The notes under the pieces are model-generated. The model saw nothing but the letters and a program-made list of their open reading frames with translations, did no database searches and was not told the origin of the DNA. 64,000 nucleotides of DNA, taken from positions 9,491 to 73,490 of the forward strand of contig CAIKLQ010000501.1 of the NCBI GenBank assembly GCA_903828255.1, written 5' to 3'. This stretch comes from an uncultured Verrucomicrobiota bacterium. Lineage in GTDB: Bacteria; Verrucomicrobiota; Verrucomicrobiia; Limisphaerales; JADLHS01. Positions 1-64,000 of the stretch are shown here, piece after piece (positions within the stretch are counted from its first letter, which is position 1; each line of letters begins with the position of its first letter). Both the position numbers and the translations under genes were made by a program.

Positions 1-197
1 TCTTGCAGGAAGCCGCCAGCAAAGCGGAAGATGCGACGCCAGGCGCTTTTCGCGCGGCGCTGATGAAGGTGTTTCCCTACGACGGCGTGACCGGTCACAT
101 GGAGATTTCGGCGGATCGGGAACTGGCCGTTGACCTTGCGCTTTCTCGTTGGGTCAATGGTGAGATCCAGGTTATTCCCAAAGCGAAGGCCAATTGA
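1..197 (+). CDS. 3' end of a type-1 periplasmic/ABC substrate-binding protein (LivJ/LivK-like), partial
   Basis: Tail 'RAALMKVFPYDGVTGHMEISADRE' matches the GVTG.I.F motif at the C-terminus of branched-chain amino-acid-binding proteins; the 5' part lies outside the window. Confidence 0.6.
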   Translation, partial: LQEAASKAEDATPGAFRAALMKVFPYDGVTGHMEISADRELAVDLALSRWVNGEIQVIPKAKAN

Positions 198-238
198 CCG
201 AAGTTCCATTCCACGCTGGCCAGTGAATTTATCCGAAG

Positions 239-3200
239 ATGGAAAGCACCTACGAAAACCTCTCCTTTTGGCAGACATACGCCGAGCTTTACTGGCCCGA
301 CTTGGACGTTTCGTCTTCCGTTCCCGAAGCGGAATCGCTCAGACAATTTTCGACTGGCATCGCACGGGCATTGAAGAAAAGCCAGACAGATAAGCCGCTC
401 AAAATACTTCTCCTCGGTAGCGGTTTTGGCGGAGTCGAACTGCCGGTGCTCTATCACCTCAAGAAGGCACACAACCAGTCACTTTGCTGTGTTTTCATTG
501 ATCGGGCCAAGTCTCCGCTGCAGCTTGCCGGACACATTCTTAACAAAGGATTCGATGGCCTGCCACGCGATGCAAATCAGCTCGCGGGTAGGATTGGCGA
601 ATTTAAGAAGGCTGCTCCTGACGCACAGGATTTTATCAACGACGCATCAAACTGGAAGGATGTTCCTGATCCACATCAAGAGATCAAATGTTTGACGCCA
701 CCGGGAGGAGATGCCTTCTATTTTTTCAGAGACGATTTGAACTGGGAGCCAAATACATTCCCTCAAACCCCGTCTGCTTGGCTAAAGCGGATGGATGATT
801 GGTTTGACCAACGTCAGCAATTCGATCTGATCTTCGCTGCTTTCTCCTTCTTCCATATTGATTGGTGGCGATGCGTCGCAATGGATGCCCTGTCTCGTCT
901 CAATCCCAACGGGCTGTTTCTCCATGCCAAGGTTGAAGGTGATGAGGGCCTATTTGAGGGGCGTATTGGGTGTTCTGGTTCAAAGAATAGCATTGCCAAA
1001 AGGGTATTTCTCGAAGGGTTCTTTTCCCATCCGGAAATCGTCGAAGAGTTTGCAAAATCACCGCGAGCCAACAGCGCGTCGCAACCTCTCGCGATTGAAT
1101 CGCTCTTGGCGAAACTCCAAGATTTCGGATTGTGTGAGACTTCCGACATGGTCGGCTCTGCTGGATACACTGTGCGCCCTCACGTTGGTCTCCACACCTA
1201 TCGGCGGCTACTGCACACAAGGGGTTTCAGCACTTTCAGGAACATTGCCAAGCAACTCGACGAAGGGCAGCCCGGCAAATATGACGCAATCTGTGAGGAA
1301 GTGCTTTCAAAAGCAGAGGGAGAGTCGAAGTTGGACGTTCTTCAAATACATTTCCATTGGACAATCTGCCAACTTCAGCATCCAACGCTGCTGCAAGTCT
1401 TCCCGTTGAAGCATCGCTTCCTAAGAGCACCGAAGCCACAGTATGAGCAATCGCATGCTGGCGTGCTCCATGATTCTTACGTTACAGCTTACGAGCTTTC
1501 CAACCCGCTGCGTCTTCACAAGCGGATAGACGATGAGATCCGGCTCGCGAAGACGCTTGGGCGACGTCTTAACGTGCAAGGTCTCTTGCACGATCAGTGC
1601 CTCGCATTCGAGTTGGGTCTTTGGCCGAAACAGGGGCGAACATCTTGGAGCTATGCGGGTAACGCCCTGCGCCACGATGCCCAGATTGTTGGTAGAACAT
1701 TGGAAGAAGTTGCGACGTATTTAGCGCTGTTGGATCGGCGTTCGGAAGTAATGCATCGCAATTTCAGCAACACCAAGGCTCTACTTGAAGCGATACTTCC
1801 AATCTTCAATAAGGCGCCGGTGCTCATTTACGATCTGGAGCAGGCGGATTATTCCTTGCGCCATACCACGCGGTTGGACTATGAGGAATTCCGATTCAAC
1901 ATCCCTCGCTTGGGACTCGCTGAGCAACAAGCGTGGCGAATAGAGCTCGCTCACATTCGGTCTTGGCTTCAAACAACCGTCTTTGCCCAGGCCAAGGACG
2001 AGTCGAGTGCGGAACCCGACGATCCTCCAGATGTTCTCACCTCGTCCAGACTTGCAGGTGATGCGGCGAATACCTGCGCTGGCGGAGCGCTCAAACGGTT
2101 GTTTGGTTTGATTGCAGATTCCCCAGAACGCTTGGAAAGCATCTGTTCACGACTGGCAGCATCGTTCTCCGCATCATCGGACTTACCAGAGCAAACCAAA
2201 CGACAAATTGTAGATGCACTGACTCCACCGATGGCTTTTACCCTCCGATGCTTAAAGCTGATGAGCGAAGCCAAGCAGATTGTGTTTTATCCTGCTCGTT
2301 ACGAACTGGAGCAAGGGGGATTCGGCAAGGACGTGATCATCTGCGTGTATTCCCGCTGTCTTTCGGAAAAGGAAGTCACGGCAGAATTTCACAAATTTGA
2401 CCAGTTCTTTGATGAGATCAAAATGCATCGCTTGGAGTTGAGCAGCCGATCCGGAGGGGTTGAGGAAACCATCCAAGCGTTTAGTCATGAGATCGCCCAT
2501 CAGACATCGCGGCTTTTCGGCACACGTTGGCAAGAACTAGGAAAGGTGTTTGATCTAAATAGGGATGAATCTACGGGTTCGCGGAAGGGAGTTAACGATT
2601 GGCCAAAAAGCGCGGGAAGTCTAACCGTAGCCCCCAAAGACGTAGCATGCGTCTCCAAGTGGTTGGTGTGCCCCACCCCCAATATTCTCCACTCTGCCAA
2701 GAGCTTGCTTTACTTGTGGAGCGGCTCCCCAAGCTGGGCTGCTGAATTGAATCTTAAAAAAGATGATGATGCGAAGACAATCGTGAAGAGAGTATGGGCT
2801 GTCGCCCTCGGAGCAGCGGTCGCCGTTGATATCAAGAATCGTCCAATGCCCAAGAGCGTCAAAGCCGCGCTCGATTATGATAATTTGCAGACCTGTAAAC
2901 TGATTGGCGCTTGCAGTAAACCCACGGTTACAATCCGTGGCGAGCCAAGCTTCTCATGGAAAGTTGCCGACCAAACGACGGCGAATTCGGAATTATTGTC
3001 AAAAGCACAATCCCTTTTTGTTCGTGCGTTTGTGGCAGCTTCCTTGAATACGATTGTTCACGCGGGCGCAATGCAATCCCCAGCGATAGAGGTCTGCGTT
3101 GTATGTTCAGAAACGGAGATGGTATATTCGCTCTCAAACTCATGCACTTCTGGCGATACCAAGAATTCACACGACGATGGAACGAAAGCCGTTCTATCGC

Positions 3201-3340
3201 TGTGTGTCCGGCAAATGGGGGGCGATGTTTCCAAAGTGAAGCATTTTTGCGATACGGATGGACGGTGGGTGACTGAGTTTTCCCTCCCGCGCATTGCTGT
3301 CTTGAGAGGGCAACCGGTCCAGTGGCTTTCGTCCCTTTGA
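239..3340 (+). CDS. Class I SAM-methyltransferase-like domain fused to a divergent histidine-kinase module (1033 aa)
   Basis: N-terminal 'LKILLLGSGFGG' (motif I) and 'FDLIFAAFSFFHI...LNPNGLFL'. C-terminal H-box-like 'QAFSHEIAHQ', N-box-like 'SLNTIVHAG', reduced G-box 'DDGTKAVL...QMGG' and terminal 'TEFSLP'. Confidence 0.6.
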   Translation: MESTYENLSFWQTYAELYWPDLDVSSSVPEAESLRQFSTGIARALKKSQTDKPLKILLLGSGFGGVELPVLYHLKKAHNQSLCCVFIDRAKSPLQLAGHILNKGFDGLPRDANQLAGRIGEFKKAAPDAQDFINDASNWKDVPDPHQEIKCLTPPGGDAFYFFRDDLNWEPNTFPQTPSAWLKRMDDWFDQRQQFDLIFAAFSFFHIDWWRCVAMDALSRLNPNGLFLHAKVEGDEGLFEGRIGCSGSKNSIAKRVFLEGFFSHPEIVEEFAKSPRANSASQPLAIESLLAKLQDFGLCETSDMVGSAGYTVRPHVGLHTYRRLLHTRGFSTFRNIAKQLDEGQPGKYDAICEEVLSKAEGESKLDVLQIHFHWTICQLQHPTLLQVFPLKHRFLRAPKPQYEQSHAGVLHDSYVTAYELSNPLRLHKRIDDEIRLAKTLGRRLNVQGLLHDQCLAFELGLWPKQGRTSWSYAGNALRHDAQIVGRTLEEVATYLALLDRRSEVMHRNFSNTKALLEAILPIFNKAPVLIYDLEQADYSLRHTTRLDYEEFRFNIPRLGLAEQQAWRIELAHIRSWLQTTVFAQAKDESSAEPDDPPDVLTSSRLAGDAANTCAGGALKRLFGLIADSPERLESICSRLAASFSASSDLPEQTKRQIVDALTPPMAFTLRCLKLMSEAKQIVFYPARYELEQGGFGKDVIICVYSRCLSEKEVTAEFHKFDQFFDEIKMHRLELSSRSGGVEETIQAFSHEIAHQTSRLFGTRWQELGKVFDLNRDESTGSRKGVNDWPKSAGSLTVAPKDVACVSKWLVCPTPNILHSAKSLLYLWSGSPSWAAELNLKKDDDAKTIVKRVWAVALGAAVAVDIKNRPMPKSVKAALDYDNLQTCKLIGACSKPTVTIRGEPSFSWKVADQTTANSELLSKAQSLFVRAFVAASLNTIVHAGAMQSPAIEVCVVCSETEMVYSLSNSCTSGDTKNSHDDGTKAVLSLCVRQMGGDVSKVKHFCDTDGRWVTEFSLPRIAVLRGQPVQWLSSL

Positions 3341-3349
3341 TGCAAGATT

Positions 3350-4669
3350 ATGAAAACATGGATAATTATTGAGGACGATTCGACGATTTTGGAGATGCTC
3401 ATTCGACGGGTGCGCTTATCCACCACCCATTGTCCAACTGACGATTCTGTTGTGGCCCTTTTCGCCAACAGCGATCCAACGAGTGCGTCCCATTTTCAGG
3501 AAGAGGAACTCAGCACTTTCATGTCGCAACAGAACATCAGGTTCATCCCCTGTGAAACCAGCACGAAGATTGAGGATGAGTTGAAGCTGTTGCAGGACAA
3601 ACCGGCACTAATTCTGGCCGATATGAATCTTGAGGGTATCCACAAGCACAATCACTACAAGACTCCGGGCAATGCGTTGCGCAATCTACTTTCAGGATGG
3701 GTGCAGGGCGAAAAGGACTGCGTCTTTTGCCTCTATAGCAGCCACTCAGCAAAGGACGAGGTGGTTAAGATTGTCGGGGGGAAAAGTATTCGCGCTAAGG
3801 CAATTGGTTGGTTTGATGTCTCGGAAGACAACGCGAAGCAGGCCGATAGCCTTATCAATGAAGCCGGCAGGCACTGGCAAAGGTGTCACGAGAACCCTCT
3901 GAAAGGGGTGTGGGATGACATTCGCACGAAGGATTGGTTTGCAAACAAAGATGGTCCTGTTCCCCACGAATGGACCGACATCCAGTTGACTGAATATCGT
4001 TCCGCAATCGAATCTGTGTTCGGCTTGTCATTTCCCGACGAATGGTATGCGCACGCTCAACTTAATGGATTCCACGAATCGCTTAAGGCAATGTGCGGTG
4101 CGTATTTTTATGGTCGCATACATACTCCAAGCACGGCAATACCTGCCCGATACACATTCCGTTTAGGTAGCATTGTGCTCATTGCCGCATTGGCACACGC
4201 AAATTGTAAAAGTAAGGAACACCAGCCGCAGGAAACGCCTTTCCGAAGCTTTACTTGGAACACGCTCTGCTCCAGTGCCAAATTCACCCTTTCAACATCC
4301 CCCGAGCGCGTTCGCCTACAAGGGCAAGCGATCTATGAATTCTTTATACAGATCTTCAAAGTGGACAAGCACAATGGTCAGTTAAGGGGCGTCGAACTTC
4401 TTCCGAACGGCAGAACTGTGAAGCTCGTGTTGTCCTGGGACACAAAGAACCTCCACACCGTGATTTATGAGGAATTGCAGACCAAGTCTGGAGAATTGCA
4501 TCGCGATGGCCATCCGATCGAGCCAGGATCGTGGATTCATTACTGTGATGGAACCCCTGGGACGGCTCGCTCTGCGTATGCGAAAGCACATATTGCGATG
4601 GCCTTTGAGCCGGGAAAACTTTTCGGTTGCGCTGACAATGTTCTTATCTCATCCCTTTGCGAATTATGA
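3350..4669 (+). CDS. Receiver-domain protein with unknown C-terminal domain (439 aa)
   Basis: 'WIIIEDD', 'LILADMNL' (phosphoacceptor Asp) and 'CLYSS'; the conserved Lys is not evident. Confidence 0.6.
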   Translation: MKTWIIIEDDSTILEMLIRRVRLSTTHCPTDDSVVALFANSDPTSASHFQEEELSTFMSQQNIRFIPCETSTKIEDELKLLQDKPALILADMNLEGIHKHNHYKTPGNALRNLLSGWVQGEKDCVFCLYSSHSAKDEVVKIVGGKSIRAKAIGWFDVSEDNAKQADSLINEAGRHWQRCHENPLKGVWDDIRTKDWFANKDGPVPHEWTDIQLTEYRSAIESVFGLSFPDEWYAHAQLNGFHESLKAMCGAYFYGRIHTPSTAIPARYTFRLGSIVLIAALAHANCKSKEHQPQETPFRSFTWNTLCSSAKFTLSTSPERVRLQGQAIYEFFIQIFKVDKHNGQLRGVELLPNGRTVKLVLSWDTKNLHTVIYEELQTKSGELHRDGHPIEPGSWIHYCDGTPGTARSAYAKAHIAMAFEPGKLFGCADNVLISSLCEL

Positions 4670-5430
4670 ATAAAATGGAAAATGCGATCGCCCTTGTGGT
4701 GCTGCTCGACCCCGAGGACGATCGAGCAATAAGCTGGGCTCGCCTCTTAACAAACGTGTTTTCCGACGTCTTCGTGGTGCATGGAGTTAATTCGTGGGGC
4801 AGACTTGATGTTGTTCGAGATGAAATCAAAACACTGTTAAATAGCGAGCGACCGTCACCTTTAGAAGTGTCCGCGGTGTTTACTCACCGCAACGACGACA
4901 AGAAGGACGTCGCGAGAATCCTGGATACAATTCAAGGAGAGTATTACCGCTTTGTTTTTAGTGGACCGGGAGTTCCAGAGGGCGATTCAGCAGGCATACC
5001 AATTGTGCGGAATACCGATCCGTGGTCTCTTTCAGACCAAGATGCAAAGGAAATACATGAATTCGTTATCGGCATCCGCCAAGACCTGCCATCCTGTTGC
5101 AAGCGGGAATCGTTTTCCTTTCTCGTCGCCCTCGCCATTTTGTGTCAAGGCTACCTAGCTGCAAGAGGTAGATTCGATCTTCTCGGCGTGAATGCCGAAA
5201 AGGCAGCCGAGTATCGGACTCCCCCTGCTGAAGCGGTTGCGAGAGTTCTCGACCGAAAGTGGTGGCTGGCCCCATTTCAAGGATTCGATCTCACAAGCGA
5301 AATCCGCAAGGAATGTAACGAGCAAAGCCTTCCTTCAGAAATCGCACGGCTTGTTGACAACTTTGGCAATGGTGATGACCAATGTGTTAGCGCAGCCTTG
5401 CGGAAAATTGATGTGATTCTGAATCAATAG
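4666..5430 (+). CDS. Hypothetical protein, possibly a degenerate receiver fold
   Basis: ATG at 4666 overlaps the upstream TGA (ATGA). Alternating strand/helix pattern 'VVLLDPEDD...VFTHRND...FVFSG', with His where the phospho-Asp would be. Confidence 0.45.
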   Translation: MNKMENAIALVVLLDPEDDRAISWARLLTNVFSDVFVVHGVNSWGRLDVVRDEIKTLLNSERPSPLEVSAVFTHRNDDKKDVARILDTIQGEYYRFVFSGPGVPEGDSAGIPIVRNTDPWSLSDQDAKEIHEFVIGIRQDLPSCCKRESFSFLVALAILCQGYLAARGRFDLLGVNAEKAAEYRTPPAEAVARVLDRKWWLAPFQGFDLTSEIRKECNEQSLPSEIARLVDNFGNGDDQCVSAALRKIDVILNQ

Positions 5431-5438
5431 GCGACCGC

Positions 5439-8255
5439 ATGAATACCCCTGCCTCCAAAGCTTTGACTCAGGTGCTAGAGCTATTAAGCGCAGGTGTTGA
5501 AGCAACTTCCGCCTTCATCATTTCCGCAAGCGCTTCTTCACAACTACTGTGGAATCTCCCAAAGGCGGCAAATGCGCAGCGCATAATCGTCATTTGGGAT
5601 GCCTCCTTAAACTCGGCAAATGCCGCAACTACCAATCTCTCTGCGCATCTGAACCCTCTGACGGCGTCGCTCTGCGCACTAAAGGAACAAAGTGATTTAA
5701 GAATTGCAATTCTCGACCCTAAGCCCAAGCAGCATCGAGTCGAGGGCGGGTTATATCGGACTGTGGAGTCCATCCGCCAAGACAGGATGCCGCAGCTCTA
5801 TTTGGCTTCGTTGCTGGATTTCGGAGGCTATCTTCTAGATCAGTTTTGCGGGAACAATGAAAGAGTTTTAAGGAAGGCAGACGAAAAGCGGACGGAAATC
5901 CTCGAAGTGCTACAGTGTCAGATTAGAGATGCCCTGATACGAGAGAGTGGTGAAAACGACCGGCACGCAATTCAGAACATCATTGGTCCGATGGTGCTAC
6001 TTGGACGCGGTTACCTCGCCAGCAAGGGCGTCGCAGAACACGCCTTGCTTCGGGTTTTTGAGGCGACTGGTTTGTTGCCAAAGGGGCTAGCTGACGGATC
6101 CCAATCAATCGGCAAAATTAATGAGGAATCGTGGGGTAAGCAACCGTTACGCCTTTTGCTGGTTGATGACCAAGCCGATTGCGGCTGGACAGATTGGGTG
6201 CGCGCGAATCTGCCGGCCTCCAATCCGGGCCTTGTCAGCTTGGAGTCGGTTGACGTGCTTGCTTCGCCAGATGCCCTGCTCGACCGTCTGCTGGTCGAAT
6301 GGAGGCTAATGGGTGACTCGAAGGACAGGAGACTTGCGCTTCAGTTGGCAGCCAGCGGCAAAGAAACATCGAGCCGCCAGCCTGTTCTTCTGCTGGATTT
6401 GCGTCTCCACTCCATGCGGAGCGCGGAAAGCGAAGCCGACTTCATCAAGAAGCTTCTCCCGCTTTGCGAACGTTTCAAATCCGACGGAAAGGCAGCGCAA
6501 TTCGCCTGGCCCGGCTTTTCAGCGCAGGAAATTCAGAGCGTTCAGCAGTGGTGTGAGCATCCCAAACGAGAAACGCCCGATCATTTGGTCGCGTTGAGCT
6601 TGCTTCCACGGCTGATTGCGCTGATGGACATGTCCCTGCCCATCATCATTTTCTCGTCCACCGGGCAGCGTTCGCTGATTGAGAAGTTCAAGCCTTACGG
6701 GAATATCATTACGGACTTTGAGAAGCCGAGGTTTTTCGGACGCGACGCAAGGAACGTCATTGCTGAAACACATGCGAAGTTTGCAGCCAGCGTCGAACGG
6801 GCGGTTAAATTGGCTGTTACACGACGTTTATCCCAGCAGATGACGCTCAATGTCGGCATGGCTGACGCGGCGCTGGTAGGCTGTGCATTAAAGAATGCGG
6901 GAAGCAATTCTGAATGGAGTGCCGTCTTGTATATTGACGAATCAGGTTCTGCGCGTGAATTGACGTTGGGAGGAATACTGCTGCTCCTCCCCCGGGGGAT
7001 CAGTGAAAGTGAGGTTGACAAAGCGCTCCGAGCGACTCTTGAGCAGCCGAGCAGTCAGGGCGCTCCGGCTGTCGGCCCTTCTCGCTCCAAGGGATGGTGT
7101 CATAAGCCAGGCAACCTCGAATTGCTTCTTCAGCAGATAAAAAGGCGTTTTCCAACAGTCCACATTTGCTTCGTCAGCTTAAGTGCGGGAGCAGATCGAA
7201 TCTTCGATGATTTTGCGAAACACGATGAGCTTCATGATGAGCGGGTGGCGGACAATCTGTGGCGCGAGATTTTTCGCCGGTTGGTGGAACTGTCAGTCTA
7301 TGCGATCCCAAGTTGTCTTGTCGAAAATGGCGCTTGCTTGAAATCCTTTTCCATTCGCGCTCCCACGCGGGTGTTGCCCGCTTCCAGCATTGGCAAAGAT
7401 TCTTGGAAACAGCGCGCGCTATTCAATCGGTGGGGAATTGATGTCACTTTGGTTGGACCAGACGCGAGTTTATGGGAGGCCGTTTCTGCAATCGAAGCAT
7501 TGCCCCCTCCCAAGCAGTTCAAAGCCAGTCGTTGGAGTTGGCTGGTTAAGTTGCTTCACCAGCTCAAGCCGAGGAAGCAACCCGATTTGATGATTCGATA
7601 TTTCAGCTTTGACAGTCCGCGCCCGGTGGTTGAGGAGGTCATGCGTCTGTATCGTAATATCGAGAGCCCCCCCTTGGCCGAGATTGTAAGGGGATTCTTG
7701 CTGAACTGCCACGGACGGCCAGCCGCCGCACACATACCGATTCTACATTTTGCGGTTGATGGATTCTTGTATCAGCAGAATTTCAGGAACGTGAACCCTT
7801 TGATACGCGTCACTGGATACTATGGCAGAAACCTGGAATTGTTACTTGAATCCAATCGCTGCACGGCGAACGGGGATCGTATCGGCGCGATTCTGAGCGC
7901 ATCGGCAGCGGAGTTTCACTCTGGCGATCAAATACAGGCGTTATTGTGGAAACGCATAGGGATGACGCTCAACGCGATTGATGGCCCAGACTTTTTGCGT
8001 TTCTCATACCTTGCGAACGCTGAAACGGCGATGAGTGATGACCAGGCGGTCTCGTGGCAAGGCAAAGTCATCAAAAAGGCGGGCTCGGTTGGCGGCGGGA
8101 CATCTACGGGTTATTGGGGGGTAATCGAAGACCAGCGAGGAAAGCAGGTTTTCGCACCAACATGCCCTGCTGATGTTGGCGATGCTGTCACGTTCAGGCC
8201 GATGCGCGACAAATGCCCCGGGGAGATAATCGCCGCCGACGTGAAGAAGATTTGA
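5439..8255 (+). CDS. REC + RNase H-fold (DUF3800-like) + C-terminal cold-shock/OB-like domain protein (938 aa)
   Basis: REC motifs 'LLLVDDQ', 'LLLDLRL', 'IIIFSS', 'FEKP'; 'VLYIDESG...LTLGGILL'; C-terminal 'GKV...GYWGVIED..GKQVF...GDAVTF...G..IAADVKKI'. Confidence 0.6.
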   Translation: MNTPASKALTQVLELLSAGVEATSAFIISASASSQLLWNLPKAANAQRIIVIWDASLNSANAATTNLSAHLNPLTASLCALKEQSDLRIAILDPKPKQHRVEGGLYRTVESIRQDRMPQLYLASLLDFGGYLLDQFCGNNERVLRKADEKRTEILEVLQCQIRDALIRESGENDRHAIQNIIGPMVLLGRGYLASKGVAEHALLRVFEATGLLPKGLADGSQSIGKINEESWGKQPLRLLLVDDQADCGWTDWVRANLPASNPGLVSLESVDVLASPDALLDRLLVEWRLMGDSKDRRLALQLAASGKETSSRQPVLLLDLRLHSMRSAESEADFIKKLLPLCERFKSDGKAAQFAWPGFSAQEIQSVQQWCEHPKRETPDHLVALSLLPRLIALMDMSLPIIIFSSTGQRSLIEKFKPYGNIITDFEKPRFFGRDARNVIAETHAKFAASVERAVKLAVTRRLSQQMTLNVGMADAALVGCALKNAGSNSEWSAVLYIDESGSARELTLGGILLLLPRGISESEVDKALRATLEQPSSQGAPAVGPSRSKGWCHKPGNLELLLQQIKRRFPTVHICFVSLSAGADRIFDDFAKHDELHDERVADNLWREIFRRLVELSVYAIPSCLVENGACLKSFSIRAPTRVLPASSIGKDSWKQRALFNRWGIDVTLVGPDASLWEAVSAIEALPPPKQFKASRWSWLVKLLHQLKPRKQPDLMIRYFSFDSPRPVVEEVMRLYRNIESPPLAEIVRGFLLNCHGRPAAAHIPILHFAVDGFLYQQNFRNVNPLIRVTGYYGRNLELLLESNRCTANGDRIGAILSASAAEFHSGDQIQALLWKRIGMTLNAIDGPDFLRFSYLANAETAMSDDQAVSWQGKVIKKAGSVGGGTSTGYWGVIEDQRGKQVFAPTCPADVGDAVTFRPMRDKCPGEIIAADVKKI

Positions 8256-8259
8256 TCCC

Positions 8260-8784
8260 ATGCTCAACGAATGGCAGGAACGACGCAGCGAGTTCAATCA
8301 CGACTGGTTGAAGAACCAGTTCTTGAACCGCCTGAACGCTTTTCTTGAGCGGTTGCGAAGCGATAATCCCGACGCGGAAAAATTGTCAAGATTCGTCCGG
8401 GAGCATCTGCCGGAATGGAGTGCGCATGAATCGGAAGCGCGCTGGCTGATTGACTCTGTGGAGAGTGAACTGTCTCCCAAGCGTTTTTTTGACCAGCCGC
8501 CATTGAACCGTTGCGACTCCAAAACCAAGGAATGGTTGCCAACGGTTGTTCATGAACTTTGGTTGAATCGGTATCCGGTTCACGAGTTGCGCGAAAAGGC
8601 CGCCGGGAACCTGGCACAAGTGAACGTGCAATATGCGAAGCTCTCGTCAGCCTTGAAAAATTCGACTTCGGTAAGGGGCGGCGGTTTGGTAGCATTGGAG
8701 CACGAGTTTTCCAAGTTGAGCCGCTTGTGCGTCGAACTGCATGACACATTCAGCGCGTTCGACGTGAAAATCAGAAGATTATGA
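8260..8784 (+). CDS. Small helical protein with an H-box-like motif (candidate stand-alone phosphotransfer protein)
   Basis: 'SEFNHDWLKNQFL' resembles the HisKA H-box (HDxxN); predominantly amphipathic helices and no ATPase domain. Confidence 0.45.
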   Translation: MLNEWQERRSEFNHDWLKNQFLNRLNAFLERLRSDNPDAEKLSRFVREHLPEWSAHESEARWLIDSVESELSPKRFFDQPPLNRCDSKTKEWLPTVVHELWLNRYPVHELREKAAGNLAQVNVQYAKLSSALKNSTSVRGGGLVALEHEFSKLSRLCVELHDTFSAFDVKIRRL

Positions 8785-10589
8785 GTGCGTTGCCCAGAGT
8801 GCTGGTCATTGATGACGATCTTGGACGCCCCTTTAAGCGGTCAAACGGGGACGCTCCGGTATTGGAGAATCCAGATCGTGAGGCGTTTTGCATTCGCGCC
8901 GGCCTCCAGGACGTGACGGGCGACATTCCAGCCGAGAAGATCAATGAACCCGTGGCCGAGGCGGTATTCCTTTCCGGTCTCCGGATTGATGACGGCAAAG
9001 CGGAACAAGCCGTGACGGAAACGCTGGCCGAAATTCGTCGTGGGTGGGAGAAATCGCCGCGATGGGCGCTGATACTACTCGACCTCCATTTCAAGACCGG
9101 CCCCCTCAAATCGGGCGGTATTCCAGCCGGGCGTCCAGAGGACCGCGATCCGCAACGGTATTTTGGGCTGACGTTGCTTGAAGCCATTTCCAAGGAAGCA
9201 CAGTTGCAAGGACTGCCGGTCGTAATTCTCTCCGCGATGGAGCGGGAACGAATTGAGGAGCGATTCTCCAAGGCTGCCAGTGACTTCGTAGATAAGAGCA
9301 AAATCAACCGGGACAAGCTAGGCGAACTGCTGCTTGAACACGGCCTTTTGGCTGATGATCGCATCATCGGCGTCTCTGTGCCGATGTTAACCTGTCTTCG
9401 CGATGCCAGAAGTCGGGCGCGACGTGGTAGCGACAACATCCTCCTCTTGGGAGAAAGCGGATCGGGCAAGGAATTGGTCGCGAATTACATCCACCGCCAA
9501 TCACCAAACGCTTCCGGTCCATACATAACAGTCTTCGTTTCGGCGATACCCGACTCGTTGATTGAAGACGAGCTTTTCGGGCATGAGAAAGGGGCGTTTA
9601 CGGACGGAAAGGCGGCGCGTTTCGGTGCCGCCAAGCTCGCAAACGGAGGAACCCTTTTCCTCGATGAATTTGCGGACATTTCGCCAGCGGTTCAAACGAA
9701 GTTATTGAGACTTTTGGACAAGAACACTCGCGAGGTCAGAGCCATCGGGAGCGGCAAAGGGGAGAAGATCAAGTTGCAGGTTGTCATGGCCACCAACCGG
9801 ATTGAATTGCTGAATGGCGATGATTTTCGAGCCGACCTTCTAGCGCGGGTTAAAGTAAACGAACCCATTTGCGTCCCCCCGCTGCGCGAGCGGAAGGAGG
9901 ATATTCGCCCGCTGGCGCTACACTTCGTCCAAAAATTCGAGACGGAGTTTAAGGCGCAAAAACGCAAGATTTCAGATTCGGCCTGGTCTGCGCTTATGGA
10001 CCACGATTGGCCAGACAATGTTCGCGGACTTGAGCGGGTCATTGAGCAGGCGGTTTACAAAGGAAAGGGACTCCGTGCCCTAATGCCAGAGCATTTGAGC
10101 ATTACCCCGAGGGTTTCGCTCCCGGTCGTCTCGGGGCGGCGAAACAGAGCAACAAAGGAGGAGAATACGCCGCCATCCACGGGGGCCAGTCCGACCGCTG
10201 AGGCTCAGCAGAAGTCGCCGCCAAGACTGAAGGACGTAATCGCATTGCTTGAAGCGTGTGAGGTGGATGCAAACGGCACGGATGAATGGGCTGGCAAGTT
10301 GGATACATTGCAGGAGTCGTATGGCCTGTTGCTTGCCAAACTCGTGAAAGCGGCCCTGTTGAAGGAGCGCAATTTCAAAGGCGAAATCCAGCATACGCCG
10401 GCGATGAGACTTCTCGCAGGGCGACGGTTGGCGGAAAAGGGTGAAGCATCCATTGCTTACAGCGCCATCAAGAGCCTGTTAAGTCATCACCCCCCCGCAT
10501 TGGCAGAAATACTTTCGGACCCCATTTTGAAGCAGATTTACGAAACTGCGTGCGAAAAGCGGTCTGCCAAAAAGCCCAAGGTTTCGTGA
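8781..10589 (+). CDS. Sigma-54 enhancer-binding protein (REC + AAA+, NtrC-like)
   Basis: REC 'VLVIDDD/LILLDLHF/VVILSA/FVDK'; Walker A 'GESGSGKE'; 'ELFGHEKGAFTDG'; Walker B 'LFLDE'; 'FRADL', 'PPLRERKEDI', 'WPDNVRGL'. Confidence 0.92.
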   Translation: MSALPRVLVIDDDLGRPFKRSNGDAPVLENPDREAFCIRAGLQDVTGDIPAEKINEPVAEAVFLSGLRIDDGKAEQAVTETLAEIRRGWEKSPRWALILLDLHFKTGPLKSGGIPAGRPEDRDPQRYFGLTLLEAISKEAQLQGLPVVILSAMERERIEERFSKAASDFVDKSKINRDKLGELLLEHGLLADDRIIGVSVPMLTCLRDARSRARRGSDNILLLGESGSGKELVANYIHRQSPNASGPYITVFVSAIPDSLIEDELFGHEKGAFTDGKAARFGAAKLANGGTLFLDEFADISPAVQTKLLRLLDKNTREVRAIGSGKGEKIKLQVVMATNRIELLNGDDFRADLLARVKVNEPICVPPLRERKEDIRPLALHFVQKFETEFKAQKRKISDSAWSALMDHDWPDNVRGLERVIEQAVYKGKGLRALMPEHLSITPRVSLPVVSGRRNRATKEENTPPSTGASPTAEAQQKSPPRLKDVIALLEACEVDANGTDEWAGKLDTLQESYGLLLAKLVKAALLKERNFKGEIQHTPAMRLLAGRRLAEKGEASIAYSAIKSLLSHHPPALAEILSDPILKQIYETACEKRSAKKPKVS

Positions 10590-10602
10590 CTCCAGTTTCA
10601 TA

Positions 10603-10621
10603 TTGGCAGCGTGTCTGCCAA
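10603..10621 (+). promoter_or_regulatory. Candidate sigma-54 -24/-12 promoter within a perfect inverted repeat
   Basis: TTGGCAG-CGTGT-CTGCCAA: GG(10605-6)-N10-GC(10617-8), 22 nt upstream of the ATG at 10641. Confidence 0.4.
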
Positions 10622-10640
10622 CCGGGTTGAATGCATTTCC

Positions 10641-13355
10641 ATGAAAGCGTGTCGCGTTGAGATTGCACGCGCTTCAACAAGCGCCGAAGAGCCAGAGTGC
10701 ATTACTTTGGCGTTGCAGGCTTTTTTCGGTCTTTTCACTCATGACAGCAGGATCGGGGAGTTTCCGTCGAACCTCATCCAGAAGGATGCAGAGCAAAAGC
10801 GGCTGATAGTTGTTCCTTCCACGCATGAATCCACACTGAATGCAATGATGGAGGAATTGCTGGTCCGTGCCTATGGTGAGCCCCCAAAAGCCATGCAAAT
10901 TGGGGCTGGGCACACCCGGTTGATCCTTGTCCGTCTTCATAATGCATCGCCTCGATTTGAAAACCTCGCCCAAATTTACAGGAAGATAGGAATCGCCGAA
11001 GTGGTGGAATTGGAGCAATTGCCTCTCATCTTCAAATTGGTCCACCTTGCGGGCGACAGCCAGGGCGTGCCGGAAAGCAAAGACATTACCCGTCCCTCAG
11101 AACTCCAAGAGGTGATTGAGACATCTGCCTTTCCCTCTGGAGCCGCTGAGATTATGGAGAGTCTTTTTCGCGACCCAAGTCTTTTGCACTCGACTTCAAG
11201 ATTCTTGAGGAAGTCGTCTGTAACTGATGGAGGTTCGCCACAACCGAAAGATGTTTGGCCTCATCAGGGGGAAGCGCCGGTGAGATTGCTCTTCGGTGCG
11301 TTTACGGCAGGTGATGTGGGAAAGAACGAGTTCCTCCAAGCATTGCAGACTATTCGAATGGGATTTGACGAGGCTAACAGTCAGAAATGGAAACTGCAGC
11401 TCGGTGAAGTTTCAGATTGGGCGGAAAATGTCCTCACGCGCAAAACGGCATACCAACAGAACCCGCACCAGCTTGATGCTCTATCGACCTATTTATCTGG
11501 CCGCCGCATTTTGCTTATCGAAGATCAACTTCTGGAGCAGCACTGGAACGTAGCACTGCCGGTGATCTTTGGACTGAAAGGAATCCTTCCGAGGAGAGGG
11601 AAACTCAACGGCCTTGGAGGACCGATACTTTATCACGCTGAGACAGTGGATGACGCTCTGAGACGCTATGGTGAGATGATTGGCTCCTTCGACATTATCC
11701 TGTTAGACTTGTTCTCAAGCGAAGCTCGTCTCACTCGGACACGGCAATTGAAAGGCGCATTACTATCCACCATTGGGGCATCTGTTAACCGACTGGTGAC
11801 TGAGTTGGAGAAAGTGCGCGACAAAAGGGCGGTCTGTCCAAATCCTTTTCCGCAACTCGTTGCGTTTTCGTATGAGGGAGGAGGAACTACGGTAAGGACG
11901 ATTCTTCAGGACTTCGGAGCGGCCGACTATTTTATCAAGGGTGCAGAGGGGGAACCGCACAAGGCCGAGTTCTATTCATCCCTGCGCAATTGTGTGATAA
12001 ACGCACTGAAGCGCATGTGCATCCACGTAACCGGGCACGCAAATGTTTGCCACAAGGATAGCCGATTCAATCTATGGTTGAGACAATTCAAACCGCAACA
12101 TCGCCCGCTGGTGCTCAATCTCATGAAGCACTTTCGATATTACAGTGCGCAAAGCATCGTAAAGCTATTCAATCGTTATCTTCGTGCTGAGTATCCCATA
12201 GACACCCGAGGCAAAACCTTGAGGTTGACGATCGCAAATTTGGGAATAAAGCGGGTGTCTTCCCATAAAGTATGGATTTCCTATCTAGGTCGGTCCACCA
12301 AATCGGGGCCGGCTGCGTTGTCGCTGCTATCTAAGCTGGATTGGCTGAGACCCATGTCTGTCGAGGCGGCAAAACTGATAGAAGCCGTGAAAGCGTTACC
12401 CGGGTTGACCAAGGGAAAACAAATTGGCGATTATATGCCCCAATTCAAGAGCTACGAGGAATTGTGCACGGGCTTCTCTGGAAAACTACTCGGAGGCAAG
12501 GTGACGGAGTTGATTTTGGTAGATGATGTGATCGGATCTGGTGGCCAGATTGATTCCTACCTCCGAAAATGGCTCAATCGGGATTTGCTTAAAGCGCACT
12601 GGAGGGAATTCTTGATGCGATATCTGGCCCGCAACCCGAAAAAGAAGATGGACGCCACAACCAAAGCCAAACTGTGGGAGGCATTTCAAAAAGACTGGCA
12701 AAGAGTGATAGAAAAGTTGAAGGGAGTGGCGGGGGGCAAGCGCGTTCGGATTAGCGCTGTTTTTGCCGTTGGTCCCGAGAATGCCCAACTTCGACGACGG
12801 ATTCGTGCAACGATTAACAGGTCGACGGGTTCAATGACGGGTAGCATCTCGGTGCCCATGTGCCTCAATCTTGTTCGTTCGGTGGGGGACGGCAGGAAAC
12901 TTGACGACTGTCATCCAACGGAATGGGATGTGTATCCCGGACACACAAAAATGCCCGGTGCTTGTGGGGGAGAGGTTGTGCTGAACATCCATGTTATCGA
13001 GGTCAGTGCAAACTATACCCAGGCATGTGGAAAGAGCGGTATTAGTAGCCCGACCATAAAAAGGATGTTGTGGGATTATGTTGGAATAACAAATCCAAGG
13101 GCGAAGGAATTCCGCTGTAATTTTGAACCATTCGGATGGAAGGACGGAGGAGGGCTGATTGCGACCTATGCGAACACTCCGGGCAACACTTTGCCAATCG
13201 TATGGGGTGACCAAGGAACTAGCCCTTGGATTCCCTTGTGGCCAAGGTTCTTTAATCCGTGGGATGATGGCGGAGCAGAATCTCTCAAGTGCTGCTGTGG
13301 CAGGCGAGGCCGGCAACGCATCTGCGAAAGTGCTGCTAAAAAGTCTGTGCAATGA
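10641..13355 (+). CDS. REC domain fused to a PRTase-CE-like phosphoribosyltransferase effector (ORF track start 10611 GTG; ATG 10641 preferred)
   Basis: REC 'ILLIEDQ/IILLDLF/LVAFS/YFIKG'. PRTase-CE-type motifs 'WLRQF', 'TKSG', PRPP loop 'LVDDVIGSGGQ' and C-terminal 'PFGW...NTPGNTLPIVW...WIPLWPR'. Confidence 0.75.
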   Translation: MKACRVEIARASTSAEEPECITLALQAFFGLFTHDSRIGEFPSNLIQKDAEQKRLIVVPSTHESTLNAMMEELLVRAYGEPPKAMQIGAGHTRLILVRLHNASPRFENLAQIYRKIGIAEVVELEQLPLIFKLVHLAGDSQGVPESKDITRPSELQEVIETSAFPSGAAEIMESLFRDPSLLHSTSRFLRKSSVTDGGSPQPKDVWPHQGEAPVRLLFGAFTAGDVGKNEFLQALQTIRMGFDEANSQKWKLQLGEVSDWAENVLTRKTAYQQNPHQLDALSTYLSGRRILLIEDQLLEQHWNVALPVIFGLKGILPRRGKLNGLGGPILYHAETVDDALRRYGEMIGSFDIILLDLFSSEARLTRTRQLKGALLSTIGASVNRLVTELEKVRDKRAVCPNPFPQLVAFSYEGGGTTVRTILQDFGAADYFIKGAEGEPHKAEFYSSLRNCVINALKRMCIHVTGHANVCHKDSRFNLWLRQFKPQHRPLVLNLMKHFRYYSAQSIVKLFNRYLRAEYPIDTRGKTLRLTIANLGIKRVSSHKVWISYLGRSTKSGPAALSLLSKLDWLRPMSVEAAKLIEAVKALPGLTKGKQIGDYMPQFKSYEELCTGFSGKLLGGKVTELILVDDVIGSGGQIDSYLRKWLNRDLLKAHWREFLMRYLARNPKKKMDATTKAKLWEAFQKDWQRVIEKLKGVAGGKRVRISAVFAVGPENAQLRRRIRATINRSTGSMTGSISVPMCLNLVRSVGDGRKLDDCHPTEWDVYPGHTKMPGACGGEVVLNIHVIEVSANYTQACGKSGISSPTIKRMLWDYVGITNPRAKEFRCNFEPFGWKDGGGLIATYANTPGNTLPIVWGDQGTSPWIPLWPRFFNPWDDGGAESLKCCCGRRGRQRICESAAKKSVQ

Positions 13356-13360
13356 AGGCG

Positions 13361-14791
13361 CTAGTTCTGGAGGAGGTCGCGTAGTGATATTTCTTGCCAG
13401 TAGGAGCTTTGCCGACGTTGCGCGAGGCTGTTGTCAGCCCCTTGATTGCCGCGATTCAGGTTGAACTCGAAAGACTTGTCTACCGTTTTGCCGTTCCATT
13501 GGATTCGCACGATGCCTTTCACGCTGCCTTTGGTGTCGAACATGTTTAGCCACACCGATACATCTTCGAGACGGGCATGCTTGACCTCGACGTATTCCCA
13601 ACTTGCCGTCCAGTCGCCACTTCGTCCCTGTGGCCCGGCGTGGCGGATGTCGCGGAAATACACGGCATCCGTGGCCTCCGCGCGACGCCAGAACACTTCA
13701 GGTGCGCCGGGACGGGCGGCGACATAGAGATCAACGTCGGCTGTGGATGCCGCGTGTGCCGAGGCCTCCCAAAGAGCGGCAATCCCGATGCGTCCGGCTG
13801 GCGTCCTGGGAATCTCCGTGACGGCTTTCGCAATCGCGGCGGATTCCACCTTTGGGCTGGATACGGGTGGGGCAATGGCTACCGGGGCATTTGTCGGAAC
13901 TGCGACCGGGCGGTTGGGTGTTACGGCGGGCGGGACATTGATGCGCGATTCCACTCTGGGTGCATTCTCACGCCGGAAGATCGGCGGGGGGCGCATGACC
14001 AAACCCTGGTCGTTCGGGTCCAGTGTCGCAGTCAAAACGGGCGATGCCTCACCTTGCGCGGCCCGCTCGAACACGCGGGCAATGTCACTGCCGAACGTGC
14101 TCAACGTAGCGCCCTGCTCCGCGATAAACACCGACCAAAACCGCGTGACAGCGCGGCGGTGCATTTCCCCGACGGCCCAATCGTCTGAAGGCGTCAACCA
14201 GTGAACGGTTGTGTTCTGCAACTGCCCTTTGCGCTCCTTGGAGCCGAACAAAGACTCGGTGACGGATGCGGCGACCATGCCGTCGCTCGGCGTCAGCCCT
14301 TTCTCCATGTCAAAAGCAGCCTCGCGCTCATTAGATGCGAGATAGAGCGGTGATCCGATCACAATCACCGCAAGTTTTTCCTGGCCCTGACGAGCGCGGA
14401 CGACTCCATCGAGAAGTTGAGGCAGGCGGAGTTGCGTCGCCTGACGCAAATCTGCGGCCGTGGGCGTTTTCAGGAATTGGACCAAGCCAACGAACTTGCC
14501 GGCATATTCACGGCTGTTGGCGCGGGCGCGTGCCGTTCCTTCTGGCACAACCACCAATGCGAGGCGATTGCCTTGTGGCGCGGCAAGGAACTCAACTCGA
14601 TCACCCGGTTGGGCACGATTCAAGAGCAAGTCCATGCTCTGCTTGAAAGCGTCCTGGCTTTGATTCGACGAAAGTCCACCACAGATTGCGACCACGTAGT
14701 GGCGTGGCGCTTCCCCAGCGGGCGCGGCGCTCACAATCAAGGCGGTCGCAAATGTGATGACGGCAACGAGGATGGATTGGATGGTTTTCAT
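13361..14791 (-). CDS. Secreted protein: signal peptide, vWA-like alpha/beta domain, Pro/Ala linker, YfaP/DUF2135-like beta domain
   Basis: Start ATG 14791 overlaps the upstream TGA; signal peptide 'MKTIQSILVAVITFATALIVSAA'; linker 'PPAVTPNRPVAVPTNAPVAIAPP'; 'ALW...ADVDLYV..RPG'. Confidence 0.6.
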   Translation of the reverse strand: MKTIQSILVAVITFATALIVSAAPAGEAPRHYVVAICGGLSSNQSQDAFKQSMDLLLNRAQPGDRVEFLAAPQGNRLALVVVPEGTARARANSREYAGKFVGLVQFLKTPTAADLRQATQLRLPQLLDGVVRARQGQEKLAVIVIGSPLYLASNEREAAFDMEKGLTPSDGMVAASVTESLFGSKERKGQLQNTTVHWLTPSDDWAVGEMHRRAVTRFWSVFIAEQGATLSTFGSDIARVFERAAQGEASPVLTATLDPNDQGLVMRPPPIFRRENAPRVESRINVPPAVTPNRPVAVPTNAPVAIAPPVSSPKVESAAIAKAVTEIPRTPAGRIGIAALWEASAHAASTADVDLYVAARPGAPEVFWRRAEATDAVYFRDIRHAGPQGRSGDWTASWEYVEVKHARLEDVSVWLNMFDTKGSVKGIVRIQWNGKTVDKSFEFNLNRGNQGADNSLAQRRQSSYWQEISLRDLLQN

Positions 14792-16011
14792 GATTTGGGT
14801 TTGTTGTTCTTGTCGTCGAGGAATTGGTTTAGAAGTTCGCTGGTCTTGCGAGAACGCTCGGACTCCGCTGCGGCGAGGCGATACAACTCCACGGCGCGGG
14901 TGACGAGCTGGTTGCGCTTGGCTTCGATAATTACCAGTTTGCCTTGGAACAGGCCGACCTTCTCGCGTTCCTCGCGAAGCCCGAAAGCCTGCTTGTCCAA
15001 ATCCGTTTTGACGCGCGTCCACATGGGGTTTTCGGCACGCACGGACGGGCGATGGCGTTCCACAATTTGGGTCGCCGTAAGCCACATTGCTCCGGCGACG
15101 AGGTTGCCAACCAAAAGTTGTAGCGCGAACGTCCACCAAGAGTTTGAACCGTGCGACACCGCGTCAAGCGATGCCATTGACGCGAGCGGGTCGGCTGTGA
15201 TGCGCGAGTAGGTCTGCGCAAAGATCGGGACGGCCGCTGCCAGTGACACCATTGCCAGCGTGAATACGACGAACGCGTAACGGCGGCGGGCAAAGTCCGT
15301 ATCTAACCAGTTTGCCAGCGACTTGATCAGGAAAGCCCCACCGACAATTACCGACAGGTTGAACATCGCGGCTCTCCAGTAGTGTCCGCGAAAAGCCTCA
15401 ATGCCGCTCTCCAGCAGAGTGACTGCGGCACTGTTGATGTCCACCCACAGCAAGAGAAAGCTGAACACCACAATTCCCACCAACTGTGCCGCGTTCCACC
15501 AAGTCCACGGTTGTTGCGATTGGCGCTCGACTTCGATGTAGCGGTCGGTGCGTGTGAGGCGCGCAGTAAGTTCGCGCAGATGGGCTTCCCCACTGCGGAC
15601 ATTCGCCGCCATGTCCTGCAATACCTGACGGAGAACCCCCTCCATATCCGCCCAAATGGAGTTGAACTTCGCAATATGGTGATCGCGCACTACGGCTTCA
15701 CCGCTGCCGTTCCACGCGGCGGAGAGGATCACGTCTTTGTCGGGGTGGATTTCCGGGCGATCCTTCTTCGTTACCCAATAGTCCATCCGGCTGCTGATGA
15801 ACGGGCCAGGGGCTGCATCAACTTCCGCGTGGTGCGCACCGTTGCCGTTGTGCCCCGCGCCATTCACCGAGACCGGCCCTGACGAAACAGGAGTCGGTTT
15901 CGCTGCCCCGTTCCCATTGTGGCCGTTCGCGCCATTGTGCGCCGGGAGCGAGATGTTTTGCTCGGGCAATGCGCCGTCCTGCTTCGGGGTGATGTTGCGG
16001 TTTGTCTTCAT
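14788..16011 (-). CDS. Multi-pass membrane protein flanked by coiled coils (407 aa)
   Basis: About four hydrophobic segments. Start ATG 16011 has AAGGA and a sigma-54-like promoter directly upstream. N-terminal GHNGNGA repeats. Confidence 0.7.
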   Translation of the reverse strand: MKTNRNITPKQDGALPEQNISLPAHNGANGHNGNGAAKPTPVSSGPVSVNGAGHNGNGAHHAEVDAAPGPFISSRMDYWVTKKDRPEIHPDKDVILSAAWNGSGEAVVRDHHIAKFNSIWADMEGVLRQVLQDMAANVRSGEAHLRELTARLTRTDRYIEVERQSQQPWTWWNAAQLVGIVVFSFLLLWVDINSAAVTLLESGIEAFRGHYWRAAMFNLSVIVGGAFLIKSLANWLDTDFARRRYAFVVFTLAMVSLAAAVPIFAQTYSRITADPLASMASLDAVSHGSNSWWTFALQLLVGNLVAGAMWLTATQIVERHRPSVRAENPMWTRVKTDLDKQAFGLREEREKVGLFQGKLVIIEAKRNQLVTRAVELYRLAAAESERSRKTSELLNQFLDDKNNKPKS

Positions 16012-16024
16012 GCTTTCCTTTACA

Positions 16025-16041
16025 AGCGGCGGTGTTGCCAA
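16025..16041 (-). promoter_or_regulatory. Sigma-54-type promoter with variant -12
   Basis: TTGGCAACACCGCCGCT, GG-N10-GC; the -12 C is 15 nt from ATG 16011. Confidence 0.7.
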
Positions 16042-16159
16042 TGTTTCGTCGCCCGGAATTGGATTGATACGTTGGAGTTTTTGACCCGCCGCAGGCGCAT
16101 TGGATATTTCCGGTTGCAGATTCGCTACCAGGAGGTGTTTTTGCCGCACTTCGTCTCCG

Positions 16160-17815
16160 CTACTTGTCGAGTTCTTCAAGCAGCGTCACGCTATTAGCGA
16201 ACGCGCTGCCGAGGGTCTTGTAGCGTTCAGCCAGGCCACGGCGGTCTTCCGTGTTGATGCGATAATCGCGGTGCGCCGCCTGCAAATGCTCCGCCGTCAT
16301 TGCGTCCACGGTGTCGTCGAAGAAGTTTTGCTTGGCGCGAGTCACCATTTCCTCAAGGTCCGCTCCACTGTAGAACTCGCTTTCCGCCGCAATTTTTGAA
16401 ATCACGGGACGGATTGCATCCTCCGCCATGACAGGTTTAGGCCGACGGCCGATCAAACCAAGGTGCATTTCCAAAATCTGTTGCCGGGCCTGCTGATTGG
16501 GATAAAGAAACGGGATGACGTAACTGAACCTCCCGGGACGCAGGAACGCGGGGTCAAGGTCGCCCGGCACATTGGTCGTGCCGACGATGATGGACTTGCG
16601 GTTGGCATCGCCGAGCCATTCCAGCATTTGAGCGAATACCCTGCTCGTCTCCTGTGAGGCGCTGTCGCCCTGGCCCGACTTCCTGCTGCCGAACCGATCA
16701 ATCTCGTCCACAAACACAATGGCAGGCGATGCCTGTTCTACCATGTGAATCGCATCTCTCACTCGCTGGCCGGACTCGCCGAGATATTTTGAAAACAGGT
16801 TCTCCGTCTTGAGGTTGATAAACGGTAGATTCGTTTCTCTGGCGAGGGCCTTGGCAAAAAGTGTCTTGCCTGTGCCCGGCGGGCCAAAAATGAGAATTCC
16901 GCGCGGTAGCGGAAGTGCGGCTCGCACAGCTCGTTCCCGCTGTTGAAGCGCCCGCACAAGATTGCGCTGAACCATCCGCTTGACGCCGTTGTAGCCACCC
17001 ACGTCGTCGAAGCCGACCGATGGGTCTTCGATTTCTAGTATGTCGGAACGGCGGATGAAGTCGGCTTTGAACTTCTTCACCGTTTCCAAATCAACCCCAT
17101 CGCGCCTGCCAGCCTTGGCGGCGCGATAGGCTTTGTAGATGACGACATCCGTCTGGTGAAGCGTGAGGCCGGCGGTGGCGAGAGTGAGCGCGTTCAGTTC
17201 CTGCTCCGCAAGGCGAACTCCTGATTTCCGCGCGAACGCGCAGATGATTTCCCTTCTTTCGGCATCGCTGGCCAGTTCGGGCCGGGCCAGAACGCTCATC
17301 CCCAATGTCACTTCATCCATCGCGAGCAAGGGGCGGGATGTCACCCAGCACACCACGGATTTCTTGGCGAGAATGTCGCCGTCCTGTGCCCAAGAGCGCA
17401 CCGCGTTCAAGGCGTCCAAGTTCTTGACCGAGTTGCCCTCCGGCTGATCGAGGCCGGATAGAATCAATGCGGTCTTCTCGCGCTTCAACTGGCTGTCCAT
17501 GAATTTGAGCGCGCCTTGCAGGTCTTTTAGTTCGTTTTCAAGGCCAGCGCCGTAGTTGGAATCCACCGGAGCAGTCACAGCGGCAAAGTTGTCACGCTTC
17601 GTTTCCCACTTCTCCAACCCTTTCCAAGGATGGAAACGATAGACATGCTGTCCGAAAAGGCTGACGAGGTATTTCTCCAATTGTCGATTACGGTGAAAGT
17701 CAACGGTCTGCGCGGTCACGACTGCAGAGGCGCTGCAAAGGACTTCCATCATGGCGTTCTCCAGCCAACGGATGTCGAATGTCGGGGTGTTGGATTCGGG
17801 TTGTGACAGTGCCAT
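16160..17815 (-). CDS. Ycf46-like AAA+ ATPase (inactive N-terminal AAA-like half plus active C-terminal AAA)
   Basis: 'FDDVGG', 'PRGILIFGPPGTGKT', 'VFVDEID', 'LDPAFLRPGRF', 'YSGADLE'; start ATG 17815 chosen from the promoter position. Confidence 0.85.
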   Translation of the reverse strand: MALSQPESNTPTFDIRWLENAMMEVLCSASAVVTAQTVDFHRNRQLEKYLVSLFGQHVYRFHPWKGLEKWETKRDNFAAVTAPVDSNYGAGLENELKDLQGALKFMDSQLKREKTALILSGLDQPEGNSVKNLDALNAVRSWAQDGDILAKKSVVCWVTSRPLLAMDEVTLGMSVLARPELASDAERREIICAFARKSGVRLAEQELNALTLATAGLTLHQTDVVIYKAYRAAKAGRRDGVDLETVKKFKADFIRRSDILEIEDPSVGFDDVGGYNGVKRMVQRNLVRALQQRERAVRAALPLPRGILIFGPPGTGKTLFAKALARETNLPFINLKTENLFSKYLGESGQRVRDAIHMVEQASPAIVFVDEIDRFGSRKSGQGDSASQETSRVFAQMLEWLGDANRKSIIVGTTNVPGDLDPAFLRPGRFSYVIPFLYPNQQARQQILEMHLGLIGRRPKPVMAEDAIRPVISKIAAESEFYSGADLEEMVTRAKQNFFDDTVDAMTAEHLQAAHRDYRINTEDRRGLAERYKTLGSAFANSVTLLEELDK

Positions 17816-17828
17816 ACAAAAGGAAGGG

Positions 17829-17845
17829 AGCGGCGGAAGTGCCAA
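17829..17845 (-). promoter_or_regulatory. Sigma-54-type promoter with variant -12
   Basis: TTGGCACTTCCGCCGCT; the -12 C is 15 nt from ATG 17815. Confidence 0.7.
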
Positions 17846-18032
17846 TTCGCATCGCGCAATCAGTTGGATTCTCAGAAACGGTGATTCTCGTGTTGTGCCA
17901 GTGAGCTATGACACAAACTTAAAGACGTAGTTATTTATAGTCGCTTCAAACGTGAGCCACGTTCACGTTTGGCAGCCGCTGAGGGGCTAAAAGGTCTTGG
18001 GGTCGAAGGGGGTTCAATTCCAGAAAAACGGA

Positions 18033-19607
18033 TCAGAGATTGCGCGGTGGTGGGGGAAACGTCTCGTCCCAAGCTGCTACGACTTCGAAAGTTCTCAGGT
18101 TAATGTAATATGCTCTGGCCCGCTCCACACATACTGTTGATAAAGCAATGATTCTGATCCACTGCCCGCTAACACTAGCGACGCTGCACCGACTAACTGA
18201 ACAAAACTCATTGGAGGCGAACACCTCCGGGGCAACCAACCAAGTTTGAGGTGCAAGCAGAATGCCTTCTTTTCCCGACTCAAGCGTGGCCAAAAGGATT
18301 CCGGCATCTTCCGAAATAATTATCAGGGATTGGTATTCAGGAGCGACTATCCAATCCCCATCCCAGCCCATCCAGCCACATTTCGTTTCCCCGGATCGAG
18401 GCAGCGACTCGGCAATGAAACGGGTCTGCGTGGAGCGCGGACTTGCGGACATGTCGAACGGTAACATGCGTTGGATTTGTCCAGTCGAGTCGAGTAGCGC
18501 CCACTTGCCATCACGTTTCGCCCATGCCGTGCGCAATCGAACGTGTGGAAGGGTCAATATTTCATAGTCCGGCGGCAGCATCCATTTCCCACCAAAATCC
18601 ATCCAACCCCAGCGCTCGTTTTCTTGAACAAGCACCAGCCCTAGCTCCTCATTGAGATCTGCGATCCGGTCAAACTTGGGAGGCATCACCCACTGTCCAT
18701 CCCGGTTGAGAATCCCCGTTGGCCCAGCGTCACAACTTGCTATGCAGAGGCTTCCGCCCTGCTTGAACCAACCAGGAGGAAAACTGCCATTGATTTCGGG
18801 GCAGGCGACATGTGTGCCGTCGCGCCTGACAATGTGCCATTGTCCCCGTCCGCCAAACGTTGTTCCAACGCGAATACGACTGTTCGGGGTGTCAATTGCT
18901 TCGTCGTATGCACGCCCTTCTTTGGCCCAGGCAATTTCGCCTGCGCGCCGAGGAGCCTCCCAAGATGCAAACCTTGGGGTGATTGCCCATGATCCGTCAG
19001 GTCGAAGAAGCCCCCACGAGCCCTTCCGGCATGCCCAGAAGAGAGCGGCTTCATTGTCGAACGGGGTAATTTCTTCGAATGTCGGCGTCACAACCCATTT
19101 TCCTGTCGCATCAATCAATCCCCAATCAAGTTTCAAGCAAGCCGGTGCGAGTTTAGAAGTGGGATGGAATCGCTTTACCTCAGTGAACTGTCGCGGAATA
19201 CGCCATTCACCTTCCGGGTTAATAAAACCCACCCTAAAGCTGCTGCCGTCTTCCGCGCGCCGAGCTGCGGCCAACCCGGAAACCGGATCAAAGACGTCCA
19301 ACCAGTCAAAGGATGGGGCGATGACCCACTGACCGGCGCGGTTGACGGCGCCGAACACCCTGCCTGTCTCCGGCATGTCCGTTTTTCCGTCCTCTTCGCC
19401 CTCGGTTGTATTGAGGCTGGGAAAAATCGTCTCCGCTATAGCCAGTCCACTGGCGTCATCGAAGTCCGACAAGTGTAAGAATTGGGGTTCAATTACGATA
19501 CGTCCGCAACCATCTATCGCTCCCCATTTACCAGCACGAACAATTGGAAAACGCAAACCGCTCAAGTCCTCATTACAGACTTTGTTCGAGCTGATTTCCG
19601 TGTGCAT
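18033..19607 (-). CDS. WG-repeat (KWG-type) protein
   Basis: Repeats 'GKWGAIDGCGRIVIEPQF', 'WGLIDATGKWVVTPTF', 'WGWMDFGGKWMLPPDY'; no signal peptide evident. Confidence 0.85.
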   Translation of the reverse strand: MHTEISSNKVCNEDLSGLRFPIVRAGKWGAIDGCGRIVIEPQFLHLSDFDDASGLAIAETIFPSLNTTEGEEDGKTDMPETGRVFGAVNRAGQWVIAPSFDWLDVFDPVSGLAAARRAEDGSSFRVGFINPEGEWRIPRQFTEVKRFHPTSKLAPACLKLDWGLIDATGKWVVTPTFEEITPFDNEAALFWACRKGSWGLLRPDGSWAITPRFASWEAPRRAGEIAWAKEGRAYDEAIDTPNSRIRVGTTFGGRGQWHIVRRDGTHVACPEINGSFPPGWFKQGGSLCIASCDAGPTGILNRDGQWVMPPKFDRIADLNEELGLVLVQENERWGWMDFGGKWMLPPDYEILTLPHVRLRTAWAKRDGKWALLDSTGQIQRMLPFDMSASPRSTQTRFIAESLPRSGETKCGWMGWDGDWIVAPEYQSLIIISEDAGILLATLESGKEGILLAPQTWLVAPEVFASNEFCSVSRCSVASVSGQWIRIIALSTVCVERARAYYINLRTFEVVAAWDETFPPPPRNL

Positions 19608-19654
19608 AGCGTTGATGTTGAGCAGGCAGTTTGCGCTGTCAATCGAATACCCGT

Positions 19655-21337
19655 TTAACCAGCTCGTAAACTCTTGTTTCCGCTTTTCCGTTTCCGCTCG
19701 CGCGCCGAAGGAATCTCAAGCTCTTTGCGGTAGTTCTCAATGGTCTTTCGCGACAGGATCAGGTCTTCCTCCTTTTCAATGGCCTTGGCGAGTTGCTCAT
19801 CGCTCATCGGATGCGCGCGGTCTTCATGGCGGATGAAATTCATGATCCATTCCTTCACGATGTCCGGCAGGTAACGCACTTCCTGACCATCGGTGTTGCT
19901 GGCTTTTTCTCCGGGTGAACACAGCAGTTTGAGCGGCTTTACCTCGCCGTTCGGCAGGCGAACAAACTTGTCCTGCACGGCGCGACTGACAGTTGATTCG
20001 GAAAGCGCCTGCCCACCGAATTCCTCAAGCTCAAGTTCCGCCCCTGCGTCCGCTGGGCTAAAACATTGAAGGTCAAAACCCTTGCCTGATTTCAAAAACG
20101 GTTTTTGCCGATGGGCTAGGACGGTTGCCACGCGTAGAAGGGTCGTGCGGCGGTCCTCGCAGGCCCGGAGGAATTGCATCACATGCTCCTTACATTCCTC
20201 CTTTTGCTCCCGTTTGATCGTAAGCCCGACGATTTTGTCCTTTGCTTTCGCGCCCGCATCGCCCGGCAGATTCTTTGCCTCACGGAGTGATTCGAGTTGT
20301 TCCTTGAGGTCGTCAATATCCACAAGCAGCGTCTTGCTGATGGAGAGGTGCTCGTATCGGCTGCCGCAAAGTTCCACAGTGAAGCTCCCACCCGGCGACA
20401 GCGAAATGGCAATATCAGGACCGACTCCATCAGGTGATTGAAGGTGGTGATTCTGCCACGGCGTTACTTCCTCCTCGTGCTGGTCCACCGGATGCGGCAC
20501 GGCTTTCAACAGCCGTTGGAGTGTTTGGCGCACTTGCACTTCGTCAATCCCCAGGCGACCTGCAACCGTTTTCGATAACTCCAACGCCACGCACTCGCAG
20601 TCGGTTTGGGACATCACGGAGCTTGCCCCGGCGGTGATTTCCCGCAACTCGCCCGCTTCGACAAGCCCGGCCATGCAGGAGGCGATGCGCCATTCTGGCG
20701 TTTCGTGGCGAGCGTGGCGTTCGAGAAGCAGCCGTCTGGCATCCCAGGCATTGCGGGCAGCGACACCGACCGGTTCGCAGTGCTGGATCAGAGCGAGAAC
20801 TGCGGACAAATCCGCAACTGCCACGCCGCAGGCTTTCGCACATTCATCCATCTCCTCGGTGAAAAATCCTCGGCTGTCCAGCGCCTCCACGATGAACGCC
20901 GCGATGCGATGCCGATGTTCTGCCAAGCGGCTCTCTTTCAATTGAGCCATGATTCGCTCACGGAAATTCGCCGGCGCGGTGAGGTAATCTTCCGGCGTCC
21001 AGTCTCCGTCACTTGATACTCGCGATGTCGCGCCTTCGCTCGCCTGACCAATTTCGCCAATGAAGTCCTTGGCCTCATTCTCGCGGTCGGAAGCGGCCGA
21101 ATTTTCAGGCGAGGATTCCTCGGAAGCATCCTCGTTCGTCTCTGCATTGGCCTGCGCGTCCTGCTGCTCACCCTGCGTTGACGGAACAGCATCCACGAGG
21201 TTCTGTTCCTCCAGTGTTTCGGCCGCCGCGTCAACCTCTCGCTGCGTCATCTCCAACACCTTTAGACCCAGCACGAGTTTCTGGTTTAGGGCGAGCGTTT
21301 GCCGCTGCTTTTGGGTGTGGCGAAATCCGAGCGTCAT
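19655..21337 (-). CDS. rpoN: Divergent RNA polymerase sigma-54 factor
   Basis: Region I 'QKQRQTLALNQKLVLGLKVLEM'; 'IVEALDSRGF', 'IQHCEPVGVAARN', 'RRTTLLRVA..L..RQK.F'; HTH 'SESTVSRAVQDK'; 'ED...PMSDEQL'; RpoN box 'SRKTIENYRKELEIP'. An in-frame upstream ATG at 21442 is possible. Confidence 0.9.
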   Translation of the reverse strand: MTLGFRHTQKQRQTLALNQKLVLGLKVLEMTQREVDAAAETLEEQNLVDAVPSTQGEQQDAQANAETNEDASEESSPENSAASDRENEAKDFIGEIGQASEGATSRVSSDGDWTPEDYLTAPANFRERIMAQLKESRLAEHRHRIAAFIVEALDSRGFFTEEMDECAKACGVAVADLSAVLALIQHCEPVGVAARNAWDARRLLLERHARHETPEWRIASCMAGLVEAGELREITAGASSVMSQTDCECVALELSKTVAGRLGIDEVQVRQTLQRLLKAVPHPVDQHEEEVTPWQNHHLQSPDGVGPDIAISLSPGGSFTVELCGSRYEHLSISKTLLVDIDDLKEQLESLREAKNLPGDAGAKAKDKIVGLTIKREQKEECKEHVMQFLRACEDRRTTLLRVATVLAHRQKPFLKSGKGFDLQCFSPADAGAELELEEFGGQALSESTVSRAVQDKFVRLPNGEVKPLKLLCSPGEKASNTDGQEVRYLPDIVKEWIMNFIRHEDRAHPMSDEQLAKAIEKEEDLILSRKTIENYRKELEIPSARERKRKSGNKSLRAG

Positions 21338-21382
21338 ATTCGTTGGTCTTGGTTGTCGCGTTTTGGTTTCTGATTTTAAGAA

Positions 21383-21502
21383 GCGCGTTCTGTTGCCAGG
21401 TCGCGTGCACCCCGAGGCCGAGTCAGGCATGTCGAATGTCATTTAGGAGTCGCCCATAGTGATTTCCTTTCTGTTGGTTTTGTTGGTGGCTTGGGTCATC
21501 GA
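21383..21502 (-). ncRNA. Candidate structured leader or sRNA, copy 1, containing mini-ORF MGDS* (21457-21443)
   Basis: Predicted TSS about 21502; C/A-rich leader; GAAAGGAAA RBS; hairpin CGCG-AC-CTG-GCAA-CAG-AA-CGCG with a GNRA tetraloop. Confidence 0.5.
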
Positions 21503-21512
21503 GTGGACACTT

Positions 21513-21529
21513 AGCGAGAGTAATGCCAA
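21513..21529 (-). promoter_or_regulatory. Sigma-54-type promoter with variant -12, upstream of rpoN
   Basis: TTGGCATTACTCTCGCT, GG-N10-GC. Confidence 0.75.
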
Positions 21530-21592
21530 CCGGGAAAATTGCTCCAAGCAGAGCGCAGCGCGGCCTCTACGGTCTGGGGATCTACCTGCGCG

Positions 21593-21607
21593 GCTACGCC
21601 CGGTAGC
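21593..21607. promoter_or_regulatory. Candidate upstream activating sequence GCTAC-N5-GTAGC
   Basis: Perfect inverted repeat centred 74 bp upstream of the -24 G; identical sequence and spacing in copy 2. Confidence 0.6.
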
Positions 21608-21631
21608 AATTGCGTAATCGCTGCTACCCGT

Positions 21632-22048
21632 TCAAGCGGATGTGTCCGGCCGAAATCCGATTGGTGCTCGCCATTGCTTTGGGGCGAGACGCTTCTCGAC
21701 TGCTTTTGCCATTGCCTGCATTTGAGCCTCGTTCAGCGTCGCCAGGGTTGCGCTCATTTCTGCGGCTGCGGCGCGGTCTCCGATGCTCTGGAGCATGTCT
21801 TTCACGTCGGCAATCAAAGCCCCAGCCAGCGGCGTCCAATTACCGTCCTTTTCTCGCAGCAATGGAGCGCGCCGAGTAACCTCGCGAACCCAGCCTTCGA
21901 GCAGCCAGTTCCACTTCTTTGCAAACAGTTCCGGGTTGTTTTCGGCTAGGTCGGCCAGATAATGCGTTCTCAGTTTTTTGCGCCGTTGGCGGCGGGCCTG
22001 AGATCTCGTGCTGGCAGGCGGTTGCTTTTCTGAGGCGGATTGTTTCAT
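21632..22048 (-). CDS. Small basic helical hypothetical protein
   Basis: ATG 22048 preceded by GGAG; follows the VirD4-like gene; ends in 'PIGFRPDTSA'. Confidence 0.55.
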   Translation of the reverse strand: MKQSASEKQPPASTRSQARRQRRKKLRTHYLADLAENNPELFAKKWNWLLEGWVREVTRRAPLLREKDGNWTPLAGALIADVKDMLQSIGDRAAAAEMSATLATLNEAQMQAMAKAVEKRLAPKQWRAPIGFRPDTSA

Positions 22049-22109
22049 CGCGGCTCCGGAATCTGAGTTTATTCTATTGGCCTGTGAATGGATGGCGAGG
22101 CGGATTTCC

Positions 22110-24662
22110 TCATTTGCGGTCTTCTTTCTTGGCTTCGTTGGCTCCCATTGTCTTGGCCCAATCACGGCGAGCGACAATTGCAGCCTCCACCTCGGCGACT
22201 GGGCGCGTGTGTGCTCGTTCACGCAACTCCCAAACGACTGGATTGACCCGCTTCTGACGACCGCCCCATTTCGCAGGCAGAGTGGCGAAGACGAACGGTC
22301 GGGTTGGCCCCCGTCCCGTCATGATCCGCGCCACGGCGTGATAATTGGGCAAACCTTGCAGGTCCAAAGCACCAAATTCCGGTTGGGTGTAAAGGCGAAG
22401 TTTTTCGGCATCGGGGGCACCCACGCGAAAGGCAATCAAGCTGCCCACATTGCCGAGGACCGCCTCCATGACATTTTGCCGACCGGCGTTGGCGGTGAGC
22501 TGGCTTAGGTTCTGGTTTGCAAGGGTCAAGTGGAGGCCATACTTCCGCGCTTCGGCGAGCATGAATGCGGCCCCGTCGTTCACGAAGTTCTGGAACTCAT
22601 CCACGTAAAGATGAAAAGCGTGACGCTTATGTATGGGCACGTCAGCACGGCTCATGGCGACCGAAAAAATGCGCGAGAGAATAAAGGACCCTAGCAGTTG
22701 GGCATCGAATTCACCCAGCAAACCTTTGGGAAGTTTGACCAGCAGAATCCCCTGGCGGTTCATAATGCCCCGGAAATCAATCGTGCTCTCGGCCTGACCC
22801 ACAATCGGTCGAATGAGGGCATTGTAAGTAAATGAGTTCAGCTTGCAGGTGATGTAGGGGGCAATGTTGGCCAACGCGGCATCCCCTCCGGCCTTTTCGG
22901 CAATGTCCCTCCAAAAGCCGATGACGGTTGGGTTCTTGCAGCGCCCCAATAGAAACTGCCGATAAGCCCTGTTCTCAAAGACCAGCGACATCTCCATTAT
23001 GGTTACGGCCGGCAGATCACTTTCCAAAAGGAGCAACAATGCGTTGCGGAAATACGTCTCGAACATCGGCCCGCCAGCCTGGCGCATGTCATACATCCGG
23101 TCGAAGGTCTTTAGCAGCTCGTTGACGGCGAAGTTGATCTGCCTGCCACGACCCGGGCCACTGCATTCGAGGATATTCAGGCCAGGAGCAAAATCTGACT
23201 GCCCGGGATTAAAAAGCACGACGTCCTTCGCTCTGCTCAACGGCAGGTTTTCAACAATCTGGTCATAGAGATCGCCATGCGGATCAATCAGGCACACGCC
23301 GCGTCCTTCGCGAATGTCCTGGCGTATCATGTTGGCCAGCAGCGTGGATTTTCCCGTGCCGGTAGCCCCCAACACATACACATGGCGGCTGCGCGCGGCC
23401 TGCTCAAGGTGAACACTCTGACGCCCTGTTTCGTTTATGGTGCCAAGGAGCAAACCACTTTGATCCAATTCGGGAGAACGTAGATTGTAATGACGACGAA
23501 CTCTAACCCGTGAGAACGTCTCCAGCGTTGGAAACACAGGAGGCAAGGAAACACCGGCGGGCAGGCAGCCCTCAAGGTGCAGTTGTCTTGTGACATTCTC
23601 CGGCCTTGAACCGGCGGGTTTTGCCGAGCCGTTTGTGATCTTGGCGGCAACCACGTTCACGGCGCTGCCGAGGACTTCGGCACCGATCACGGCAAGCAAC
23701 GGCGCTAGGGCGGTCTCCTCGGCGACCGCCCTGCAATCAAGTTTTACACCTTGAGGTGATTCAACCCACCGCTTGAGTGTGGTTTCTACAGGGCCGGCGG
23801 CTGAGGCGTCCAAGTGCTGATCGGCAAGTTGGCGCTCAAGGGCCGATGGATGCCGCCTCACCCAGGTCAATGTGTCCGCCACTTGCTGTTGCTGCACGGA
23901 AGTCAGATCGAAACGCCTCAGCTTGACCGAGAGATGAATGCGGGCGGGACTGTTCGCGACGACATCAGCCACGGAGCTGAACGAACGGGTCAGCCTTGAA
24001 GGCCGGGGCAGACTGACGAGAAGGTTCCCCGCAGTCACGTCCGGCTGCGGTTGGGCGAAGCCCAATGAGGCGGTCTGTGGGACGTTGAGGAGAAGCGTCT
24101 GAGCTTCAAATGAAACACCCTGAAGCGAGTTCCACACAGGGACTAATTGCTCTTCCGCATCTCCATTCTGGAATCGCATCGCCGGTTCACTTGCCAAAAC
24201 CAAAAGGAGATTCTGGCGCAACGATGCGGCTTTGCGAGCCGCTTCCTCTTCTGAATCAGCGTCCCGTATCCAGCCGTTGATTCGCCAGCAGAATTCGTGT
24301 CCGCCGCCGCCTCCGAAAACGAACTCCACCGAGGCATCACTAATCGTCTCATGGAGCATCTTGGACAGGAGGCGCGTGGAGCTTACCGAGGTTTCACTCG
24401 AACGCCCATTGGACACGCTGCACCCGTTCAGAGCGACTCCTGACAAGTTGAAGGGAACATTCGCGCCGAATCGTCCGGTTTCCCGGTTCTCGGCGACTAC
24501 AAACCCTTCATGTTGCTTCCGAAAGCGCCATTCCGTTCGGCTTTCCTCATTCGGAGCGGCCTCCGTAAATCTTGCCGGGATGGTTGGAACGCTCTCAGGA
24601 AGTTCTCGCGACACAAGGGAGTCGGGCGGGCAACACGGCATCGTTTCAATAGTGGTTGTCAT
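22110..24662 (-). CDS. VirD4/TraD-like (HerA-FtsK superfamily) ATPase without an evident membrane anchor
   Basis: 'RHVYVLGATGTGKST', 'LIDPHGD', 'LYVDEFQNF', 'EARKYGLHLTLANQNLSQL', 'GNVGSLIAFRVG'; start ATG 24662 preferred. Confidence 0.85.
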   Translation of the reverse strand: MTTTIETMPCCPPDSLVSRELPESVPTIPARFTEAAPNEESRTEWRFRKQHEGFVVAENRETGRFGANVPFNLSGVALNGCSVSNGRSSETSVSSTRLLSKMLHETISDASVEFVFGGGGGHEFCWRINGWIRDADSEEEAARKAASLRQNLLLVLASEPAMRFQNGDAEEQLVPVWNSLQGVSFEAQTLLLNVPQTASLGFAQPQPDVTAGNLLVSLPRPSRLTRSFSSVADVVANSPARIHLSVKLRRFDLTSVQQQQVADTLTWVRRHPSALERQLADQHLDASAAGPVETTLKRWVESPQGVKLDCRAVAEETALAPLLAVIGAEVLGSAVNVVAAKITNGSAKPAGSRPENVTRQLHLEGCLPAGVSLPPVFPTLETFSRVRVRRHYNLRSPELDQSGLLLGTINETGRQSVHLEQAARSRHVYVLGATGTGKSTLLANMIRQDIREGRGVCLIDPHGDLYDQIVENLPLSRAKDVVLFNPGQSDFAPGLNILECSGPGRGRQINFAVNELLKTFDRMYDMRQAGGPMFETYFRNALLLLLESDLPAVTIMEMSLVFENRAYRQFLLGRCKNPTVIGFWRDIAEKAGGDAALANIAPYITCKLNSFTYNALIRPIVGQAESTIDFRGIMNRQGILLVKLPKGLLGEFDAQLLGSFILSRIFSVAMSRADVPIHKRHAFHLYVDEFQNFVNDGAAFMLAEARKYGLHLTLANQNLSQLTANAGRQNVMEAVLGNVGSLIAFRVGAPDAEKLRLYTQPEFGALDLQGLPNYHAVARIMTGRGPTRPFVFATLPAKWGGRQKRVNPVVWELRERAHTRPVAEVEAAIVARRDWAKTMGANEAKKEDRK

Positions 24663-24804
24663 GGGGAAAATGGTGGGTGAATCGTTTTGTTGAATTGAAG
24701 GGCTTGATACAGGGAAGAACACACTCCACCTGTTCAAACGGGGCCACACAAGAAGGGGCACCCTTCAGACCAACACAAATGTGCTTACGGATTAAAAGGG
24801 GGTT

Positions 24805-24821
24805 AGCGGCGGTCGTTCCAT
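24805..24821 (-). promoter_or_regulatory. Sigma-54-type promoter with variant -12, upstream of the VirD4-like gene
   Basis: ATGGAACGACCGCCGCT, GG-N10-GC. Confidence 0.6.
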
Positions 24822-24909
24822 TTGCGCAAACAACTGAACTCCGGTTCGAAATCGTATCCAAGAGTCTGAACGAGGAACGCCAATGAAATCGGCGCGAAGA
24901 ATGTGAGAT

Positions 24910-25027
24910 GCGCGTTCTGTTGCCAGGTCGCGTGAACCCCGAGGCCGAGTCAGGCGTTGCGCGTTAATTATTAGTCGTTCATAAAGTTTTCCCTTCTGTT
25001 GGTTTGGTTGGAGGCTTGGAACACCGA
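24910..25027 (-). ncRNA. Candidate structured sRNA, copy 2, containing mini-ORF MND* (24982-24971)
   Basis: Predicted TSS about 25027; RBS GAAGGGAAAA; same conserved core; the downstream gene has its own promoter. Confidence 0.5.
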
Positions 25028-25037
25028 GTGGACACTT

Positions 25038-25054
25038 AGCGAGAGCGATGCCAA
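25038..25054 (-). promoter_or_regulatory. Sigma-54-type promoter with variant -12
   Basis: TTGGCATCGCTCTCGCT. Confidence 0.75.
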
Positions 25055-25116
25055 CCCGATAATTTGTTCGAGAGCGCCCTTCTGCGTCCATTTCGCGCAC
25101 CAAATCTCTCGACCTC

Positions 25117-25133
25117 TGCTACGCCCGGTAGCA
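25117..25133. promoter_or_regulatory. Candidate UAS TGCTAC-N5-GTAGCA between divergent sigma-54 promoters
   Basis: Perfect inverted repeat, about -98 from the leftward TSS and about -126 from the rightward TSS. Confidence 0.6.
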
Positions 25134-25223
25134 ACCGTGTAATCGGCGCTATCCACCAAGCCCCATCAAGCAGACGAGAGTTGCTTCGCGCATGCCCAAG
25201 CCAAACCCACGCGCCTTCAACAA

Positions 25224-25240
25224 GTGGCACAAGCGCCGCT
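25224..25240 (+). promoter_or_regulatory. Sigma-54-type promoter with variant -12 for the rightward operon
   Basis: GTGGCACAAGCGCCGCT; the -12 C is 17 nt from ATG 25256. Confidence 0.75.
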
Positions 25241-25255
25241 TGAATTGATTCGTGC

Positions 25256-26143
25256 ATGAACACTCCAACCCGATCAGCCGAACCAACGATTCGTTGCATG
25301 GACTGCGGTCGCAAGAACGATGCGAGCGAAAGCGTCTGCGAGTTTTGTGGTGCGACACTTCGTTCGAGCCAATCATCGTTCGCCGAACCTCCCGGCGGCA
25401 ACAGTGCTGGAGTGCGCCCCAGCCTGCCTCCGCCGCTTTTCTCGGCTAACGCCGTATCGCCAGTCTTCCCGTTCTCCGGGCCGTTGACCCGCTCCTCATC
25501 GGAGCTGGAGTCCATCTCCGCTAAAAACGAGGACCAGCGGGTTACGGGCGCGGAACTGAGCGGGCGCGTGATTGCCGCCGAGCCGGTCGTTCATGAGCAG
25601 CCCGATTTCGACTGGTGCAAGCTCGTGACCCGCCTCCTCTGGTTTCTGTTGCTGGTCGTTTCGCCCTTCGTTCTGCTGCGCACGGTGCTCGTCCACTTGG
25701 GGGCATTGCCGGTTGTCTTCGCCGTCGTGGGATTCCTGTTCCTGCTCCGGTTTTTCAGTCCCACGAATATTATTTCGCTACTTCATCTTCACATGCTTTT
25801 GAATCCGCTTCGTCGTAACGAGGCCGAGCAAGTTCCCGTCCGCTACTTTCGCGTCCGTGATACTCAGGAGCGGGAGTGGGTTGTGCGGATGAAGGGACAG
25901 GTCAACGGTGGCAACATTGCGCCCGATGACTTGATTTCGGCCTGGGGCAGATGGCGCAGCGGCACGCTTTCCCTGACGCGCGCTTACAATCACCGAACGC
26001 AGAGCTACGCCTCCATCAGAAGTTCGCAATCGTGGATCATGCTCACGGTAACGGTGGGGGTGATCCTGTTCCTCGGCATATACTTCTACGATCCGCTCCA
26101 CGCGATGTGGCAGATGATGCACCGGATGGGAGGTTCACAGTGA
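25256..26143 (+). CDS. Zinc-ribbon membrane protein with an OB-like beta domain
   Basis: 'CMDCG...CEFCG'; about three hydrophobic segments; beta-rich 'VRYFRVRD...VVRMKG..GG.IAPDD.I.AWG'. Confidence 0.7.
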   Translation: MNTPTRSAEPTIRCMDCGRKNDASESVCEFCGATLRSSQSSFAEPPGGNSAGVRPSLPPPLFSANAVSPVFPFSGPLTRSSSELESISAKNEDQRVTGAELSGRVIAAEPVVHEQPDFDWCKLVTRLLWFLLLVVSPFVLLRTVLVHLGALPVVFAVVGFLFLLRFFSPTNIISLLHLHMLLNPLRRNEAEQVPVRYFRVRDTQEREWVVRMKGQVNGGNIAPDDLISAWGRWRSGTLSLTRAYNHRTQSYASIRSSQSWIMLTVTVGVILFLGIYFYDPLHAMWQMMHRMGGSQ

Positions 26144-28713
26144 CGTTACCCGAAAAAATCAGTGGATTGGAAGGTGGTCATTTGGACGGCACGGGACTGC
26201 CCCAATTCTCCATGGAGTATTTCTCCGGTTGGGGGTTCGTGCGCGTGCAAAGCCTCGCGCGCTTTTGGGATACGCCTGAGTCAGCGAGTCAGACATTGGA
26301 ATCGGCGCAGGAGGCGTTCTATTCCGGCCTGCACGCGGCGCAATTACCGTGGGGTCTGCTGGTCCTCGGAGAGCCAACCCGCGTTTCGATCCATTTCGTG
26401 CTTCCCGGTGCGGGCAGTCGCTTGGCGTCCTGGAGCGGTGCGATTAAAGGTGCGCTTCCCGGATGCGAACTCGCCGACGATGTATCCAACCAGCAAATCT
26501 GTTCGCAGTTGGAGAAAATGCCGTTTGCCGTTGCCGTCACGGGGAATCCGTTTGTGGGAAATGTAGATGAAGGCTCGCAGCGAGTTGTTCGATCAGAAGG
26601 TGGGCGATTGGAGCGCGTGCTCTGCTCGTTGCGCGGTCGTGCATTCGCGTATCTGGTAGTCGCTCGCCCAGTGAAGCTGCCAGAAGTGGAGCGGACGCTG
26701 AACAACCTCACCATTGAGGAGCGTGAAATCCGGTCGGCGTTCATGCGGAAAGGCTCATCCGAAGACGGCAACAATCCCCGCGCGCAGCACTACCTGGAAC
26801 TGCTTCGGGTTTCGCGCGAAAATCATCTCGCCGGGCGGAATATCGGCATGTGGGATACCGGGGTTTATCTTCACACAGCGGATCAGAGCACTCTCATCGA
26901 GGGGAGTCGGGCGCTTCATGGGGTTCTGACGGGAGCACGAAACCAGCCTCAGCCCATCCGAGTGAATGTCTGCGAACGTCCCGCCCAAGGTCGGTTTGAG
27001 CCGGTTTTCACCCGCTTGAATTCCAAGGAAGTCATGGTTTTGACATGCCTGCCGAAAGAGGAATTGCCGGGCTATGAAATTCGCCAGCGGGTGTCTTTTG
27101 GTGTTTCGCCAGTGCTGCATGGAGCGGGAGACGTGGTGGATGTCGGCGTCGTTCTCAAGGACAGCCAGCGGACAGGCAATTGGTTTTCCGTTCCGGTGAA
27201 TGATTGGGCGCGGCACGCTCTGATCGCGGGTGTTTCCGGTTCGGGCAAGACGAACACCTGCAAATCCATCCTTTTTCAGTGCTGGCACGACCATTCCGTT
27301 CCATGGCTGGTGCTCGAACCCTCAATCAAGTCGGAGTATCGCACGCTGCTCAAGTCGAAGATTGGCGCGGATGTCCGCGTCTTCACACTTGGCGATGAAA
27401 CAGCCGTGCCATTCCGCCTGAACCCGTTGGAAGTCATGGCGGGCATCCATGTGCAAACGCACATTGATGCGTTGCTCGCGCTTTTCAACTCGGCCTTCGC
27501 CTGGGTTTCGCCAATGCCGGAAGTTCTTAACCTCGCCGTTCACCGACTCTACACAAACTTCGGCTGGGACTTAGCCACAGGCAGTCGTCACAAGACGGAC
27601 GGTTCAGAGCAGCCGACTTTGCGGGATTTGTTGGCGGTCATTCCGGGGTTGGTCGGCGAACTCGGCTACAACGACGACATTTCCTCGACGATTCGCGCAG
27701 GCTTGCTCACGCGACTTTCCAGTCTGTCGCTCGGTGCGAAAGGGCTGATGTTGAATTCCGGCCATTCCATTCCTTTCGACTACCTGCTCGCCAAGCCGAC
27801 GATTCTTGAAATGGCTACCATCGGCAACGAGGAGGAGAAAGCATTCCTGCTTGGGGCGGTTTTAGTGCGGCTCGCGCAATACCGCCAGCGCCAAGGAACG
27901 ACGGATGGGAAATTACGTCACCTCCTGCTGATTGAAGAAGCTCATCGGCTGTTGTCCGCCGTGCCTTCACAGGTCGCGTCCGAAGTCGCCAATCCGCGCG
28001 GCAAGGCGGTAGAAACCTTTTGCCATCTGTTGGCGGAGTTGCGGGCGTTTGGGCAAGGCATTGTCGTCGCGGAACAAATCCCTGCGAAACTCGCGCCGGA
28101 TGTTGTCAAGAACACGACGGTGAAGATTGTGCATCGGCTCGGTGCGAATGATGACCGCCGCCTGCTCGGTGGAACGATGAATCTCGATCCCTCCCAAGAG
28201 AAGTTCCTCTCCACGCTGCGTAATGGTCAGGCCGTAGCTTACACTGAAGGGCGTGAGACGGCCTTCCATATTGGAGTTCCCCACTTCGAGCATGGGCAGA
28301 ACCCGCTTCCCGTTCCGACGAAGGAAGAAATTGTTGTTCACATGCGCTCACAGTTGCCAGAGATGCCGCCGATCACACATGCGCTACGCAAAAAGCACAC
28401 AACTGCTACTGCTGATAACATTCCATCTTGTGCCGGCTGTCTACCCAGCTCTTGCACCATGCGGGGCGTAGTGCTGCAAAAGTTGGCGAAGTCTGGTTGG
28501 GAAGCGGAATTCGAGGGATCAATTGAACGCGGCTGGAAGGGAATTTGGGAGTTTGGCATGTCCGCCGCTAAAACCCTCCCTGTGACGAATAAACCCAACT
28601 GCGCCTACTGTGTCCTGATGAACATCGCCGCATTGAACCGCTGGGATGATGAAACCGTGGAACGAATGCGGCGCAATCTCGCGGCGCTCCGAGACAACAT
28701 GGCAATCTCCTGA
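26140..28713 (+). CDS. HerA/DUF87-like ATPase with a C-terminal Cys cluster
   Basis: GTG 26140 overlaps TGA and has a GGAGG RBS; 'RHALIAGVSGSGKTNT', 'LLIEEAHRLL', 'EQIPAKLAPDVVKNTTVKIVHRL'; 'CAGC...C...CAYC'. Confidence 0.85.
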   Translation: MTLPEKISGLEGGHLDGTGLPQFSMEYFSGWGFVRVQSLARFWDTPESASQTLESAQEAFYSGLHAAQLPWGLLVLGEPTRVSIHFVLPGAGSRLASWSGAIKGALPGCELADDVSNQQICSQLEKMPFAVAVTGNPFVGNVDEGSQRVVRSEGGRLERVLCSLRGRAFAYLVVARPVKLPEVERTLNNLTIEEREIRSAFMRKGSSEDGNNPRAQHYLELLRVSRENHLAGRNIGMWDTGVYLHTADQSTLIEGSRALHGVLTGARNQPQPIRVNVCERPAQGRFEPVFTRLNSKEVMVLTCLPKEELPGYEIRQRVSFGVSPVLHGAGDVVDVGVVLKDSQRTGNWFSVPVNDWARHALIAGVSGSGKTNTCKSILFQCWHDHSVPWLVLEPSIKSEYRTLLKSKIGADVRVFTLGDETAVPFRLNPLEVMAGIHVQTHIDALLALFNSAFAWVSPMPEVLNLAVHRLYTNFGWDLATGSRHKTDGSEQPTLRDLLAVIPGLVGELGYNDDISSTIRAGLLTRLSSLSLGAKGLMLNSGHSIPFDYLLAKPTILEMATIGNEEEKAFLLGAVLVRLAQYRQRQGTTDGKLRHLLLIEEAHRLLSAVPSQVASEVANPRGKAVETFCHLLAELRAFGQGIVVAEQIPAKLAPDVVKNTTVKIVHRLGANDDRRLLGGTMNLDPSQEKFLSTLRNGQAVAYTEGRETAFHIGVPHFEHGQNPLPVPTKEEIVVHMRSQLPEMPPITHALRKKHTTATADNIPSCAGCLPSSCTMRGVVLQKLAKSGWEAEFEGSIERGWKGIWEFGMSAAKTLPVTNKPNCAYCVLMNIAALNRWDDETVERMRRNLAALRDNMAIS

Positions 28714-28726
28714 ACCCGAAAAGCAC

Positions 28727-29350
28727 ATGTCCTCGAAATCACCAGAGCGGATGAAACTTCAGAAGCCGAGCGAGACGCCTGCGCTCCGCACCTATTTCGC
28801 CGACATGGACAAGGCCGCTGTCGGCGCAATCGGAGAACGGTTCAAGGAGTTTATCCCCGCGGATCGTCTGAAGAATCTGCCAGACATGCCGAGCAAGTTT
28901 GAAAGCTCACAGGACCTTCGTAAGACGTATCGGGCGGAGACGGGTCACAAAGCGCCTGATGGCCTTACCGGTTTCACCAGGCCGGATTCGCCGGCGCACA
29001 TATCCGTCAAGCATCTGGCGGGCGTTCCCGAAACGGTCTTGCACGAGCGGCTTCATCAAATGGCTTCGCCGGACGCCAAGCGTCTTCTCGGTAAACACTA
29101 CGAAGGCGTCACGCAGGATCTGGCGATTGAGGTTCTGGGGCGAGAACCGCAGGAGGGGGAATTGACGGGCTACCCGGTCGAGCGCGAGCGCGCCCATTCT
29201 ATGAGGAAACTTGTTGGGTCTGATGCCGTTTGCCGGGCCTATTTCCAAGGCGATGCAAAACCACTGAAGGCGGCGCTTGATCGAATGGCCTCGGAACGTC
29301 CGCTTGCGGGCATGCAGGACAAAATTAAGGAACTTCCGCCGCTAGAGTAA
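28727..29350 (+). CDS. Zincin-like metallopeptidase
   Basis: 'LHERLHQ' (HExxH) followed by 'YEGVTQ' and a downstream 'GYP'. Confidence 0.7.
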   Translation: MSSKSPERMKLQKPSETPALRTYFADMDKAAVGAIGERFKEFIPADRLKNLPDMPSKFESSQDLRKTYRAETGHKAPDGLTGFTRPDSPAHISVKHLAGVPETVLHERLHQMASPDAKRLLGKHYEGVTQDLAIEVLGREPQEGELTGYPVERERAHSMRKLVGSDAVCRAYFQGDAKPLKAALDRMASERPLAGMQDKIKELPPLE

Positions 29351-29369
29351 CAGACAAAACCAAAAAACT

Positions 29370-30272
29370 ATGGGTGAAGGAATCGCAAAACTTGTTGGCG
29401 TCCTGTTCTTGATCATCGCGGCGATCTACGCGGTGGTTCTCATCATAGCTGCCGCAGTGGTGATTGCCGCCGTGCTTGCACCTCCGGTCGGAGCGGGCTA
29501 TTGGCTACGAAAGCTGTTCACCCAACGATACCAGCTTGGGCCTCGCAAAACAGTAAAGTGCGTTCTGGTCGGCCTTGCGATGGCAGCCCTCCCGTTGATC
29601 CCCTTGGGCGTAGCGCCCGCGCCTGTTTCAGATTGGACCGTAGCAACCGCCGTCTGGATGTCCATCACGGGCTGCCTCCTTGGCGTGGGACTTTACCTGG
29701 CCTTGAGCGTTTACCACGACGTGTTCTGGCCGCATCGCAGGACGATCATTGTCGCGACGAAGGAAAGTCTAGCACTGAGGTATCAACTCTGGCGACAGGA
29801 CTTCCAGTTGAACCGAGTCAGCGCACGAGTTCGCAGGGTCGAACAAAGGGAAAATGCTCGCCTTGCGGAACTCCGCACACTTGAGCAGAGCGTGTCGGAA
29901 GTAATTCGGTCCACTGATCCGGCATTTCTCAGCGCGGAACGCGTGCGCTGGGAGACTGAATACAGCAACCTTGGTGCGTCAGCGCTTCGTAGCGAGTTGG
30001 ACAAAGTTCAGGGCGAGATAAACCAAACGGATAGGTCGTCCGCCTACTATTCGAGCTTAATGGTGCAATCGGGCATTCTGCGCATGTTGGTTCAACGTGG
30101 TGCATTTGCCTCTGGAAGCGGTGCAACTTTCGAGGCTGATCTTGCAAAGAAATCTGACCTCGAATCGACAACCGGTGGGCTGCGGGAGCGGCTCAATGCG
30201 CTCCGAAGTCAGGTTGTTGACGCCTATGCGTCACTGCGCCAACTCCGCCGACAACGCGTGTTCGTCCAATAA
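29370..30272 (+). CDS. Membrane protein with a C-terminal coiled coil
   Basis: Three to four N-terminal hydrophobic segments; heptad-rich C-terminus. Confidence 0.7.
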   Translation: MGEGIAKLVGVLFLIIAAIYAVVLIIAAAVVIAAVLAPPVGAGYWLRKLFTQRYQLGPRKTVKCVLVGLAMAALPLIPLGVAPAPVSDWTVATAVWMSITGCLLGVGLYLALSVYHDVFWPHRRTIIVATKESLALRYQLWRQDFQLNRVSARVRRVEQRENARLAELRTLEQSVSEVIRSTDPAFLSAERVRWETEYSNLGASALRSELDKVQGEINQTDRSSAYYSSLMVQSGILRMLVQRGAFASGSGATFEADLAKKSDLESTTGGLRERLNALRSQVVDAYASLRQLRRQRVFVQ

Positions 30273-30285
30273 CCCTTCAAGACCT

Positions 30286-30846
30286 ATGTCACTAACCGCT
30301 GATTACGATACTGAGATTCGAGTTCCCCAATTTCAACTTGGCGAAGCGCTTGGGGCTGTTGCCGGCCTTGCCGCATCCGAGATTCTGCGAAGACTTCTCA
30401 CCGGCAGATCGGGCACGCAAAGCGTCGCTGCCAGCACGCCGCAGCCGGAATTGACCTCCGCGCTCGCAAACATTCGTAGCCTTCCCTCCATGAACATCAT
30501 GCGGCAGGCTCTTGAAACAGTCGCTCGCGAGCGGAACGGCTCGGTGGCGGAAGACTACGAAGACTGCAATGGTAAGCGAACTCCCTGCCTCATCGGGTTG
30601 AAGGCTCCGCAGTTCCCGCGAGGAGTGGGAGTGGACATCTCGGCTGATGGCAAAGTCGTGTTCCGTTATGACGAGGTAGGCGGTGTTGCGCCTGCCGCCA
30701 AGTCGCTTTGCGACGATGTTTGCCGCGTGTATGCGACCATAGCGGTCCTGCACGCTCAAAAGAAACTCGGCTACCGGGTCAGCGCACGAGACATGTCGGA
30801 TGCCGCTGGCCGGAAGCAGGTGGTTGTTTCCGCAATGCGCGACTAA
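30286..30846 (+). CDS. DUF1257/Ycf35-like protein
   Basis: 'MS...YDTEI', 'QALE', 'GVDI..DG.V.F.YD', 'RVYA..AV...KKLGYRV' pattern; DUF2997-like gene nearby. Confidence 0.5.
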   Translation: MSLTADYDTEIRVPQFQLGEALGAVAGLAASEILRRLLTGRSGTQSVAASTPQPELTSALANIRSLPSMNIMRQALETVARERNGSVAEDYEDCNGKRTPCLIGLKAPQFPRGVGVDISADGKVVFRYDEVGGVAPAAKSLCDDVCRVYATIAVLHAQKKLGYRVSARDMSDAAGRKQVVVSAMRD

Positions 30847-30851
30847 AAGCC

Positions 30852-31487
30852 ATGCATACCAGAGGAAGCCAACTTCTGCGTGTCCATCGGTTTCTGGCTG
30901 AAACCGAAGTTGAAGGACCGGGCCGGAGGGCCGCCCTGTGGGTTCAAGGCTGCCCGATTAGGTGTCCAGGTTGTGCCAATGGCGCAACTTGGACGTTCGA
31001 TGGAGGCTACCAGACGACAGTGGAGAGTCTGTTCGATCAAATTCACGCGCAACGTGGCATCGAAGGTGTCACTTTCATCGGTGGCGAACCGTTCTCCCAT
31101 GCGGGGGCGCTGGCAGCGCTTGGCCGACTCTGCCGGGAGCATGCACTATCAGTAGTCACATTCACAGGTTACGAGTATGCGCGACTTATCGCAGCGCGCC
31201 GACCGGACTGGAACGCCTTGCTGGAAGTAACGGACCTGTTGTTGGCTGGACCTTTCGTCGCAGCCCAGAAGGACTTTTCCCGTCCGTGGGTTGGATCGCG
31301 CAATCAGGAATTCGTTTTTCTCACTGACCGTTACCGCCACTTGCAGGCAAAAGGCGTCGCGTTGAAAAACGGATTGGAAATCCTCATCGCTCCAAGCGGA
31401 AGCATTCGGCTGAACGGTCTTGCTCCCGTCGAGGACATATCTGCGATGCGCCGGGAATTGGCATCGCTCGGACTGAACACAAATTGA
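30852..31487 (+). CDS. NrdG-like radical SAM protein
   Basis: 'EGPGRRAALWVQGCPIRCPGC' (CxxxCxxC), 'GVTFIGGEP', 'FTGY', 'GSRNQ'; no nrdD in the window. Confidence 0.85.
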   Translation: MHTRGSQLLRVHRFLAETEVEGPGRRAALWVQGCPIRCPGCANGATWTFDGGYQTTVESLFDQIHAQRGIEGVTFIGGEPFSHAGALAALGRLCREHALSVVTFTGYEYARLIAARRPDWNALLEVTDLLLAGPFVAAQKDFSRPWVGSRNQEFVFLTDRYRHLQAKGVALKNGLEILIAPSGSIRLNGLAPVEDISAMRRELASLGLNTN

Positions 31488-31499
31488 GGCAACAACAAC

Positions 31500-31718
31500 A
31501 TGAAGAAGACGATTCAGACAAGGATTGATGCGAACGGGGACGTTCACTTGGATTTTGCAGGGTTCGTAGGACGCGAATGCCAAGTCGAGGAGGATCGCCT
31601 TCGTCGCGAATTAGCGACGTTGGGCTTGAATGTTGGCGTCACGCTATCGCCAAAAATGTCCGGCCGTCAATCCGCTGCGATTCAACCGTCCAGTTCAATG
31701 CAGAAGAATGTTCAGTAG
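31500..31718 (+). CDS. DUF2997-like small protein
   Basis: 'I...ID.NGDV..DFAGFVGREC......L...LG' pattern. Confidence 0.7.
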   Translation: MKKTIQTRIDANGDVHLDFAGFVGRECQVEEDRLRRELATLGLNVGVTLSPKMSGRQSAAIQPSSSMQKNVQ

Positions 31719-31733
31719 CTCCCAAAGTCCGCC

Positions 31734-32375
31734 GTGACGTATCGAATGATAACGCTTTGCACAATCAAGGACTTGATGCAAAAGGCAATTTGCTTGTTGG
31801 AGGCGTCATACTTTACAGACCGTCCTGATCGTTTTCATCCATCTGCTGCGAGTATCGCTTCCCCGAACCTGTTGGCGCTTCAGTGTCTTGAACTCATCGC
31901 GCTGTGCAAGTCGCCGGAGAAAACAAACGCATTGTTTTTGGCAAACGTGGTGACGTGGCTTGCTCTTGAGAAGCGGACTCCGACCTTGTTGATCACAGAC
32001 AAACACTCGCTCACTGTTCTCGCGGTCAACCTGCTGTTGTGGCGAGCAGGAATCAATCTGGAAGAAGCCGTCAACCCTGCTTGGGACGAGAATGAGTTCG
32101 CGCGATTAACCGTTGCCGCTGGCGAACTTGCCAGCGCCCCGCTTCTTGCAGTGAGGACAACGCCCATTTTGACATTCTGGAGTATGGCCCATGCTGCTGT
32201 TGCCAACCACGGAACACGCTGGGTCGTCATGGACAGAGCCGAAACAGAATCATTCGGCCAATTGACCAAGCTTAGTTGTGAGCTTGGCGTGCCCATCACG
32301 ATCACATCGTCGGCTTCGGTCTGGCGTTGGCGGCGTGCAAGCGAACAGCGGAGCGGACGGAACGGAGTTGAGTGA
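31734..32375 (+). CDS. Degenerate DnaB-like helicase C-terminal domain (Walker A lost); start uncertain
   Basis: 'ALFLANV...A....PTLLI', 'EFARLTVAAGELASAPL', 'WVVMD', 'LTKLSCELGVPI' align by eye with the DnaB RecA-like core. Confidence 0.55.
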   Translation: MTYRMITLCTIKDLMQKAICLLEASYFTDRPDRFHPSAASIASPNLLALQCLELIALCKSPEKTNALFLANVVTWLALEKRTPTLLITDKHSLTVLAVNLLLWRAGINLEEAVNPAWDENEFARLTVAAGELASAPLLAVRTTPILTFWSMAHAAVANHGTRWVVMDRAETESFGQLTKLSCELGVPITITSSASVWRWRRASEQRSGRNGVE

Positions 32376-32560
32376 AGCCGCGTAGCTGGAGCGACGACAC
32401 CAACACCAGACGGAAGCCCGCCGCCCTCGCGGCATTCTGCCAATGCTCGCTTGTGACGAGCGCGCGGTTTGCGGAGCGGAACGGGCGTGGTCGAGAGGGA
32501 TACGGGGTCGACCGGCAGCCCGTGCAGCGGAGCAGAACCGCGCGTTGGTCACGGCAGAAT
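32345..32560. repeat. Long imperfect hairpin repeat, copy A
   Basis: Palindromic core GTGAC...GTCAC at 32453-32552; direct repeat of about 33880-34100. Confidence 0.85.
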
Positions 32561-32631
32561 CGGTAACGTGCACAGCGTTCTCCGGCTCGCAACGAGTGCA
32601 ACGAGAATCCCCATGTCCTTTCGCAAATGGT

Positions 32632-33111
32632 TCAACTCGCACTTCGATTTCCAACGTCGGATGGCGTGTGCTTCCGCAGCGCGGGAGCAAGGGTCGCGGG
32701 ATTAACCCCCGTCCAACGGCAAAGTTCGACGTGGGTTTGTGGACCATAGTTGCTGGGGCGTCGGCCCGGCGAAAGTAGTCCAGTTTGCAGGGCATGGCGG
32801 ACCGACTTTTTGTTGGCGGGAATGCCGGATCGGCGAAGACATCGCCAAGCTCGGTAAGAAATCCCGATGTCTGGATAAGGGGACGTATCGTGGGCGGGCC
32901 AAATGTGGGGCAAAGCCCCAGGGTCAACACCAGCCCAGTGACAGACTTCCCTATGCGTTTTTTTGCCGTAGTTTGGCGGCCAACAATAGGGGTAGAGTCT
33001 CCCGGTTTTGAGAGCACGGATGATGACCTCTTTCTTGATGGGAATGCCGGCGTTCACTAGGCAGCGGTTCGTTCTGCCGCAAAGGCCGTTTGGAAGCAAT
33101 CTGGATGTCAT
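32632..33111 (-). CDS. Protein with two tandem RNA polymerase alpha-CTD-like domains
   Basis: 'GLCGRTNRCLVNAGI...NYGKKTHREV' and 'GISYRAWRCLRRSGI...NYGPQTHVEL' versus the alpha-CTD pattern 'LSVR..NCL..AGI...NLG.KSL.EI'. Confidence 0.65.
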   Translation of the reverse strand: MTSRLLPNGLCGRTNRCLVNAGIPIKKEVIIRALKTGRLYPYCWPPNYGKKTHREVCHWAGVDPGALPHIWPAHDTSPYPDIGISYRAWRCLRRSGIPANKKSVRHALQTGLLSPGRRPSNYGPQTHVELCRWTGVNPATLAPALRKHTPSDVGNRSAS

Positions 33112-33129
33112 GGCTAGGTGCCTTCAATC

Positions 33130-33711
33130 TCAGGCGGCGTTGCGTTTGGATGCAGATTTCTTGCTGGGAAAACTTCGGTGCACCTCTTGGTTCGGTTCAC
33201 CCGCGATCATTGCGTCCCAGGAAAGCGTCGCCCACTTGCCTTTGCCTTTCCCGAGTAACTGACGGTCAACCATTCGGGCTGCAAATTGGAAGTCGTCCGA
33301 TATTTTGACCACGACCAGCTTGCCGAAATTTCCAGCTCGCTTGAGCCGTACGCCATTACTCTTCTTGTCCGGCGTGATGGTCTTCACCTCCACGAAATCA
33401 TTGCCGAGCAAGCCATCCGATCCCTGGGTCATCGGATTGTGCCGCTTGATGCCAAACATGATCTCTGCGAACAGCTCGCCGAGTTCTCCAAGGATGGGAA
33501 GATGGCGTCCGGTAAGCCGCTTGTATTTTGCCGCCGCTTCCACCAACTCCGCAAAGACCTCCAAAATTTCAGGACGAACCTTGCGGTGGTCTCTGGGCAG
33601 CAGTCGGCCTTTGGTGGAATCGTAGAGATACGCGTGACGAAGCAGGACGCTGTCTTTTCGAGCTTCAGCCTCCTTGTCCGCAATCGACTGCGGTCGGGTG
33701 GTGGTGCTCAT
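33130..33711 (-). CDS. PD-(D/E)XK-fold protein (DUF6998-like)
   Basis: 'GELGE.FA', 'QGSDG', 'VEVKT'. Confidence 0.6.
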   Translation of the reverse strand: MSTTTRPQSIADKEAEARKDSVLLRHAYLYDSTKGRLLPRDHRKVRPEILEVFAELVEAAAKYKRLTGRHLPILGELGELFAEIMFGIKRHNPMTQGSDGLLGNDFVEVKTITPDKKSNGVRLKRAGNFGKLVVVKISDDFQFAARMVDRQLLGKGKGKWATLSWDAMIAGEPNQEVHRSFPSKKSASKRNAA

Positions 33712-33879
33712 AATTTTGTCAGGTTAATGACAGCGCATCGGCAGGCTGCGCGCTGCATTGTCTGGGGCGGCGGAATATCCACCAAGTTCATGCGATTGCT
33801 CATCGAGTTGCCAAAGCATAGTCACATTCGGACAGGCTGGCTATCACCGACAAGCTTCGGTCTGTGGTCGGCGAGCGGG

Positions 33880-34100
33880 GAAAGTGGAGCGGAGGGCGGA
33901 GAGAAGCGCATAGCGAATCGTAGCCGGAGCGCAACGCCGCCGCCGAGCCACAGACGGAAGCCGCCGCGTCTGCGGCACTGCAATATGAAAGCTCGTGACG
34001 AGCGCGCGATTTGCGAAGCGGAACGGGCGTGGTTGAGAGGGGACAGGGCCGACCGGCAGCCCGTGAAGCGCAGCAAACCGCGCGTTGGTCACGGCGGATT
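33880..34100. repeat. Long imperfect hairpin repeat, copy B
   Basis: Palindromic core CGTGAC...GTCACG at 33994-34093. Confidence 0.85.
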
Positions 34101-34443
34101 GGGTTTATGATTTTTCTATACCCCTGTCAACGAATGTCATACCTTTCCAGCTATTCTATGAGCATGAAAACCGAACCAGTCACCTCAACTGAGAATCTGA
34201 TCCGTGATTTCGGCTTCGCGCTTTCAATTATTTTTCGGGGCGTTTCAGCCAACATGCACTCCTTGTCTCTTATTCTCCGTGCAGTGTTTCGAAATATTCT
34301 GCATCATTTATTTTATGAGCATGGCAACTTCAGCGACCAGAACGGGAATCAGGAACAACCACAATTACCGTATCATTGCCGATTGGTCCAAGGTGAACAT
34401 GCAGACGGCTTTGCCGTCCGTTTGAAATTCACCCCATATTCCT

Positions 34444-37400
34444 ATGGACGTATTTAACTTTCGCAATCGAATCATCGAGGACTACAGCGGCTACGTTTCG
34501 AGCTTTATCTCCATCGCGCAATCACGCCTGCGTGAGTTCGTGGATCGCTGCTTTAAGTCCGGCTCCCTGTGGCCCGATCCGCTGATTCAACTGAACCCGA
34601 CATTCAAGCCGGGCATGACCGTGGCGGAATTGGTGCAGGAAGATGTGCTCGCAACCGGCTGCACCAAGGTTTTCCGGCGCGATAAAACGGCGGCGGTCGG
34701 CAGCGGTGAAGACCTGCTTTTTCACCAGCATCAGGAAGACGCGATCCGCAAAGCAAAGGAGGGGCGCAACTACGTGCTGACGACCGGCACCGGTTCCGGC
34801 AAGAGTCTTTCTTACATCGTCCCGATTGTGGACCACGTTCTCCGCGCCGGCTCGGGGCGCGGCATTCAGGCCATTATCATCTACCCGATGAACGCGCTGG
34901 CCAACAGCCAGTTCGGGGAGCTGGAAAAGTTCCTGAAGCTCGGATTCGCTGGCGGCCAGGGTCCGGTCACCTTTGAGCGCTACACCGGACAGGAAGATGA
35001 GGAAACGCGCACGCGGATCATTGCCACGCCGCCGGACATCCTGCTGACGAATTACGTCATGCTGGAATTGATTCTCACCCGGCCGCGCGAGAAAAAACTC
35101 ATCGCCTCCGCCAAGGGCTTGAAGTTTCTGGTGCTCGACGAACTTCACACCTACCGCGGTCGCCAGGGCGCGGATGTCGCCCTCCTGTTGCGCCGCGTGC
35201 GCGAATTGCTCAATGCCGATGCGATGCAGTGTGTCGGCACCTCCGCGACATTGGCGGGCCGTGGCTCCTGGTCGGAACAGTGTGCGGATGTCGCCAAGCT
35301 TGCCACTCGCCTGTTCGGCGACGAGGTCGCCGGCAGCGACATTATCGGTGAAACTTTGGAGCGCGCCACTGCTCCCATTGACGAAACGAACGCCGACGAT
35401 GTCGCCGCGCTCAGCGCGGTGTTCGCCCCCAATGCCCGACACCTGCCGGAAACGTTTGATCAACTCGCGGCGGATCCCGTCGCCCGCTGGGTCGAAGGAA
35501 CTTTTGGCATCGTCCCGCTGGCGGGTCGTCTCGTTCGTTCGCCCTCCATCCCCTTGACCGGCAAAAATGGCGCTGCCGAGCGTCTCGCCAAACTCACCGG
35601 CGCATCCACCGAACGCTGCAAGGAAGTTGTTGCGGCGACGCTCCTCGCTGGGGCCACCCGCATCCGGCATCCACGCACGGGATTTCCCGTCTTCGCGTTC
35701 CGGCTGCATCAGTTCATTAGTCGTGGCGACACGCTTTACGCCACCGTTGAAACCCCGGAGCAACGCTATCTCACCATTCACGGCCAGATTTATTCGCCGG
35801 AAGACCGCAGCAAGATTTTGCTTCCGCTCTGTTTCTGCCGCGAATGCGGGCAGGAATATTATTCCGTGTATCTCGCCAAGGACCCGCAGACGGGCGTGCA
35901 GAAGTTTCTCAGTCGCGAGGCCCACGAACGCACCGAGGTCGTCGGCCAGAAGCAGGGCCTCCTCTATATCAACCCGTCGAAACCGTGGCCGCGTGATACG
36001 GAAATGGAAGCGCAGCTTGCCTGGCTGCCCACGGACTGGGTCGAGGAACGCAACGGCAAGCGGCAGGTGATCGCCTCCCGGCGCGAACGGATGCCGCGAC
36101 ATTACGTCGTGAAACCGGACGGCTCCATCGGTGCGGACGGTCTGGATGCCGCCTTCATCCCGGTGCCCTTCATGTTCTGCCTCGGCTGCGGCGTGTCGCA
36201 CACCGCGCGGCAGCGTTCTGATTTTTCCAAGCTCGGCACCCTCGGCTCGGAAGGCCGGAGCACCGCGACCACCATCCTGACCACTTCGGCGGTGGCCGGC
36301 CTGCAACGCGAGGAGACGATCAAGCCCGAAGCGCGCAAGTTGCTCAGTTTCACCGACAATCGCCAGGACGCCTCACTGCAATCCGGCCACCTCAACGATT
36401 TCATCGAAGTCGGGCTGCTTCGCGGCGCGATCTACAAGGCGGCCGTGGCGGCTGGTGCCGATGGCTTGCGCGACGACACCATCAGCCAGAAAGTCACAAC
36501 CGCACTCGGACTGCGGTTCGAGGATTATGCCAAAGATCCCACCATCAAATATGGCCGGGACAAGGTGGAAACCGCCCTGCGCGATGTCGTGGGTTATCGG
36601 GTATATCGCGACCTGCGGCGCGGCTGGCGCGTGAACGCGCCGAACTTAGAGCAGTGCGGCCTGATCGAAATTGATTACGCCGAACTCGACGCCGTTTCCG
36701 GCGACACCCCCCTGTGGACCGCTTTGCATCCGGTGCTCGGCAATGCCAGCGCCGAGACGCGCAAGGTCGTTTGCCGCACCCTTCTCGATTTCATACGGCG
36801 CGATCTCTGCACCGAGGTGGACTACCTCGACCGCGATACCCAGGACCGAATCAAGCGCAACAGCTTTAACGAGCTTCGCGACCCGTGGTCGTTTGACCCG
36901 GTTGAAAAACTCGACCAGCGGAAAATGGCGTTTCCCTGTTCCAAACAGGACGATTCTCCCGAACTGGAGGCATCCTATATTTCCGCCCTTGGCGGCTTCG
37001 GCTTATTTCTTCGCTCGGCAAACACGTTCCCGGGCCAGCCCAAGCCCGATGTCGCCACCACCAAAGACCTAATCTGCGCCTTGTTTGAGGGGTTACGGCA
37101 GGCAAACATCGTCCGCGAATGTGTGCCGAAGGGCGAGCGCGCCCCCGTGCCGGGTTATCGCATCAATTCCGGCGCCCTCATCTGGCGCGCGGGCGATGGC
37201 ACCAAGGCTTACCACGACCGCATCCGCATGCCCACCGCTTCAGCCACCGGCAGCACGCCCAATAAATTCTTCGTCGAACTGTTCCGTTCGCGCATTCAGC
37301 AGATGCGCGGCGTTTCTTCGCGGGAACACACCGCGCAGGTGCCCGGTCCACTTCGGATCCAACGCGAAACCGATTTTCGTTCGGCCAAACTGCCCATCCT

Positions 37401-39660
37401 TTTCTGTTCGCCGACGATGGAACTCGGAATCGACATCAAGGATTTGAACGCGGTCAATCTGCGCAACGTCCCGCCCACGCCAGCCAACTACGCTCAGCGC
37501 AGCGGGCGCGCCGGTCGCAGTGGTCAACCCGCGCTGGTGTTCGCCTACTGCTCGTTCGGGAGCCCGCACGACCAGTATTTCTTCAAGCATCCCGAACTCA
37601 TGGTTTCCGGCCAGGTGCAGACGCCACGGCTCGACGTGGCCAATGAAGACCTAATTCGGTCGCACATCCACGCCGTCTGGTTGCGCGAAGCAGACCTCGA
37701 TCTCGGCAACACACCCGGTGACCTCATTGTTCTAGGCGGCGACCCGCCCACCTTGGAGTTGCTCCCGGACGTGAAGAACAAGGTCCGCAGCCAGACCGCT
37801 GCCCAGCAGGCGCGCGTCCGCGCCCAGGAGGTGCTCGACGCACTCAGCCCGTATCTGGCGAGTGCCCCGTGGTATTCCGCCGGCTGGCTTGATGAAGTGT
37901 TGCGCGGTATCCCGCAGGCGTTTGAGGCTGCGCTGGAACGCTGGCGTTTTCTTTACCGCACCGCGCGCAATCAGGCCGACGAGCAGCATCGCATTATTCT
38001 GGATCACTCGCGTCCGCAGGATCACGAAAACGCCAAGCGTCTGCGTCAGGAGGCGGAAGCCCAACTCAAGCTGCTCACCGACAAGCAGAGCGTCGTTCAA
38101 TCAGACTTTTACAGCTATCGCTATTTTGCCAGCGAAGGCTTTCTGCCCGGTTACAATTTCCCGCGACTCCCGCTTTCGGCCTTTATCCCCGGCCGGCGCA
38201 CCGCCCAGGAGGCCGAGGAGTTCATCTCCCGACCGCGTTTCCTCGCCATCTCGGAGTTTGGCCCCGGCGCACTTATCTATCACGAGGGCGCACGGTATCA
38301 GGTCACGCGTGTCATGATGCCGATGCAGGAGGGTGCCACCGGCGACTTGCCAACCTCAAAACTCATCGTGTGCAGTGCCTGTGGTTATCTGCATCCGGTG
38401 CTGAAGGAGCCTGGCCCGTCGAATTGCGAACGCTGCAAGCAGGCATTCGAGGCCAAGGACATTTGGTCAAATATGTTCCGTCAACAAAACGTCGTCACTC
38501 GGCGGCGCGAGCGCATCAATTGTGATGAAGAGGAACGCCTCCGCCTCGGTTACGAAATCAAAACCGGCGTGCGCTTCGCCGAGCGCGATGGCCGACCACT
38601 CTTTCGCACCGCGCGCCTGCTCCTCGGGAGTGAACTCTTTGCCGAGTTGCAATACGGCGATGCCGCCGAATTGTGGCGCGTGAATCTCGGTTGGTCGCGC
38701 CGTGAGAACAAGGAGGACCGTGGTTTCTGGCTGGATGTCGAGCAGCGGCGTTGGACCAAGCGCGCCATTGACCCGGATGACGAGGATGAAAATAACGGCA
38801 AAGCACCCGCCCGCGTCCAGAAGGTTATTCCGTTTGTCAAAGACCGCCGGAACAGTCTGGTCATTGCGCTGGCCAATGAGTCGGATATGAACGTCATGGC
38901 TTCGCTTGAAGCCTCGCTCAAACGCGCCATCCAGATCGAATATCAACTCGAAGATTCCGAGTTGGCCACTGAGGCGCTCCCCACGCGGCAGAACCGTCGC
39001 CATCTTCTCTTTTATGAGGCGGCGGAGGGTGGAGCCGGTGTGCTGCGGCAGTTGGTAGAAGATCCAAAAGCATGGACCCGGATCGCACGGCGGGCTTTGG
39101 AATTGTGCCACTTCAATCCCGATACCGGCGCTGATCTCGGCAAGGCCGAACACGCCCAGGAAAAATGTCAGGCCGCCTGCTACGACTGTTTGCTGAGCTA
39201 CTTTAATCAGCCTGATCACGAATCTTTGGACCGGCACTGCGTCAAAGACCTGCTGCAACAGATCATGACCGGCACAATGGAACCGTCGCCGGTCGAAATT
39301 CCCCGCCCTGAACATCTCGCCAGGTTGAAAAAACTCTGTGACACCGGCCTTGAAAAGCAGTTCCTCGATTTTCTGGACGAACACAGCCTCCGGTTGCCTG
39401 AGCGCGCCCAGCACTATTACGAAAAGTTCGGCACCCGCCCCGATTTCAGTTACACGGGCGAGAACCCGGCGTTCATCTATGTGGATGGCCCGCCGCACGA
39501 TTTCCCGGAGCGCCAGTCTCGTGATACCGCTCAGAACTCGACCCTCAAGGCTGAGGGCATCACGGTCATTCGCTTCCATCACGCTGCGGATTGGGCATCG
39601 GTCGTCGCCCAGTATCCGAGTGTCTTCGGCAATTTAGGCACCACCGGAGGCGCAAAATGA
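34444..39660 (+). CDS. SF2 helicase + DUF1998 + C-terminal Vsr/DUF559-like nuclease (DrmA/DrmB-like fusion, 1738 aa)
   Basis: 'HQEDAI', 'TGTGSGKS', '[10 protein letters not shown]', 'DELH', 'TSAT', 'MELGIDI', 'QRSGRAGR'; DUF1998 'EAAEGGAG...[12 protein letters not shown]'; 'RPDF...IYVDG..H'. Confidence 0.88.
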
Positions 39661-42479
39661 GCTTCGCTCCGGGCACTCTCGTTAAGGCGCGCGGGCGCGA
39701 ATGGGTCGTGTTACCGGAATCGGAGGAGGATTTTCTCGTTGTCCGTCCGCTGGGCGGCACGATTCAGGAAACCGCCGGTATTCATTCCCTGCTGGAGTCC
39801 GTCACTCCGGCCACTTTCGCCCCGCCAGCTCAAAACGATCTCGGCGACTTTGTTTCTTGTCGTCTGCTGCGCGATGCCGTGCGTTTTGGTTTCCGTTCGA
39901 GTGCCGGCCCGTTCCGGTCCTTCGGTCGTCTCGCCGTTCAGCCGCGCCCTTATCAGCTAGTGCCGCTCCTCATGGCACTGAAGCTCGACCCCATCCGGTT
40001 GCTTATCGCGGACGACGTGGGCATCGGCAAAACCATCGAAGCGTGTTTGGTCGCGAGGGAAATGTTAGATCGCGGTGAGATCACCCGGCTCTGCGTCCTG
40101 TGTCCGCCCCATCTCGCCGAGCAGTGGCAAAAGGAACTCGCCAGCAAATTTAACATCGCGGTCGAGCTGGTTCTTTCAAGCACGGCACGACGTCTCGAAA
40201 AAAATCTGCGCTCTGACCAGTCCATCTTCGATGTCTATCCGTTTGTCGTCGTCTCCATGGATTTCATCAAGGCCGACCGCCGCCGCCACGATTTTCTGCG
40301 CACCTGCCCGGATTTCGTCATCGTGGACGAAGCCCACACGTGCGCGTCCTCCGCCGAGGGCCGTGGCGCCGCTCATCAGCGGCACGAGCTTCTGGCGAAG
40401 CTCGCCGAAAAACCGGAGCGCCATCTCGTGCTCGTCACCGCCACGCCGCACAGCGGCAACGAGGGCGCGTTTCGTTCCTTGCTCACGCTGCTCACGCCCG
40501 CTTTCAAAAATTTGCCGGACGACCTCTCCGGCCCGGACAAGGCGATCCACCGCCGTCACCTCGCTGCTCATCTCGTCCAGCGCCGCCGCGCTGACTTGCG
40601 ACATTTTCTTCAGCGCGACACGCCTTTCCCCGAACGTCTGGACACGGAAGCGCACTACGAACTCAGCCCCGCTTACAAGGCGCTCTTCGAGAAGGTGCTC
40701 GACTACGCTCGCGAAACCGTCACCGACGCGTCCGGCGGCGCACTGCATCAGCGGGTCCGCTGGTGGTCTGCGCTATCGCTGCTTCGCGCCATGGCCAGCA
40801 GTCCTGCCGCCGCTGCCGCCACGCTCACGGAACGCTCAAATGTGCTTGAAGCGGCTGACACCACTGCCGCCGATGAACTTGGGCGCAAGTCTGTGCTCGA
40901 TGCCACTGAAGACCTCGGCGACGAAGCCTCGGATGTCGCGCCCGGTGCCGACCCGGAAAAGGAGGGTGACAATCCCGTGCGCCGGCGTCTGCTCGCCTTC
41001 GCCCGTGAAGCGAAAAAATTGTGCGGCGATGAGGATTACAAACTCACCAAACTCCTCCCGCGCATTCAGTCCCTGCTCAATGAAGGTTTCAAGCCCATCA
41101 TTTTCTGTCGCTTCATCCAAACGGCCGAATATGTCGCGGCGGAGTTGCGCGACCGGCTCAAAAAAGTGGAGGTCACCTGCATCACCAGCCAGCTTGCGCC
41201 CGAGGAGCGCGCTGCCCGGATCGAAACTTTGGAGGGTAACGACGCCGTCGCCCGCATTCTCGTCTGCACCGACTGTCTGAGTGAAGGCATCAACCTCCAG
41301 GAAAAATTCGACGCCGTGGTCCACTACGACCTTTCGTGGAATCCGACGCGGCACGAGCAGCGCGATGGCCGCGTGGATCGTTACGGCCAGACCAATGCGA
41401 AAAAACAGGTCCGCATCCTGACCTATTACGGCACGGACAATCAGATTGACGGGATCGTCCTCGATGTCCTGCTGCGCAAGCATCAGAAAATTCGTAACGC
41501 TCTTGGCGTTTCGGTGCCGATGCCTGTGGACAGCGAGCAGGTCGTCAAAGCCGTGTTCGAGGGTTTGTTGCTGCGCGGCCAGTCTGGCAAACAATCCGAC
41601 GCTGTGCTGCCGGGATTCGACGAATACTTTCGCCCGCAGAAACAGCAGCTCCACGAACAATGGGAAGCCGTCGCCGACCGCGAGAAACGCTCGCGCACGA
41701 TGTTCGCCCAGGAATCCATCAAGTTTGATGAGGTTGGCGCCGAGTTGGCTGCCGCCGAGCACGCCATCGGCTCGCCGGCTGAAATCTCCAATTTCTTCCG
41801 GTCCACGCTCACGCTTTCCGGCGCGGTGGTGAATGACGAAGCCATTCTCAAGACCGATCTGGCAGGACTCAAGCCCGCCGTCCGCGAGGCGCTCGGGGGT
41901 GCCACCCGTCTGGAAGTCGCGTTCGAGCCGGTTGCCGCCAAGAATGTCACGCTGTTGCACCGCACGCACCCGCTCGTTGAGGGTCTCGCCTCCTATGTTC
42001 TAAACTCCGCGCTCGACCCCTTGCTCGGCGGTCTCGCCCGGCGCGCGGGTGTCATCCGCTCGAAGACCGTGACTACGCGCACGGTTCTGATGCTCTTGCG
42101 GCTCCGCTTTCACATTGTCACCACCACGCGCGAAGGCGAACGCCATTTGCTCGCCGAAGATGCGCTGCTCACCGCTTTCACCGGCGACCCGGCCGCCCCG
42201 CAATGGCTGCCGGAAGTTGACGCGGAAAAACTCATCGCGGTGAAGCCGGACGCCAGCGTGCCGCCGGACATTGCCATTCACCAGCTCGCTTCCGTCACAG
42301 ATCATTTGCCCGGCATGATTCCGATGCTCGACGAGTTTGCCAACAAGCGTGGACAAGAACTTCTCGAAGCCCATCGTCGCGTCCGCAGCGCTGCTGGTGC
42401 CAAGGGCAGCTACCGCATTGATCACAGTCCGCCGGATGTGCTCGGCATCTATATCTTCCTCCCCGTTACGAAGCTATGA
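39657..42479 (+). CDS. drmD: SNF2-family helicase, DrmD-like
   Basis: ATG 39657 overlaps TGA; '[13 protein letters not shown]', 'PRPYQLVPL', '[11 protein letters not shown]', 'DEAH', 'TATPHSG', '[12 protein letters not shown]'. Confidence 0.85.
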
Positions 42480-42918
42480 GCCGCAAATGGATCATTCCTG
42501 AATGCCTTCAGTCTAAAGTGACTGACGAAGATGTTTTTCGTGATTGGCTCACGCGAAAGGCACGCAGTATTCGCAGGCGGGACAATAAAAGAGATCTCAA
42601 GGTGCTTTCCCAAAGCGGCACCAAACAAGCGATAATAGACGCCATAGAACAGTCCGCCGGTCGCGACTACTTCACTGGAGAGGCGCTCGATTGGGCATCT
42701 ATCAGCAGGTGGAATAACGAGGATGCCAAACGAGGCGGTGCGAAATATCGCAAAGCATTTTGGCATCTGCCGACCGTGGACCACGATCATGATAAGGCGG
42801 GTAAGCCGGTGTTCCGCCTCTGTTCCTGGCGGATGAATGATTCCAAGAATGACCAGAGCATTGCGGAATTTTTGCAACTCGCGGCGCGAGTCCAAAAGCA
42901 TCGCGGAGGAAGGCACTC

Positions 42919-42922
<4 letters not shown>
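42476..42922 (+). CDS. Small HNH-like nuclease
   Basis: 'DYFTGE.L', 'PTVDH', 'LCSWRMNDSKND'; ATGA-coupled on both sides. Confidence 0.6.
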
Positions 42923-47600
<4,678 letters not shown>

Positions 47601-47604
<4 letters not shown>

Positions 47605-49586
47605 AGCCAGACGACGTAAAGCAAGAGCAGCAACTACTTTTTGACCCGCGTTTCTTGGAGCAATACACGGGGCGAATGCTGCTTCACGATCCTGTCAGCG
47701 CAATCGTCGAGTTGGTGGCCAACGGTTGGGACGCTGGTGCGACGCGAGTCGCGATTGACTGGCCTACTCAGCGTAGTGAGCATCTGCGCGTCACCGACAA
47801 TGGGGAAGGCATGACCGAAGATCAGTTTCTGCGACGCTGGCTTACGTTGTCCTATGATCGCATCAAGGAGCAGGGTTCAACTGTTGCTGTCGTGGGGAGA
47901 CCAGACCAAGCACAGCGGGCAGTTTTTGGTCGGAACGGTATTGGCCGGTTTGCTGCGTTTTGCTTTGGCAACGAATACACCGTCGCCACATCGGCAGAGG
48001 GACAGAAAGTTACTTACGCAGTGCGCCGGGGCGTGGCAAAACCAATTGATTTGTCCAAGCGAAGCAAACGCAAGTCATCAAAATCGGGGACGGTGATTGA
48101 GGTTGTTCAAGATGGGCAACAGCCGCTGTCAGCCGAATCAATTCGGTCTGAACTAGGGAAACGATTTCTAACTGACCCAGCCTTTGAAGTTTCCGTAAAC
48201 TCCGTTCGCGTTGATTTTGAAGATATTGACCGGAAGGGCGTTGAGGAGTTCCAGGTGGAAATCCCGGACGTTACACCTGTCCGCGTTCTGATGATTGACA
48301 CCCAACGCACAGACCGGACGACGAAGCAACATGGTGTGGCCTGGCATGTGAACGGTCGCTTGGTGGGTAAGTGTGGTTGGAGCGGGAACGGTTTTGATGA
48401 CATGGTTGATGGGCGGAGAATAGAGGCCAAGCGTTTCACGTTCATCATTTTTGCGGACTGCCTTGCCACGACCGACGCAGTGAGGCCGGACTGGAGCGGG
48501 TTCAATGAAGACAATGAGCTTTACCTGAAGGTGCGAGAGAAGGTGCTTCCGACGCTGCGCGAACGCATCTTGAATCTGGCCAAGGATCGGCGGGACGAAA
48601 CCACGAAGGAAGTTCGGCGGGCGAACGCGGCGGTTCTCCGTCAGATGACGCCGTTGAGTCGCGAGAAGTGGAACGAATTTGTTGAGCAGGCGCAGGAAGC
48701 CTGCCCCAGTCTTTCACAGCCGGAACTCCAGAGTTTGTCGGGCGTGCTCGCCAATCTGGAAATTTCCGGTTCACGCTACGCGCTACTACACAAGCTGCAC
48801 GAGTTGAACCCCGATCAACTGGATGACCTCCACACGATTTTGCAAGACTGGACGGTGGACATGGCCAAGATCGTCCTCGACGAGTTGCAAGTGCGCCTGA
48901 AACTGGTGGACGAACTGCTGGCGAAGACCTCGGCCACTGACACGCAAGAAGTTCAGGAACTCCAACCTTTGTTCCATCGTGGCCTTTGGATTTTCGGGCC
49001 TGAGTTTGAAACCATCGAGTTTACGTCGAACCAGGGCATGAGCACGGTCATTCAGAAGTTGTTTGAGAGGGACATCCAAGGATCACTCAAGCGCCCCGAT
49101 TTTGTTGTGCTGCCAGATGGAACGGCGGGCCTTTACTCGTATCCCAAGTATGACGATTCCAACGCAGAGATCGGGGTGGATCGTCTCGTAATTGTGGAAC
49201 TCAAGCGGCCTGGGATCGTGGTCGGCGGTGAACAAAAGAACCAGTGCTGGGGATACGTGAAGGAACTTTTTAATAAGGGCTTGCTCGTGGATTATTCCCG
49301 CGTCACCTGCTATGTGCTCGGCTCGCAGATCGAGGCTGCCGAGAGCGGCGAACGCAAGGAGATGAATGATCGTGTGCGTATCCTCCCACTGACGTTCAAT
49401 ACAGTGCTGGAGCGAGCCAAGAGCCGATTGCTTAAACTTTACGACCGCGTGAAGACTGCCCCGTTCCTCCAGGGGCAAGACATCGAGAGATTCCTGGGCG
49501 AGACGGTTGAGCCTTCAGATGAATTACCCCTTGAGCTGGAGGCGCTGAAACAGGCCGAGGCGGTTGAGGAGAAAAGGGCAGTCTGA
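47601..49586 (+). CDS. GHKL (MORC/MutL-like) ATPase fused to a PD-(D/E)XK nuclease
   Basis: 'ELVANGWDA', 'DNGEGM', 'GRNGIG', 'GT.I'; C-terminal 'RPDF...IVELKRP'. Confidence 0.85.
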
Positions 49587-49600
49587 CCAGGAGCGCGAAT

Positions 49601-50812
49601 GTGAACCCCGGAATATACATCAACAAAGAGTCGCCTAAGCCGTCCATGCCGCCGACATCGTTTGACGAGGTGGCGAAAAAGATCGGCCAACAAATCGCCG
49701 ACGGAATCATGGAGCGCATCAAGTCGTTCCCAAAGCGCGAGGCGATCCTGGGCGGGCAGGCAGGCAGAATGGATTCATTGCCGGAAGATATTCTTTGGGA
49801 CGGGTTGGGAGAGGAGTCCGCGCCGATCTTTGTCGTTTACAAATTGATCCACGAGGCTTTTTCGAGCGCGCCCCAGTTCTTCCGTTCAGCATTGGTTGAG
49901 TTTTTGCGTGCTCAACCGGAACGGTTTTCTCAGGTGTTCAACCGCGAAACCATCTGGTCCGTCATGGCGGCGCAACCGGTTGCAGAGCGCCCCAAGGCTT
50001 GTCCACACGTTGAGGACATCGTGAAATTTCTGACTCAAATCCAGCGGCGAGGCATTTGGTGGCGCTCGGATGAGGAGATTCGACGCGAGGCGGAAGCCAT
50101 TTATCAGAGTCTGAATGCCAAGGATGGCGTCTTCCAAAAGGGGTTTGCGGCATTGCAAGCGTTGCAGCTCGAAAAGGCGCGAGGCATCACCGCCGGCAAT
50201 CTGCTCCTGTTAGTGCCCGGCCGGCTCGCGGCTTATGCCGATGAAGTGGTTTCGCTGGGACGGATGGAAAATCTGCCATCGTCAAAGGAGTTGCACGCTC
50301 GTGTGGACGAATTCACGCGGGATGAACCTAAAGACGTGCGCCATGTGAGCATCCCGCTCGACCTGCTTTATACGATCAAGGAAGACGACTTGTTGCATGT
50401 GCGGATTCTGGTTCGTGCGAAGGCAGATGCCGCTGACCGCGCGGAGATCCGTCGCCGTTCGCTTTATCTCCGCTACTTTCTCCGCAAAGCATTTGCCGGC
50501 TACAAGCCGGAGCAACTCGATCTAAAACTCGCGTTCTATCTGGATTCCGAATCCGCACATTTACCATGGCACGGCAGCGATAGCCTTTTTCACCCAGAAG
50601 AATGGATTAACCGAAAGTCTTTTTGGAACGATTTGTGCCCCGGAGCAGACCCTGAAAAACTCCTTGGGGTCATCCGTAAGGCCGCGACCACTGCGCTGAA
50701 CAAGGAGAACATCGTCGCTAAGCTCAAATTGCATTTCAACCGCGTTCGCTCCGCGAAGCCGCCAGCGAATGAGGAGATGTCATTATTTCCAGTTGCGGGG
50801 AGCAGGTCGTGA
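49601..50812 (+). CDS. Hypothetical protein, possibly restriction-endonuclease-like
   Basis: Long co-oriented ORF; weak 'IPLDLL...ILVRAK' and 'SFWNDL' pattern. Confidence 0.45.
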   Translation: MNPGIYINKESPKPSMPPTSFDEVAKKIGQQIADGIMERIKSFPKREAILGGQAGRMDSLPEDILWDGLGEESAPIFVVYKLIHEAFSSAPQFFRSALVEFLRAQPERFSQVFNRETIWSVMAAQPVAERPKACPHVEDIVKFLTQIQRRGIWWRSDEEIRREAEAIYQSLNAKDGVFQKGFAALQALQLEKARGITAGNLLLLVPGRLAAYADEVVSLGRMENLPSSKELHARVDEFTRDEPKDVRHVSIPLDLLYTIKEDDLLHVRILVRAKADAADRAEIRRRSLYLRYFLRKAFAGYKPEQLDLKLAFYLDSESAHLPWHGSDSLFHPEEWINRKSFWNDLCPGADPEKLLGVIRKAATTALNKENIVAKLKLHFNRVRSAKPPANEEMSLFPVAGSRS

Positions 50813-50901
50813 AAAATATTGAGACATTTAGTTTTAATCACTGCACCAGGAATGATTGCGACTGCAAAAGAGGAATCAAAGAAGCCTAAAAGCACTGAAT
50901 T

Positions 50902-51309
50902 ATGAGTGTGAAAAGTCAGAATATTATGCGCAACGATCTTTCAAATCAGGGGCGAGCACTCCTGAAACTGATCGTGCAACACGCCACAACTGCCGGCTTT
51001 GTGCCGGGCGACCCAGGCACGTATCTCGGCTACAAGGAATGTTGCGTGGCACTCGGTGCTGCGCCGGCTCACGCGGATTTGCCTTGGGGGCGGTTGTTGC
51101 AAAAGCACGGCCTGAATGATTTGAATGAATGGACTCAGCGACACAATCTTCCGCGGGTCACTGGGTTGATTGTGAATCAGACAGGCGACCGCCAATATTG
51201 GCCCGGAGGCGATTTCTTTGAATCCAATGGGCGTCGGGACATGGATGGCACGTGGTGGGAGGATCAAGCCAAGCAGGCAGCACAAACGAACTGGCAGCCC
51301 TTCCTTTAA
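50902..51309 (+). CDS. Small protein resembling the N-terminal domain found on some HNH nucleases
   Basis: 'Y.E...LG', 'L...NEW...LP..TGLIVN......PG..FF' pattern. Confidence 0.55.
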   Translation: MSVKSQNIMRNDLSNQGRALLKLIVQHATTAGFVPGDPGTYLGYKECCVALGAAPAHADLPWGRLLQKHGLNDLNEWTQRHNLPRVTGLIVNQTGDRQYWPGGDFFESNGRRDMDGTWWEDQAKQAAQTNWQPFL

Positions 51310-51335
51310 ATCATAAACAGAATCGTTGCCATTCC

Positions 51336-53195
51336 ATGAACAGGTCAGAAACTTTAGTCGGAGATTGCTACACTCAGAACCCCGAGCTGTGGAAGGCAGC
51401 ATGGCGTAAATACATCACGCGTCAATTGGCTCAAAGAGCACGAAGCTTTCTAAGCTCCATTTCTCCATTACAGATTGACCCTCAGATTGCGACTATTGGA
51501 CAGCCGACAGTTCGCGTGGGGATTGTGACTGTTGAATCAGCAATTCATTTCATCCTTGATGAGATCGCAGGACCCGGTGAGTTTCGTGCTCTAGCCGCAG
51601 CATCCTGCATTTCTAACGGAGTCGGATTACCCTCACGCTCAAAAGTTGAAAATGTATTGCGCCCCATGATAGCTGCATCACTTACCAGTAGAGAAGGGAC
51701 GACAGAAATATCTTTGGTTGCCGACCATGAAGTTTATGGGGGGGTGGCTGATGTTTTAAGTGAAGAACTTTTTCAGCTCGGACAGTCAGGTGCAATTCAT
51801 GGGGAAGGAGTGATTCTTAATCAGTGTCTATTGATCTACCACCTGCGACGTTGGCGCTTCCCCTTTAGTCAATTACCGCAAGCTCTCAACGATATGAATA
51901 CCGGCGATTTGGGTTTGCCCGGTCATGTCATCTCGATACAAAACCGCCATTTCGCCTCGAATAATGAGGATGACTTTTCGGTCCCCGTCGTTCCTCCTAC
52001 CAGCGCCGCATTGCCAAATGCCGTTCTGACACACAGCAATCTTCTAAGCGCAGTGCAGAGCGAGTCGGCCGCCATCGCGGCAAACGCAGGCTTTTTTCAC
52101 CGCGCATTGAATATTAATCGCCCAATAGACCCTCAACTTCTGGCACAATCCTCGTTTGCAACGCAGCAACTTGTTGAGTCAGGGCGTAGGCTGGTCTACA
52201 CACAATATGAGAATACGTCGCTTGTATTAATGTCGCTCGCCAGTATTGAGTTTTTATTGCGTTCGTTCTGCCCTCAACCTTGTGCCCCAGATCATCCTCT
52301 CGAAGAGGTGCTTCTACTCCACACTCAAATTTCAGAACGGCTTTGTGACACACTCAAGCGCATCTTTAGCACCGATGCTTGGAATATACGCAATCGCTGT
52401 ATGCACGGTTCTTTTCTTGAACTTGAAGGACGCCGCGAAGACATGTTACGCCAATCTGGAATACTTTCTGGCCATGGTGTCGCTGCGGTGGATTTGTCGC
52501 AAGACGGGAGTCTACCAGCAAATGTGTCATTTGTGATATTGACGGCCTTAAACAATTTGGCCCTGGAATTGGAACGTGGCGGGAGAACATGTGATCGCCA
52601 GTGGGCACAACACTTTCTACTCACGGGTGAAGAGATCGGTTTTGCAAATTCCGTCCGTTGCGATCTGCTGCAAAACATTGGAGAAGCCGAAGCGTGGAGA
52701 CGACACATCCGGGATTATTTACGTGCAGTTACTCCGTGCTTAAGCTCTCCGTTGCAAATTGGAATGCAAAGCTGGGTCACGCCGGCTCACTCGATTGACT
52801 CAATGCCCGGATTTTTTTTCTTAATGCTACTTTTCGAGCCGTTCCTTCGTCAGACACTTCTCTTTGCAGGTCGAAGTGTTCTCCAGAACCAAATCTCTGG
52901 CAGGGGTGGTGTGCCCCACTATCGTGTTCAATACAAAATGATGGACGAGAACGGTCTGTTCACTGCCGCCAATATCTTCTGGTTGACCGAGGACTTAAGC
53001 CCGGCGGAGAAGCCAACCGCAGAACGCGTGTTGCGATTAGCCGTAAAGTGCCGTGACGCCGTTGCACATGGCGCAGTTTTCGACTACACGGCAGAGATTC
53101 GGAAGGTTTACGGGCACTTAGTCATCAAAGCCATGCAGCTAGTTATTGAGGCTGGGCTGAGGCAATTGGAAAGCACAGGGAGCCGCACCCGATGA
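51336..53195 (+). CDS. Protein with two HEPN-like RxxxxH motifs (DUF4209-like)
   Basis: 'IEFLLR...NIRNRCMHG' and 'FEPFLR...CRDAVAHG'; ATG 51336 preferred. Confidence 0.65.
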   Translation: MNRSETLVGDCYTQNPELWKAAWRKYITRQLAQRARSFLSSISPLQIDPQIATIGQPTVRVGIVTVESAIHFILDEIAGPGEFRALAAASCISNGVGLPSRSKVENVLRPMIAASLTSREGTTEISLVADHEVYGGVADVLSEELFQLGQSGAIHGEGVILNQCLLIYHLRRWRFPFSQLPQALNDMNTGDLGLPGHVISIQNRHFASNNEDDFSVPVVPPTSAALPNAVLTHSNLLSAVQSESAAIAANAGFFHRALNINRPIDPQLLAQSSFATQQLVESGRRLVYTQYENTSLVLMSLASIEFLLRSFCPQPCAPDHPLEEVLLLHTQISERLCDTLKRIFSTDAWNIRNRCMHGSFLELEGRREDMLRQSGILSGHGVAAVDLSQDGSLPANVSFVILTALNNLALELERGGRTCDRQWAQHFLLTGEEIGFANSVRCDLLQNIGEAEAWRRHIRDYLRAVTPCLSSPLQIGMQSWVTPAHSIDSMPGFFFLMLLFEPFLRQTLLFAGRSVLQNQISGRGGVPHYRVQYKMMDENGLFTAANIFWLTEDLSPAEKPTAERVLRLAVKCRDAVAHGAVFDYTAEIRKVYGHLVIKAMQLVIEAGLRQLESTGSRTR

Positions 53196-53338
53196 AAGCC
53201 ACCCCCATCGTCAAAAGTAAGGAGGAGGCTACCGGCCCCACCGTCCCGGAAACCAATGACATCCAACTCGATGCCGTGTCTTACACTCTAAGCGCCTTCC
53301 CCATTGTGAACCGGATGAACGCGGCGAACTACGATTAA
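53192..53338 (+). pseudogene. 48-codon remnant similar to the DrmMI-like MTase C-terminal segment
   Basis: Translates 'TPIVKSKEEA...DAVSYTLSAFPIVNRMNAANYD' versus the MTase 'AAIAYILDSFPIVKRKDEAKFNGD'. Confidence 0.5.
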
Positions 53339-53343
53339 AACCA

Positions 53344-56300
53344 ATGTCTGCCAACGCTCAATCCTTTAGTGCACGCCGATCAGGTGGCGTCCGCCATACA
53401 CCGGAAGCAGACATTGAGAGCATTCGGGACCTGCTTCGTGGCTATGGCTCGTCGCGAAGCATTTTGAAGGAGTTGATCCAAAACGCGGAAGACTCCGGCG
53501 CTTCGCGCATGGAAATGCTTTATCTCCCGGGCGACCCAGCCTCACCCCATTCGTTGCTGCGAGGCCCGGGATTGCTGGTCGCCAACAACGGAACTTTCAC
53601 ACAAGAGAACCGGGACGCTATCACCCAGATTAACCTCGGAACCAAGGGCACGGAGGAACGGGCCATTGGCCGGTTCGGCAAGGGCCTGAAGAGTGTGTTC
53701 GCCTGGTGCGAGGCGTTCTTCATCATCGCCCGCACGGACCGAAATCAAGGCTGGCCGGACGACTCCATCACCGACTTCTTTAACCCATGGCACGGTTGGC
53801 GACATCAGGACTGGGAGGATGAATTCGAGAAAAGCGGGGACATTCTTCTGATTGAGACAAGGAAACACTTTGCAGACATCTACAGCGAAAGTGACCCCTG
53901 GCTTGCATTTTGGTTTCCCCTGCGATGCGAATTACACACCAAAGATGGCGACGATCGGGAAAGCTTCGACAACGGTTTGCCCGGTGAAGATCCGAGTTTT
54001 ATCAAAAAGCTCGCCACGGAGCTGCAGACGTTAGCTCCTTCGCTTGTTTCCCTCAGAAACCTGCAACGGATTGCGATCATGGACGGCAACGGTGGAAAGC
54101 AGACATCTCTGATTTGGGAGTTCCCGCAGAAGAGCGAGCGAATCCCAGCGCCGGATTCAGAATCCGATTCTGTTAAATTTGTCAGTGGCGAAACAACGCT
54201 GCGTGCTGATTGTGAGACTCCGTTGCGCTACTGCGGATTTGCGGGGCGACTACCCGATCAGGCAGTTGATCAGCTTAAGACTGCGGCGGACTGGCCCCGG
54301 GTAGTCCAGCGCACGCGCGACAGGAGCAAGGCCGGGTGTCCGGTCAAAGGCGAAGCTCACTTCGCCACGTTGCTCACATGGGGTGCTGTTAACGAAGACA
54401 AGTCGCCCGGCAGTCTTGACGTGCGCTGGTGCGTCTTTTTCCCCGTGGGCAAGCAACCGCCCGGTGTTGGCCGCATCGAACTCCCCACAATCCGTCGTCC
54501 CATTACGCTGAACCTCCATGGGTTCTTCTTCTTGGATTCCGAGCGGTTGCGAATTGATGGCTTGGACGACGCGTTCAGCCACAATGGTTCAACGGCCATT
54601 CGGGTCTGTGTCGAATGGAATCGCATCCTCGCAACACAAGGGACACTGGCAAGGCTTCCTGCCGCCCTCGCCGCTTTTGCAGATCAAGAGTCATTTACCA
54701 ATCCCCAATGTAACGAACTCGCACACGCCATCCAGCAGACAGGAGTCTGGTCGAACTTTAGGGACGCCGTCTGTCACCTTGAAACATGGCGACCCCGCTG
54801 GCGGTCAGGCGCTGAGAAGTGGGAACTCGTTCCGGTCGGCAATACGGTTCTTTTCATCCCCAGGATTTCCGCCACTGGCGAAGTCCTCGCCCGCCTTCCC
54901 AAGCTGGCGAGCTTGAGCGAACTCGTTACGCTGGTCGCTCGTGGTAGTGACAAAGATCTGCCGGGCCTCTACGACGGCGCAGAGCAAAAATGGCCTGAGA
55001 ATTTAGTGCTGCAATTGTTGGATGGTGTGCAACTCAGCCCCACCGCCGATCAGGCGGCTGCCGATTGGATCAACGCCCTCTTAACTTACCTGCATGAAAC
55101 ACACTCCCTGACTCCCGCCATCCGTGAGCGAGTTTCCACTCTGCCACTCCTGCCGGTGCGTGTGGCTCGCACCGGGGTCCATCGGCGCGTAAGTGCGGGA
55201 GAATGGGACGCTGCGATTGCGGCCGATCAACTATTCGCACCCGCCACCCAGACGGATGGTTGGCTGCGTTTGTTGCACCCTGCTTTACCTGATTGGTCTT
55301 GCATCATCGCCGAATGGACCATCCCTGGGTGGTTCACGGGCCAACGTCCGCCTCTGCTTAATGCTCTCACTGCCGCATCCGCTGTCGTCTCGCAGTCCAC
55401 ACTGGGAGAGTTCACCGCGCTGGCCGAGTTGGTGCGCCACTTCATTTCTCAACCCGGCCTGCCGGACTCATTGCGCTTGGCCGTGCGCTACCTGATGCAC
55501 GGCCACGCCGCCCATGCGCAGGACCGCGAACACTTCCTGTTCATGCCATCAACGCAGCCAGGCATGCTGATCTGGAGTCGTCTCATCAAGCAGTTGCTCA
55601 TTCACGAGGGCGGGGAAAATTCCTGGCGGCTCCTGCATCAGCAGTGGGCCTCGGTCCTTAGCCCTCAGGCTCAGAAGGACCTGACGGTGTCCACCATTGA
55701 CCAACTGGGCGCGTGGGAGGAGTTGATGACCGCCCAGGCCGACTTCAGCACGCTGGAATTCCCGGCCACCGAATGGTCTGCCTCCGATATCGCCACGTTG
55801 CTGCACGGTCTGTTCCAGGTCGGCCAGTCGAATCTCGACGGCACGATTGCTCTCCTGCGCAAACTGCGCCTGCACAACCTGCGGGGGCAATCCAACGAAC
55901 GCGTGTCCGTTGCGGCTGCCGATGGACGACTGGGCGATCTGTTCGTCCTCCAAACTCTCAACTTCGAGGCCTCTATTCCCAAAGAACTCCTGCCGCTGTG
56001 GGAACGATTCCTCTCCACCACAAAAATCGTGGAGCGCGTCCAGGACGGGTTGGCCGCGACCGTTCAGGAAAAACTCTTCCGGAACACTACCGCTGAGGGC
56101 GAAGAATACGATGCCACGCTGGACTGGAACTATGTGGTGCGCCGTTGCCTCGAATCCTCCGACGCATGCGCTTGGGCGCCGCTGATCATGGAGGCGCTTA
56201 GCCACGGCGATCTGGCGGTGCGGGGATTAGGTCCAAAATTGAAGCAGACCGAATGGCTGCCCTTGTCGTCCGCCGGCAGCCTCGCACCTGACTCCATCAT

Positions 56301-59300
56301 CATGATCGATGGCTTGGAGGTGGAGCTTCACGAACTGCTCGATCCCGCCGAGGACGGGCTGGCCGGGACTCGCGCGCTGTCGGAAGCCGTGGTCGGGCAC
56401 GATGGTTTCGCCACGCTCAAGAAATATTTCCCCAACATCGAGGAGGCGCTGGGACTCCTTGGCCTTTGGCTGAAGGATAAGCCAGATTGGCATCTCGGTT
56501 TGGCTGAGTCATCGTTGCCCCCGGAGTTGGACAAGTTTCTCCCGTCCGTCGAAACCCTGCCCGAGCTTCCCGGCGCCGGACTGCTGGCCAAACTGTGGCG
56601 GCTGCCCAGCCAGGCTGAAAGCGATGAGTGGGATGCTTTGTTGCGAGAACACATCTGGCCGGCAATTCTGCGGCCATTTGCCTATGAACAAGACGGCGTG
56701 ATCCGCCTTGAGCGCGTGCTCTCCCAGTTGGCGACCACACCAACCCGCATTGCGTTTGATGCCTACCTGCGGCAGGCCGTCGCCGACACTGTGGTCGTGC
56801 CCATGCTTCCGCGTCTGTCGTTGGTGAACCAGCGCGGACAGTGGCGTCTCGCCAGCCAGTTGATTTGGCCTTCCGCCAATCTCGATCCTGCCGCCCAGTT
56901 GTGTCAGGAACAGGACCACATTCTATCGGCCATCCGGGTCGCACCAATTCAGCCGGGCACCGCCGCTCCTGCCCAACGAGCCGTGCAGGGCCGCTTGGAG
57001 TTGGGCGATAACCGATTGGACTCCGAGCCGGATTTTCCCGCCCAAGCCAAAATCTTGGCTGGCTACCTTCAGCCGTTTCGGAACGGCAACGTGGGAGAAA
57101 TCCTCCCAGCGGCGCTGGTGGCCGTTCTCGGCAGCCACCCCACCATGCTGGCCCTTCTCCGCGAACTGCTCCAAGCTGGATTCGGTCAGGACCCGGACGA
57201 TTTTCTAACCTATCTACTGGGCGAACAACGCACCAAAGTCATCAACGAGGTCCGTTCCCAGCGTTTTCTGATCGAGATTGTCCATGGCCGCAGCACGCAC
57301 GCTCAAACCATCACCGGTGACAGGGTGACGGTAGACCTGACCACGGACATCAATACGCTCATCGTTGGGGATTCTTCTGAGCTTTGGCGTCGTTACTTTT
57401 ACCAGCATCGTCCAGAAACCGAATGTCATCGCTTGCGTTTGCGCGCCATCGAACGACCCGATGATTTGTCCGATCCCGTCGCCATCTTCGCATCCACGAT
57501 CGAAACCATCCTGCTTAAGGTTCACTGCAATGGCGTCACGAGTCTCTGCCCGAGCAACCTCAAGGAGGTGTTGGGCGAGGTGGCGGATGCTGGTCAGGCC
57601 GATCTGCGGCGCAGTCAGCTTTACCTATTGGACATGGCCGAGGCGCGCCTCAAGGAATTGGCGGTGCGCAGCATTCCGGAATTCGAACAGGTGCTTCGGC
57701 AATTCAGTGATGCGCGCCAGGCACGGGTGGATGCCGATTTGTTCCAGACAAGATCCCCTGCACGGGCCAGGGAGAAGCTCGAAAAAGCCGAAAAACTTAT
57801 CACCGAGGCCAAACGCACCTTGGTGAGCCTTTTGCAGTCACCCGAGGACGAAGCCACCCGACGCACGCTCGTTGAGGCCGTGCGTCGCAAAATGACCGAC
57901 TTCCAATACAGTCTCGATTCGGTAGCGCTTGAATTGTTTCAGAACGCCGATGACGCCGTCGCCGAATGGGAGGAGATGAAGCAAGAACTCCACCCACACG
58001 AGCGCCAGTTCGTAGTCCACTTGGATGCGACCCAGCGACAGCTGGAGCTGATCCACTGGGGACGCCCGATCAATCGCCACGCCTTCGCTGGTTTTCTGCA
58101 CGGTCTCAAGCGCGGCTACGATCAGGACCTGCAGAAAATGCTCACCCTTAATTTCTCCGACAAGGGTGTCGGCAGTGCCGATCAGCCGGTCATTGTGACC
58201 GGCCGCTTTGGCCTCGGTTTCAAAACGGTCTTTTTTGTGGCGGACCAACCCGAGGTGATCAGTGGCCGGCTGGCCTTTGAGATTCGTGGCGGTTTCTTCC
58301 CGGTGCCGTTGCCACTCGATAACGCCAAAGCCTTGCGCGAGTGGGCAGACTCGCTCGGCGTTCCCGGTTTAGTGCCTACGGCCATTCGCCTCAAATGGGC
58401 TGCTGACACCAAGGCCGAAGAACTCTCCAAGGCTTTTGACGCGTTCACGTGCATCGCACCCTTGCTGGCCATTTTCTCCCGCCGCATCCGCACGTTGAGC
58501 GTAAAAAACGGCGACGACAGCGTCACCATCACCAGCCACGAAGAAAAACTGACCGACTCCGGCCGGCTTACGCACATCCAGGTCGCCCAAAAGGCTTATC
58601 TCTGTTTCCGCTGCCCGCTCCGCGCTGACGAACGCCCCGCCTCGGTGCTGATTCAGTTGGACGCCAGCGGCGTATCTCATTTGCCGGAGAGTTTGCCCCG
58701 CCTGTGGATTACCACGCCCACCACCGAGCACTCGGATTTGCGCTGGGCTGTGAACGCTCCATTCAAACCCGATGCCGGTCGCCAGCGGCTTGCGCTTAAC
58801 AATCCGGTGAATCGCCAGATTGCCGAAGAGGTGGCCCACACCTGGCTTCAGTCATTACTCGAATTGTATGATGAGACGCAGGCGCGTTGGGACGCGTTCG
58901 CCCTTCAGCTGGACCTGCATTCAACCGCCTCTTTCGAAAATTGGTGGCTGCAACTTTGGAACGAAATGACCCGGACCTGGCCCGTCTGTAAATGGGAAAA
59001 CCTGCGCGATGGCGGCCAAGTGTTGGGCTATATCGCTTGGGGACAGTCCACCGGTGCCATGCTTCGGCTGATCCAGCAACGCTCCGCCATCCCATCCAAC
59101 CTTCCCGGTGCTTACGCCCGTCTGGTAAAAAGTGGCGACGTTCATTTTTCCATCGCAGGCCTGCTGGCCGATCAGGCCAACGGTTGCCTGGCGCTAATCG
59201 CCGAATGGGTCTCCGCGCAGACAGCCTTTCCCCCCGGGCAGACCGTTGACGCCGAGGTCGCCCAGTTTCTCAAGCAAACGCTGCCTGCCCAAAAACTCAA

Positions 59301-60843
59301 AGGCGAATTGAACTTGCGCACCGCACTGAACGCCGAATTGGGTGAGAACCAGGAGGTGAACCATTTGATCGGCGAGCGCCTCGGCCAGCTCTTCCTCCAG
59401 TGCAAGGCGCTCTTCGACACCTCTAGTCCTTATTCGTCCGAAGTGCAGCCGCTCCTGTCCTCGCTCAACCAAGCCAAGCTGCTTGCCTCAGACGGCAAAT
59501 ATTATCCTGCGCCAAATCTCATCTGCCCTCGATCACTCGACAACCTTATTGATAAGGACGAGGCCGACCGTGCGAAGTTCGCCCCCGCATCCGCCGTCCT
59601 TTCCACCGGCTATTCGGAGGCGGCCTTGCATTTCTTCGTGAAGGCCCGGGGACAACTCGCGGCCAACGCGATCATGCTGGCAGCATGGGTCAGGCAGGCT
59701 TCGCCGGAACAACTCCCTGCCATCTTCAGGTATCTCATCGAAGGCGAGCTGGGCCAGCAACTGGCCGACGAGTTGAAACGGCCGTGGCTCGACACGCAAC
59801 GTGCGACGTCCGCCTTCCAAAGTTTGTTGTCTCCCGACCAGAACGAATTGGAACGCAAATTCTCGCGCGGCCGTATTATCATTACGCAGACACCCATCGA
59901 GGTCAGCATCATCGAACTTCCCCCCGCCGTTCAGGTCATGGAGGCCGATGTCGCTTTCCGCCTCGTCTCGGAATGGTGGACTCGGGAACACGCTACGTGG
60001 ACGGCAGACTACGAGGCCCGAACCTACCCGCCCGGATTCCCGGGCACCTTGCCCTGGCCGGGTGAAGACGAGTGGGACGCATCCACAGCACCTTCCGCCC
60101 AGGCGCGCTGGCTCTTGCTCTTCGTCCAAGCTGCCTTGGTTCCTCTTGGCTTCAATCGCATTGGCCGGGACCAAAGTTTCACCCGTTTCCTCGTCCAGAA
60201 TGATTGGGTGGATGTTCTTGCACGGGTATCCCATGACCCGAATGTTTTATTCACTGTGCTGGACGACTACCTGGGCGCTTACATCCAGAACACCCAGTTC
60301 CATTTTCAAATGCGTCAGTTTATTGCTTTTTACGCGGTGTCCCGAAACCTCGATTCGTTCCTCCATTCGCTGCGTGCTGCCGAGAGCTCCACACAGCCTG
60401 ACGCCTTCAATTTGGTGTTCAGCCCAAACGCCAATCCCGCCCTCTCCGGCACGGGCATCGTTGCCCCGCCTCTGAGCGGCATGCTCGGCATGGGCACTTG
60501 CCAGTTGCTCCGCGAACTCTATCGGCTTGGTCGATTGTCCAATCCCCACGGCTACCAGTTTGCCTTCACGCCGATTCGCAAGGTGCGCCGGCTATGCACA
60601 CAGCTTTTTGGCACTTCGGAAGGAGACGCCGGCGCCGCTGCTTCGATGGCCATTTTCTCTGAACTTCAGGCCATGGGCACCGAGTTGAAGTTGGACCCTA
60701 CCTTCAAACACTCCTTTGACTTGCCTTTCCAGATTCTCGCCGAGAACAAGAGCCTCCGCATCACAGTCCTGCGGGAAGACTTCGAAGCCGAGGCCATGGA
60801 TAGTCCCGAACTCGACGCCGCACCCAGGAATTTCTCCTTCTAA
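53344..60843 (+). CDS. Sacsin-like protein with two GHKL/HSP90-like ATPase repeats (2499 aa)
   Basis: 'KELIQNAED...NNG.F...GRFGKGLKSVF' and 'LELFQNADD...HWG...GRFGLGFKTVF', each followed by 'LHGFF'/'VNAPF...R' segments. Confidence 0.85.
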   Translation: MSANAQSFSARRSGGVRHTPEADIESIRDLLRGYGSSRSILKELIQNAEDSGASRMEMLYLPGDPASPHSLLRGPGLLVANNGTFTQENRDAITQINLGTKGTEERAIGRFGKGLKSVFAWCEAFFIIARTDRNQGWPDDSITDFFNPWHGWRHQDWEDEFEKSGDILLIETRKHFADIYSESDPWLAFWFPLRCELHTKDGDDRESFDNGLPGEDPSFIKKLATELQTLAPSLVSLRNLQRIAIMDGNGGKQTSLIWEFPQKSERIPAPDSESDSVKFVSGETTLRADCETPLRYCGFAGRLPDQAVDQLKTAADWPRVVQRTRDRSKAGCPVKGEAHFATLLTWGAVNEDKSPGSLDVRWCVFFPVGKQPPGVGRIELPTIRRPITLNLHGFFFLDSERLRIDGLDDAFSHNGSTAIRVCVEWNRILATQGTLARLPAALAAFADQESFTNPQCNELAHAIQQTGVWSNFRDAVCHLETWRPRWRSGAEKWELVPVGNTVLFIPRISATGEVLARLPKLASLSELVTLVARGSDKDLPGLYDGAEQKWPENLVLQLLDGVQLSPTADQAAADWINALLTYLHETHSLTPAIRERVSTLPLLPVRVARTGVHRRVSAGEWDAAIAADQLFAPATQTDGWLRLLHPALPDWSCIIAEWTIPGWFTGQRPPLLNALTAASAVVSQSTLGEFTALAELVRHFISQPGLPDSLRLAVRYLMHGHAAHAQDREHFLFMPSTQPGMLIWSRLIKQLLIHEGGENSWRLLHQQWASVLSPQAQKDLTVSTIDQLGAWEELMTAQADFSTLEFPATEWSASDIATLLHGLFQVGQSNLDGTIALLRKLRLHNLRGQSNERVSVAAADGRLGDLFVLQTLNFEASIPKELLPLWERFLSTTKIVERVQDGLAATVQEKLFRNTTAEGEEYDATLDWNYVVRRCLESSDACAWAPLIMEALSHGDLAVRGLGPKLKQTEWLPLSSAGSLAPDSIIMIDGLEVELHELLDPAEDGLAGTRALSEAVVGHDGFATLKKYFPNIEEALGLLGLWLKDKPDWHLGLAESSLPPELDKFLPSVETLPELPGAGLLAKLWRLPSQAESDEWDALLREHIWPAILRPFAYEQDGVIRLERVLSQLATTPTRIAFDAYLRQAVADTVVVPMLPRLSLVNQRGQWRLASQLIWPSANLDPAAQLCQEQDHILSAIRVAPIQPGTAAPAQRAVQGRLELGDNRLDSEPDFPAQAKILAGYLQPFRNGNVGEILPAALVAVLGSHPTMLALLRELLQAGFGQDPDDFLTYLLGEQRTKVINEVRSQRFLIEIVHGRSTHAQTITGDRVTVDLTTDINTLIVGDSSELWRRYFYQHRPETECHRLRLRAIERPDDLSDPVAIFASTIETILLKVHCNGVTSLCPSNLKEVLGEVADAGQADLRRSQLYLLDMAEARLKELAVRSIPEFEQVLRQFSDARQARVDADLFQTRSPARAREKLEKAEKLITEAKRTLVSLLQSPEDEATRRTLVEAVRRKMTDFQYSLDSVALELFQNADDAVAEWEEMKQELHPHERQFVVHLDATQRQLELIHWGRPINRHAFAGFLHGLKRGYDQDLQKMLTLNFSDKGVGSADQPVIVTGRFGLGFKTVFFVADQPEVISGRLAFEIRGGFFPVPLPLDNAKALREWADSLGVPGLVPTAIRLKWAADTKAEELSKAFDAFTCIAPLLAIFSRRIRTLSVKNGDDSVTITSHEEKLTDSGRLTHIQVAQKAYLCFRCPLRADERPASVLIQLDASGVSHLPESLPRLWITTPTTEHSDLRWAVNAPFKPDAGRQRLALNNPVNRQIAEEVAHTWLQSLLELYDETQARWDAFALQLDLHSTASFENWWLQLWNEMTRTWPVCKWENLRDGGQVLGYIAWGQSTGAMLRLIQQRSAIPSNLPGAYARLVKSGDVHFSIAGLLADQANGCLALIAEWVSAQTAFPPGQTVDAEVAQFLKQTLPAQKLKGELNLRTALNAELGENQEVNHLIGERLGQLFLQCKALFDTSSPYSSEVQPLLSSLNQAKLLASDGKYYPAPNLICPRSLDNLIDKDEADRAKFAPASAVLSTGYSEAALHFFVKARGQLAANAIMLAAWVRQASPEQLPAIFRYLIEGELGQQLADELKRPWLDTQRATSAFQSLLSPDQNELERKFSRGRIIITQTPIEVSIIELPPAVQVMEADVAFRLVSEWWTREHATWTADYEARTYPPGFPGTLPWPGEDEWDASTAPSAQARWLLLFVQAALVPLGFNRIGRDQSFTRFLVQNDWVDVLARVSHDPNVLFTVLDDYLGAYIQNTQFHFQMRQFIAFYAVSRNLDSFLHSLRAAESSTQPDAFNLVFSPNANPALSGTGIVAPPLSGMLGMGTCQLLRELYRLGRLSNPHGYQFAFTPIRKVRRLCTQLFGTSEGDAGAAASMAIFSELQAMGTELKLDPTFKHSFDLPFQILAENKSLRITVLREDFEAEAMDSPELDAAPRNFSF

Positions 60844-60848
60844 CCGCT

Positions 60849-63530
60849 ATGAACTTACTTCCTCCCGGCAGCCCCGTAAATCACGCCACATTTGGTCGCG
60901 GAGTGGTCGAGTATTCCAAGGGCGAGACCACGCTGGTTCGCTTCTCCCGCGGCATCGAGGAATGCCTCACCCGCGAGCTGACTTATTTGCGCTCAGCGGC
61001 CGACAGCTACCTTCAAGGCCTGCCCGGGCATGCCTCCACCGTCGCACTGCGCTTGCTTGGTGAGTCCATTCGCGCGGTCAATGACACTTGGGGAGTTTTC
61101 TCACCCAGCCGCATCGATTTGTATCCCCACCAGCTTTGGGTCTGCCGCAAGGTCACCGAGCACTGGCCTGTCCGCTGGGTAGTTGCTGATGACGTTGGCT
61201 TGGGTAAGACGATCGAGGCCGGTCTGATTCTTTGGCGGTTGTTTCACCTTGGTTTAATTCGCCGCCTCCTCATCCTTTGTCCCGCCTCGTTGGTGCAGCA
61301 GTGGCAGGAACGACTGTTCACCATGTTTGACATTCGAATGGCCCAATACGATCCCGAGCTCGATTCAACACGGGTCGATTTCTGGAAACTTAACCCCCAC
61401 GTGGTCGCTTCCTTCCACACCTTGCGCGAGGACCGCGATGGCCGACATGATCGCATGCTTCAAACCGACCCATGGGATCTCATCATTGTGGACGAGGCGC
61501 ACCACCTCAATGTGGACGAGCAGGCCGGCATGACCCTCGCGCATCGCCTCATCAAAAAATTGCAGGATGCCGACCGGCTCCAGTCGCTGCTGCTGTTCAC
61601 GGGCACTCCGCATCGCGGCAAGCACTACGGCTTTCTCGCCCTCATGTCGCTTGTGCGTCCCGATCTATTTGATCCACGCCGCCCCGTTGAGCCGCAATTG
61701 GCTCTCTTGCCCAAGGCGCTCGTGCGCAACAATAAGTATCACGTCACCAACCTGCGCGGGGAGCGTTTGTTTCAAGAACCCCAAGTCAGCAACATCCCTT
61801 ATCACTACAACCCGGAGGAGGCCGCATTCTACCAGATGATGACGGACTTCATCGCCACTGGCCGCGCGTATGCCACCGGCCTTCAGGGCGACCGGGGCCG
61901 CACCGTTATGCTGGTCCTGATTGCGCTCCAAAAACTCGCCTCCAGTTCTGTCGCGGCAGTCCGCAGCGCATTGCAGAAACGTCTTGCCAAGTTACGCGTG
62001 ATTTCCTCCAACGTGCAGCGCCTCGTGCCGCCCGCCACCGACGCCACCCGGCGGCTCGAACGCTTCAGTGATGACCCTGATTCACTAAACCCAGTTGTGG
62101 AGGACGAGATTGCCACGCTTTACCTGGAGCTGATGAAAAACGAGTGCGAGCGTCTTGCCGAATTAATCGCCGCAGCAGACCGGGTTGTCATTGAAACCAA
62201 GATCGCGACCATCATCGCTCACGTCCGCCAGCTCCCCCCCGGCGAATCGGTTCTATTTTTCACGGAATACAAGGTCACTCAGGCCCTGCTGCTAGCCGCG
62301 CTCTGGCGCGAGTTCGGCACGGAGAGTGCCTCATTTATCAATGGCGATGAGGCGCTGCCGGCCGTGTTGACGCCTTCCGGAACTTTGCGCGACCTCCGTG
62401 AATCACGCGAATCGGCCAAGGATCGGTTCAATTCAGGCGCAGTTCGTTTCCTAATTTCCACCGAGGCGGCGGGCGAAGGCATAGACCTTCAGGAGCACTG
62501 TTCGCGCCTGATCCACGTTGATCTTCCTTGGAATCCCATGCGCCTCCACCAACGCGTGGGGCGACTGAATCGCATTGGACAGCGCGACATCGTCAAGGTG
62601 ATGCTCTTTCAGAATCCGGACACGGTTGAGTCGCGCATATGGGCACTCCTGAACGAGAAACTTGAGCGTATCCGCCGCTCCATTAACGCGGTTGCCGAAG
62701 AGCCGGAGGATTTGCACCAACTCGTCCTAGGCATCGCTCGCCCCGGCATGTTGGATGCCGTGTTCTCGACGGCCGATCAGGTGCCGCGCGCCAAATTGGA
62801 GGAATGGTTCGACCAGCAGACTGGACAAATGGGCGGCGAGGATGCGGTTCGCGTGGTTCAGGACTTGTTGGGGCACGCACAGCATTTTGATTTCGCTCAG
62901 GTCTCTGAAAAAGTGCCCAAGCTCGACTTGCCGGACTTGTCGCCTTTTTTCCGCCTCGCTCTGCGCTACAACCGGCGTCAGGTCACAGAGGCCGGGGGCA
63001 TGCTCGCCTTCAAGACGCCCGATTCCTGGCAACGCACGCCGGGCATCAAACCCCGTTACGAGGACGCTCATTTTGAGCGCCGCCCGCCTTCTCAGAAAAA
63101 GGGCACGATCCTCGGCATTGGCAGCCGGGTCTTCGACGCGGCATTGGCACAGGCGTGTCAGTTGACGGATTCCTACGGCGTGTCCCACCACGGGGAAACC
63201 TCCGGCCTGTTGTTCGTCTTCCGGACCTATGATCGAATCACGGGAAATCCCGCCCAACCCAAATCTATTGTCCTCGGAGTCGTTCAGGAAAGAGACAAGT
63301 TTCGGTTGCTCAAGGATTGGCAAGTTCTGCAATCATTGAATGCGATCACCATTGAGATCAAGCCTGGGAGCATTGAAGATAATCCAACGGCAAACATTCC
63401 TCCCGGAGATCAGTCAGCATTAGACCAAGCCGAGACGGTCGCCCGTGCCGCCCTCCCAACTCTTGATCTGCCTTTCCGCCAGCCTGAGCTGGAATTGCTC
63501 GGAATCATTTCGCGGCCTAGTTCCACATGA
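60849..63530 (+). CDS. Second SNF2/RapA-like helicase
   Basis: 'V.H..FG.GVV', 'YPHQ', 'ADDVGLGKT', 'DEAH', 'TGTPH', 'EGIDLQ', 'QRVGRLNRIGQ'. Confidence 0.9.
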   Translation: MNLLPPGSPVNHATFGRGVVEYSKGETTLVRFSRGIEECLTRELTYLRSAADSYLQGLPGHASTVALRLLGESIRAVNDTWGVFSPSRIDLYPHQLWVCRKVTEHWPVRWVVADDVGLGKTIEAGLILWRLFHLGLIRRLLILCPASLVQQWQERLFTMFDIRMAQYDPELDSTRVDFWKLNPHVVASFHTLREDRDGRHDRMLQTDPWDLIIVDEAHHLNVDEQAGMTLAHRLIKKLQDADRLQSLLLFTGTPHRGKHYGFLALMSLVRPDLFDPRRPVEPQLALLPKALVRNNKYHVTNLRGERLFQEPQVSNIPYHYNPEEAAFYQMMTDFIATGRAYATGLQGDRGRTVMLVLIALQKLASSSVAAVRSALQKRLAKLRVISSNVQRLVPPATDATRRLERFSDDPDSLNPVVEDEIATLYLELMKNECERLAELIAAADRVVIETKIATIIAHVRQLPPGESVLFFTEYKVTQALLLAALWREFGTESASFINGDEALPAVLTPSGTLRDLRESRESAKDRFNSGAVRFLISTEAAGEGIDLQEHCSRLIHVDLPWNPMRLHQRVGRLNRIGQRDIVKVMLFQNPDTVESRIWALLNEKLERIRRSINAVAEEPEDLHQLVLGIARPGMLDAVFSTADQVPRAKLEEWFDQQTGQMGGEDAVRVVQDLLGHAQHFDFAQVSEKVPKLDLPDLSPFFRLALRYNRRQVTEAGGMLAFKTPDSWQRTPGIKPRYEDAHFERRPPSQKKGTILGIGSRVFDAALAQACQLTDSYGVSHHGETSGLLFVFRTYDRITGNPAQPKSIVLGVVQERDKFRLLKDWQVLQSLNAITIEIKPGSIEDNPTANIPPGDQSALDQAETVARAALPTLDLPFRQPELELLGIISRPSST

Positions 63531-63581
63531 AAGAAGAATTTATGACCAAACCCGCCTAGTGAATCTGACAAAAACCATCTT

Positions 63582-64000
63582 ATGTCTATTCTTCAAGAAA
63601 TCCTGACTTGGTCTGAAAGTTTGCCCACTTGGCAAAGTGACGCCATCGCGCGCCTATTCGCAAAGGGAGTAATTGCGGATGAGGATTTAGATGACCTCTT
63701 CGCACTGCTCAAGTTGGAATATGGCATACCAGATCCGCAGGGTAGAACGGCTAAGAAGTTGAGCGCTGACCAAATCCCATCGGTAGCTGCAAACAACACG
63801 CAGGTGAAAGTCTTGGCGATAAAAAATCTTCTACATGTTAACAGAATTGCAGCAAAACAACGCCTACCTTTTGCTGCCACTGGTCTTACGGTGATTTATG
63901 GGGATAACGGTTCAGGAAAGTCTGGTTATTCCCGCGTTCTCAAACGTGCCTGTCGAGCACGCGACCAGAGCGAATCAATTCATCCAAACGCCTTCTTGCC
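63582..64000 (+). CDS. ABC/SMC-type ATPase, 5' part only (not in the ORF track because it runs off the window)
   Basis: Translated manually: 'MSILQEILTWSESLPTWQSDAIARL...GLTVIYGDNGSGKSGYSRVLKRAC', with a Walker A motif. Confidence 0.8.
   Translation, partial: MSILQEILTWSESLPTWQSDAIARLFAKGVIADEDLDDLFALLKLEYGIPDPQGRTAKKLSADQIPSVAANNTQVKVLAIKNLLHVNRIAAKQRLPFAATGLTVIYGDNGSGKSGYSRVLKRACRARDQSESIHPNAFL

Follow-up and report, generated by a model that had tools for sequence, protein, structure and literature searches.

We describe here a twelve-gene operon of an uncultured Verrucomicrobiota bacterium (GCA_903828255.1) that, judged from its sequence, is a real and uncharacterised importer-coupled relay with several outputs and appears to differ from described two-component signalling. 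In our preferred reading, which we put at a probability of about 45%, the operon would have been acquired horizontally and would couple the uptake of a solute to a branched relay of the His-Asp type. Seven of the genes (g1 to g7) lie in the window, that is, the whole 64,000-nucleotide stretch analysed (CAIKLQ010000501.1:9491-73490, with positions counted from its first letter), and we observed their gene order, their domain identities, their conserved receiver and catalytic residues and the conservation of a core cassette. Neither the cassette taken together nor five of these seven proteins belong to a described family, yet the marker protein g5 has about 900 clusters in public data.

Operon organization

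An earlier, sequence-only reading had described seven near-contiguous genes on the plus strand at 239-13355, and our ORF reading of the window found all of them in place: g1 (239-3340, 1033 aa), g2 (3350-4669, 439 aa), g3 (4666-5430, or from 4657; 254 or 257 aa), g4 (5439-8255, 938 aa), g5 (8260-8784, 174 aa), g6 (8781-10589, 602 aa) and g7 (10611-13355 from a GTG, 914 aa, or from an ATG at 10641). The junctions, read directly, consist of spacers of 9 nt (g1-g2), 8 nt (g3-g4) and 4 nt (g4-g5), and of ATGA overlaps between g2 and g3 (4666-4669) and between g5 and g6 (8781-8784). The g6-g7 spacer measures 21 nt to the GTG or 51 nt to the ATG, and all three full-length relatives of g7 start at the position matching the latter.

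The array does not start at 239, since five more co-directional genes precede it on the contig. The stretch that covers them (L007, C501:1-9800) encodes two Liv-type permeases (4200-5153 and 5150-6049), a double ABC ATPase (6046-7611), a PrmA-like methyltransferase (7604-8527) and a periplasmic solute-binding protein (plus strand, 8485/8524-9687), joined by ATGA or 8-nt overlaps. The binding protein carries a signal-peptide-like hydrophobic segment and matches Pfam Peripla_BP_6 at 4.5e-38 (on L007:8485-9687); its 3' end occupies positions 1-197 of the window, and its stop at L007 9687 (window 197) lies 41 nt before g1. The operon is made of 12 co-directional genes in all, in which neighbours overlap or are no more than 51 nt apart. 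MADS membership was considered and rejected: the upstream methyltransferase matches the mad2 model (3.8e-21), and mad8 finds matches in two distant ATPases, but the operon lacks the remaining mad components. Scans for sigma-70 promoters and terminators over window positions 1-14000 stayed at chance level.

Pfam families were assigned at E<=0.01 to g6 and g7 and to none of the other five genes. For g1-g5 nothing useful was found in Pfam at E<=10, in NCBIfam or in PADLOC (v2.0.0, the library of which presumably includes Detocs models), the latter returning 0 families at E<=1. None of g3, the N-domains of g4 and g7, the C-domain of g2, the middle region of g1 and g5 showed any mutual relation in hhalign (all E>=0.07). 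The five proteins without a Pfam family could suggest unrelated genes standing side by side by chance, or an artefact of ORF calling; this is contradicted by the translational coupling of long ORFs, by homologues of g1, g3, g4, g5, g6 and g7 in other organisms, by the high-confidence AF2 model of g4 and by the conserved gene order, and we find it hardly credible.

Proposed sensor and relay proteins

The first protein, g1, shows no TM segment. It begins with a class I SAM-methyltransferase fold (residues ~1-390) and ends with a histidine-kinase-like core, and the region in between is specific to the family. Its AF2 model is poor (pLDDT 51), moderately confident for residues 1-390 and poor past 390; Foldseek matched it to SAM methyltransferases at E 8e-5 to 1e-3 and, on this low-confidence model, to DesKC 3gig_B at E 9.6e-4. 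By hhalign, residues 700-1033 aligned with 24 kinase cores of the same genome over 218 columns (Prob 58%, E 9.8e-5), an N-box-like helix being included and the phospho-His column of the profile falling on His750. This residue sits in the H-box ('FSHE') of a dimerisation/phosphotransfer helix, and both His750 and Glu751 are invariant in 8/8 sequences of the g1 family. The ATP site is degenerate, the G1 Asp column being N, S or Q, with no G2/ATP-lid glycine motif, and HATPase_c was not detected by Pfam even at E<=10. Because the G1 and G2 boxes are absent and HATPase_c went undetected, g1 is not filed as a canonical kinase and would rather be a cytoplasmic sensor with a histidine-kinase core of moderate confidence; since that kinase-like domain is devoid of the G1 aspartate and of the G2/ATP-lid motifs, phosphorylation is something we infer. 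The earlier proposal is borne out in the tightness of the operon, but the sensor turns out to be the sixth gene of an importer operon that extends beyond the window's view. The g1 alignment matched nothing in a collection of genomes from 185,579 species, and profile searches against PDB sequences with the alignments of g1, g4 or g7 gave no meaningful hit.

The g2 protein is probably a receiver-domain protein, although the signal is weak. It would consist of a receiver at ~1-175 (EDD 8-10, Asp91) and a C-terminal domain of ~260 aa belonging to no known family. As a single sequence it met the REC profile at E 0.022 only, with Asp91 in the acceptor column (hhalign); its ESM Atlas structure rows were mostly response regulators, all below the significance bar, and the proteins in the g2 position of five loci (L004, L005, L006, L045, L046) share 'xDD' and 'LLD' strand motifs, as judged by eye.

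The small protein g3 evolves fast. Its conserved features are the helix 'ALAILCQGYL' and, following a hydrophobic strand, a His that most members keep; jackhmmer found its relatives in L003, L005, L006, L045 and L049. It gave no receiver signal against the REC profile (E 0.85, hhalign), and the structural REC-like leads from ESM Atlas were weak and sub-threshold (model pLDDT 0.53). In some relatives g3 is fused to g5; the N-half of one fusion protein, P0102, aligned with the g3 family at Prob 96.9% and E 1.6e-10. The N-terminal part of another, P0152, looked PRTase-like by eye, a candidate that was dropped when it matched neither a Pfam family nor the g7 family.

The product of g5 is a small helical protein with the motif R..FNHDWLKN around His14. 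Its family comprises 937 clusters at E<=1e-3 among 1.84 billion representatives, and His14 and Pro73 are invariant in 133/133 aligned members. It belongs to no Pfam family, HPt or Spo0B similarity was not detected, and the comparison with the kinase DHp+CA profile gave E 0.65 (hhalign). We regard g5 as a candidate histidine phosphotransfer protein. It stands directly upstream of g6 in L003, L039, L040, L045, L047, L049 and L053. A complex prediction of the g6 receiver with g5 gave a median of 0.44, with one control at 0.25, and counts neither way.

Receiver-linked outputs

The proteins g4, g6 and g7 all present the hallmarks of the receiver domain (REC, PF00072), namely the acidic pair behind strand 1, the acceptor Asp behind strand 3, the S/T behind strand 4 and the Lys behind strand 5, in a flavodoxin-like fold. 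In g4, an N-domain (1-230, motif DRHAIxNIxGP) precedes a receiver (~234-470; DD243/244, D320, S406/T408, K429), a probable RNase H-like domain (~484-790; D500, E501, D605, H770, D774) and a cold-shock domain of the CspA-like, five-stranded OB-barrel type (866-938). Residues D500, E501, D605 and D774 are conserved in at least 90% of 40 g4 sequences, and the phosphorylation quintet of the receiver (DD, D, S/T, K) is invariant in 40/40 and kept in g6 and g7.

A relay working without phosphate would make g1 a pseudokinase scaffold, the receivers ligand- or nucleotide-responsive switches, and His14 of g5 a catalytic or binding residue. The missing G1 Asp and G2/ATP lid of g1 would fit such a scheme, as would g5 with neither HPt nor DHp similarity and the nucleotide-related enzymes that recur around the cassette. 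Against it, the quintet of the g4 receiver is invariant and that of g6 and g7 maintained, and His750/Glu751 of g1 and His14 of g5 do not vary either, which is how phosphotransfer sites look; we regard this scheme as unlikely.

In g6, a receiver with two insertions (DD11/12, D101) is followed by a sigma-54 AAA+ domain and a family-specific C-terminal helical domain. The N-terminal family profile aligned with REC over 111/111 columns (Prob 98.3%, E 1.4e-14, hhalign), and Pfam gave Sigma54_activat (PF00158) at 7.4e-43 and AAA_lid_14 at 9e-18, with no HTH_8. All NCBIfam matches fell far below their equivalog cut-offs, the nearest models being named for regulators of nitrogen fixation, nitrogen assimilation, NO response and acetoacetate, and in PADLOC g6 matched only the AAA+ part of the RtcR/PspF models. 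The GAFTGA loop, by which such activators contact sigma-54, reads GAFTDG, with F and T kept; it is degenerate in 5/9 family members, so a sigma-54 output would not be family-wide. Motifs of the -24/-12 type show no enrichment either in the window, where 69 were counted and 81 expected, or upstream of it; an element TGGCAG-N5-CTGC on the plus strand at 10604-10618, in the g6-g7 spacer, has 2 mismatches to TGGCAC-N5-TTGC and serves as a lead only. The sigma-54 transcriptional output proposed by the sequence-only reading holds for the activator domain of g6, but is weakened by the degenerate loops of relatives and by the motif counts. A divergent second rpoN lies on the minus strand at 19655-21442 (Pfam Sigma54_DBD 5.8e-25, Sigma54_CBD 1.5e-22); it scores 91 bits, against 189 bits for the other copy in the genome, on contig C93, and is possibly the cognate sigma factor of g6. 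No rpoN match was obtained by tblastn in 22 related loci.

The last protein, g7, opens with a family-specific N-domain of ~290 aa, followed by a receiver (E304/D305, D366 and K443 when the ORF is numbered from 10611; Prob 94.7% and E 5.9e-8 against the REC profile, hhalign) and by a PRTase-CE domain in which the PRPP loop (LVDDVIGSGGQ) is intact and ~170 aa are inserted. Residues 489-882 match both Pfam PRTase-CE (PF24390; 4.3e-24, 86.2 bits for a cut-off of 27) and the PADLOC PRTase_III-A model (7e-19), and NCBIfam DS32_1_antiphage matches g7 at 7e-6, under its cut-off. The loop is invariant in 4/4 g7 sequences. Relatives with the architecture of g7 number only 3 among 5.8 billion proteins, and the g7 alignment found nothing in the metagenome contig collection; the PRTase branch exists in the window, in these three database relatives and in L003, as a rare add-on and not as part of the conserved core. 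The domain of the proposed PRTase-CE effector was confirmed, but its place in the cascade is that of an occasional branch, and the nucleotide depletion attributed to this intact PRPP-binding enzyme is one of several possible activities.

Taken together, most of the earlier domain calls survived the profile and fold tests: the receivers of g4, g6 and g7, the cold-shock domain of g4 and the methyltransferase fold of g1 stand, the RNase H-like fold of g4 probably does, the histidine-kinase core of g1 does so moderately, whereas the receiver of g2 is weak and the REC-like label of g3 found no significant support.

Distribution and genomic context

The core gene order recurs in other phyla, namely in Desulfobacterota, Acidobacteriota, Planctomycetota and Proteobacteria, besides Verrucomicrobiota. 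The g6 gene is directly upstream of g4 in 13/18 genome loci spread over many phyla, and g5 precedes g6 in 7/10 loci reaching far enough upstream; across loci, g5 was detected in 7 and g3 in 5. Sensor-side proteins of distant loci could not be linked by jackhmmer, and their alignment was uninformative; because they are too divergent to align, calling distant loci the same system rests on g3, g4, g5 and g6. In L006, the sensor is extremely divergent while the adjacent permeases share 53-70% identity. A set of 40 relatives from the same genus, family or order yielded no g4, which marks the cassette as accessory, and the operon appears rare and horizontally scattered.

A transporter gene is present in 11 loci, as a Liv-type, NMT1-type or SBP_bac_5-type ABC system, a Xan_ur_permease or an SSF protein, and most loci have a SAM methyltransferase or radical-SAM gene. 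Since an importer and a SAM-dependent enzyme are recurrent partners of the cassette, they point to a small-molecule input, which would be unusual for an intracellular immune sensor. Nucleotide-related partners vary by locus (PRTase-CE; a TrpD-fold/APH/TCAD9 protein; CYTH; BtpA-Maf; SLOG; a nucleobase permease).

These partners are also what one would expect of a system without any role in conflict that regulates how an unusual metabolite, such as a derivative of a nucleobase or an amino acid, is taken up and processed: the importer would bring it in, g1 would sense it or its methylated product, g6 would activate catabolic or salvage genes, g7 would be a salvage or biosynthetic PRTase and g4 an RNA-level regulator. 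The five transporter types speak for it, together with a neighbourhood that includes class I methyltransferases, radical-SAM and B12-radical-SAM enzymes, SDR, 2-hydroxyacid dehydrogenase, flavin reductase, GHMP kinase, BtpA-Maf and ketopantoate-reductase-like enzymes; the names of the nearest NCBIfam models of g6, all far below cut-off, and the fact that g7, like metabolic PRTases, has an intact PRPP loop go in the same direction. However, g7 belongs to the conflict-associated PRTase-CE family and not to a housekeeping one, the most conserved output is a receiver-gated RNase H-fold/CSD protein, the sensor diverges from its permeases to a degree unusual for a metabolic sensor, and no model of a characterised regulator was matched at its equivalog cut-off. 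We hold a purely metabolic role to be on the doubtful side.

Downstream in the window lies a defence island with DruE-like, DpdE (5.7e-249), DrmMI, DrmD (1e-244), TmtA and HerA/mad8-like genes. Closer to the operon, an IetA-like AAA ATPase is encoded on the minus strand at 16160-17845 (Pfam AAA 4e-34; PADLOC IetA 1.5e-31); as similar genes recur in L045, L054 and L055, no more than 10 kb from the cassette, with weaker tblastn matches in L006 and L046, it is possibly linked to the cassette. Elsewhere, a g4 relative stands between type III-D cas genes and cas1 in L051, and a TCAD9-domain protein follows g4 in L042.

The defence island and the neighbours in L051 and L042 belong to the case for an anti-phage or abortive-infection system of the Detocs type, in which a kinase-like sensor would detect infection and phosphorylate receiver-effectors (a nuclease and a PRTase draining PRPP or nucleotides) while a receiver or His protein buffers leaky signalling. 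The receiver-effector layout parallels DtcC, and the small relay proteins parallel DtcB (bioRxiv 10.1101/2023.01.24.525353). Also, g7 matches the PADLOC retron type III-A PRTase and, under its cut-off, the NCBIfam anti-phage model, and a rare and patchy distribution with fast-evolving sensors, not found in the 40 relatives, would suit a defence system. Several observations argue against this: none of the PADLOC models hit g1-g5 at E<=1; importers and small-molecule enzymes, for which known intracellular phage sensors have no use, are the partners that stay constant; most loci lack the PRTase branch; and the conserved partner of g4 is a sigma-54-type activator, which suggests a transcriptional rather than a suicidal response. 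Moreover, among 91 flanking proteins of 12 related loci, unambiguous defence genes occurred in L051 only, so that the association with defence islands, at 1/12 loci plus the window, is weak for an immune reading. An anti-phage function seems to us somewhat unlikely.

Proposed function

We favour an operon that links solute uptake to a branched relay. The Liv-type ABC importer, the periplasmic binding protein and the PrmA-like methyltransferase would deliver or process a small molecule, which g1 may sense in the cytoplasm through its SAM-methyltransferase-like domain. From the His750 core, the signal would pass to the g2 receiver and to the g3/g5 pair with its His14, and three receiver-gated outputs would answer: g4 as an RNase H-fold enzyme whose CSD would bind nucleic acids, g6 as a sigma-54-type activator, perhaps in concert with the divergent rpoN encoded 9 kb further downstream, and g7 as a PRTase-CE enzyme that binds PRPP. 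A stress or growth-arrest programme directed at nucleic acids and nucleotides would be the likely outcome. The transfer of phosphate from one protein to the next and its sequence are inferred here, and so are the identity of the ligand, what g4, g6 and g7 act upon and what triggers the system physiologically.

A bolder version takes the importer as the entry of a danger signal: an imported extracellular molecule derived from a nucleobase or another metabolite, for example from damaged or infected kin, would be modified by the methyltransferase and, through a branched His-Asp relay, would fire at the same time a dedicated sigma-54 regulon (g6 with the divergent rpoN), the RNase H-fold/CSD nuclease and a PRPP-consuming PRTase, leading to pre-emptive dormancy or immunity at the population level. 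This version is decidedly improbable; were it true, the g3-g5-g6-g4 cassette, with about 900 clusters for g5, would constitute an unrecognised signalling-immune class whose input is imported and not sensed inside the cell.

What the importer-coupled relay that we prefer would bring to known two-component signalling is a cytoplasmic sensor of methyltransferase fold tied to an importer, a new invariant-His relay protein, and RNase H-fold and PRTase enzymes gated by receivers. If the outputs are metabolic, the cassette would represent a new mode of uptake-pathway regulation. The residues singled out by the analysis are H750 in g1, H14 in g5, D320 and D500/E501 in g4, D101 in g6, and D366 and D638/D639 in g7.

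Comparison with known systems

As the sequence-only reading had recognised no named system, so PADLOC and NCBIfam matched none, nor did the locus match a characterised metabolic regulator. With most domain calls standing and the gene order conserved, none of the grounds on which that reading was to be given up applies, and it is borne out in part. In the literature on PRTase-CE, on PRTase with receiver, on sigma-54 in conflict, on receiver with sigma54 in anti-phage systems and on TCAD we found no description of the cassette, supplementary lists of effector variants being outside the scope of the search.

With the NtrC family of response regulators, which join a receiver, a sigma-54 AAA+ domain and an HTH and are paired with NtrB-type kinases, g6 shares a receiver with its acceptor Asp, the Sigma54_activat AAA+ domain and the AAA lid, and a sigma-54 gene is nearby. 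It differs by the two large insertions of its receiver, by a family-specific C-terminal domain in place of HTH_8, by equivalog scores far under all cut-offs and a loop degenerate in 5/9 members, and by a partner sensor that is not an NtrB-type kinase. As for retrons, type III-A1 is listed with PRTase-CE (PMC13712802), and g7 matches both PRTase-CE and PRTase_III-A with the PRPP-binding loop kept. Unlike in type III-A retrons, where a reverse transcriptase and an msr/msd RNA accompany the PRTase, no reverse transcriptase was found among the 12 operon genes or the downstream and flanking genes scanned; in g7, moreover, the PRTase is joined to a receiver and to the N-domain of 290 aa, and has the ~170-aa insertion.

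The alternation of His proteins (g1 His750, g5 His14) with Asp proteins (g2, g4, g6, g7) recalls multistep phosphorelays (kinase, receiver, HPt, receiver-output) and would fit a His-Asp-His-Asp scheme that branches at its last step, but g5 has no detectable HPt or Spo0B similarity, and g3, fused to g5 in some relatives, is without a classical counterpart. In the Lsr system, AI-2 is imported by an ABC system, phosphorylated and then sensed in the cytoplasm. The present operon likewise encodes a binding protein and an ABC importer with a cytoplasmic modifying enzyme and a sensor, an analogy at the level of logic only, as the modifier is here a methyltransferase and the sensor is kinase-like and not a repressor.

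Among named systems, none of which matches, Detocs appears the closest in logic. It consists of the kinase DtcA, the receiver-only buffer DtcB and the receiver-PNP effector DtcC (bioRxiv 10.1101/2023.01.24.525353). The features in common are a single kinase-type sensor, receivers joined to enzymes that act on nucleotides in place of DNA-binding domains, additional small proteins for relay or buffering, modular swappable effectors and a patchy distribution. In contrast to Detocs, g1-g5 have no PADLOC match and Pfam gave no PNP domain, the effector being a PRTase-CE; the outputs number three, one of them a sigma-54-type activator; a methyltransferase fold and a degenerate ATP site characterise the sensor; and the operon further encodes an ABC importer with its binding protein, as well as a methyltransferase. 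Should the outputs turn out to be toxic, the principle of Detocs, two-component signalling put to use in immunity, would extend to importer-fed systems with several outputs.

Organization of the Operon

The seven long open reading frames that a sequence-only reading had taken for a phosphorelay-like operon ending in probable toxic effectors lie on the + strand at exactly the coordinates it had assigned: g1 (239-3340), g2 (3350-4669), g3 (4666-5430), g4 (5439-8255), g5 (8260-8784), g6 (8781-10589) and g7 (10611 or 10641-13355). Read directly in the sequence, the g1-g2 gap is 9 nt, g2-g3 and g5-g6 share ATGA overlaps (4666-4669 and 8781-8784), and the g3-g4 and g4-g5 gaps are 8 and 4 nt. The g6-g7 spacing is 21 nt if g7 starts at GTG 10611, and 51 nt if it starts at ATG 10641, the start used by three full-length relatives. 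The GC content is 0.50-0.55 over the array versus 0.57-0.60 immediately 3'.

The window start falls within a gene. On the overlapping upstream stretch of the contig (C501:1-9800, L007), five additional co-directional genes, joined via ATGA or 8-nt overlaps, end 41 nt 5' of g1. They encode two Liv-type permeases (BPD_transp_2), a double ATPase (ABC_tran), a PrmA/MTS-like methyltransferase (L007 7604-8527) and a solute-binding protein (Peripla_BP_6). The methyltransferase matched PADLOC mad2 (3.8e-21) better than Pfam PrmA (6e-14). Given this linkage, the unit comprises twelve genes (C501:4200-22845), separated by a 363-nt spacer from a divergently oriented gene on its 5' side. No transmembrane-like segment was found in any of g1-g7; their input side is entirely soluble, and within the unit the envelope is represented by the importer and its binding protein alone.

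Putative Sensor and Relay Proteins

Pfam recognized two of the seven proteins, g6 and g7. NCBIfam and PADLOC added nothing for g1-g5, as had been anticipated for PADLOC. The domain labels were therefore tested by family alignments, profile-profile comparison and structure prediction.

Only 7 relatives of g1 were found among 5.8 billion proteins. Its AF2 model is poor (pLDDT 51), with moderate confidence for residues 1-390. Foldseek matched the N-terminal part to class I SAM methyltransferases (E 8e-5 to 1e-3, TMt at most 0.62) and, from the same poor model, also returned the DesK kinase core (E 9.6e-4). Against a profile of 24 kinase cores taken from this genome, residues 700-1033 aligned over 218 columns (E 9.8e-5, Prob 58%), placing the invariant His750 at the phospho-accepting His and an N-box-like helix opposite the N box. 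In the ATP site of g1, however, the G1 aspartate is replaced and no G2/ATP-lid motif was found. Thus, the proposed label "MTase-HK" is supported as a predicted fold, whereas kinase activity is uncertain.

A second profile, built from 30 response regulators of the same genome, served for the receivers. It matched g2 weakly (E 0.022), with Asp91 on the acceptor column, and the ESM Atlas structure rows for g2 were mostly response regulators, all sub-threshold; g2 is probably a receiver that keeps the phosphorylation residues. For g3 the receiver signal was not significant (E 0.85) and the structural leads were sub-threshold only. The REC labels thus hold for g4, g6 and g7 (below), tentatively for g2, but without significant support for g3.

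In g5, His14 is invariant in family alignments of 8 and of 133 sequences. An exhaustive HMMER search with the g5 profile gave 937 clusters at E<=1e-3 among 1.84 billion representatives. Among the best 150 of these matches, three are g3-g5 fusions by motif (P0065, P0102, P0177), one of which, P0102, was confirmed (E 1.6e-10). In another match, P0152, g5 is fused to an unrelated N-terminal domain of ~300 aa without any family.

Putative Output Proteins

The AF2 model of g4, a protein with 46 relatives, was built from 40 sequences (pLDDT 84.3, pTM 0.79), and Foldseek matched it to cold-shock proteins with probability 1.0, which bears out the predicted cold-shock domain (CSD). Across these 40 sequences the receiver quintet (DD243/244, D320, S406/T408, K429) is invariant, and D500, E501, D605, H770 and D774 are at least 90% conserved. 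An N-terminal domain of ~230 aa with the motif DRHAIxNIxGP had been overlooked.

Of the labels REC-bEBP for g6 and REC-PRTase for g7, the receivers, the sigma-54-type AAA+ domain and the PRTase domain were confirmed. In g6, Pfam detected Sigma54_activat (7.4e-43) and AAA_lid_14 (9e-18), and the N-terminus matched the receiver profile over 111 of 111 columns (E 1.4e-14); in g7, PRTase-CE (4.3e-24) accompanies a receiver at residues 292-462 (E 5.9e-8) and an intact PRPP loop, LVDDVIGSGGQ. Both receivers carry insertions, which is why Pfam misses them; like that of g4, they keep all phosphorylation residues, with D101 (g6) and D366 (g7) as the acceptor aspartates. The g6 loop reads GAFTDG, keeping F and T; among nine g6 relatives GAFTGA is canonical in one and degenerate in five. 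Pfam detected no HTH_8 domain in g6.

Two rpoN genes are present in the genome. The divergent copy (19655-21442, - strand) lies 6 kb downstream of g7 and ~9 kb from g6; its Sigma54_DBD score is 91 bits, that of the other copy, on contig C93, 189 bits. Around the cassette in 22 related loci, rpoN gave no match. The g6-g7 spacer holds a TGGCAG-N5-CTGC motif (10604-10618), a 2-mismatch sigma-54-like site of a kind that is not enriched. Three similar -24/-12-like sites, TGGCAT-N-CTCTCGC, occur at 21514-21528 (-), 25039-25053 (-) and L007 8712-8726 (+), one of them 72 nt 5' of the divergent rpoN; all three could have arisen by chance.

Conservation in Other Genomes

Relatives of g7 are extremely rare: three proteins and one locus, L003 (Desulfobacteraceae MAG), with the order methyltransferase, 529-aa protein, g3-like, g5-like, g6-like, g7-like. 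In three metagenome loci (L004-L006), the g1 relatives likewise come after genes for an ABC importer and a Peripla_BP_6 protein, the ABC ATPase of L004 being fused to a PrmA-like methyltransferase. A protein of ~440-500 aa comes after the g1 relative, then a g3-like protein in L005 and L006; the 244-aa ORF at this position in L004, cut by the contig end, gave no detectable g3 match. The L006 permeases are 53-70% identical to those of the window and its g1 homologue only 25-28%. Evolution is therefore much faster in the sensor than in the transporter.

The g4 alignment, scanned against 185,579 species genomes, gave 18 loci, in Syntrophus, Desulfobulbaceae, Gammaproteobacteria, Pyrinomonadaceae, Verrucomicrobiia, Pirellulaceae, Bryobacterales, Lentisphaera, Rhizobiaceae and others. 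The sequence-only reading had named synteny as a check, and it is conserved: a g6-like receiver-AAA+ gene lies immediately 5' of g4 on the same strand in 13 of the 18 loci, one more being cut at g4. In 7 loci we detected a g5 gene immediately preceding g6, and in 5 loci g3. The arrangement that recurs runs transporter, one or more SAM or other enzymes acting on small molecules, large divergent sensor, receiver-like protein of ~450-550 aa, g3, g5, g6, g4; the window deviates from it in placing g4 before g5. Eleven loci including the window have a transporter gene (Liv-type, NMT1-type or SBP_bac_5-type ABC, Xan_ur_permease, or SSF); none was seen among the scanned genes of L048 and L051, which also lack the g5-g6 pair, and the other ten loci end before the transporter position. 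As g4 was found in none of 40 relatives (1 of the same genus, 23 of the same family, 16 of the same order), the cassette is accessory.

Variable Partners

What follows or surrounds g4 varies among loci, and many of these genes handle nucleotides. Partners include PRTase-CE (window, L003), CYTH (L048), SLOG (L040), a nucleobase permease (L045) and BtpA-Maf with a ~1150-aa Fer4 protein (L038, L039, L041). Directly after g6-g4 in L042 (5022-8919), a 1299-aa protein combines TCAD9 (1e-33), an APH kinase-like stretch and Glycos_transf_3, the TrpD-type phosphoribosyltransferase/nucleoside phosphorylase fold; its position is that of g7 in the window. At L038 4835-10489, L039 7447-13067 and L041 12796-18608, g4 is followed by a conserved trio: a 166-203-aa protein, the ~1150-aa protein, and BtpA, either fused to Maf or next to it. 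In L038 and L039 the first two members had no Pfam family, and in L041 the larger one gave a short Fer4 match only.

In four loci, an AAA ATPase matching PADLOC IetA models is encoded less than 10 kb from the cassette (window 16160-17845 (-); L045 18921-20480; L054 9515-11299; L055 12980-14542), directly preceded 5' by a vWA_2 protein in L045 and L055; no S8 protease partner was found among the genes scanned. TrwB/HerA-like ATPases matching PADLOC mad8 are encoded at window 22110-24761 (-) and 25951-28713 (+) and at L043 1377-3944. The last is 38% identical over 447 aa to the first; its gene sits between a radical-SAM gene and a g4 relative, which it immediately precedes. A radical-SAM/Fer4_12 gene is also present in the window (30708-31487).

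Convergent to the L045 cassette (Pyrinomonadaceae MAG), a two-barrel polymerase-like protein (12048-15170, - strand) of 1040 aa carries RNA polymerase Rpb1 domain 2 and Rpb2 domain 6/7 matches in a single chain. Convergent to g7 and upstream of the AAA gene, two long ORFs of 592 and 463 aa (13361-16179, - strand), without Pfam or PADLOC family, overlap by ~350 nt; one predicted start is probably wrong. Between the AAA gene and the second rpoN is a 524-aa protein with WG_beta_rep repeats (18033-19607, - strand, 2.6e-38).

Defence or Metabolism

A dense defence island spans 34444-63530, with a DruE-like helicase with MZB domain (34444-39660), a DpdE-like SNF2 helicase (39591-42479, PADLOC 5.7e-249), a DrmMI/Eco57I-type methyltransferase (42919-47604), a HATPase_c_3 protein (47601-49586), a Sacsin/TmtA-like protein of 2499 aa (53344-60843) and DrmD (60849-63530, 1e-244). 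This island and the HerA/mad8-like genes favour a conflict role, as does the membership of g7 in the PRTase-CE family, which also matches retron type III-A PRTase models. The TCAD9 domain in L042, the rarity and patchy distribution of the system and its fast-evolving sensor point the same way. So does L051 (Bryobacteraceae MAG), where the g4 relative lies between type III-D genes (Cas7, Cas5, Cas10d, Csx1; 538-7286, - strand) and cas1 (18452-19855, + strand); upstream of it is an uncharacterised 643-aa gene. However, among 91 flanking proteins of 12 related loci, unambiguous defence genes occur only in L051, PADLOC models are silent on g1-g5, and the constant partners are importers and small-molecule enzymes. 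The observation is confirmed and enlarged, and the earlier interpretation is partly supported: the operon is tight and most of the domain calls hold, whereas the immune role is a candidate reading. On this mixed evidence, a specifically anti-phage function appears unlikely, and a purely metabolic one improbable to about the same degree. We therefore favour, with a probability of roughly 0.45, a more generic reading: a branched relay, fed by the importer, that drives a stress programme directed at nucleic acids and nucleotides.

Because the input side is soluble and only the importer and binding protein are in the envelope, the input to g1 may be an imported small molecule, possibly methylated, read by its methyltransferase-like domain. 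Invariant histidines (g1 H750, g5 H14) alternating with receivers (g4, g6, g7, probably g2) fit a branched His-Asp-His-Asp relay. Its outputs would be an RNase H-fold/CSD enzyme (g4), a sigma-54-type AAA+ activator (g6) and a PRPP-binding PRTase (g7). We infer all relay transfer steps, the ligand and the targets.

Comparison with Known Systems

Supplementary lists of rare Detocs or retron effector variants aside, no description of the cassette was found in the literature searched. Detocs, in which a kinase is combined with a buffer receiver and with an effector that degrades nucleotides and is fused to a receiver (bioRxiv 10.1101/2023.01.24.525353), is the closest known system in logic. By PADLOC and Pfam, its defining proteins and PNP effector are absent here, so the operon is not a Detocs member. 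NtrC-type regulators, retron III-A PRTases and classical phosphorelays each have one module in common with it. The system is a real, uncharacterised two-component/phosphorelay signalling variant with receiver-gated enzymes.

Follow-up and report, generated by a model that had tools for sequence, protein, structure and literature searches.

An arrangement in which a short nuclease toxin is followed by a SUKH immunity gene resembles the exported polymorphic toxins (PMC3482391, PMC3113570), and the PRTase-CE domain is known from effectors of type III-A retrons (PMC13712802). The locus described here can be set beside both, since relatives of its HerA-like gene show the former arrangement and a PRTase-CE protein comes after its activator gene. 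It lies in the window (the whole stretch of 64,000 nucleotides that was analysed), within a defence island that begins directly after a housekeeping ABC-transporter operon, extends to the contig end and carries DruE-, DpdE-, DrmMI-, DrmD- and TmtA-like genes together with genes for Mrr, PLD, WYL and PIN proteins. Positions 13361-31718 behave, judging from sequence, as an 18-kb transferable gene block inside this island. None of the PADLOC system models fits the block, on which single-component models alone score. All ORFs named in the initial annotation are present there, and its promoter set, island sigma factor and gene inventory largely held, while the usual adjacency that it assumed for AAA, DUF1257 and DUF2997 genes did not. 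The genes are as follows.

8781..10589, plus strand: sigma-54 activator (bEBP; Sigma54_activat, E 7.4e-43), just outside the block
13361..14791, minus strand: signal-peptide protein made of a vWA-like alpha/beta domain (residues ~31-245), then a Pro-rich linker, then a beta-sandwich at the C-terminus
14788..16179, minus strand: membrane protein that partners the vWA-like protein; 3-4 TM helices (hydropathy), coiled coil at the C-terminus
16160..17815, minus strand: classical AAA+ ATPase of the Cdc48/PAN/FtsH clade (PF00004, E 4e-34)
18033..19607, minus strand: WG-repeat protein (WG_beta_rep, 2.6e-38), between the sigma-54 gene and the AAA operon
19655-21337, minus strand: island sigma-54, 560 aa (Sigma54_DBD 5.8e-25, CBD 1.5e-22)
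21632..22048, minus strand: small protein, ~138 aa, following the VirD4-like gene
22110..24761, minus strand: soluble TrwB/VirD4-like ATPase of the coupling-protein clade (TrwB_AAD_bind 3.7e-9, TraG-D_C 4.4e-7)
25256..26143, plus strand: Zn-ribbon protein with 2 TM helices (hydropathy; Zn_Ribbon_1 E 0.0067, below cut-off)
26140..28713, plus strand: HerA-clade ATPase (open frame from 25951; DUF87 3.6e-6)
28727..29350, plus strand: HExxH...E protein, 207 aa, putative gluzincin-like effector
29370..30272, plus strand: membrane protein with 3 TM helices (hydropathy) and a long coiled coil
30286..30846, plus strand: DUF1257-like protein (weak support); its N-terminal extension is conserved
30852..31487, plus strand: NrdG-like radical-SAM protein (CxxxCxxC; Fer4_12 1.1e-30)
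31500..31718, plus strand: DUF2997-like small protein (moderate support; Pfam E 0.21, below cut-off)

With its own sigma-54 and with matching promoters before three different ring ATPases, membrane proteins and a probable protease, the block has the look of a new conflict system that switches itself on. We tentatively propose, at slightly less than an even chance, that the whole is an activator-triggered, self-amplifying, inducible conflict system, directed against phages or competitors and acting at the cell envelope. A signal, most likely infection or envelope damage given the defence island, would switch on the adjacent activator (AAA+ with a GAFTDG loop, joined to a receiver-like domain), and this activator and the island sigma factor would then open the cassette promoters. 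Since the sigma gene sits under its own promoter type, it would be autoregulated, giving self-amplifying expression and an all-or-none switch. The output would be three ring ATPases made in a burst together with their respective envelope partners, and one further module. In the first module the HerA-clade ATPase would be coupled to the Zn-ribbon membrane protein, with the gluzincin-like HExxH protein as would-be effector and then the 3TM protein; the second would be the soluble TrwB-like ATPase; the third would combine a Cdc48-like unfoldase with the 4TM protein and the periplasmic vWA-like protein; and the radical-SAM, DUF1257-like and DUF2997-like proteins would form the last.

The initial annotation had inferred translocation or cell contact, and an atypical machine for translocating DNA or protein is a reading that we consider unlikely. 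In that version the TrwB-like ATPase is the coupling protein and the HerA-like ATPase a VirB4 analogue, the three membrane proteins and the periplasmic vWA-like protein form the channel, the HExxH protein is cargo or a wall-cutting enzyme, and the sigma-54 switch times assembly. The VirD4-like call is borne out by the family profile, whose nearest solved relatives are TrwB (6.3e-10) and DotL (1.5e-8), which speaks for translocation; the N-terminal half of the protein (~430 aa) is without family assignment, and hydropathy gives no clear TM helix and hence no N-terminal TM anchor, which speaks against it. Relatives of this ATPase in the phylum (10 loci) are accompanied by Replic_Relax, a DnaG-type primase and a serine recombinase in four loci each, again in favour of transfer. 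In Bacillus phage G, a gene annotated as VirB-like and the one matching the VirD4-like family are adjacent, and these neighbours can be counted on the same side. The small protein at 21632..22048 has no family in the profile scans.

For the HerA-like ATPase the translocation version fares worse. Its family profile matches archaeal HerA at 1.7e-18 but VirB4 no better than at 1.3e-4, in agreement with the name first given to it; the nearest matches are HerA itself and HerA proteins from anti-phage complexes, and its match list contains no EssC, EccC or FtsK chains. The gene is probably translationally coupled to the Zn-ribbon gene, because its GTG at 26140 overlaps the Zn-ribbon stop codon. The N-terminal domain is that of the NF033849 'serine-rich protein' family, with the Ser-rich linker almost missing. 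Among 8 relatives of the gene, a nuclease toxin domain lies downstream in 6, followed by a SUKH immunity gene in 4; these toxins are short and share a common Ala-rich N-terminus, and the likeness to exported polymorphic toxins lends some weight to translocation. Relatives of the HerA-like gene also pair with dynamin-like GTPases. The HExxH gene occupies the position of the toxin gene. All 21 aligned relatives keep HExxH and the Glu downstream of it without change, so that the motif behind the earlier zincin call stands, while likeness to the gluzincin fold is weak (best Z 5.7 in the fold comparison; no Foldseek match at E<=0.001). The 3TM protein at 29370..30272 has no family match in the profile scans.

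The AAA+ ATPase has VCP/Cdc48 as its best solved relatives (2e-75), and an N-terminal domain of ~250 aa; it is 96% identical in the metagenome locus L016. Models of the anti-phage proteins IetA/IteA score on it below their cut-offs (PADLOC IetA 1.5e-31). The vWA-like call made from the letters alone gains support from a confident AF2 model (pLDDT 86.7), which has the vWA protein 4fx5 as top Foldseek match (2.3e-5) among 13 matches at E<=0.001, with a TerD-like match for the C-terminal part. The family counts 766 representative clusters at E<=1e-3, and no Pfam match was found in any of 47 members. Fused 4TM and vWA-like proteins occur (P0112, P0162, P0212 and P0219), contig C616 carries a paralogous pair, and the pair is conserved beside the island sigma-54 in L015. 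On the planctomycete plasmid pPla86_1, traG is directly preceded by genes for a homologue of the vWA-like protein (29% over 202 aa) and for a 4TM protein, with a relaxase and MobC nearby. This supports translocation, as do the three membrane proteins, recovered by hydropathy as previously described (14788-16179, 25256-26143 and 29370-30272), and the one signal-peptide protein in the block; the TrwB-like family in mobile elements and the pair by traG would fit transfer as well as conflict. Against it, a relaxase, VirB4, VirB6/8/9/10, pilin and WXG100 are unmatched among the scanned ORFs of at least 60 aa, in line with the missing T4SS core already remarked on, and the surroundings of the block are a defence island rather than an ICE. 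Our tentative reading is of a conflict system, not of a conjugation apparatus.

As for its last module, the DUF2997-like protein matches the genome's own canonical DUF2997 (BLASTP 3e-6), and also the C-terminal tail (~40 aa) of the NrdG-like protein (E 4e-5, 34% over 44 aa). The DUF1257-like protein aligns with canonical DUF1257 at hhalign E 0.027 over 75 colinear columns with a probability of 1.8%, and none of its 21 relatives has a Pfam family; the first of these two DUF names is therefore kept with moderate and the second only with weak support. The genome (94% complete) yielded no NrdD, in line with the earlier remark that the NrdG-like gene comes without nrdD. The AAA gene is indeed ~12 kb away from these genes with the promoter motif as sole link, and only 1 of 9 DUF1257 loci examined in the phylum (flanks of ~1.5 kb) showed the three genes together.

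The best explanation for ~13395-31655, going by the comparison of contigs, is a single horizontally transferable cassette wired as a predicted private sigma-54 regulon. This region is covered by tiling contigs from three other studies (85-99% identity), which, with short metagenome contigs, keep the genes in the same order, so the co-occurrence anticipated for them is found elsewhere. Two runs have the same loose ends, 13395 and 31655. Two of the contig sets part from the window at a common right end, so that the block acts as a single portable cassette. The comparison covered the stretch from 13361 on, and the activator (8781-10589) thus lies outside the compared block. Several relatives of the sigma-54, zincin-like and DUF1257-like proteins have longest contigs of equal length (14118, 10042, 2508, 3973 and 3754), and these are presumably the same contigs. 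No other cassette genes were found near distant relatives of the HerA-like gene (0 of 13 loci), the TrwB-like gene (0 of 10 loci) or, in 400 other genomes, the vWA-like gene; the genes are thus seen together in close copies of a single element only. The WG-repeat gene is variable, being missing from L015 and having unlike repeat units in other runs. Short contigs of a sediment metatranscriptome match six cassette genes, a weak sign of transcription given possible DNA carry-over. A degenerate DnaB-C-like ORF (31734-32375) remains adjacent to the block in one run.

These data also bear on a second alternative, that the cassette is a regulatory and maintenance module of an integrative mobile element, serving that element's own replication, transfer or exclusion through the TrwB-like ATPase, the DnaB-like gene and the radical-SAM protein, with the sigma-54 circuit setting the timing of activation. 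The right-hand flanks differ between other runs, parts of the block occur in 13 studies (20 runs), the name of one zincin-like relative points to a Formivibrio MAG, and the TrwB-like family and the adjacent DnaB-C-like ORF would suit such an element. However, scanning of ORFs, but not of tRNAs, revealed no integrase, recombinase, relaxase or replication initiator and no tRNA-type boundary within the block or beside it, and most cassette genes have no known part in element biology, which makes this alternative distinctly unlikely.

The conflict system would be driven by a divergent second sigma-54, encoded within the island as was claimed. Genome-wide there are 2 Sigma54_DBD matches, the island copy (91 bits) and the housekeeping rpoN on another contig, C93 (189 bits), and their RpoN boxes differ (SRKTIENYR in the island protein, ARRTVAKYR in that of the host). 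The island protein belongs to a distinct rare clade of 17 proteins with at least 48% identity, the next matches being ordinary RpoN at no more than 35%. It was not found in 60 relatives examined, and a scan of 185,579 species genomes gave 10 loci, all at most 34% identical and none of them the island sigma. From its adjacency, the activator is the likely trigger of the regulon, working with the island sigma factor. Its translation shows a divergent receiver-like N-terminus, a Walker A GESGSGKE and the loop GAFTDG in place of the canonical GAFTGA. PspF-type models score on it below their cut-offs, which recalls a Psp-like envelope-stress or remodelling regulon with no conflict role, in which the activator would sense membrane damage and the envelope would be mended or reshaped by the ATPases and membrane proteins. 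The many membrane or periplasmic proteins, the unfoldase-type AAA and the dynamin-like GTPases beside HerA-like relatives agree with this, but the rare, patchy and mobile distribution, the defence-island location and the toxin and immunity genes with HerA relatives do not, and we hold it very improbable.

The shared sigma-54 promoters reported before are confirmed as one variant -24/-12 set, TGGCAY-N5-YCGCT, with five sites and a weaker one, in which the -12 element is YCGCT instead of the usual TTGCW. Every operon of the block, the sigma-54 gene included, is preceded by such a site.

17829..17844, minus strand: P1, TGGCAC-N5-CCGCT, 13 nt upstream of the AAA start codon, conserved in L015 and L016
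21381..21528, minus strand: P2 (21513-21528) and leader, upstream of sigma-54
24805..25053, minus strand: P3 (25038-25053) and leader, duplicate of the sigma-54 promoter and leader
24805-24820, minus strand: weaker proximal site, TGGAAC-N5-CCGCT (PWM scan)
25225..25240, plus strand: P4, TGGCAC-N5-CCGCT, 15 nt upstream of the Zn-ribbon membrane gene start
28554..28569, plus strand: P5, TGGCAT-N5-CCGCT, inside the HerA-like gene at its 3' end

The expression TGGCA[CT]-N5,6-[CT][CT]GC[TA] has 5 matches in the window, all within 17829-28569 and oriented toward a downstream ORF, and the PWM scan added the weaker site and none beyond the block. Genome-wide (8.9 Mb), TGGCAY-N5-YCGCT has 27 matches, 5 in the block and 22 on 22 different contigs, with no cluster outside the block; canonical TGGCAC-N5-TTGC is not enriched (3 matches, 6.2 expected). 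That the motif is chance or a repeat artefact among unrelated defence-island neighbours is already hardly credible: two of the five sites come from one duplication, and we estimate ~17 chance matches per genome, with 22 scattered ones observed, but 4 independent sites (the duplicate counted once) stand in 10.7 kb against an expectation of ~0.02, each has the right orientation and a start codon at a distance of 13-276 nt, they adjoin a sigma-54 gene, all four close metagenome relatives compared, with proteins 68-91% identical, have them at matching positions, and the block is syntenic in other studies. The P2 leader RNA has no unusual stability (z +1.18) and no Rfam match; within it are a mini-ORF of 4 codons (21443-21457) and a block of 48 nt (~21381-21428) that is invariant in all four copies compared. 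P2 and P3 belong to one duplicated segment of ~170 bp, the P3 copy having its mini-ORF at 24971-24982 and its invariant block at ~24908-24955, and contigs of other runs end precisely at these two leader repeats.

The cassette lies in a draft genome (G000) of 8.9 Mb in 1053 contigs with a completeness of 94%, and its genes, together with the two genes that precede them, are arranged as follows.

8781-10589: sigma-54 activator, upstream of the cassette (Sigma54_activat, 7.4e-43)
10611-13355 (+): PRTase-CE protein, 914 aa, directly after the sigma-54 activator
13361-14791 (-): signal-peptide protein with a vWA-like fold
14788-16179 (-): 4TM protein, 3-4 TM helices
16160-17815 (-): AAA+ ATPase (PF00004, 4e-34)
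18033-19607 (-): WG-repeat protein
19655-21337 (-): island sigma-54 (Sigma54_CBD 1.5e-22, Sigma54_DBD 5.8e-25)
21632-22048 (-): small protein, no family found
22110-24761 (-): TrwB/VirD4-like ATPase (TrwB_AAD_bind 3.7e-9, TraG-D_C 4.4e-7)
25256-26143 (+): Zn-ribbon protein, 2 TM helices
26140-28713 (+), frame open from 25951: HerA-like ATPase (DUF87, 3.6e-6)
28727-29350 (+): HExxH protein
29370-30272 (+): protein with 3 TM helices and a coiled coil
30286-30846 (+): DUF1257-like protein
30852-31487 (+): NrdG-like radical-SAM protein (Fer4_12, 1.1e-30)
31500-31718 (+): DUF2997-like protein

The block is portable. A word index located parts of 17000-26500 in 20 sequencing runs of 13 studies; the labels of these runs include lake water, sludge, wastewater, bioreactor, wetland and volcano. 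The block is hence no one-off assembly product. Contigs of four runs (three and one RNA run) were aligned to 13361-32400 at a likeness of at least 85%, where gaps of cover in single runs do not count as absence. In run X5 the stretch 13395-31655 is tiled by six contigs, which break exactly at two leader repeats; the tiling in the sludge run X7 is similar, and the wetland run X13 covers most of the genes and extends to 32398. The contigs of X5 and X7 depart from the window at the same two positions, 13395 and 31655, and continue there with identical foreign sequence. Based on this tiling and the shared exit points, 13395-31655 behaves as a single unit whose right-hand flanks can change; since only 34 letters of the compared stretch lie beyond 13395, truly different flanks are visible at the right end only. 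The initial annotation had delimited the system at 13361-31718, with which the portable unit coincides almost exactly. Furthermore, a scan of metagenomes with the island sigma-54 gave four short close contigs only, and the promoter sites are kept in all four; one of these related loci (L016) has the order sigma-54, WG-repeat, AAA, with an AAA 96% identical, and another (L015) has sigma-54, AAA fragment, 4TM protein and vWA-like protein (83-84% identical). The longest contigs with relatives of the sigma-54, HExxH and DUF1257-like proteins are equal in size (14118; 10042; 2508; 3973; 3754) and are taken to be the same contigs. Short contigs on six cassette genes in the sediment metatranscriptome X20 are a weak hint that the cassette is transcribed, with DNA carry-over possible. 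Among 400 other genomes of the phylum, HerA-like relatives occur in 21, TrwB-like ones in 10 and the vWA-like protein in none, and the other cassette genes were found at none of the 13 HerA-like and none of the 10 TrwB-like loci of distant relatives. No description of the cassette was found in the accessible parts of the literature searched. Two minor differences among the runs were seen. One X7 contig joins 21382 to 24910, so that 3527 bases are skipped, with the genes of the VirD4-like ATPase and of the small protein; another X7 contig covers this part. The joining contig may stem from a variant with this deletion or from a collapse of the assembly across the leader repeat. The ORF at 31734-32375 (+), which resembles the DnaB C-terminal domain, lacks a Walker A motif by eye and has a weak paralogue on contig C800 of the same genome, adjoins the cassette in X13 and not in X5 or X7.

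Every operon of the block, that of the sigma gene included, has the same promoter type. The canonical sigma-54 pattern TGGCAC-N5-TTGC, with at most one mismatch, gave 3 matches against 6.2 expected and none at operon starts, and the bare pattern GG-N9-TGC was at chance level. The variant TGGCAY-N5-YCGCT, by comparison, has five copies in the window, all within 17829-28569 and each directed at the next ORF. The GG-N10-GC spacing is retained at all five sites, with a -12 flank unlike TTGCW, and by their -24 GG and -12 GC, the canonical spacing between them and the position upstream of genes these are putative sigma-54 promoters. There are 27 matches in the whole genome, five in the cassette and the other 22 on 22 different contigs. 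A scan with a PWM derived from these sites gave one further candidate at 24805-24820, directly before the VirD4-like ORF, and no other site in the 64 kb. The motif ends 13 nt before the start codon of the AAA gene and 15 nt before that of the Zn-ribbon gene, so these two messages would be nearly leaderless; for the remaining sites the distance is 43-276 nt. Two of the sites, those in front of the sigma-54 gene and of the VirD4-like gene, lie in a duplicated segment of ~170 bp, which encodes a mini-ORF of 3-4 codons behind a strong ribosome-binding site. After the mini-ORF follows a 48-nt block (21381-21428 and 24908-24955, minus strand), identical in four copies, namely both leaders of the window and those of the related loci L013 and L014, and the flanks of this block vary. 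We rejected a stable riboswitch-like structure for the leader, as its fold is less stable than that of shuffled sequences (z +1.18) and Rfam gave no leader match in 13000-33000 at E<=1. For the same two reasons the 48-nt block is suspected to be a protein-binding site on the DNA.

The sigma-54 of the block is private to it. Both Sigma54_CBD and Sigma54_DBD of the island protein exceed their cut-offs, while the full-length model TIGR02395 gives 181.6 bits, under the cut-off of 277, and region I (Sigma54_AID) reaches E 0.004 and 17.4 bits versus a cut-off of 23.8; by eye, the N-terminus is rich in L and Q. The housekeeping rpoN on contig C93 scores 189.5 bits on Sigma54_DBD and the island copy 91.2 bits, and the RpoN box reads SRKTIENYR in the island protein versus ARRTVAKYR in the host RpoN. 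A search of 5.8 billion proteins returned 17 relatives at 48-100% identity and then ordinary RpoN at 35% or less. Among 61 genomes, this one and 60 related ones, the island sigma-54 was found in this one only; a scan of species genomes gave 10 loci, all ordinary RpoN at 34% identity or less, and scans of viral contigs with the sigma-54 and with the DUF1257-like protein had no match. The activator has the loop GAFTDG where GAFTGA is expected, and Pfam detects no Fis-type HTH in it. Since promoter, sigma factor and activator loop are all altered, the sequences suggest a circuit insulated from the host sigma-54 regulon, and as the sigma gene itself follows a promoter of this type, the circuit should self-amplify. 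Specialised second rpoN copies with their own activators are known, such as the multiple rpoN of Rhodobacter sphaeroides and the plasmid-borne rpoN2 of Ralstonia, and RtcR-rtcBA and PspF-psp are known sigma-54 circuits. The cassette is similar to these in that its sigma-54 paralogue coexists with a housekeeping one in the genome, that an AAA+ activator with Sigma54_activat is adjacent and that the -24 GG/-12 GC spacing is retained. It differs from them in that its sigma factor is carried by an 18-kb cassette, has a gene preceded by a promoter of the factor's own type and belongs to a rare clade distant from ordinary RpoN, that the -12 element is YCGCT and not TTGCW and that both the RpoN box and the GAFTGA loop of the activator are altered.

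The genomic surroundings are those of a defence island, which starts at about 239, right after a housekeeping ABC-transporter operon, extends to the contig end, and includes genes for DruE-, DpdE-, DrmMI-, DrmD- and TmtA/sacsin-like proteins, SMC-like ATPases, PLD, Mrr, WYL and PIN. The PRTase-CE domain occupies the C-terminal half of the 914-aa protein, which is matched by the PADLOC model PRTase_III-A and whose N-terminal 480 aa match nothing assigned; an excerpt of one paper (PMC13712802) describes this domain from retron type III-A effectors. The portable block, its private sigma-54 and its shared promoter type are demonstrated; beyond these, we assume, with somewhat less than even confidence, that the cassette is a conflict system which is triggered by the activator, amplifies itself and acts at the envelope. 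The activator would trigger the self-amplifying sigma-54 switch, the output of the switch would act at the envelope, and the cassette would serve in conflict. A full-text search for papers that combine sigma-54, anti-phage and defense island found none. Where the island begins, immediately before the activator gene, 239-8255 (+) holds four large co-directional ORFs (1033, 439, 257 and 938 aa) with no match in Pfam, NCBIfam, PADLOC or PHROGs. The dense part of the island covers 34444-63530 and the rest of the contig beyond the window (L026), in the order DruE-like helicase (1738 aa, including an MZB domain), DpdE-like, DrmMI-like, HATPase_c_3 protein, sacsin/TmtA-like protein (2499 aa) and DrmD-like, followed by AAA_13, Metallophos and SMC-like, DUF6361 with PLD and helicase, DUF2779, Mrr, WYL and PIN.

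The HerA-like ATPase relates the cassette to another kind of locus. A profile of nine sequences matches archaeal HerA at 1.7e-18 and VirB4 (4ag5) at 1.3e-4, and it also matches HerA of anti-phage complexes (PDB 8xau, 8j4u, 8wiv and 9c1m); none of its 11 matches is an EssC, EccC or FtsK chain. The N-terminal domain is shared with the NF033849 'serine-rich' proteins of 1050-1250 aa. At eight loci with HerA-like genes, dynamin-like GTPases (in five) or an Hsp70-like protein (in two) stand at the upstream end, a small TM protein often directly precedes the HerA-like gene, and downstream lies a short colicin-DNase/WHH, LHH or EndoNS_2 protein in 6/8, with a SUKH immunity gene after the nuclease toxin gene in 4/8. 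We found no description of this type of locus in the literature. The cassette shares the HerA-like family with these loci, including the N-terminal domain, and it also has a small membrane protein upstream, the Zn-ribbon protein, whose gene is probably translationally coupled to the HerA-like gene, and a short effector-type gene downstream. By position, the Zn-ribbon TM protein corresponds to the small TM partner and the HExxH protein occupies the toxin slot. Unlike these loci, the effector slot of the cassette has a HExxH protein and not a nuclease, and genes for dynamin-like, Hsp70-like and SUKH proteins are missing from the window; the loci, in turn, contain none of the other cassette genes. 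In the HExxH protein, H106, E107, H110 and E126 are invariant in 21/21 relatives. Its model is all-alpha (pLDDT 67.3); Foldseek gave no match at E<=0.001, and VIA-align gave a best Z of 5.7, with zinc metallopeptidases by title in 32 of the 50 rows listed. It is plausible that the protein is gluzincin-like. As in Sir2-HerA and DUF4297-HerA, there is a HerA-clade ATPase with a candidate effector gene directly downstream. In contrast to those systems, the cassette showed no Sir2 or DUF4297 partner, the candidate effector being the HExxH protein, and its ATPase has an extra NF033849-type N-terminal domain and a probable coupling to the membrane protein with the Zn-ribbon. In the recurrent loci (L041-L048, in the other genomes G102, G440, G385, G139, G400, G100, G194 and G337 of the phylum), the HerA-like ATPase has ~1100 aa and a linker rich in Ser, Thr and Gly, and the N-terminus of the toxin is Ala-rich. 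A T7SS-like identity of the YueA type for the HerA-like family, for which a footnote in the accessible part of PMC3482391 mentions a 'YueA-like ATPase with three HerA/FtsK domains', was rejected because the profile lists HerA-type chains only, with no EssC or EccC.

The second ATPase bears on whether the cassette is a translocation machine, a reading that we regard as rather unlikely. The nearest solved relatives of the TrwB-like ATPase by profile are TrwB (6.3e-10) and DotL (1.5e-8), and, like TrwB, VirD4 and DotL, it has a P-loop/TraG-D_C core. Unlike them, its N-terminal 430 aa match no assigned domain, and unlike type IV coupling proteins it has no N-terminal TM anchor by hydropathy. Of the features of a conjugative T4SS, VirB4, relaxase and other mating-pair genes were looked for and not found in the cassette. 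For VirB4 the HerA-like protein is the only candidate and lies far below the cut-offs of the NCBIfam VirB4 models. Pfam and NCBIfam gave no match to relaxase, VirB6/8/9/10 or pilin among 19 block ORFs of at least 60 aa in one scan, whose reach does not extend to very divergent relaxase or mating-pair forms, and among the scanned ORFs of this size there was no WXG100 either; the families that were not evident in the block to the initial annotation (relaxase, pilin, VirB core) had no match among the ORFs scanned. That the cassette is a module of a mobile element is quite improbable in our view. The TrwB-like family is normally a mobile-element ATPase; in the phylum its short forms accompany Replic_Relax and DnaG-type primase genes and its long forms serine recombinases. 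The best match on a Bradyrhizobium plasmid sits among CHAT, TPR and DUF4407 genes. Three more TrwB-like genes, 28-36% identical, exist in the same genome (contigs C854, C264 and C539), that on C854 being a short form of ~430 aa. In Bacillus phage G (JN638751, L054), 6196-10338 holds gp155, annotated as VirB-like, adjoining gp156, a VirD4-like match of 27.7% identity, and PHROGs 5156, 7035 and 8638 match the three ATPases of the window.

The left arm also encodes the AAA+ ATPase and two envelope proteins. The AAA+ ATPase belongs to the Cdc48/PAN/FtsH clade, and its sequence supports assignment to the classical AAA clade and to that level only, with no Ycf46 model among those of the Pfam, NCBIfam, PADLOC and PHROGs scans. 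Like the AAA of the IetAS/IteA systems, that of the cassette falls in the classical clade, and IetA/IteA models give it a score; unlike IetAS, the cassette has no detectable IetS protease and the scores stay below the curated cut-offs. The signal-peptide protein was modelled from 47 sequences (pLDDT 86.7) as an alpha/beta domain joined by a disordered Pro-rich linker to a beta-sandwich, and of 13 Foldseek matches at E<=0.001 vWA proteins came first (4fx5, 2.3e-5). Pfam VWA does not match it, no MIDAS DxSxS was seen in it, and 0/47 family members match any Pfam family. Its paralogue on contig C616 and its plasmid homologue carry DASGS or DCSGS in a separate vWA at the C-terminus. The family has 766 representative clusters and includes fusions with the 4TM protein, which tie the two proteins together. 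It is very doubtful that the cassette is an envelope-stress regulon; these membrane and periplasmic proteins would suit it, and its genes lie within the defence island. That the shared motif is due to chance is scarcely credible, with ~17 copies expected by our estimate per genome and ~0.02 in 17829-28569, where five lie. The 4TM and periplasmic vWA-like proteins (13361-16179) form a widespread two-gene module, with a paralogous pair at G000:C616:1882-4950 and a pair on the planctomycete plasmid pPla86_1 (CP036297; L075:10554-13293) directly upstream of traG and near a relaxase. In other copies of the module a true vWA domain, MIDAS motif included, forms the C-terminal end of the periplasmic protein; a search of plasmids with the 4TM protein had no match. 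The Atlas rows are unnamed clusters only, with one vWA row at 0.82 as a lead.

A more far-reaching reading can be drawn up, which as a whole we consider unlikely. The portable orthogonal sigma-54 switch would drive an undescribed envelope-spanning apparatus, an inducible translocation or suicide machine, in which a HerA-clade motor on the Zn-ribbon membrane protein exports or activates the gluzincin-like effector, assisted by the coupling-protein-like ATPase and the Cdc48-like unfoldase with the 4TM/periplasmic vWA-like module. If this were true, it would be a new machine type and no variant of a numbered secretion or catalogued defence system. If the conflict-system reading is right, a module of the defence island would come with a sigma-54 of its own, an altered -12 element and a positive feedback loop. 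The switch would be a ready-made orthogonal, activator-gated, all-or-none one for transcription, reusable as a genetic tool, and would bear on the silencing of costly or suicidal immune functions. In addition, three uncharacterised families would be under one control, i.e. the 4TM/vWA-like pair, the HerA-like 'serine-rich' proteins, which elsewhere travel with toxin and immunity genes, and the soluble coupling-protein-like ATPases, and there would be an experimental handle on all three. The DUF1257/DUF2997-type proteins would gain a new partner, a radical-SAM enzyme with a DUF2997-like tail.

This radical-SAM protein does not qualify as NrdG, as its substrate partner NrdD is missing from the 94%-complete genome (0 matches to PF13597, NRDD), and on the NrdG model TIGR02491 it scores 92.5 bits, under the cut-off of 126.1. 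Its C-terminal ~40 residues (31338-31487) resemble the DUF2997-like protein (34% over 44 aa, E 4e-5) and lack the Cys of that protein; this tail hints that the radical-SAM and DUF2997-like proteins may both dock on the DUF1257-like protein. The DUF2997-like assignment is moderately supported: DUF2997 (PF11211) gives E 0.21 and 11.9 bits versus a cut-off of 24.1, the canonical member of the genome is matched at 3e-6 over 28 aa by BLASTP, and the member at locus L071 at 1.8e-5 by tblastn. That of the DUF1257-like protein is weakly supported, with no Pfam match to DUF1257 (PF06868) up to E 10, no significant BLASTP match to canonical DUF1257, and an hhalign of 20 relatives with nine canonical members at E 0.027, a probability of 1.8% and 75 colinear columns. 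As in the cluster of Ycf46-like AAA, DUF1257 and DUF2997 genes, both small genes are in the same regulon as an AAA; unlike in that cluster, the AAA is ~12 kb away from them and the radical-SAM gene lies between them. An excerpt of PMC4284462 reports a DUF2997-DUF1257(ycf35)-fed7 cluster in cyanobacteria. One glycyl-radical enzyme is encoded elsewhere in the genome, on contig C644, and a canonical adjacent pair of DUF1257 and DUF2997 genes is found at G000:C92:1197-1783, on a 2.3-kb contig without an AAA gene. At locus L067 (genome G125), AAA homologues flank a DUF1257 gene on both sides.

Follow-up and report, generated by a model that had tools for sequence, protein, structure and literature searches.

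A candidate private sigma-54 regulon on an accessory island of an uncultured Verrucomicrobiota bacterium

Sigma-54 paralogues in nature and by design

The sigma-54 paralogues of Cereibacter (Rhodobacter) sphaeroides, RpoN1-RpoN4, have a standard RpoN box and an unaltered helix-turn-helix and serve chromosomal housekeeping programmes (nif, fla). According to PMC11999139 (citing Poggio 2002 and 2006) and PMC12316311, several paralogues coexist in this cell, each with its own gene set, and specificity is set by a single position by the -12 GC (-11) together with the cognate enhancer-binding protein. A second sigma-54 gene can also be carried by a mobile element: rpoN2 of the Mesorhizobium loti symbiosis island ICEMlSymR7A is described in PMC3538637 as serving the element's genes. 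Orthogonality has been engineered through the R456H/Y/L substitutions, paired with rewired -24 elements, in a study whose Discussion calls R456 100% conserved in nature (Liu et al. 2025, PMC12096077). On the promoter side, E. coli glnAp2 reads TGGCA-N6-TCGCT, and by our own count C occupies -14 in 2/18 known E. coli promoters (Table 1 of PMC2831329).

The locus described here lies between about 14 and 30 kb of the window, the whole 64,000-nt stretch analysed, within a large accessory island of a genome from soil or freshwater. It resembles C. sphaeroides in that sigma-54 paralogues share one cell, but the island sigma stands out as a deep outlier: its box is changed, its helix-turn-helix carries an insert and it has no close relatives. 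The promoter shift lies at -14, and the proposed regulon is an island module. Like ICEMlSymR7A and rhizobial plasmids, the island places a second sigma-54 on a mobile element; unlike the island sigma, rhizobial rpoN2 and plasmid rpoN products are ordinary sigma-54 acting on ordinary NifA-type promoters, and the 103 plasmid records with rpoN-like genes, mostly rhizobial, are all at most ~25% identical to it. With the engineered R456 variants the island shares a changed RpoN box and, as proposed here, its own promoter set and activator gating. Those variants alter the -24 GG, whereas the island leaves -24 unchanged and shifts -14, the side read by the helix-turn-helix, and the island system is a natural, predicted one. 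Two island sites, P3 and P5, have exactly the glnAp2 form, yet C at -14 is an exception in E. coli and the rule on the island, where most sites add CCGC upstream.

The variant sigma-54 and its neighbours

The block contains the following genes.

14788..16011, minus strand: 407-aa protein; by eye, its N-terminus is of low complexity and it has hydrophobic, membrane-like segments
16160..17815, minus strand: classical AAA ATPase, 551 aa, CDC48/PAN/IetA-like (PF00004, 118.4 bits; NCBIfam and PADLOC matches)
18033..19607, minus strand: WG-repeat protein (PF14903, 130 bits), directly 3' of rpoN
19655..21337, minus strand: variant sigma-54 gene, 560 aa (P0001; Pfam Sigma54_DBD 88.5 bits, Sigma54_CBD 81 bits)
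22110..24662, minus strand: VirD4/TraD-like coupling-protein ATPase, 850 aa (TrwB_AAD_bind 36.5 bits, TraG-D_C 30.4 bits)
25256..26143, plus strand: zinc-ribbon protein gene (weak match, residues 14-35, 16.6 bits against a cut-off of 25)
25951..28713, plus strand: HerA/VirB4-like ATPase (DUF87, 27.7 bits; longest ORF 920 aa, true start uncertain)

The 407-aa protein has no family match in Pfam, NCBIfam or PADLOC. Matches of the coupling-protein-like ATPase to SXT_TraD (79.6 bits) and of the HerA/VirB4-like ATPase to CedD, HerA and VirB4 all lie under the respective cut-offs. Since the zinc-ribbon match falls at residues 14-35, we argue that the ATG at 25256 is the start of that gene. The WG-repeat gene is probably co-transcribed with the variant rpoN.

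The variant sigma-54 is an accessory, island-borne paralogue, highly divergent and member of a tiny isolated clade. It scores under the cut-offs of AID (17.5 against 23.8 bits) and TIGR02395 (181.6 against 277.35), and its translation contains the box SRKTIENYR and the helix-turn-helix LSESTVSR; the SRKTIENYR and SESTVSR quoted in the sequence-only reading are thereby both confirmed. Alignment places an 8-residue insert (EEFGGQAL) ahead of the recognition helix in this -12-reading helix-turn-helix. The DNA-contacting residues equivalent to E378 and R383 of E. coli are retained, as is R455. Sixteen relatives show 47-91% identity and the next ones ~25%. Searching 1.84 billion representatives with a profile returned 10,453 sigma-54 matches, among which the variant clade amounts to 2 full-length clusters and 3-4 fragments, with the score falling from 893 to 140 bits outside the clade; among other genomes of the phylum the variant was found in 0/400. 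All 17 of 17 clade members carry the box xRKTIENYR, against RR in 162/165 other sigma-54 proteins with a readable box. Every clade member has lysine at the R456 position, for which PMC12096077 states 100% natural conservation. A second, canonical host rpoN is present on a separate contig of this Pedosphaera-like genome (189.5 bits, box ARRTVAKYR).

A motif family with C at -14

Six 17-mers had been proposed as a promoter family with an altered -12 element. All six are confirmed at their positions, five on the minus strand and one on the plus strand, each with GG-N10-GC spacing; 6/6 read YCGCT and 4/6 CGCCGCT, and all lie within or at the border of non-coding DNA, aimed at the following gene. 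They are listed here with two further sites.

16025..16041, minus strand: P1, TTGGCAACACCGCCGCT, 13 nt ahead of the start codon (ATG) of the membrane-protein gene (407 aa, 14788-16011)
17829..17845, minus strand: P2, TTGGCACTTCCGCCGCT, 13 nt ahead of the start codon (ATG) of the AAA ATPase (16160-17815)
21513..21529, minus strand: P3, TTGGCATTACTCTCGCT, 175 nt 5' of the variant rpoN start
24805..24821, minus strand: P4, ATGGAACGACCGCCGCT, 142 nt 5' of the coupling-protein-like gene (22110-24662)
25038..25054, minus strand: P5, TTGGCATCGCTCTCGCT, paralogous to P3; forms a tandem with P4, on its upstream side
25224..25240, plus strand: P6, GTGGCACAAGCGCCGCT, 15 nt 5' of the ATG of the zinc-ribbon gene (25256-26143), divergent from P5
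28553..28569, plus strand: P7, TTGGCATGTCCGCCGCT, seventh perfect site
29327..29343, plus strand: P8, AAGGAACTTCCGCCGCT, weak eighth candidate, 26 nt ahead of an ATG at 29370

The motif is TGGMA-N6-YCGCT; the scan suggested earlier, TGGMA-N7-YCGCT, has a spacer one nucleotide too long; it picks up a single unrelated site and misses all six. With the corrected pattern the window holds 7 matches against 0.80 +/- 0.78 by chance, and 0/100 shuffles attain 7. Of the perfect sites, 7/7 face the next gene and 6/7 are non-coding, P7 lying in the preceding ORF's last 160 nt. Across all 8.9 Mb of the genome the pattern occurs 149 times, 7 of these in a 13-kb part of the island contig. By PWM the seven sites score 22.3-27.0, and no other position of the 92-kb contig exceeds 14.9, including P8 at 13.0 (pattern stretch AGGAACTTCCGCCGCT, 29328-29343, plus strand). 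The family is real, but it comprises about six independent sites, because those at 21513 and 25038 are copies within a duplicated 258-nt module. P7 (pattern match TGGCATGTCCGCCGCT, 28554-28569, plus strand) sits inside the HerA/VirB4-like ORF, at its 3' end, 158 nt ahead of an ATG at 28727. The sequence-only list had omitted this site, the duplicate status of two others and the island's enhancer-binding protein.

Other promoter signals are sparse. The window has zero TGGCA-N6-TTGC sites, the block has 2 sigma-70-like sites against 6.4 +/- 2.7 expected, and the block scan found none of these ahead of the rpoN, AAA, coupling-protein or zinc-ribbon gene.

The motif also accompanies the variant sigma elsewhere. 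It is present beside the gene in 4/4 close relatives among metagenome loci: upstream of rpoN in L014 and L015 (P3 counterpart), before the AAA start in L017 and L016 (P2 counterpart), before the membrane gene in L016 and before another membrane gene in L015. These are four short contigs, and because three are close relatives (84-91% identity), part of the conservation reflects common descent. At the AAA start of L017 and L016, 15/16 motif positions are invariant and the DNA beyond -26 is unrelated, while the remaining 19 loci, which have canonical sigma-54, give 3 motif matches in ~300 kb.

At P2, P4 and P5, homology to contigs from other sequencing runs stops 2-4 nt upstream of the motif (for P2, in 3/4 runs), which we also count towards its conservation. 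Such breakpoints at motif edges would likewise suit a motif that is no promoter at all, and instead an operator of another island protein or a recombination or module-junction sequence with coincidental GG-N10-GC spacing, as would the 12-16 nt separating motif and start codon in four cases, one with a Shine-Dalgarno-like sequence downstream. We hold this to be highly improbable: a TTGGCA(C/T) -24 consensus with exact GC spacing in 7/7 sites is unlikely by chance, genes for a sigma-54 and an activator accompany the sites, every site has the same orientation as its gene, and an alternative promoter-like signal was not found.

The alteration at -12 is in the main one changed position, C for T at -14 relative to the host's TTGCT; the -24 half is canonical. 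C occupies -14 in 7/7 sites in the window and 6/6 in relatives, and canonical T in 0/13 of these island-type sites. The sites form two sequence classes, TCTCGCT (P3, P5) and CGCCGCT (P1, P2, P4, P6, P7), which have C at -14 and T at -11 in common. According to PMC5505868, the sigma-54 helix-turn-helix touches DNA around -14. The C-for-T shift agrees with the altered helix-turn-helix in the island sigma.

By itself the motif is no proof of changed specificity, as glnAp2 too is TCGCT. The sites could be genuine -24/-12 promoters read by the host's canonical sigma-54, or by both sigmas equally. The island sigma would then be a paralogue that is redundant or in competition, and C at -14 would serve for tuning, e.g., for low basal binding, and not switch specificity. 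In keeping with this, both E. coli glnAp2 (TGGCACAGATTTCGCT) and dcuD have C at -14 (Table 1 of PMC2831329), so that at least P3 and P5, the TCTCGCT pair, could be read by host sigma-54; the -24 half is entirely canonical, the island sigma retains the E, R and R455 equivalents, and lysine is absent from the seven R456 substitutions reported in PMC12096077 to lose wild-type promoter recognition. The genome counts point the other way. With crude gene calls (an ORF and GC3 heuristic), 18/142 YCGCT matches outside the island contig are intergenic, at the 13.3% baseline, against 15/39 for TGGMA-N6-TTGCT, and 19/21 SGCCGCT-type matches elsewhere in the genome lie inside called ORFs. The YCGCT family is confined to the island and host-type intergenic sites are TTGCT rather than YCGCT. 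Given also the lack of T at -14 among island-type sites and the joint travel of motif and variant sigma gene, we consider a host-sigma explanation unlikely, though deserving some weight.

The duplicated module, the candidate activator and the proposed regulon

Two copies of a regulatory module carry the TCTCGCT sites.

21372..21629, minus strand: regulatory module copy 1, contains P3
24899..25154, minus strand: copy 2 of the module, sharing 75% identity with copy 1, contains P5

Copy 1 has a candidate upstream activator site, GCTACGCCCGGTAGC plus GGTAGCA-N13-TGCTACC (21593-21629), a mini-ORF of 3-4 codons whose ribosome-binding site is strong, and a block of 46 invariant nucleotides; the candidate site of copy 2 (25118-25154) lies halfway between the divergent P5 and P6. 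This arrangement raises a two-step cascade in place of simple autoregulation, in which host sigma-54 and an activator at the inverted repeat would fire P3 and P5, and the resulting island sigma would read the CGCCGCT class only (P1, P2, P4, P6, P7). Two sequence classes do exist, TCGCT is the glnAp2 form, and the GCTAC-N5-GTAGC and GGTAGCA-N13-TGCTACC element, 65-100 nt upstream, is conserved in the TCTCGCT class only. But the copy 2 inverted repeat is equally far upstream of P6, a CGCCGCT site, and the two classes do not differ at -14 (C) or -11 (T); we give the cascade little credence.

We favour, with moderate confidence, a reading of the block as a self-contained private sigma-54 regulon. 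The island would make its own very divergent sigma-54, which would bind host core RNA polymerase and recognise TTGGCA-N6-YCGCT at seven or eight -24/-12 promoters, mostly as TTGGCAyNNCCGCCGCT. Its predicted members are the sigma's own gene, the AAA ATPase, the membrane protein, the coupling-protein-like ATPase, the zinc-ribbon protein followed by the HerA/VirB4-like ATPase, and two more small genes. We infer the island sigma as reader of the sites, their activator dependence, the start sites and the autoregulation; orthogonality to the host sigma-54 is at most plausible, because E. coli glnAp2 likewise reads TCGCT. In four promoter types a mere 12-16 nt separate the end of the motif from the start codon, which predicts mRNAs with no leader or almost none. 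The 13-nt spacing of P1 is equal in its L016 counterpart, and a variant promoter with 12-nt spacing stands at a loose contig end from run X7. A Shine-Dalgarno-like AAGGAAAG lies between the -12 element and ATG of P1; it would be missing from a transcript starting ~12 nt past the GC, which counts against such a start.

Promoter opening would need an enhancer-binding ATPase, for which the best candidate is encoded 10 kb upstream on the island.

8781..10589, plus strand: island enhancer-binding protein, 602 aa (P0049; PF00158, 146.6 bits, central sigma-54-interaction AAA+ domain)

Its loop reads GAFTDG in place of GAFTGA; among 13 other activator loci in the genome, 8 have GAFTGA and 5 are without a regex match. 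The N- and C-terminal parts of P0049 belong to no known family, with no Pfam match at E<=1. The closest relatives have erratic loops (GAYTGS, GAHDGA, GAFFGA) and could have lost sigma-54 contact. P0049 is in an operon separate from the sigma block, and sigma-activator linkage is seen on two contigs only; the activator homologue P0055 and the sigma homologue P0015 each report a 59,423-bp ENA contig.

A promoter-like motif family in the island

All six 17-mers quoted in the sequence-only reading are present in the window as given, five on the (-) strand and one on the (+) strand, each with GG-N10-GC spacing and YCGCT on the -12 side. The pattern it proposed for scanning, TGGMA-N7-YCGCT, is one base too long and recovers 0/6 of these sites, and was therefore replaced by TGGMA-N6-YCGCT. 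This form finds seven sites in the window, the extra one at 28554-28569 (+), against a chance level of 0.80 +/- 0.78 per window, and seven were reached in 0/100 shuffles. A position weight matrix (PWM) built from the seven sites and scanned over the 92-kb contig scores them at 22.3-27.0, and the rest of the contig at no more than 14.9. One weaker match, AGGAACTTCCGCCGCT at 29328-29343 (+), has a PWM score of 13.0 and a start codon 26 nt further on, and may be an eighth family member. Another PWM match was rejected, since its position (8709-8730 on the contig) falls within the gene for a periplasmic-binding protein. The sites and the genes that they would serve are:

P1, 16025-16041, (-): 407-aa membrane protein
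P2, 17829-17845, (-): classical AAA ATPase
P3, 21513-21529, (-): variant sigma-54, then a WG-repeat protein
P5 (25038-25054) and P4 (24805-24821) in tandem, (-): VirD4/TraD-like ATPase and a 138-aa protein
P6, 25224-25240, (+): zinc-ribbon protein and HerA/VirB4-like ATPase
P7 (28553-28569) and the weak P8 (29327-29343), (+): two proteins of no assigned family

Each of the seven sites faces the gene that follows it; non-coding DNA holds six of them, and the other falls within the tail of the preceding ORF. On the -24 side six of the seven read TGGCA and one TGGAA, with GG-N10-GC in all, and on the -12 side all seven read YCGCT, against the TTGCW (T at -14) of sigma-54-dependent promoters. Since the sites at 21513 and 25038 belong to a duplicated 258-nt regulatory module (21372-21629 and 24899-25154, 75% identical; two copies in the whole genome and no others), the number of independent sites is about six. 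The canonical form TGGCA-N6-TTGC has zero matches in the window. By the pattern scanned, which may differ from the host's own housekeeping consensus, sigma-70-like sites are scarce in the block (2 against 6.4 +/- 2.7 expected), and neither would serve rpoN or the genes for the AAA ATPase, the coupling protein and the zinc-ribbon protein.

The host assembly is fragmented (8.9 Mb, 94% complete, 6% contamination) and carries a canonical rpoN of its own on contig C93, a prospect that the sequence-only reading had raised, with the box ARRTVAKYR (189.5 bits) and with Pedosphaera and other Verrucomicrobiota as its nearest named relatives. Genome-wide gene calls are crude and leave 13.3% of bases intergenic. 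By these calls, TGGMA-N6-TTGCT outside this contig is intergenic in 15 of 39 matches, several of them resembling textbook sigma-54 promoters, whereas the YCGCT form is intergenic in 18 of 142, which is the baseline. Host sites thus look canonical, and the island form is restricted to the island, as the claim of a private programme supposed. Candidate island-type sites elsewhere in the genome were rejected, since the tighter SGCCGCT form lies inside ORFs in 19 of 21 cases. Two further host contigs, C128 and C849, hold tandem 42-nt repeats with periodic TGGAA-N6-CCGCT, all on one strand, which inflate genome-wide motif counts and, being inside long ORFs, probably encode repeat proteins.

The motif recurs in all four metagenome contigs that encode close sigma relatives (68-91% identity), compared with three matches in total across 19 loci whose sigma-54 is canonical. 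Its place in L014 and L015 is 175-182 nt upstream of rpoN, with TGGCA and CTCGCT invariant and varying spacer bases. In L017 and L016 the distance from the motif to the AAA start codon is 13 nt; across the window, L017 and L016 the motif is invariant at 15 of 16 positions, and further upstream than about -30 the three sequences are unrelated. A further copy lies 13 nt ahead of the membrane-protein gene in L016, and L015 has one 16 nt ahead of another membrane-protein gene. Contigs from four runs of four studies were also aligned to the region; relatives 88-97% identical occur there in sludge, wetland, volcano and other samples, and homology breakpoints fall 2-4 nt from the upstream edge of P2 (three runs), P4 and P5. 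A P1 variant, TTGGCAGCAACGCCGCT, appears on a loose contig end, 12 nt from the same ATG. Among 20 runs listed for the region there is no RNA run. The family of motifs is real, specific to the island and inherited together with the sigma.

How far the -12 element departs from the canonical one is a separate matter. The sigma-54 consensus is given as TGGCAC-N5-7-TTGCT in PMC12316311, and of the 18 known E. coli promoters in Table 1 of PMC2831329, 16 have T at -14 and two have C, glnA, which reads TGGCACAGATTTCGCT, and dcuD; TCGCT is therefore usable by canonical sigma-54. At E. coli glnAp2 this form is an exception, whereas the island sites consistently have C at -14, in 7/7 window sites and 6/6 sites in relatives (13/13), and most sites add CCGC immediately upstream. 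The altered -12 element described by the sequence-only reading thus holds as a consistent C at -14, but the departure is smaller than was implied. It is a real consensus shift at a position contacted by the helix-turn-helix, which alone is not proof of changed specificity.

The variant sigma-54 and its candidate activator

The island sigma-54 (560 aa, 19655-21337, (-)) matches the DNA-binding domain PF04552 at 88.5 bits (cut-off 22.8) and the core-binding domain PF04963 at 81 bits (cut-off 22.9). Region I, the activator-interacting domain PF00309, scores 17.5 bits, below its cut-off of 23.8; a Gln/Leu-rich N-terminus aligns with it, and the conserved TPQLQQ has become LNQKLV. The NCBIfam rpoN equivalog TIGR02395 scores 181.6 bits, likewise below cut-off (277.35). 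In the RpoN box, SRKTIENYR against ARRTVAKYR, the first Arg is retained and the second is Lys. The xRKTIENYR box is found in 17/17 clade members, while 162 of 165 other sigma-54 proteins with a readable box have the double Arg. The clade is further marked, without variation, by SESTVSR in place of HESTxSR, by LPNGEVKPLKLLCSP in place of TPRGIFELKYFF, by LNQKLV for TPQLQQ in region I, and by an eight-residue insert, EEFGGQAL, immediately ahead of the recognition helix in the region III helix-turn-helix. By word-indexed search, 5.8 billion proteins yielded 16 relatives at 47-91% identity and then just ordinary sigma-54 at about 25%. With the clade profile, 1.84 billion representatives gave 10,453 sigma-54-like matches, among which the clade accounts for no more than two full-length clusters and a few fragments, with a score drop from 893 to 140 bits. 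The variant was found in 0/400 other sampled genomes of the phylum and in no PLSDB plasmid or IMG/VR contig, and among 185,579 species genomes there was no close relative, all 11 matched loci being canonical. The island sigma is a genuine outlier.

PMC12096077 (Liu et al.) describes R456 as 100% conserved, with other residues never found there, and asks why nature left it undiversified. The equivalent residue in the island clade is lysine, and the clade is a natural counter-example to R456 invariance at the protein level. Three other sigma-54-like representatives, P0173, P0212 and P0284, also lack the double Arg in the RpoN box (SEDTIYMYR, ATRTVAKYR and ARTTVVKYR, respectively), and these boxes point to further exceptions. 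According to PMC5505868 (Glyde et al.), the helix-turn-helix sits on DNA around -14, where E378 and R383 crosslink; their equivalents are retained in the island sigma, in altered surroundings.

The island activator (602 aa, 8781-10589, (+)) matches the sigma-54 interaction AAA+ domain PF00158 at 146.6 bits (cut-off 20.2), and its loop reads GAFTDG against the signature GAFTGA. A regex search of the other activator loci in the host genome found GAFTGA in 8 of 13, the remaining five having partial sequence or a variant loop. No Fis-type helix-turn-helix (PF02954) was detected, residues 431-602 have no Pfam match at E<=1, and no Pfam family covers the N- and C-terminal domains; some known enhancer-binding activators also lack a Fis-type helix-turn-helix. 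About 65 full-length relatives occur in assemblies labelled Anaerolineaceae, Verrucomicrobiota, Desulfobacteraceae and Nitrospinae, and among the 17 whose loops were read the nearest have GAFTDG, GAYTGS, GAHDGA and GAFFGA, and the more distant mostly GAFTGA. Such loops would fit co-adaptation with the odd region I, and a lost sigma contact would explain them equally well. Sigma and activator are linked in the window and, indirectly, by a 59,423-bp ENA contig reported for both a sigma homologue (P0015) and an activator homologue (P0055). The activator looks cognate. Contact between sigma and activator is short-lived and depends on nucleotide.

A proposed private sigma-54 programme and its closest known cases

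Sigma-54 is regarded as one recognition system that hardly varies. The proposal that an island-borne sigma-54 runs a private programme is the best available interpretation of these data and is only partly supported; by it the variant sigma would read the sites, and may do so insulated from the host sigma. Should the host sigma be what reads them, the finding shrinks to an odd paralogue.

A more far-reaching version, which we put forward tentatively and with some doubt, is that this may be a natural, fully orthogonal sigma-54 system whose three parts, sigma, activator and promoters, have co-adapted on a horizontally spreading island. Such a system would pair a sigma whose remodelled RpoN box has Lys for the supposedly invariant R456, and whose -12-reading helix-turn-helix holds an insert, with a cognate activator carrying a non-GAFTGA loop, and would use the promoter grammar TTGGCA-N6-YCGCT, C at -14 serving as the discriminator. 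A DNA-translocation or defence module would thereby be kept silent and insulated from the host sigma-54 network, and the -24/-12 promoters would directly yield leaderless mRNAs for several genes.

Among the closest cases described are Cereibacter sphaeroides, with four RpoN paralogues, cognate activators and a -11 discriminator, and Mesorhizobium loti, with an ICE-borne rpoN2. Engineered R456 variants (PMC12096077) are also among them, and the island clade has a natural lysine at that position. If specificity truly differs, this would be the first natural orthogonal sigma-54/activator/promoter triad, a direct test bed for the helix-turn-helix reading of -14 and a new part for synthetic circuits, the clade bringing a ready-made candidate promoter set and activator. 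It would also mean that mobile or defence islands can import their own enhancer-dependent sigma and so hold a costly module tightly off.

Island surroundings, leaders and the duplicated module

The block with the motif family is flanked by the following features:

239-13355, (+): seven-gene operon that includes, ten kb to the left, the enhancer-binding protein
34444-47604, (+): DISARM-like set of a DEAD helicase with MrfA zinc-binding domain (1738 aa), an SNF2 helicase (962 aa) and an Eco57I-type N6 methylase (1561 aa)
After the DISARM-like set: GHKL ATPase, 2499-aa sacsin-domain protein and another SNF2 helicase

The 1033-, 439-, 257-, 938- and 174-aa proteins of the left operon have no Pfam or PADLOC match, and it ends with the enhancer-binding protein followed by a 914-aa PRTase-CE / PRTase_III-A-like protein. 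The operon is a possible, so far uncharacterised system for defence or conflict, with a sensor that would feed the activator. Left of it are branched-chain amino-acid transporter genes that look like ordinary chromosome, and on the right the DISARM-like set is part of a long defence-type run that also has SbcCD-like proteins, Mrr, WYL and PIN. G+C across the window is 50-62%, with 60.7% for the genome. Coupling-protein domains are present, and the HerA/VirB4-like ATPase matches only below family cut-offs. A Pfam scan of the 48 ORF translations found no relaxase or integrase, on a contig that stops before the island ends, and the window has no tRNA; the term island is thus justified and, on this gene content, the label conjugative element is not. 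Rfam gave no family across the whole window.

From the motif end to the ATG there are 12-16 nt in four promoter types, and a transcription start about 12 nt past the GC would give these mRNAs leaders of 2-5 nt. At P6 the zinc-ribbon match spans residues 14-35, which favours this ATG as the start, and a Shine-Dalgarno sequence is absent. P1 is awkward for a leaderless reading because the Shine-Dalgarno-like AAGGAAAG stands between -12 and ATG. To our knowledge, leaderless sigma-54 transcripts have not been described.

At 65-100 nt upstream of its promoter, the module at P3 and P5 has a conserved element with GCTACGCCCGGTAGC and GGTAGCA-N13-TGCTACC. In copy 2 it sits halfway between P5 and P6, which diverge; this position would suit an activator binding site. 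An RNA-structure reading of the conserved 183-nt rpoN leader was rejected, as folding is no better than in shuffles (z 0.32).

Sequencing run X7 contains a contig in which window position 21382 is fused to 24910, bridging both module copies and skipping 3,527 bp with a small gene and a coupling-protein-like gene; recombination between the repeats, giving a natural deletion, or a collapse of the assembly there would account for the junction. P3 and P5 are each followed downstream by a 46-nt block, GCCTGACTCGGCCTCGGGGT(G/T)CACGCGACCTGGCAACAGAACGCGC, at window 21385-21430 and 24911-24956 (-), with one varying base across both window copies, L014 and L015. It includes TGGCA-N7-GCGCT, the promoter motif with one more spacer base, and has no unusual RNA folding; a sigma decoy or roadblock site and a protein operator are possibilities. 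The rpoN leader also holds, about 55 nt past P3 and P5, a conserved mini-ORF of 3-4 codons with equivalents in L014 and L015:

21442-21456, (-): mini-ORF past P3
24967-24981, (-): mini-ORF past P5

Its forms read MGDS*, MND*, MGDE* and MGGD*, and a strong ribosome-binding site, ACAGAAAGGAAA, comes before it.

Follow-up and report, generated by a model that had tools for sequence, protein, structure and literature searches.

What is a DNA element that stands twice on the minus strand of one bacterial contig, once in front of a gene for a sigma factor and once in front of a gene for an ATPase? An earlier note, made from the sequence alone, described it as a promoter followed by a C/A-rich leader, a Shine-Dalgarno (SD)-like sequence, a mini-open reading frame (mini-ORF) and a nearly invariant core, and both copies are indeed built in this way. 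Here, we ask how the element, which we call the cassette, is conserved, which genes it serves, and whether it is best understood as a leader RNA, a site in DNA, a free RNA, a recombining repeat or coding sequence.

RESULTS

The cassette is conserved in blocks

The window, the whole 64-kb stretch of DNA that was analysed, contains two copies of the cassette, both on the minus strand, and the source genome has no others. Copy 1 lies upstream of a divergent sigma-54 paralogue and copy 2 upstream of a HerA/TraD-like ATPase operon. In each copy, five blocks are conserved, whereas the spacers between them have diverged. The blocks are an enhancer-like inverted repeat, a sigma-54-type promoter, a leader with its SD, a mini-ORF, and the core. 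The two copies agree at 31 of 35 positions over the promoter and the putative first transcribed bases, 10 of 11 in the SD block, 7 of 9 in the ATG..GAC block and, as the earlier note had counted, 45 of 46 in the core. The spacers agree at 27 of 60 positions between enhancer and promoter, 6 of 14 between stop codon and core, and 24 of 72 after the core. The match between the copies is not due to chance.

A third copy was found on metagenome contig L005, where the sigma-54 protein is 91% identical and the core is unchanged (46/46 to copy 2). Since the spacers are near random while the promoter, SD, ATG-RRC-GAC, TAA column and core are fixed in three copies, the cassette is not a mere recent duplication, an explanation the earlier note had allowed for. 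In two further public sequencing runs, X4 and X9, the core forms a separate unitig of 50 or 54 nt with one differing letter and about double depth (18 versus 10 and 32.7 versus about 14, respectively). The X9 leader adjoining this core differs at 21 of 136 positions, and at 14 positions plus 6 gaps of 125, and the X9 ATPase gene at 98 of 3173; the segment from SD to core diverges faster than the neighbouring segments. A DNA query returned no cassette match in 60 relatives, and a profile of the sigma-54 paralogue had no match in 400 genomes of the phylum. Upstream of a 48%-identical sigma-54 homologue, P0016, the core in its present form is absent from the 102 nt preceding the start, as these are covered by an open frame that matches no reading frame of the core. 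None of the listed runs that hold the locus is an RNA run. Taken as a whole, the cassette is probably a new regulatory leader.

The cassette lies in a defence-type island

The island is a rare accessory, defence-type region. The sigma-54 paralogue (560 aa; 19655..21337, minus strand) has its ATG at 21337, so that copy 1 does lead into an rpoN-type gene, as first noted. It matches Pfam Sigma54_DBD (5.1e-25) and Sigma54_CBD (1.2e-22) and is about 25% identical to ordinary rpoN; the housekeeping rpoN is located elsewhere in the same genome. The first gene after copy 2 encodes the ATPase (850 aa; 22110..24662, minus strand), with Pfam matches to TrwB_AAD_bind, DUF87 and TraG-D_C, PADLOC matches to mad8 (7e-21) and HerA, and a match to phrog_5156 (1.3e-41). 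The second gene of this operon (21632..22048, minus strand) encodes a 138-aa protein with an arginine-rich N-terminus, which matched nothing in Pfam, PADLOC or PHROG. It has 47 relatives at E<=0.001, and R23 is invariant in 30 aligned sequences. A four-helix fold is predicted for it with a pLDDT of 87.9; among the 198 PDB matches listed for this fold, none reached E<=0.001.

Both copies carry a sigma-54-type promoter and an upstream repeat

A sigma-54 promoter has TGGCA at −24, GC at −12 and exactly 10 nt between GG and GC. Both copies have these elements at this spacing: copy 1 carries TGGCATTACTCTCGCT (21513..21528, minus strand), with TGGCAT-N5-TCGCT and GG-N10-GC, and copy 2 carries TGGCATCGCTCTCGCT (25038..25053, minus strand). 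The promoter motif has two matches in 64 kb versus 0.04 expected. The general sigma-54 pattern TGGCAYNNNNNTYGCW is matched in the window by these two sites only, with 0.38 expected; two matches are reached in 4 of 100 shuffles.

About 110 nt upstream of the promoters, each copy has an enhancer-like block that the earlier note did not list. In copy 1 (21593..21629, minus strand), GGTAGCA-N13-TGCTACC overlaps GCTAC-N5-GTAGC; copy 2 (25118..25154, minus strand) has TGCTAC-N5-GTAGCA, and both belong to repeat family D5. The copy 1 block is identical to copy 2 at 30 of 37 positions and to L005 at 36 of 37, and the inverted repeat has two matches in the window versus 0.11 expected. An activator site is consistent with this upstream position, with two sigma-54 genes, and with 18 PF00158 matches in the genome. 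One of these, the only one on its contig, is an enhancer-binding protein in the island (602 aa; 8781..10589, plus strand; Pfam Sigma54_activat, 7.4e-43), which is a candidate activator of both promoters. Its PADLOC match to RtcR_PspF2 covers the AAA+ part only (residues 166-425), and no CARF domain was detected in it.

[quoted passage not shown]

The copy 1 leader (21473..21497, minus strand) is rich in C and A and poor in G (A12 C11 G2 T0 of 25) and is identical to copy 2 at 20 of 24 positions. It is followed by AGAAAGGA (21465..21472, minus strand), which had been called SD-like. The genome's 16S gene copy on contig C766 ends in …CCTCCTTTCT, complementary to all 8 nt, and we regard the SD as real. 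In copy 2, AGAAGGGA (24990..24997, minus strand) keeps the pairing to the 16S tail through one G.U. By eye, few of the window's ORF starts are preceded by an SD of any kind (about 4 of the 27 listed), and neither of the genes that follow the leaders has one at its start.

The mini-ORF reads ATG GGC GAC TCC TAA (MGDS*; 21443..21457, minus strand) in copy 1 and ATG AAC GAC TAA (MND*; 24971..24982, minus strand) in copy 2, where a second TAA follows, aligned with the stop of the other copies. ATG-RRC-GAC is kept in all three copies and TAA occupies one alignment column in all three; together with the SD (10-11 of 11 identical), start and stop are thus conserved among homologues, as is expected of an upstream-ORF or leader-peptide regulator. 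In X9, the mini-ORF carries a 3-nt insertion that leaves its frame intact, and a −1/+1 indel pair maintains the SD-ATG distance. The mini-ORF may be translated. Its TAA lies 12-14 nt from the core (the copy 1 spacer is 14 nt), and the stop is 105 nt from the main start in copy 1 and about 310 nt in copy 2.

The core is invariant, and its folds are predicted

The 46-nt cores lie at 21383..21428 (copy 1) and 24910..24955 (copy 2), both on the minus strand, and score 82.7 and 83.4 bits to model R1. Their sole variable position (G/T) falls between two predicted hairpins. Rfam 15 gave 0 matches at gathering score over the window, and at E<=10 in 21200-25300 it returned only rsmX (19.1 bits versus 56) and snoU105B, two irrelevant plus-strand hits that both fall within the ATPase gene.

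Two stems had been proposed in the core. Every single-sequence fold that we inspected for it is predicted to include the GCAA-capped hairpin and its internal loop, and none of the hairpin's 7 pairs ever varies; the CCUGA/UCGGG stem is the minimum-energy fold for copy 2 only. Predicted stability is not above that of dinucleotide shuffles (z of +0.99, +1.09, +0.24 and +0.04), and likewise for a second fold set (+0.35, +0.16 and +0.10). Because the core shows no variation, it offers no covariation, and constraint at the RNA level is not separable from constraint at the DNA level. RNAalifold predicts a larger fold in which the SD and AUG region of the mini-ORF pairs with the 5′ half of the core and with bases after it: the SD pairs with UUCUU after the core, including one A-U to G-C double change, the pyrimidine-rich SD-ATG spacer pairs with GGGGU, and GG.CGA pairs with UCG.CC. 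This SD-sequestering fold is the minimum-energy structure for copy 1 and L005 and is not recovered by copy 2. Among the three sequences in all, 1 of its 22 pairs changes on both sides, and the observed covariation is reached by 169 of 500 column shuffles. That the leader acts as RNA is plausible but unproven, and the earlier note's reading of it as an unrecognised ncRNA or a ribosome-coupled switch is supported in part.

DISCUSSION

A cis-acting leader is our preferred reading

Our favored reading, held tentatively and at somewhat less than an even chance, is that the cassette is a cis-acting, translation-coupled leader that gates a feedback circuit of sigma-54 and an enhancer-binding protein within a defence-type island. 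The duplicated enhancer site, sigma-54 promoter and 5′ leader would drive two operons, one for the sigma-54 paralogue and one for the ATPase and the small arginine-rich protein. The island's enhancer-binding protein would fire the promoter by binding the inverted repeat some 110 nt ahead of it; with the sigma factor gene itself a target, the circuit would feed forward on itself. The transcribed leader would then serve as a checkpoint in cis. The G-poor C/A tract and the unusually strong SD may load a ribosome onto the 3-4 codon ORF, and the 5′ half of the core could fold locally or pair alternatively with the SD/AUG region. Occupancy of the mini-ORF by the ribosome, possibly together with a protein bound to the core, would set the extent to which the downstream message, which lacks an SD, is produced or translated. 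We count for this reading the block-wise footprint, the common TAA column, the unchanged core elsewhere, the SD match to 16S, the frame-keeping indels of X9, the RNAalifold fold, and the presence of a sigma-54 and an activator in the island. Against it we count the shuffle-level stability, the failure of copy 2 to adopt the fold, the invariance of the core, the second motif after copy 2, and the region upstream of P0016.

A bolder version of this reading is a long shot: the cassette as a translation-sensing gate on a self-amplifying sigma-54 circuit, encoded by the island, through which an anti-phage ATPase module is turned on. A ribosome captured on the 4-codon ORF by the very strong SD would halt against the invariant RNA block, and either the state of this complex or the binding of a protein to the block would decide expression of the sigma factor and the effector operon. 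If this were true, the translation status of the host would be an input to defence, and the faster divergence between SD and core would fit an arms race there.

Other readings of the core

The main rival, which we consider unlikely but take seriously, is that the core is an operator at the DNA level, a protein site in the transcribed region such as a repressor roadblock or a non-productive site for sigma-54 holoenzyme, with the SD and mini-ORF a separate matter. Full invariance over about 46 bp is expected equally for protein-DNA contacts and for RNA, the 3′ half of the core is an imperfect palindrome centred on GCAA, and the RNA folds no better than shuffles. The core also has CTGGCA followed by CGCGC, like a −24/−12 pair; however, its GG-to-GC spacing is 9 or 11 nt instead of the required 10, and it is therefore not a canonical promoter. 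Nor does it resemble the upstream enhancer-like repeat, and the copy 1 core is excluded as an enhancer of a downstream promoter, since just 45 nt separate it from the sigma-54 ATG. An operator also leaves the fixed 12-14 nt gap to the conserved stop codon unexplained.

It seems improbable that the cores are direct repeats held identical by recombination or gene conversion, possibly as excision or exchange sites of a 3.5-kb ATPase cassette, and not through selection for regulation. They do flank the ATPase operon in direct orientation, a contig from run X7 joins 21382 to 24910 with 3527 nt skipped, and the two copies share one unitig in X4 and in X9. But the copy 1 leader is nearly uncovered in X7 (depth 1.34), and the joint may therefore have arisen when the assembly passed through the repeat. 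Identity breaks off sharply and at one common position in every genome, which is not the pattern of conversion tracts; the other blocks of the cassette are also kept in order and spacing; and a Pfam scan of 31 different window ORFs found no recombinase.

The earlier note had suggested that copy 2, being followed by a separate promoter, may yield a free RNA of about 120 nt. The motif, TGGAACGACCGCCGCT (24805..24820, minus strand; 89 nt past the copy 2 core), does have the correct GG-N10-GC spacing, but it is weaker and only sigma-54-like, a consensus match with TGGAA as its −24 element. With this motif and about 245 nt between copy 2 and the ATPase start, the copy 2 leader need not belong to the ATPase mRNA, and in X9 similarity to the window resumes at 24822, right beside the motif. 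On this reading, copy 2 would make a trans-acting small RNA of about 115 nt that ends past the core, with the ATPase operon read from the second motif. No intrinsic terminator-like site was found on the minus strand after either core, though, so that of an independent small-RNA gene's own promoter and own terminator only the promoter is seen; copy 1 continues into the sigma-54 gene 45 nt later, and a leader is the simpler account of one cassette before two genes. We regard the free RNA as very unlikely.

Finally, that the core encodes a small protein or an N-terminal extension of the sigma-54 paralogue is hardly credible. Directly after the mini-ORF TAA, copy 1 does have an ATG that shares the frame of the sigma-54 gene (a 595-aa ORF, 19655..21442), and L005 has one from which 34 codons run across the core and close with ATGA where the sigma-54 gene starts. 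Yet the frames disagree (frame 1 in copy 1, frame 2 in L005, no start in copy 2), the third frame holds a TGA, and invariance extends to all three codon positions. Most homologues with aligned N-termini are 554-562 aa long and begin at a common MxLGFRHTQ, and a search of 5.8 billion proteins gave only one near-identical relative of a 103-aa ORF over copy 2.

Comparison with known systems

The cis-leader reading places the cassette near several known kinds of regulation. Leader-peptide attenuators and riboswitch-type leaders have 5′ leaders with mutually exclusive pairings, and the pairings predicted here would likewise be exclusive, one of them involving the SD. Unlike those leaders, the cassette has no intrinsic terminator, no regulatory codon run in its 3-4 codons, no Rfam family and no covariation support. 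The lambda-type nut site consists of boxA and a hairpin, boxB, to which the arginine-rich N protein binds. As a lead only, the cassette has a small hairpin with a GNRA-type loop in its leader and a small protein with an arginine-rich N-terminus in the same operon; however, copy 2 differs in the boxA-like bases that follow the hairpin, and the pair that defines a nut site, a conserved boxA by a boxB hairpin and an N-family protein, was not found. With RtcR-type systems (PADLOC RtcR_PspF2/RtcR), the island shares an AAA+-type enhancer-binding protein among defence-type genes; those systems are sigma-54 operons beside defence and RNA-repair genes that use the host's sigma-54, whereas this island encodes its own.

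Bacterial upstream ORFs, upstream ribosome-binding sites and "start-stop" minimal ORFs, in which ribosome occupancy modulates the main gene, are described in two reports (PMC13285730; bioRxiv 10.1101/520783). Like them, the cassette has a tiny ORF that is primed by an SD, lies within or close to a leader, and is too short to yield a useful product. The ORFs described there affect a main start close by, through coupling or occlusion; in the cassette, the main start is distant, an invariant 46-nt block lies between, and translation is only predicted. A related genetic arrangement is that of the prxS-rpoN2 operons of Mesorhizobium loti and Rhizobium etli, as far as the available text of PMC3538637 describes them. 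A second rpoN lies there on an accessory element, with the housekeeping rpoN elsewhere, behind an RpoN-dependent promoter and an upstream activator site, and the sigma factor thus promotes its own synthesis; NifA is the activator there, and the regulon serves nitrogen fixation. The island here similarly has an accessory-element sigma-54 gene behind a promoter of its own type and a housekeeping rpoN elsewhere. The conserved leader, mini-ORF and invariant block, which may act as RNA, are not mentioned in that text for prxS-rpoN2 and are present here; compared with prxS-rpoN2, the paralogue of this island is also far more divergent, and its neighbours are defence-type genes.

Conservation of the cassette

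The same order of blocks recurs in two minus-strand stretches about 3.5 kb apart. Each cassette opens with an inverted repeat (21593-21629 in copy 1 and 25118-25154 in copy 2), followed by a diverged spacer of about 60 nt and a sigma-54-type promoter, TGGCAT-N5-TCGCT, whose conserved bases continue to about +10. Next comes a G-poor C/A tract (A12 C11 G2 T0 of 25 in copy 1), then a Shine-Dalgarno (SD) block, AGAAAGGA or AGAAGGGA, with 5 to 6 pyrimidine-rich bases behind it. The mini-ORF reads ATG-RRC-GAC, with TAA in one common alignment column, and 12 to 14 unalignable bases separate it from a 46-nt core (21383-21428 in copy 1 and 24910-24955 in copy 2). Compared between the two copies, the upstream repeat is 30/37 identical, the spacer from repeat to promoter 27/60, the promoter 31/35, the C/A tract 20/24, the SD 10/11, ATG through GAC 7/9, the spacer from stop to core 6/14, the core 45/46, and the stretch after the core 24/72. 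The identities of spacers and blocks indicate that the duplication is so old that positions under no constraint have drifted to randomness, and that the kept blocks are footprints of selection. The block-wise conservation is convincing. It confirms the near-invariant core reported in an earlier note, and it disposes of a simple recent duplication, the alternative which that note allowed for, since the spacers have randomised while the blocks were retained.

Only these two sites in the window match the promoter motif (chance expectation, 0.04), and the same two are the only matches to a general sigma-54 pattern (0.38) and to the upstream repeat (0.11). In the genome assembly (8.9 Mb, 94% complete, 1053 contigs), searched with up to 2 mismatches allowed, neither the promoter nor the core has another match, and the upstream repeat has a single additional one, at 2 mismatches, on contig C130. 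A covariance model of the core detected no further copy in the genome (next best, 20.7 bits, E 0.1), nor, with filters off, in the window and three metagenome contigs, L005 to L007 (next best, 12 bits).

The cassette in other genomes and samples

Metagenome contig L005 carries a third complete cassette and a sigma-54 paralogue 91% identical to the one behind copy 1. Its mini-ORF is ATG GGC GAC GAA TAA, followed after a spacer of 13 nt by a core that agrees with the copy 2 core at 46/46 positions. Across the three full sequences the core varies at one position, the G/T site, which lies between two predicted hairpins. Copy 1 and L005 form an orthologous pair. Their ordinary non-coding spacers agree at 51/59 and 58/64 positions; the gap from SD to ATG agrees at 0/5, codon 4 at 0/3, and the spacer from stop to core at 5/14, counted in ungapped MAFFT columns where the alignment is not unique. 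Taken from SD to core without ATG-RRC-GAC and TAA (21429-21462; 176-210 in L005), 5/22 columns are alike versus 109/123 in the adjoining spacers. A fast-changing segment adjoins an invariant one in the leader.

We also compared Logan contigs from four public sequencing runs, belonging to four studies, over 21250-25200. In runs X4 and X9 the core stands apart as a unitig (50 nt in X4, 54 nt in X9) that contains one differing letter and is about twice as deep as its neighbours, so two identical cores are present in those genomes too. In X9, the leaders adjoining the core differ at 21/136 positions in copy 1 and at 14, plus 6 gaps, of 125 in copy 2, more than the coding DNA of the ATPase operon behind copy 2 (98/3173). 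Among the differences listed, the X9 indels are CGG inserted into the mini-ORF, a -1 and a +1 from SD to ATG that cancel each other, and a +1 in the spacer. Runs X18 and X7 have zero cover over parts of the compared stretch. One X7 contig links the bases past the copy 1 core (21382) to the copy 2 leader and core (24910), skipping 3527 nt; since the copy 1 leader has almost no cover in that run, the joint may reflect the way the assembly passed through the repeat, conversion of a leader, or a variant of the locus that lacks the ATPase operon.

Searches with the cassette DNA gave no match in 60 relatives and none in a plasmid collection in distant mode. Viral contigs contained neither the core pattern nor a match to the sigma-54 profile, and the paralogue profile had no hit at E<=1e-40 in 400 genomes of the phylum. 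On GTDB genome contigs the sigma-54 profile found 18 loci, every one an ordinary rpoN of 22-33% identity. On metagenome contigs it found three loci, and the upstream region is present in L005 only; the other two, L006 and L007, cover just the gene's 3′ end. The island is accessory and rare.

The sigma-54 paralogue and neighbouring genes

The copy 1 core ends 45 nt before the start of a 560-aa sigma-54 paralogue (19655-21337, minus strand). Its core-binding (E 1e-22) and DNA-binding (5e-25) domains are both weak matches, and the activator-interacting region scores below threshold. A normal rpoN is found on another contig of the genome and scores 189.5 bits versus 91.2 for the paralogue. About 17 proteins of 5.8 billion share 48-100% identity with the paralogue; all others are at 22-35%. 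Residues 530-538, RKTIENYRK, are invariant in 15 family members. The RpoN box of ordinary sigma-54 is ARRTVAKYR, and we take RKTIENYRK to occupy its position; the altered residues could change promoter preference. In one database protein, P0017 (544 aa), a TraD/coupling-protein-like N-terminal part is fused to the C-terminal 170 residues of the paralogue; either its contig is chimeric or the locus has been rearranged in another sample.

The first gene after copy 2 (22110-24662, minus strand) encodes an 850-aa HerA/TraD-like ATPase (Pfam; PADLOC mad8, 7e-21; phrog_5156). The second (21632-22048, minus strand) encodes a protein of 138 aa whose N terminus is rich in arginine and whose family is unnamed. 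This family has 47 representatives at E<=0.001, mostly of 115-135 aa, with a common N-terminal RRKxxRxxYLxxLA motif; R23 is invariant in 30 aligned sequences. The AlphaFold model has four helices (pLDDT 87.9). At E<=0.001 it resembles no fold in the PDB, and the protein matches none of the PHROG, Pfam, or PADLOC families.

From 239 to 63530 the whole window looks like a defence-type island. Five large proteins with no family match (239-8784) are followed by a 602-aa enhancer-binding protein (8781-10589), a PRTase_III-A-like protein (10611-13355), an IetA/TRIP13-like AAA protein (16160-17845), and a WG-repeat protein (18033-19607). A second HerA/mad8-like ATPase (25951-28713) joins the one at 22110-24662, and a radical SAM protein lies at 30708-31487. 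A DEAD/MZB helicase (34444-39660), an SNF2 helicase (39591-42479), and an Eco57I-type methylase (42919-47604) each resemble part of DISARM. The window also holds a direct-repeat pair of about 155 nt (32408-32565 and 33950-34105, plus strand), approximately 88-92% identical and 1.54 kb apart, with diverging flanks. ORFs overlapping the repeats have no Pfam family, and Rfam gave nothing there at gathering score; the pair may be a further non-coding element that was duplicated in the island.

A possible translation-coupled leader

A 16S gene copy on contig C766 has the 3′ end …GGATCACCTCCTTTCT. The copy 1 SD, AGAAAGGA, provides an 8-nt complement of it, and the copy 2 SD, AGAAGGGA, can still pair if one G.U is allowed; the mini-ORF ATG follows at a spacing of 7 nt. 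Judged by eye on unvalidated starts, about 4 of the 27 ORF starts listed from the window have a well-placed SD-like word, and the same check found none at the starts of the sigma-54 paralogue and the ATPase, so the SD of the mini-ORF stands out. The mini-ORF stop lies 12-14 nt ahead of the core in all three copies. The SD-like site and the mini-ORF of three to four codons that had been read from the sequence are well founded: the SD is complementary to the 16S tail, and ATG-RRC-GAC and the TAA column are conserved.

Our preferred reading, held tentatively and at a little under even confidence, is that the leader is translation-coupled. The enhancer-binding protein would fire both promoters, and the sigma-54 paralogue would amplify its own synthesis, by analogy with prxS-rpoN2 of rhizobia. 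The leader would then act in cis after initiation: the output of the downstream genes, which lack an SD, would depend on the mini-ORF ribosome and on the core, alone or with a bound protein. The G-poor C/A tract could be a Rho loading site or an unstructured landing zone for ribosomes. We infer every functional step of the cassette from sequence. Two findings limit this reading: a second, weaker promoter-like motif (24805-24820, minus strand) lies 89 nt after the copy 2 core, and in a homologue 48% identical to the paralogue, P0016, the 102 nt preceding the start are spanned by an open frame that matches none of the frames of the core.

The main rival holds that the core is a DNA operator within the transcribed region. 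The core does contain TGGCA; GC follows at 9 or 11 nt, not 10, so this is no canonical promoter. A GCAA-capped stem, proposed in the earlier note, is predicted as the hairpin CGCG-AC-CUG-GCAA-CAG-AA-CGCG from isolated 48- to 50-nt core stretches of copies 1 and 2, in the 141-nt fold of copy 1, and in 95- to 97-nt folds of copy 1 and L005, but the 141- and 95-nt folds of copy 2 retain only the CUG-GCAA-CAG tip. The predicted folds of the 5′ half of the core differ between copies 1 and 2. No fold is more stable than its dinucleotide shuffles (z, +0.04 to +1.09, and +0.10 to +0.35 for the 95- to 97-nt folds). The Rfam search which that note had called for matched no family to the leader or the rest of the cassette.

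Applied to the three leaders, RNAalifold pairs the SD (A/G)GGAA with UUCU(U/C) past the core, in a helix where one pair changes on both sides from A-U to G-C. It also pairs the SD-ATG spacer with GGGGU, where C-G/U.G exchanges occur, and GG.CGA of the mini-ORF with UCG.CC of the core, placing the GCAA hairpin between these helices. The resulting fold is the minimum-energy structure for copy 1 and L005, not for copy 2. In this fold, derived from those very sequences, 93.9% of cells pair, versus 30-51% with slid partners, and 169/500 column shuffles of the three sequences match its covariation; it therefore serves as a hypothesis and not as evidence. Inspection by eye revealed no long-range pairing between the core and the region of either downstream start. 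Pairing of the first transcribed bases with the core, suggested by one fold, is broken by L005.

Other readings fare less well. The earlier note had suggested that copy 2, being followed by a separate promoter, may be a free RNA of about 120 nt. The promoter-like motif is there, but the minus strand has no terminator-like site behind either core, so that a discrete RNA of about 115 nt is unsupported. The 21 sequencing runs listed as containing the locus include no RNA run. As for a coding role, the core has, on the three sequences, no consistent reading frame. In copy 1, the mini-ORF TAA runs directly into an ATG that shares the frame of the sigma-54 gene (21442-21445), a stop-start junction that opens a 595-aa ORF. 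The ATG in L005 is in a different frame, of 34 codons, ending in ATGA at the sigma-54 start; copy 2 has no start codon. The third frame through the core has a TGA. Missing from L005 and copy 2, the junction is probably accidental in copy 1, and because most proteins of the paralogue group (554-562 aa) begin at the same MxLGFRHTQ, we set the 595-aa frame aside. The N-terminal extension of P0016 contains no trace of the core in any frame. A 103-aa ORF across copy 2 is spurious, its only relative in the protein collection being a 99-aa entry, 100% identical. An antisense small RNA from the plus strand was dismissed, as its lone terminator-like site (21446-21466) is a weak complement of the variable mini-ORF region.

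Relation to known systems

If functional, the leader would represent a cis-regulatory RNA motif, so far unclassified, with a link to sigma-54 transcription, and a natural case of a minimal ORF and a fixed RNA block working together. The island context may matter more: it has a sigma-54 and an enhancer-binding protein of its own, along with two promoters unmatched elsewhere in the genome, amid HerA/mad8-like, IetA/TRIP13-like, PRTase, and DISARM-like genes. Against this stand a tiny paralogue family and a function that is inferred throughout. Rfam holds no description of this leader, and the sources searched describe no minimal ORF paired with an invariant block. In the article texts searched, we found no paper that links sigma-54 with defence islands, or with bacterial enhancer-binding proteins and an anti-phage role, so a privately wired sigma-54 switch for defence genes may be undescribed. 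Individual elements are familiar. The promoter part of the cassette is ordinary sigma-54 architecture, and two reports (PMC13285730; bioRxiv 10.1101/520783) already describe short upstream ORFs and start-stop sites that tune expression. The closest likeness for the sigma-54 paralogue is prxS-rpoN2 of rhizobia (PMC3538637), where an accessory element carries a second rpoN that is transcribed from an RpoN promoter; like it, the paralogue would amplify its own synthesis.
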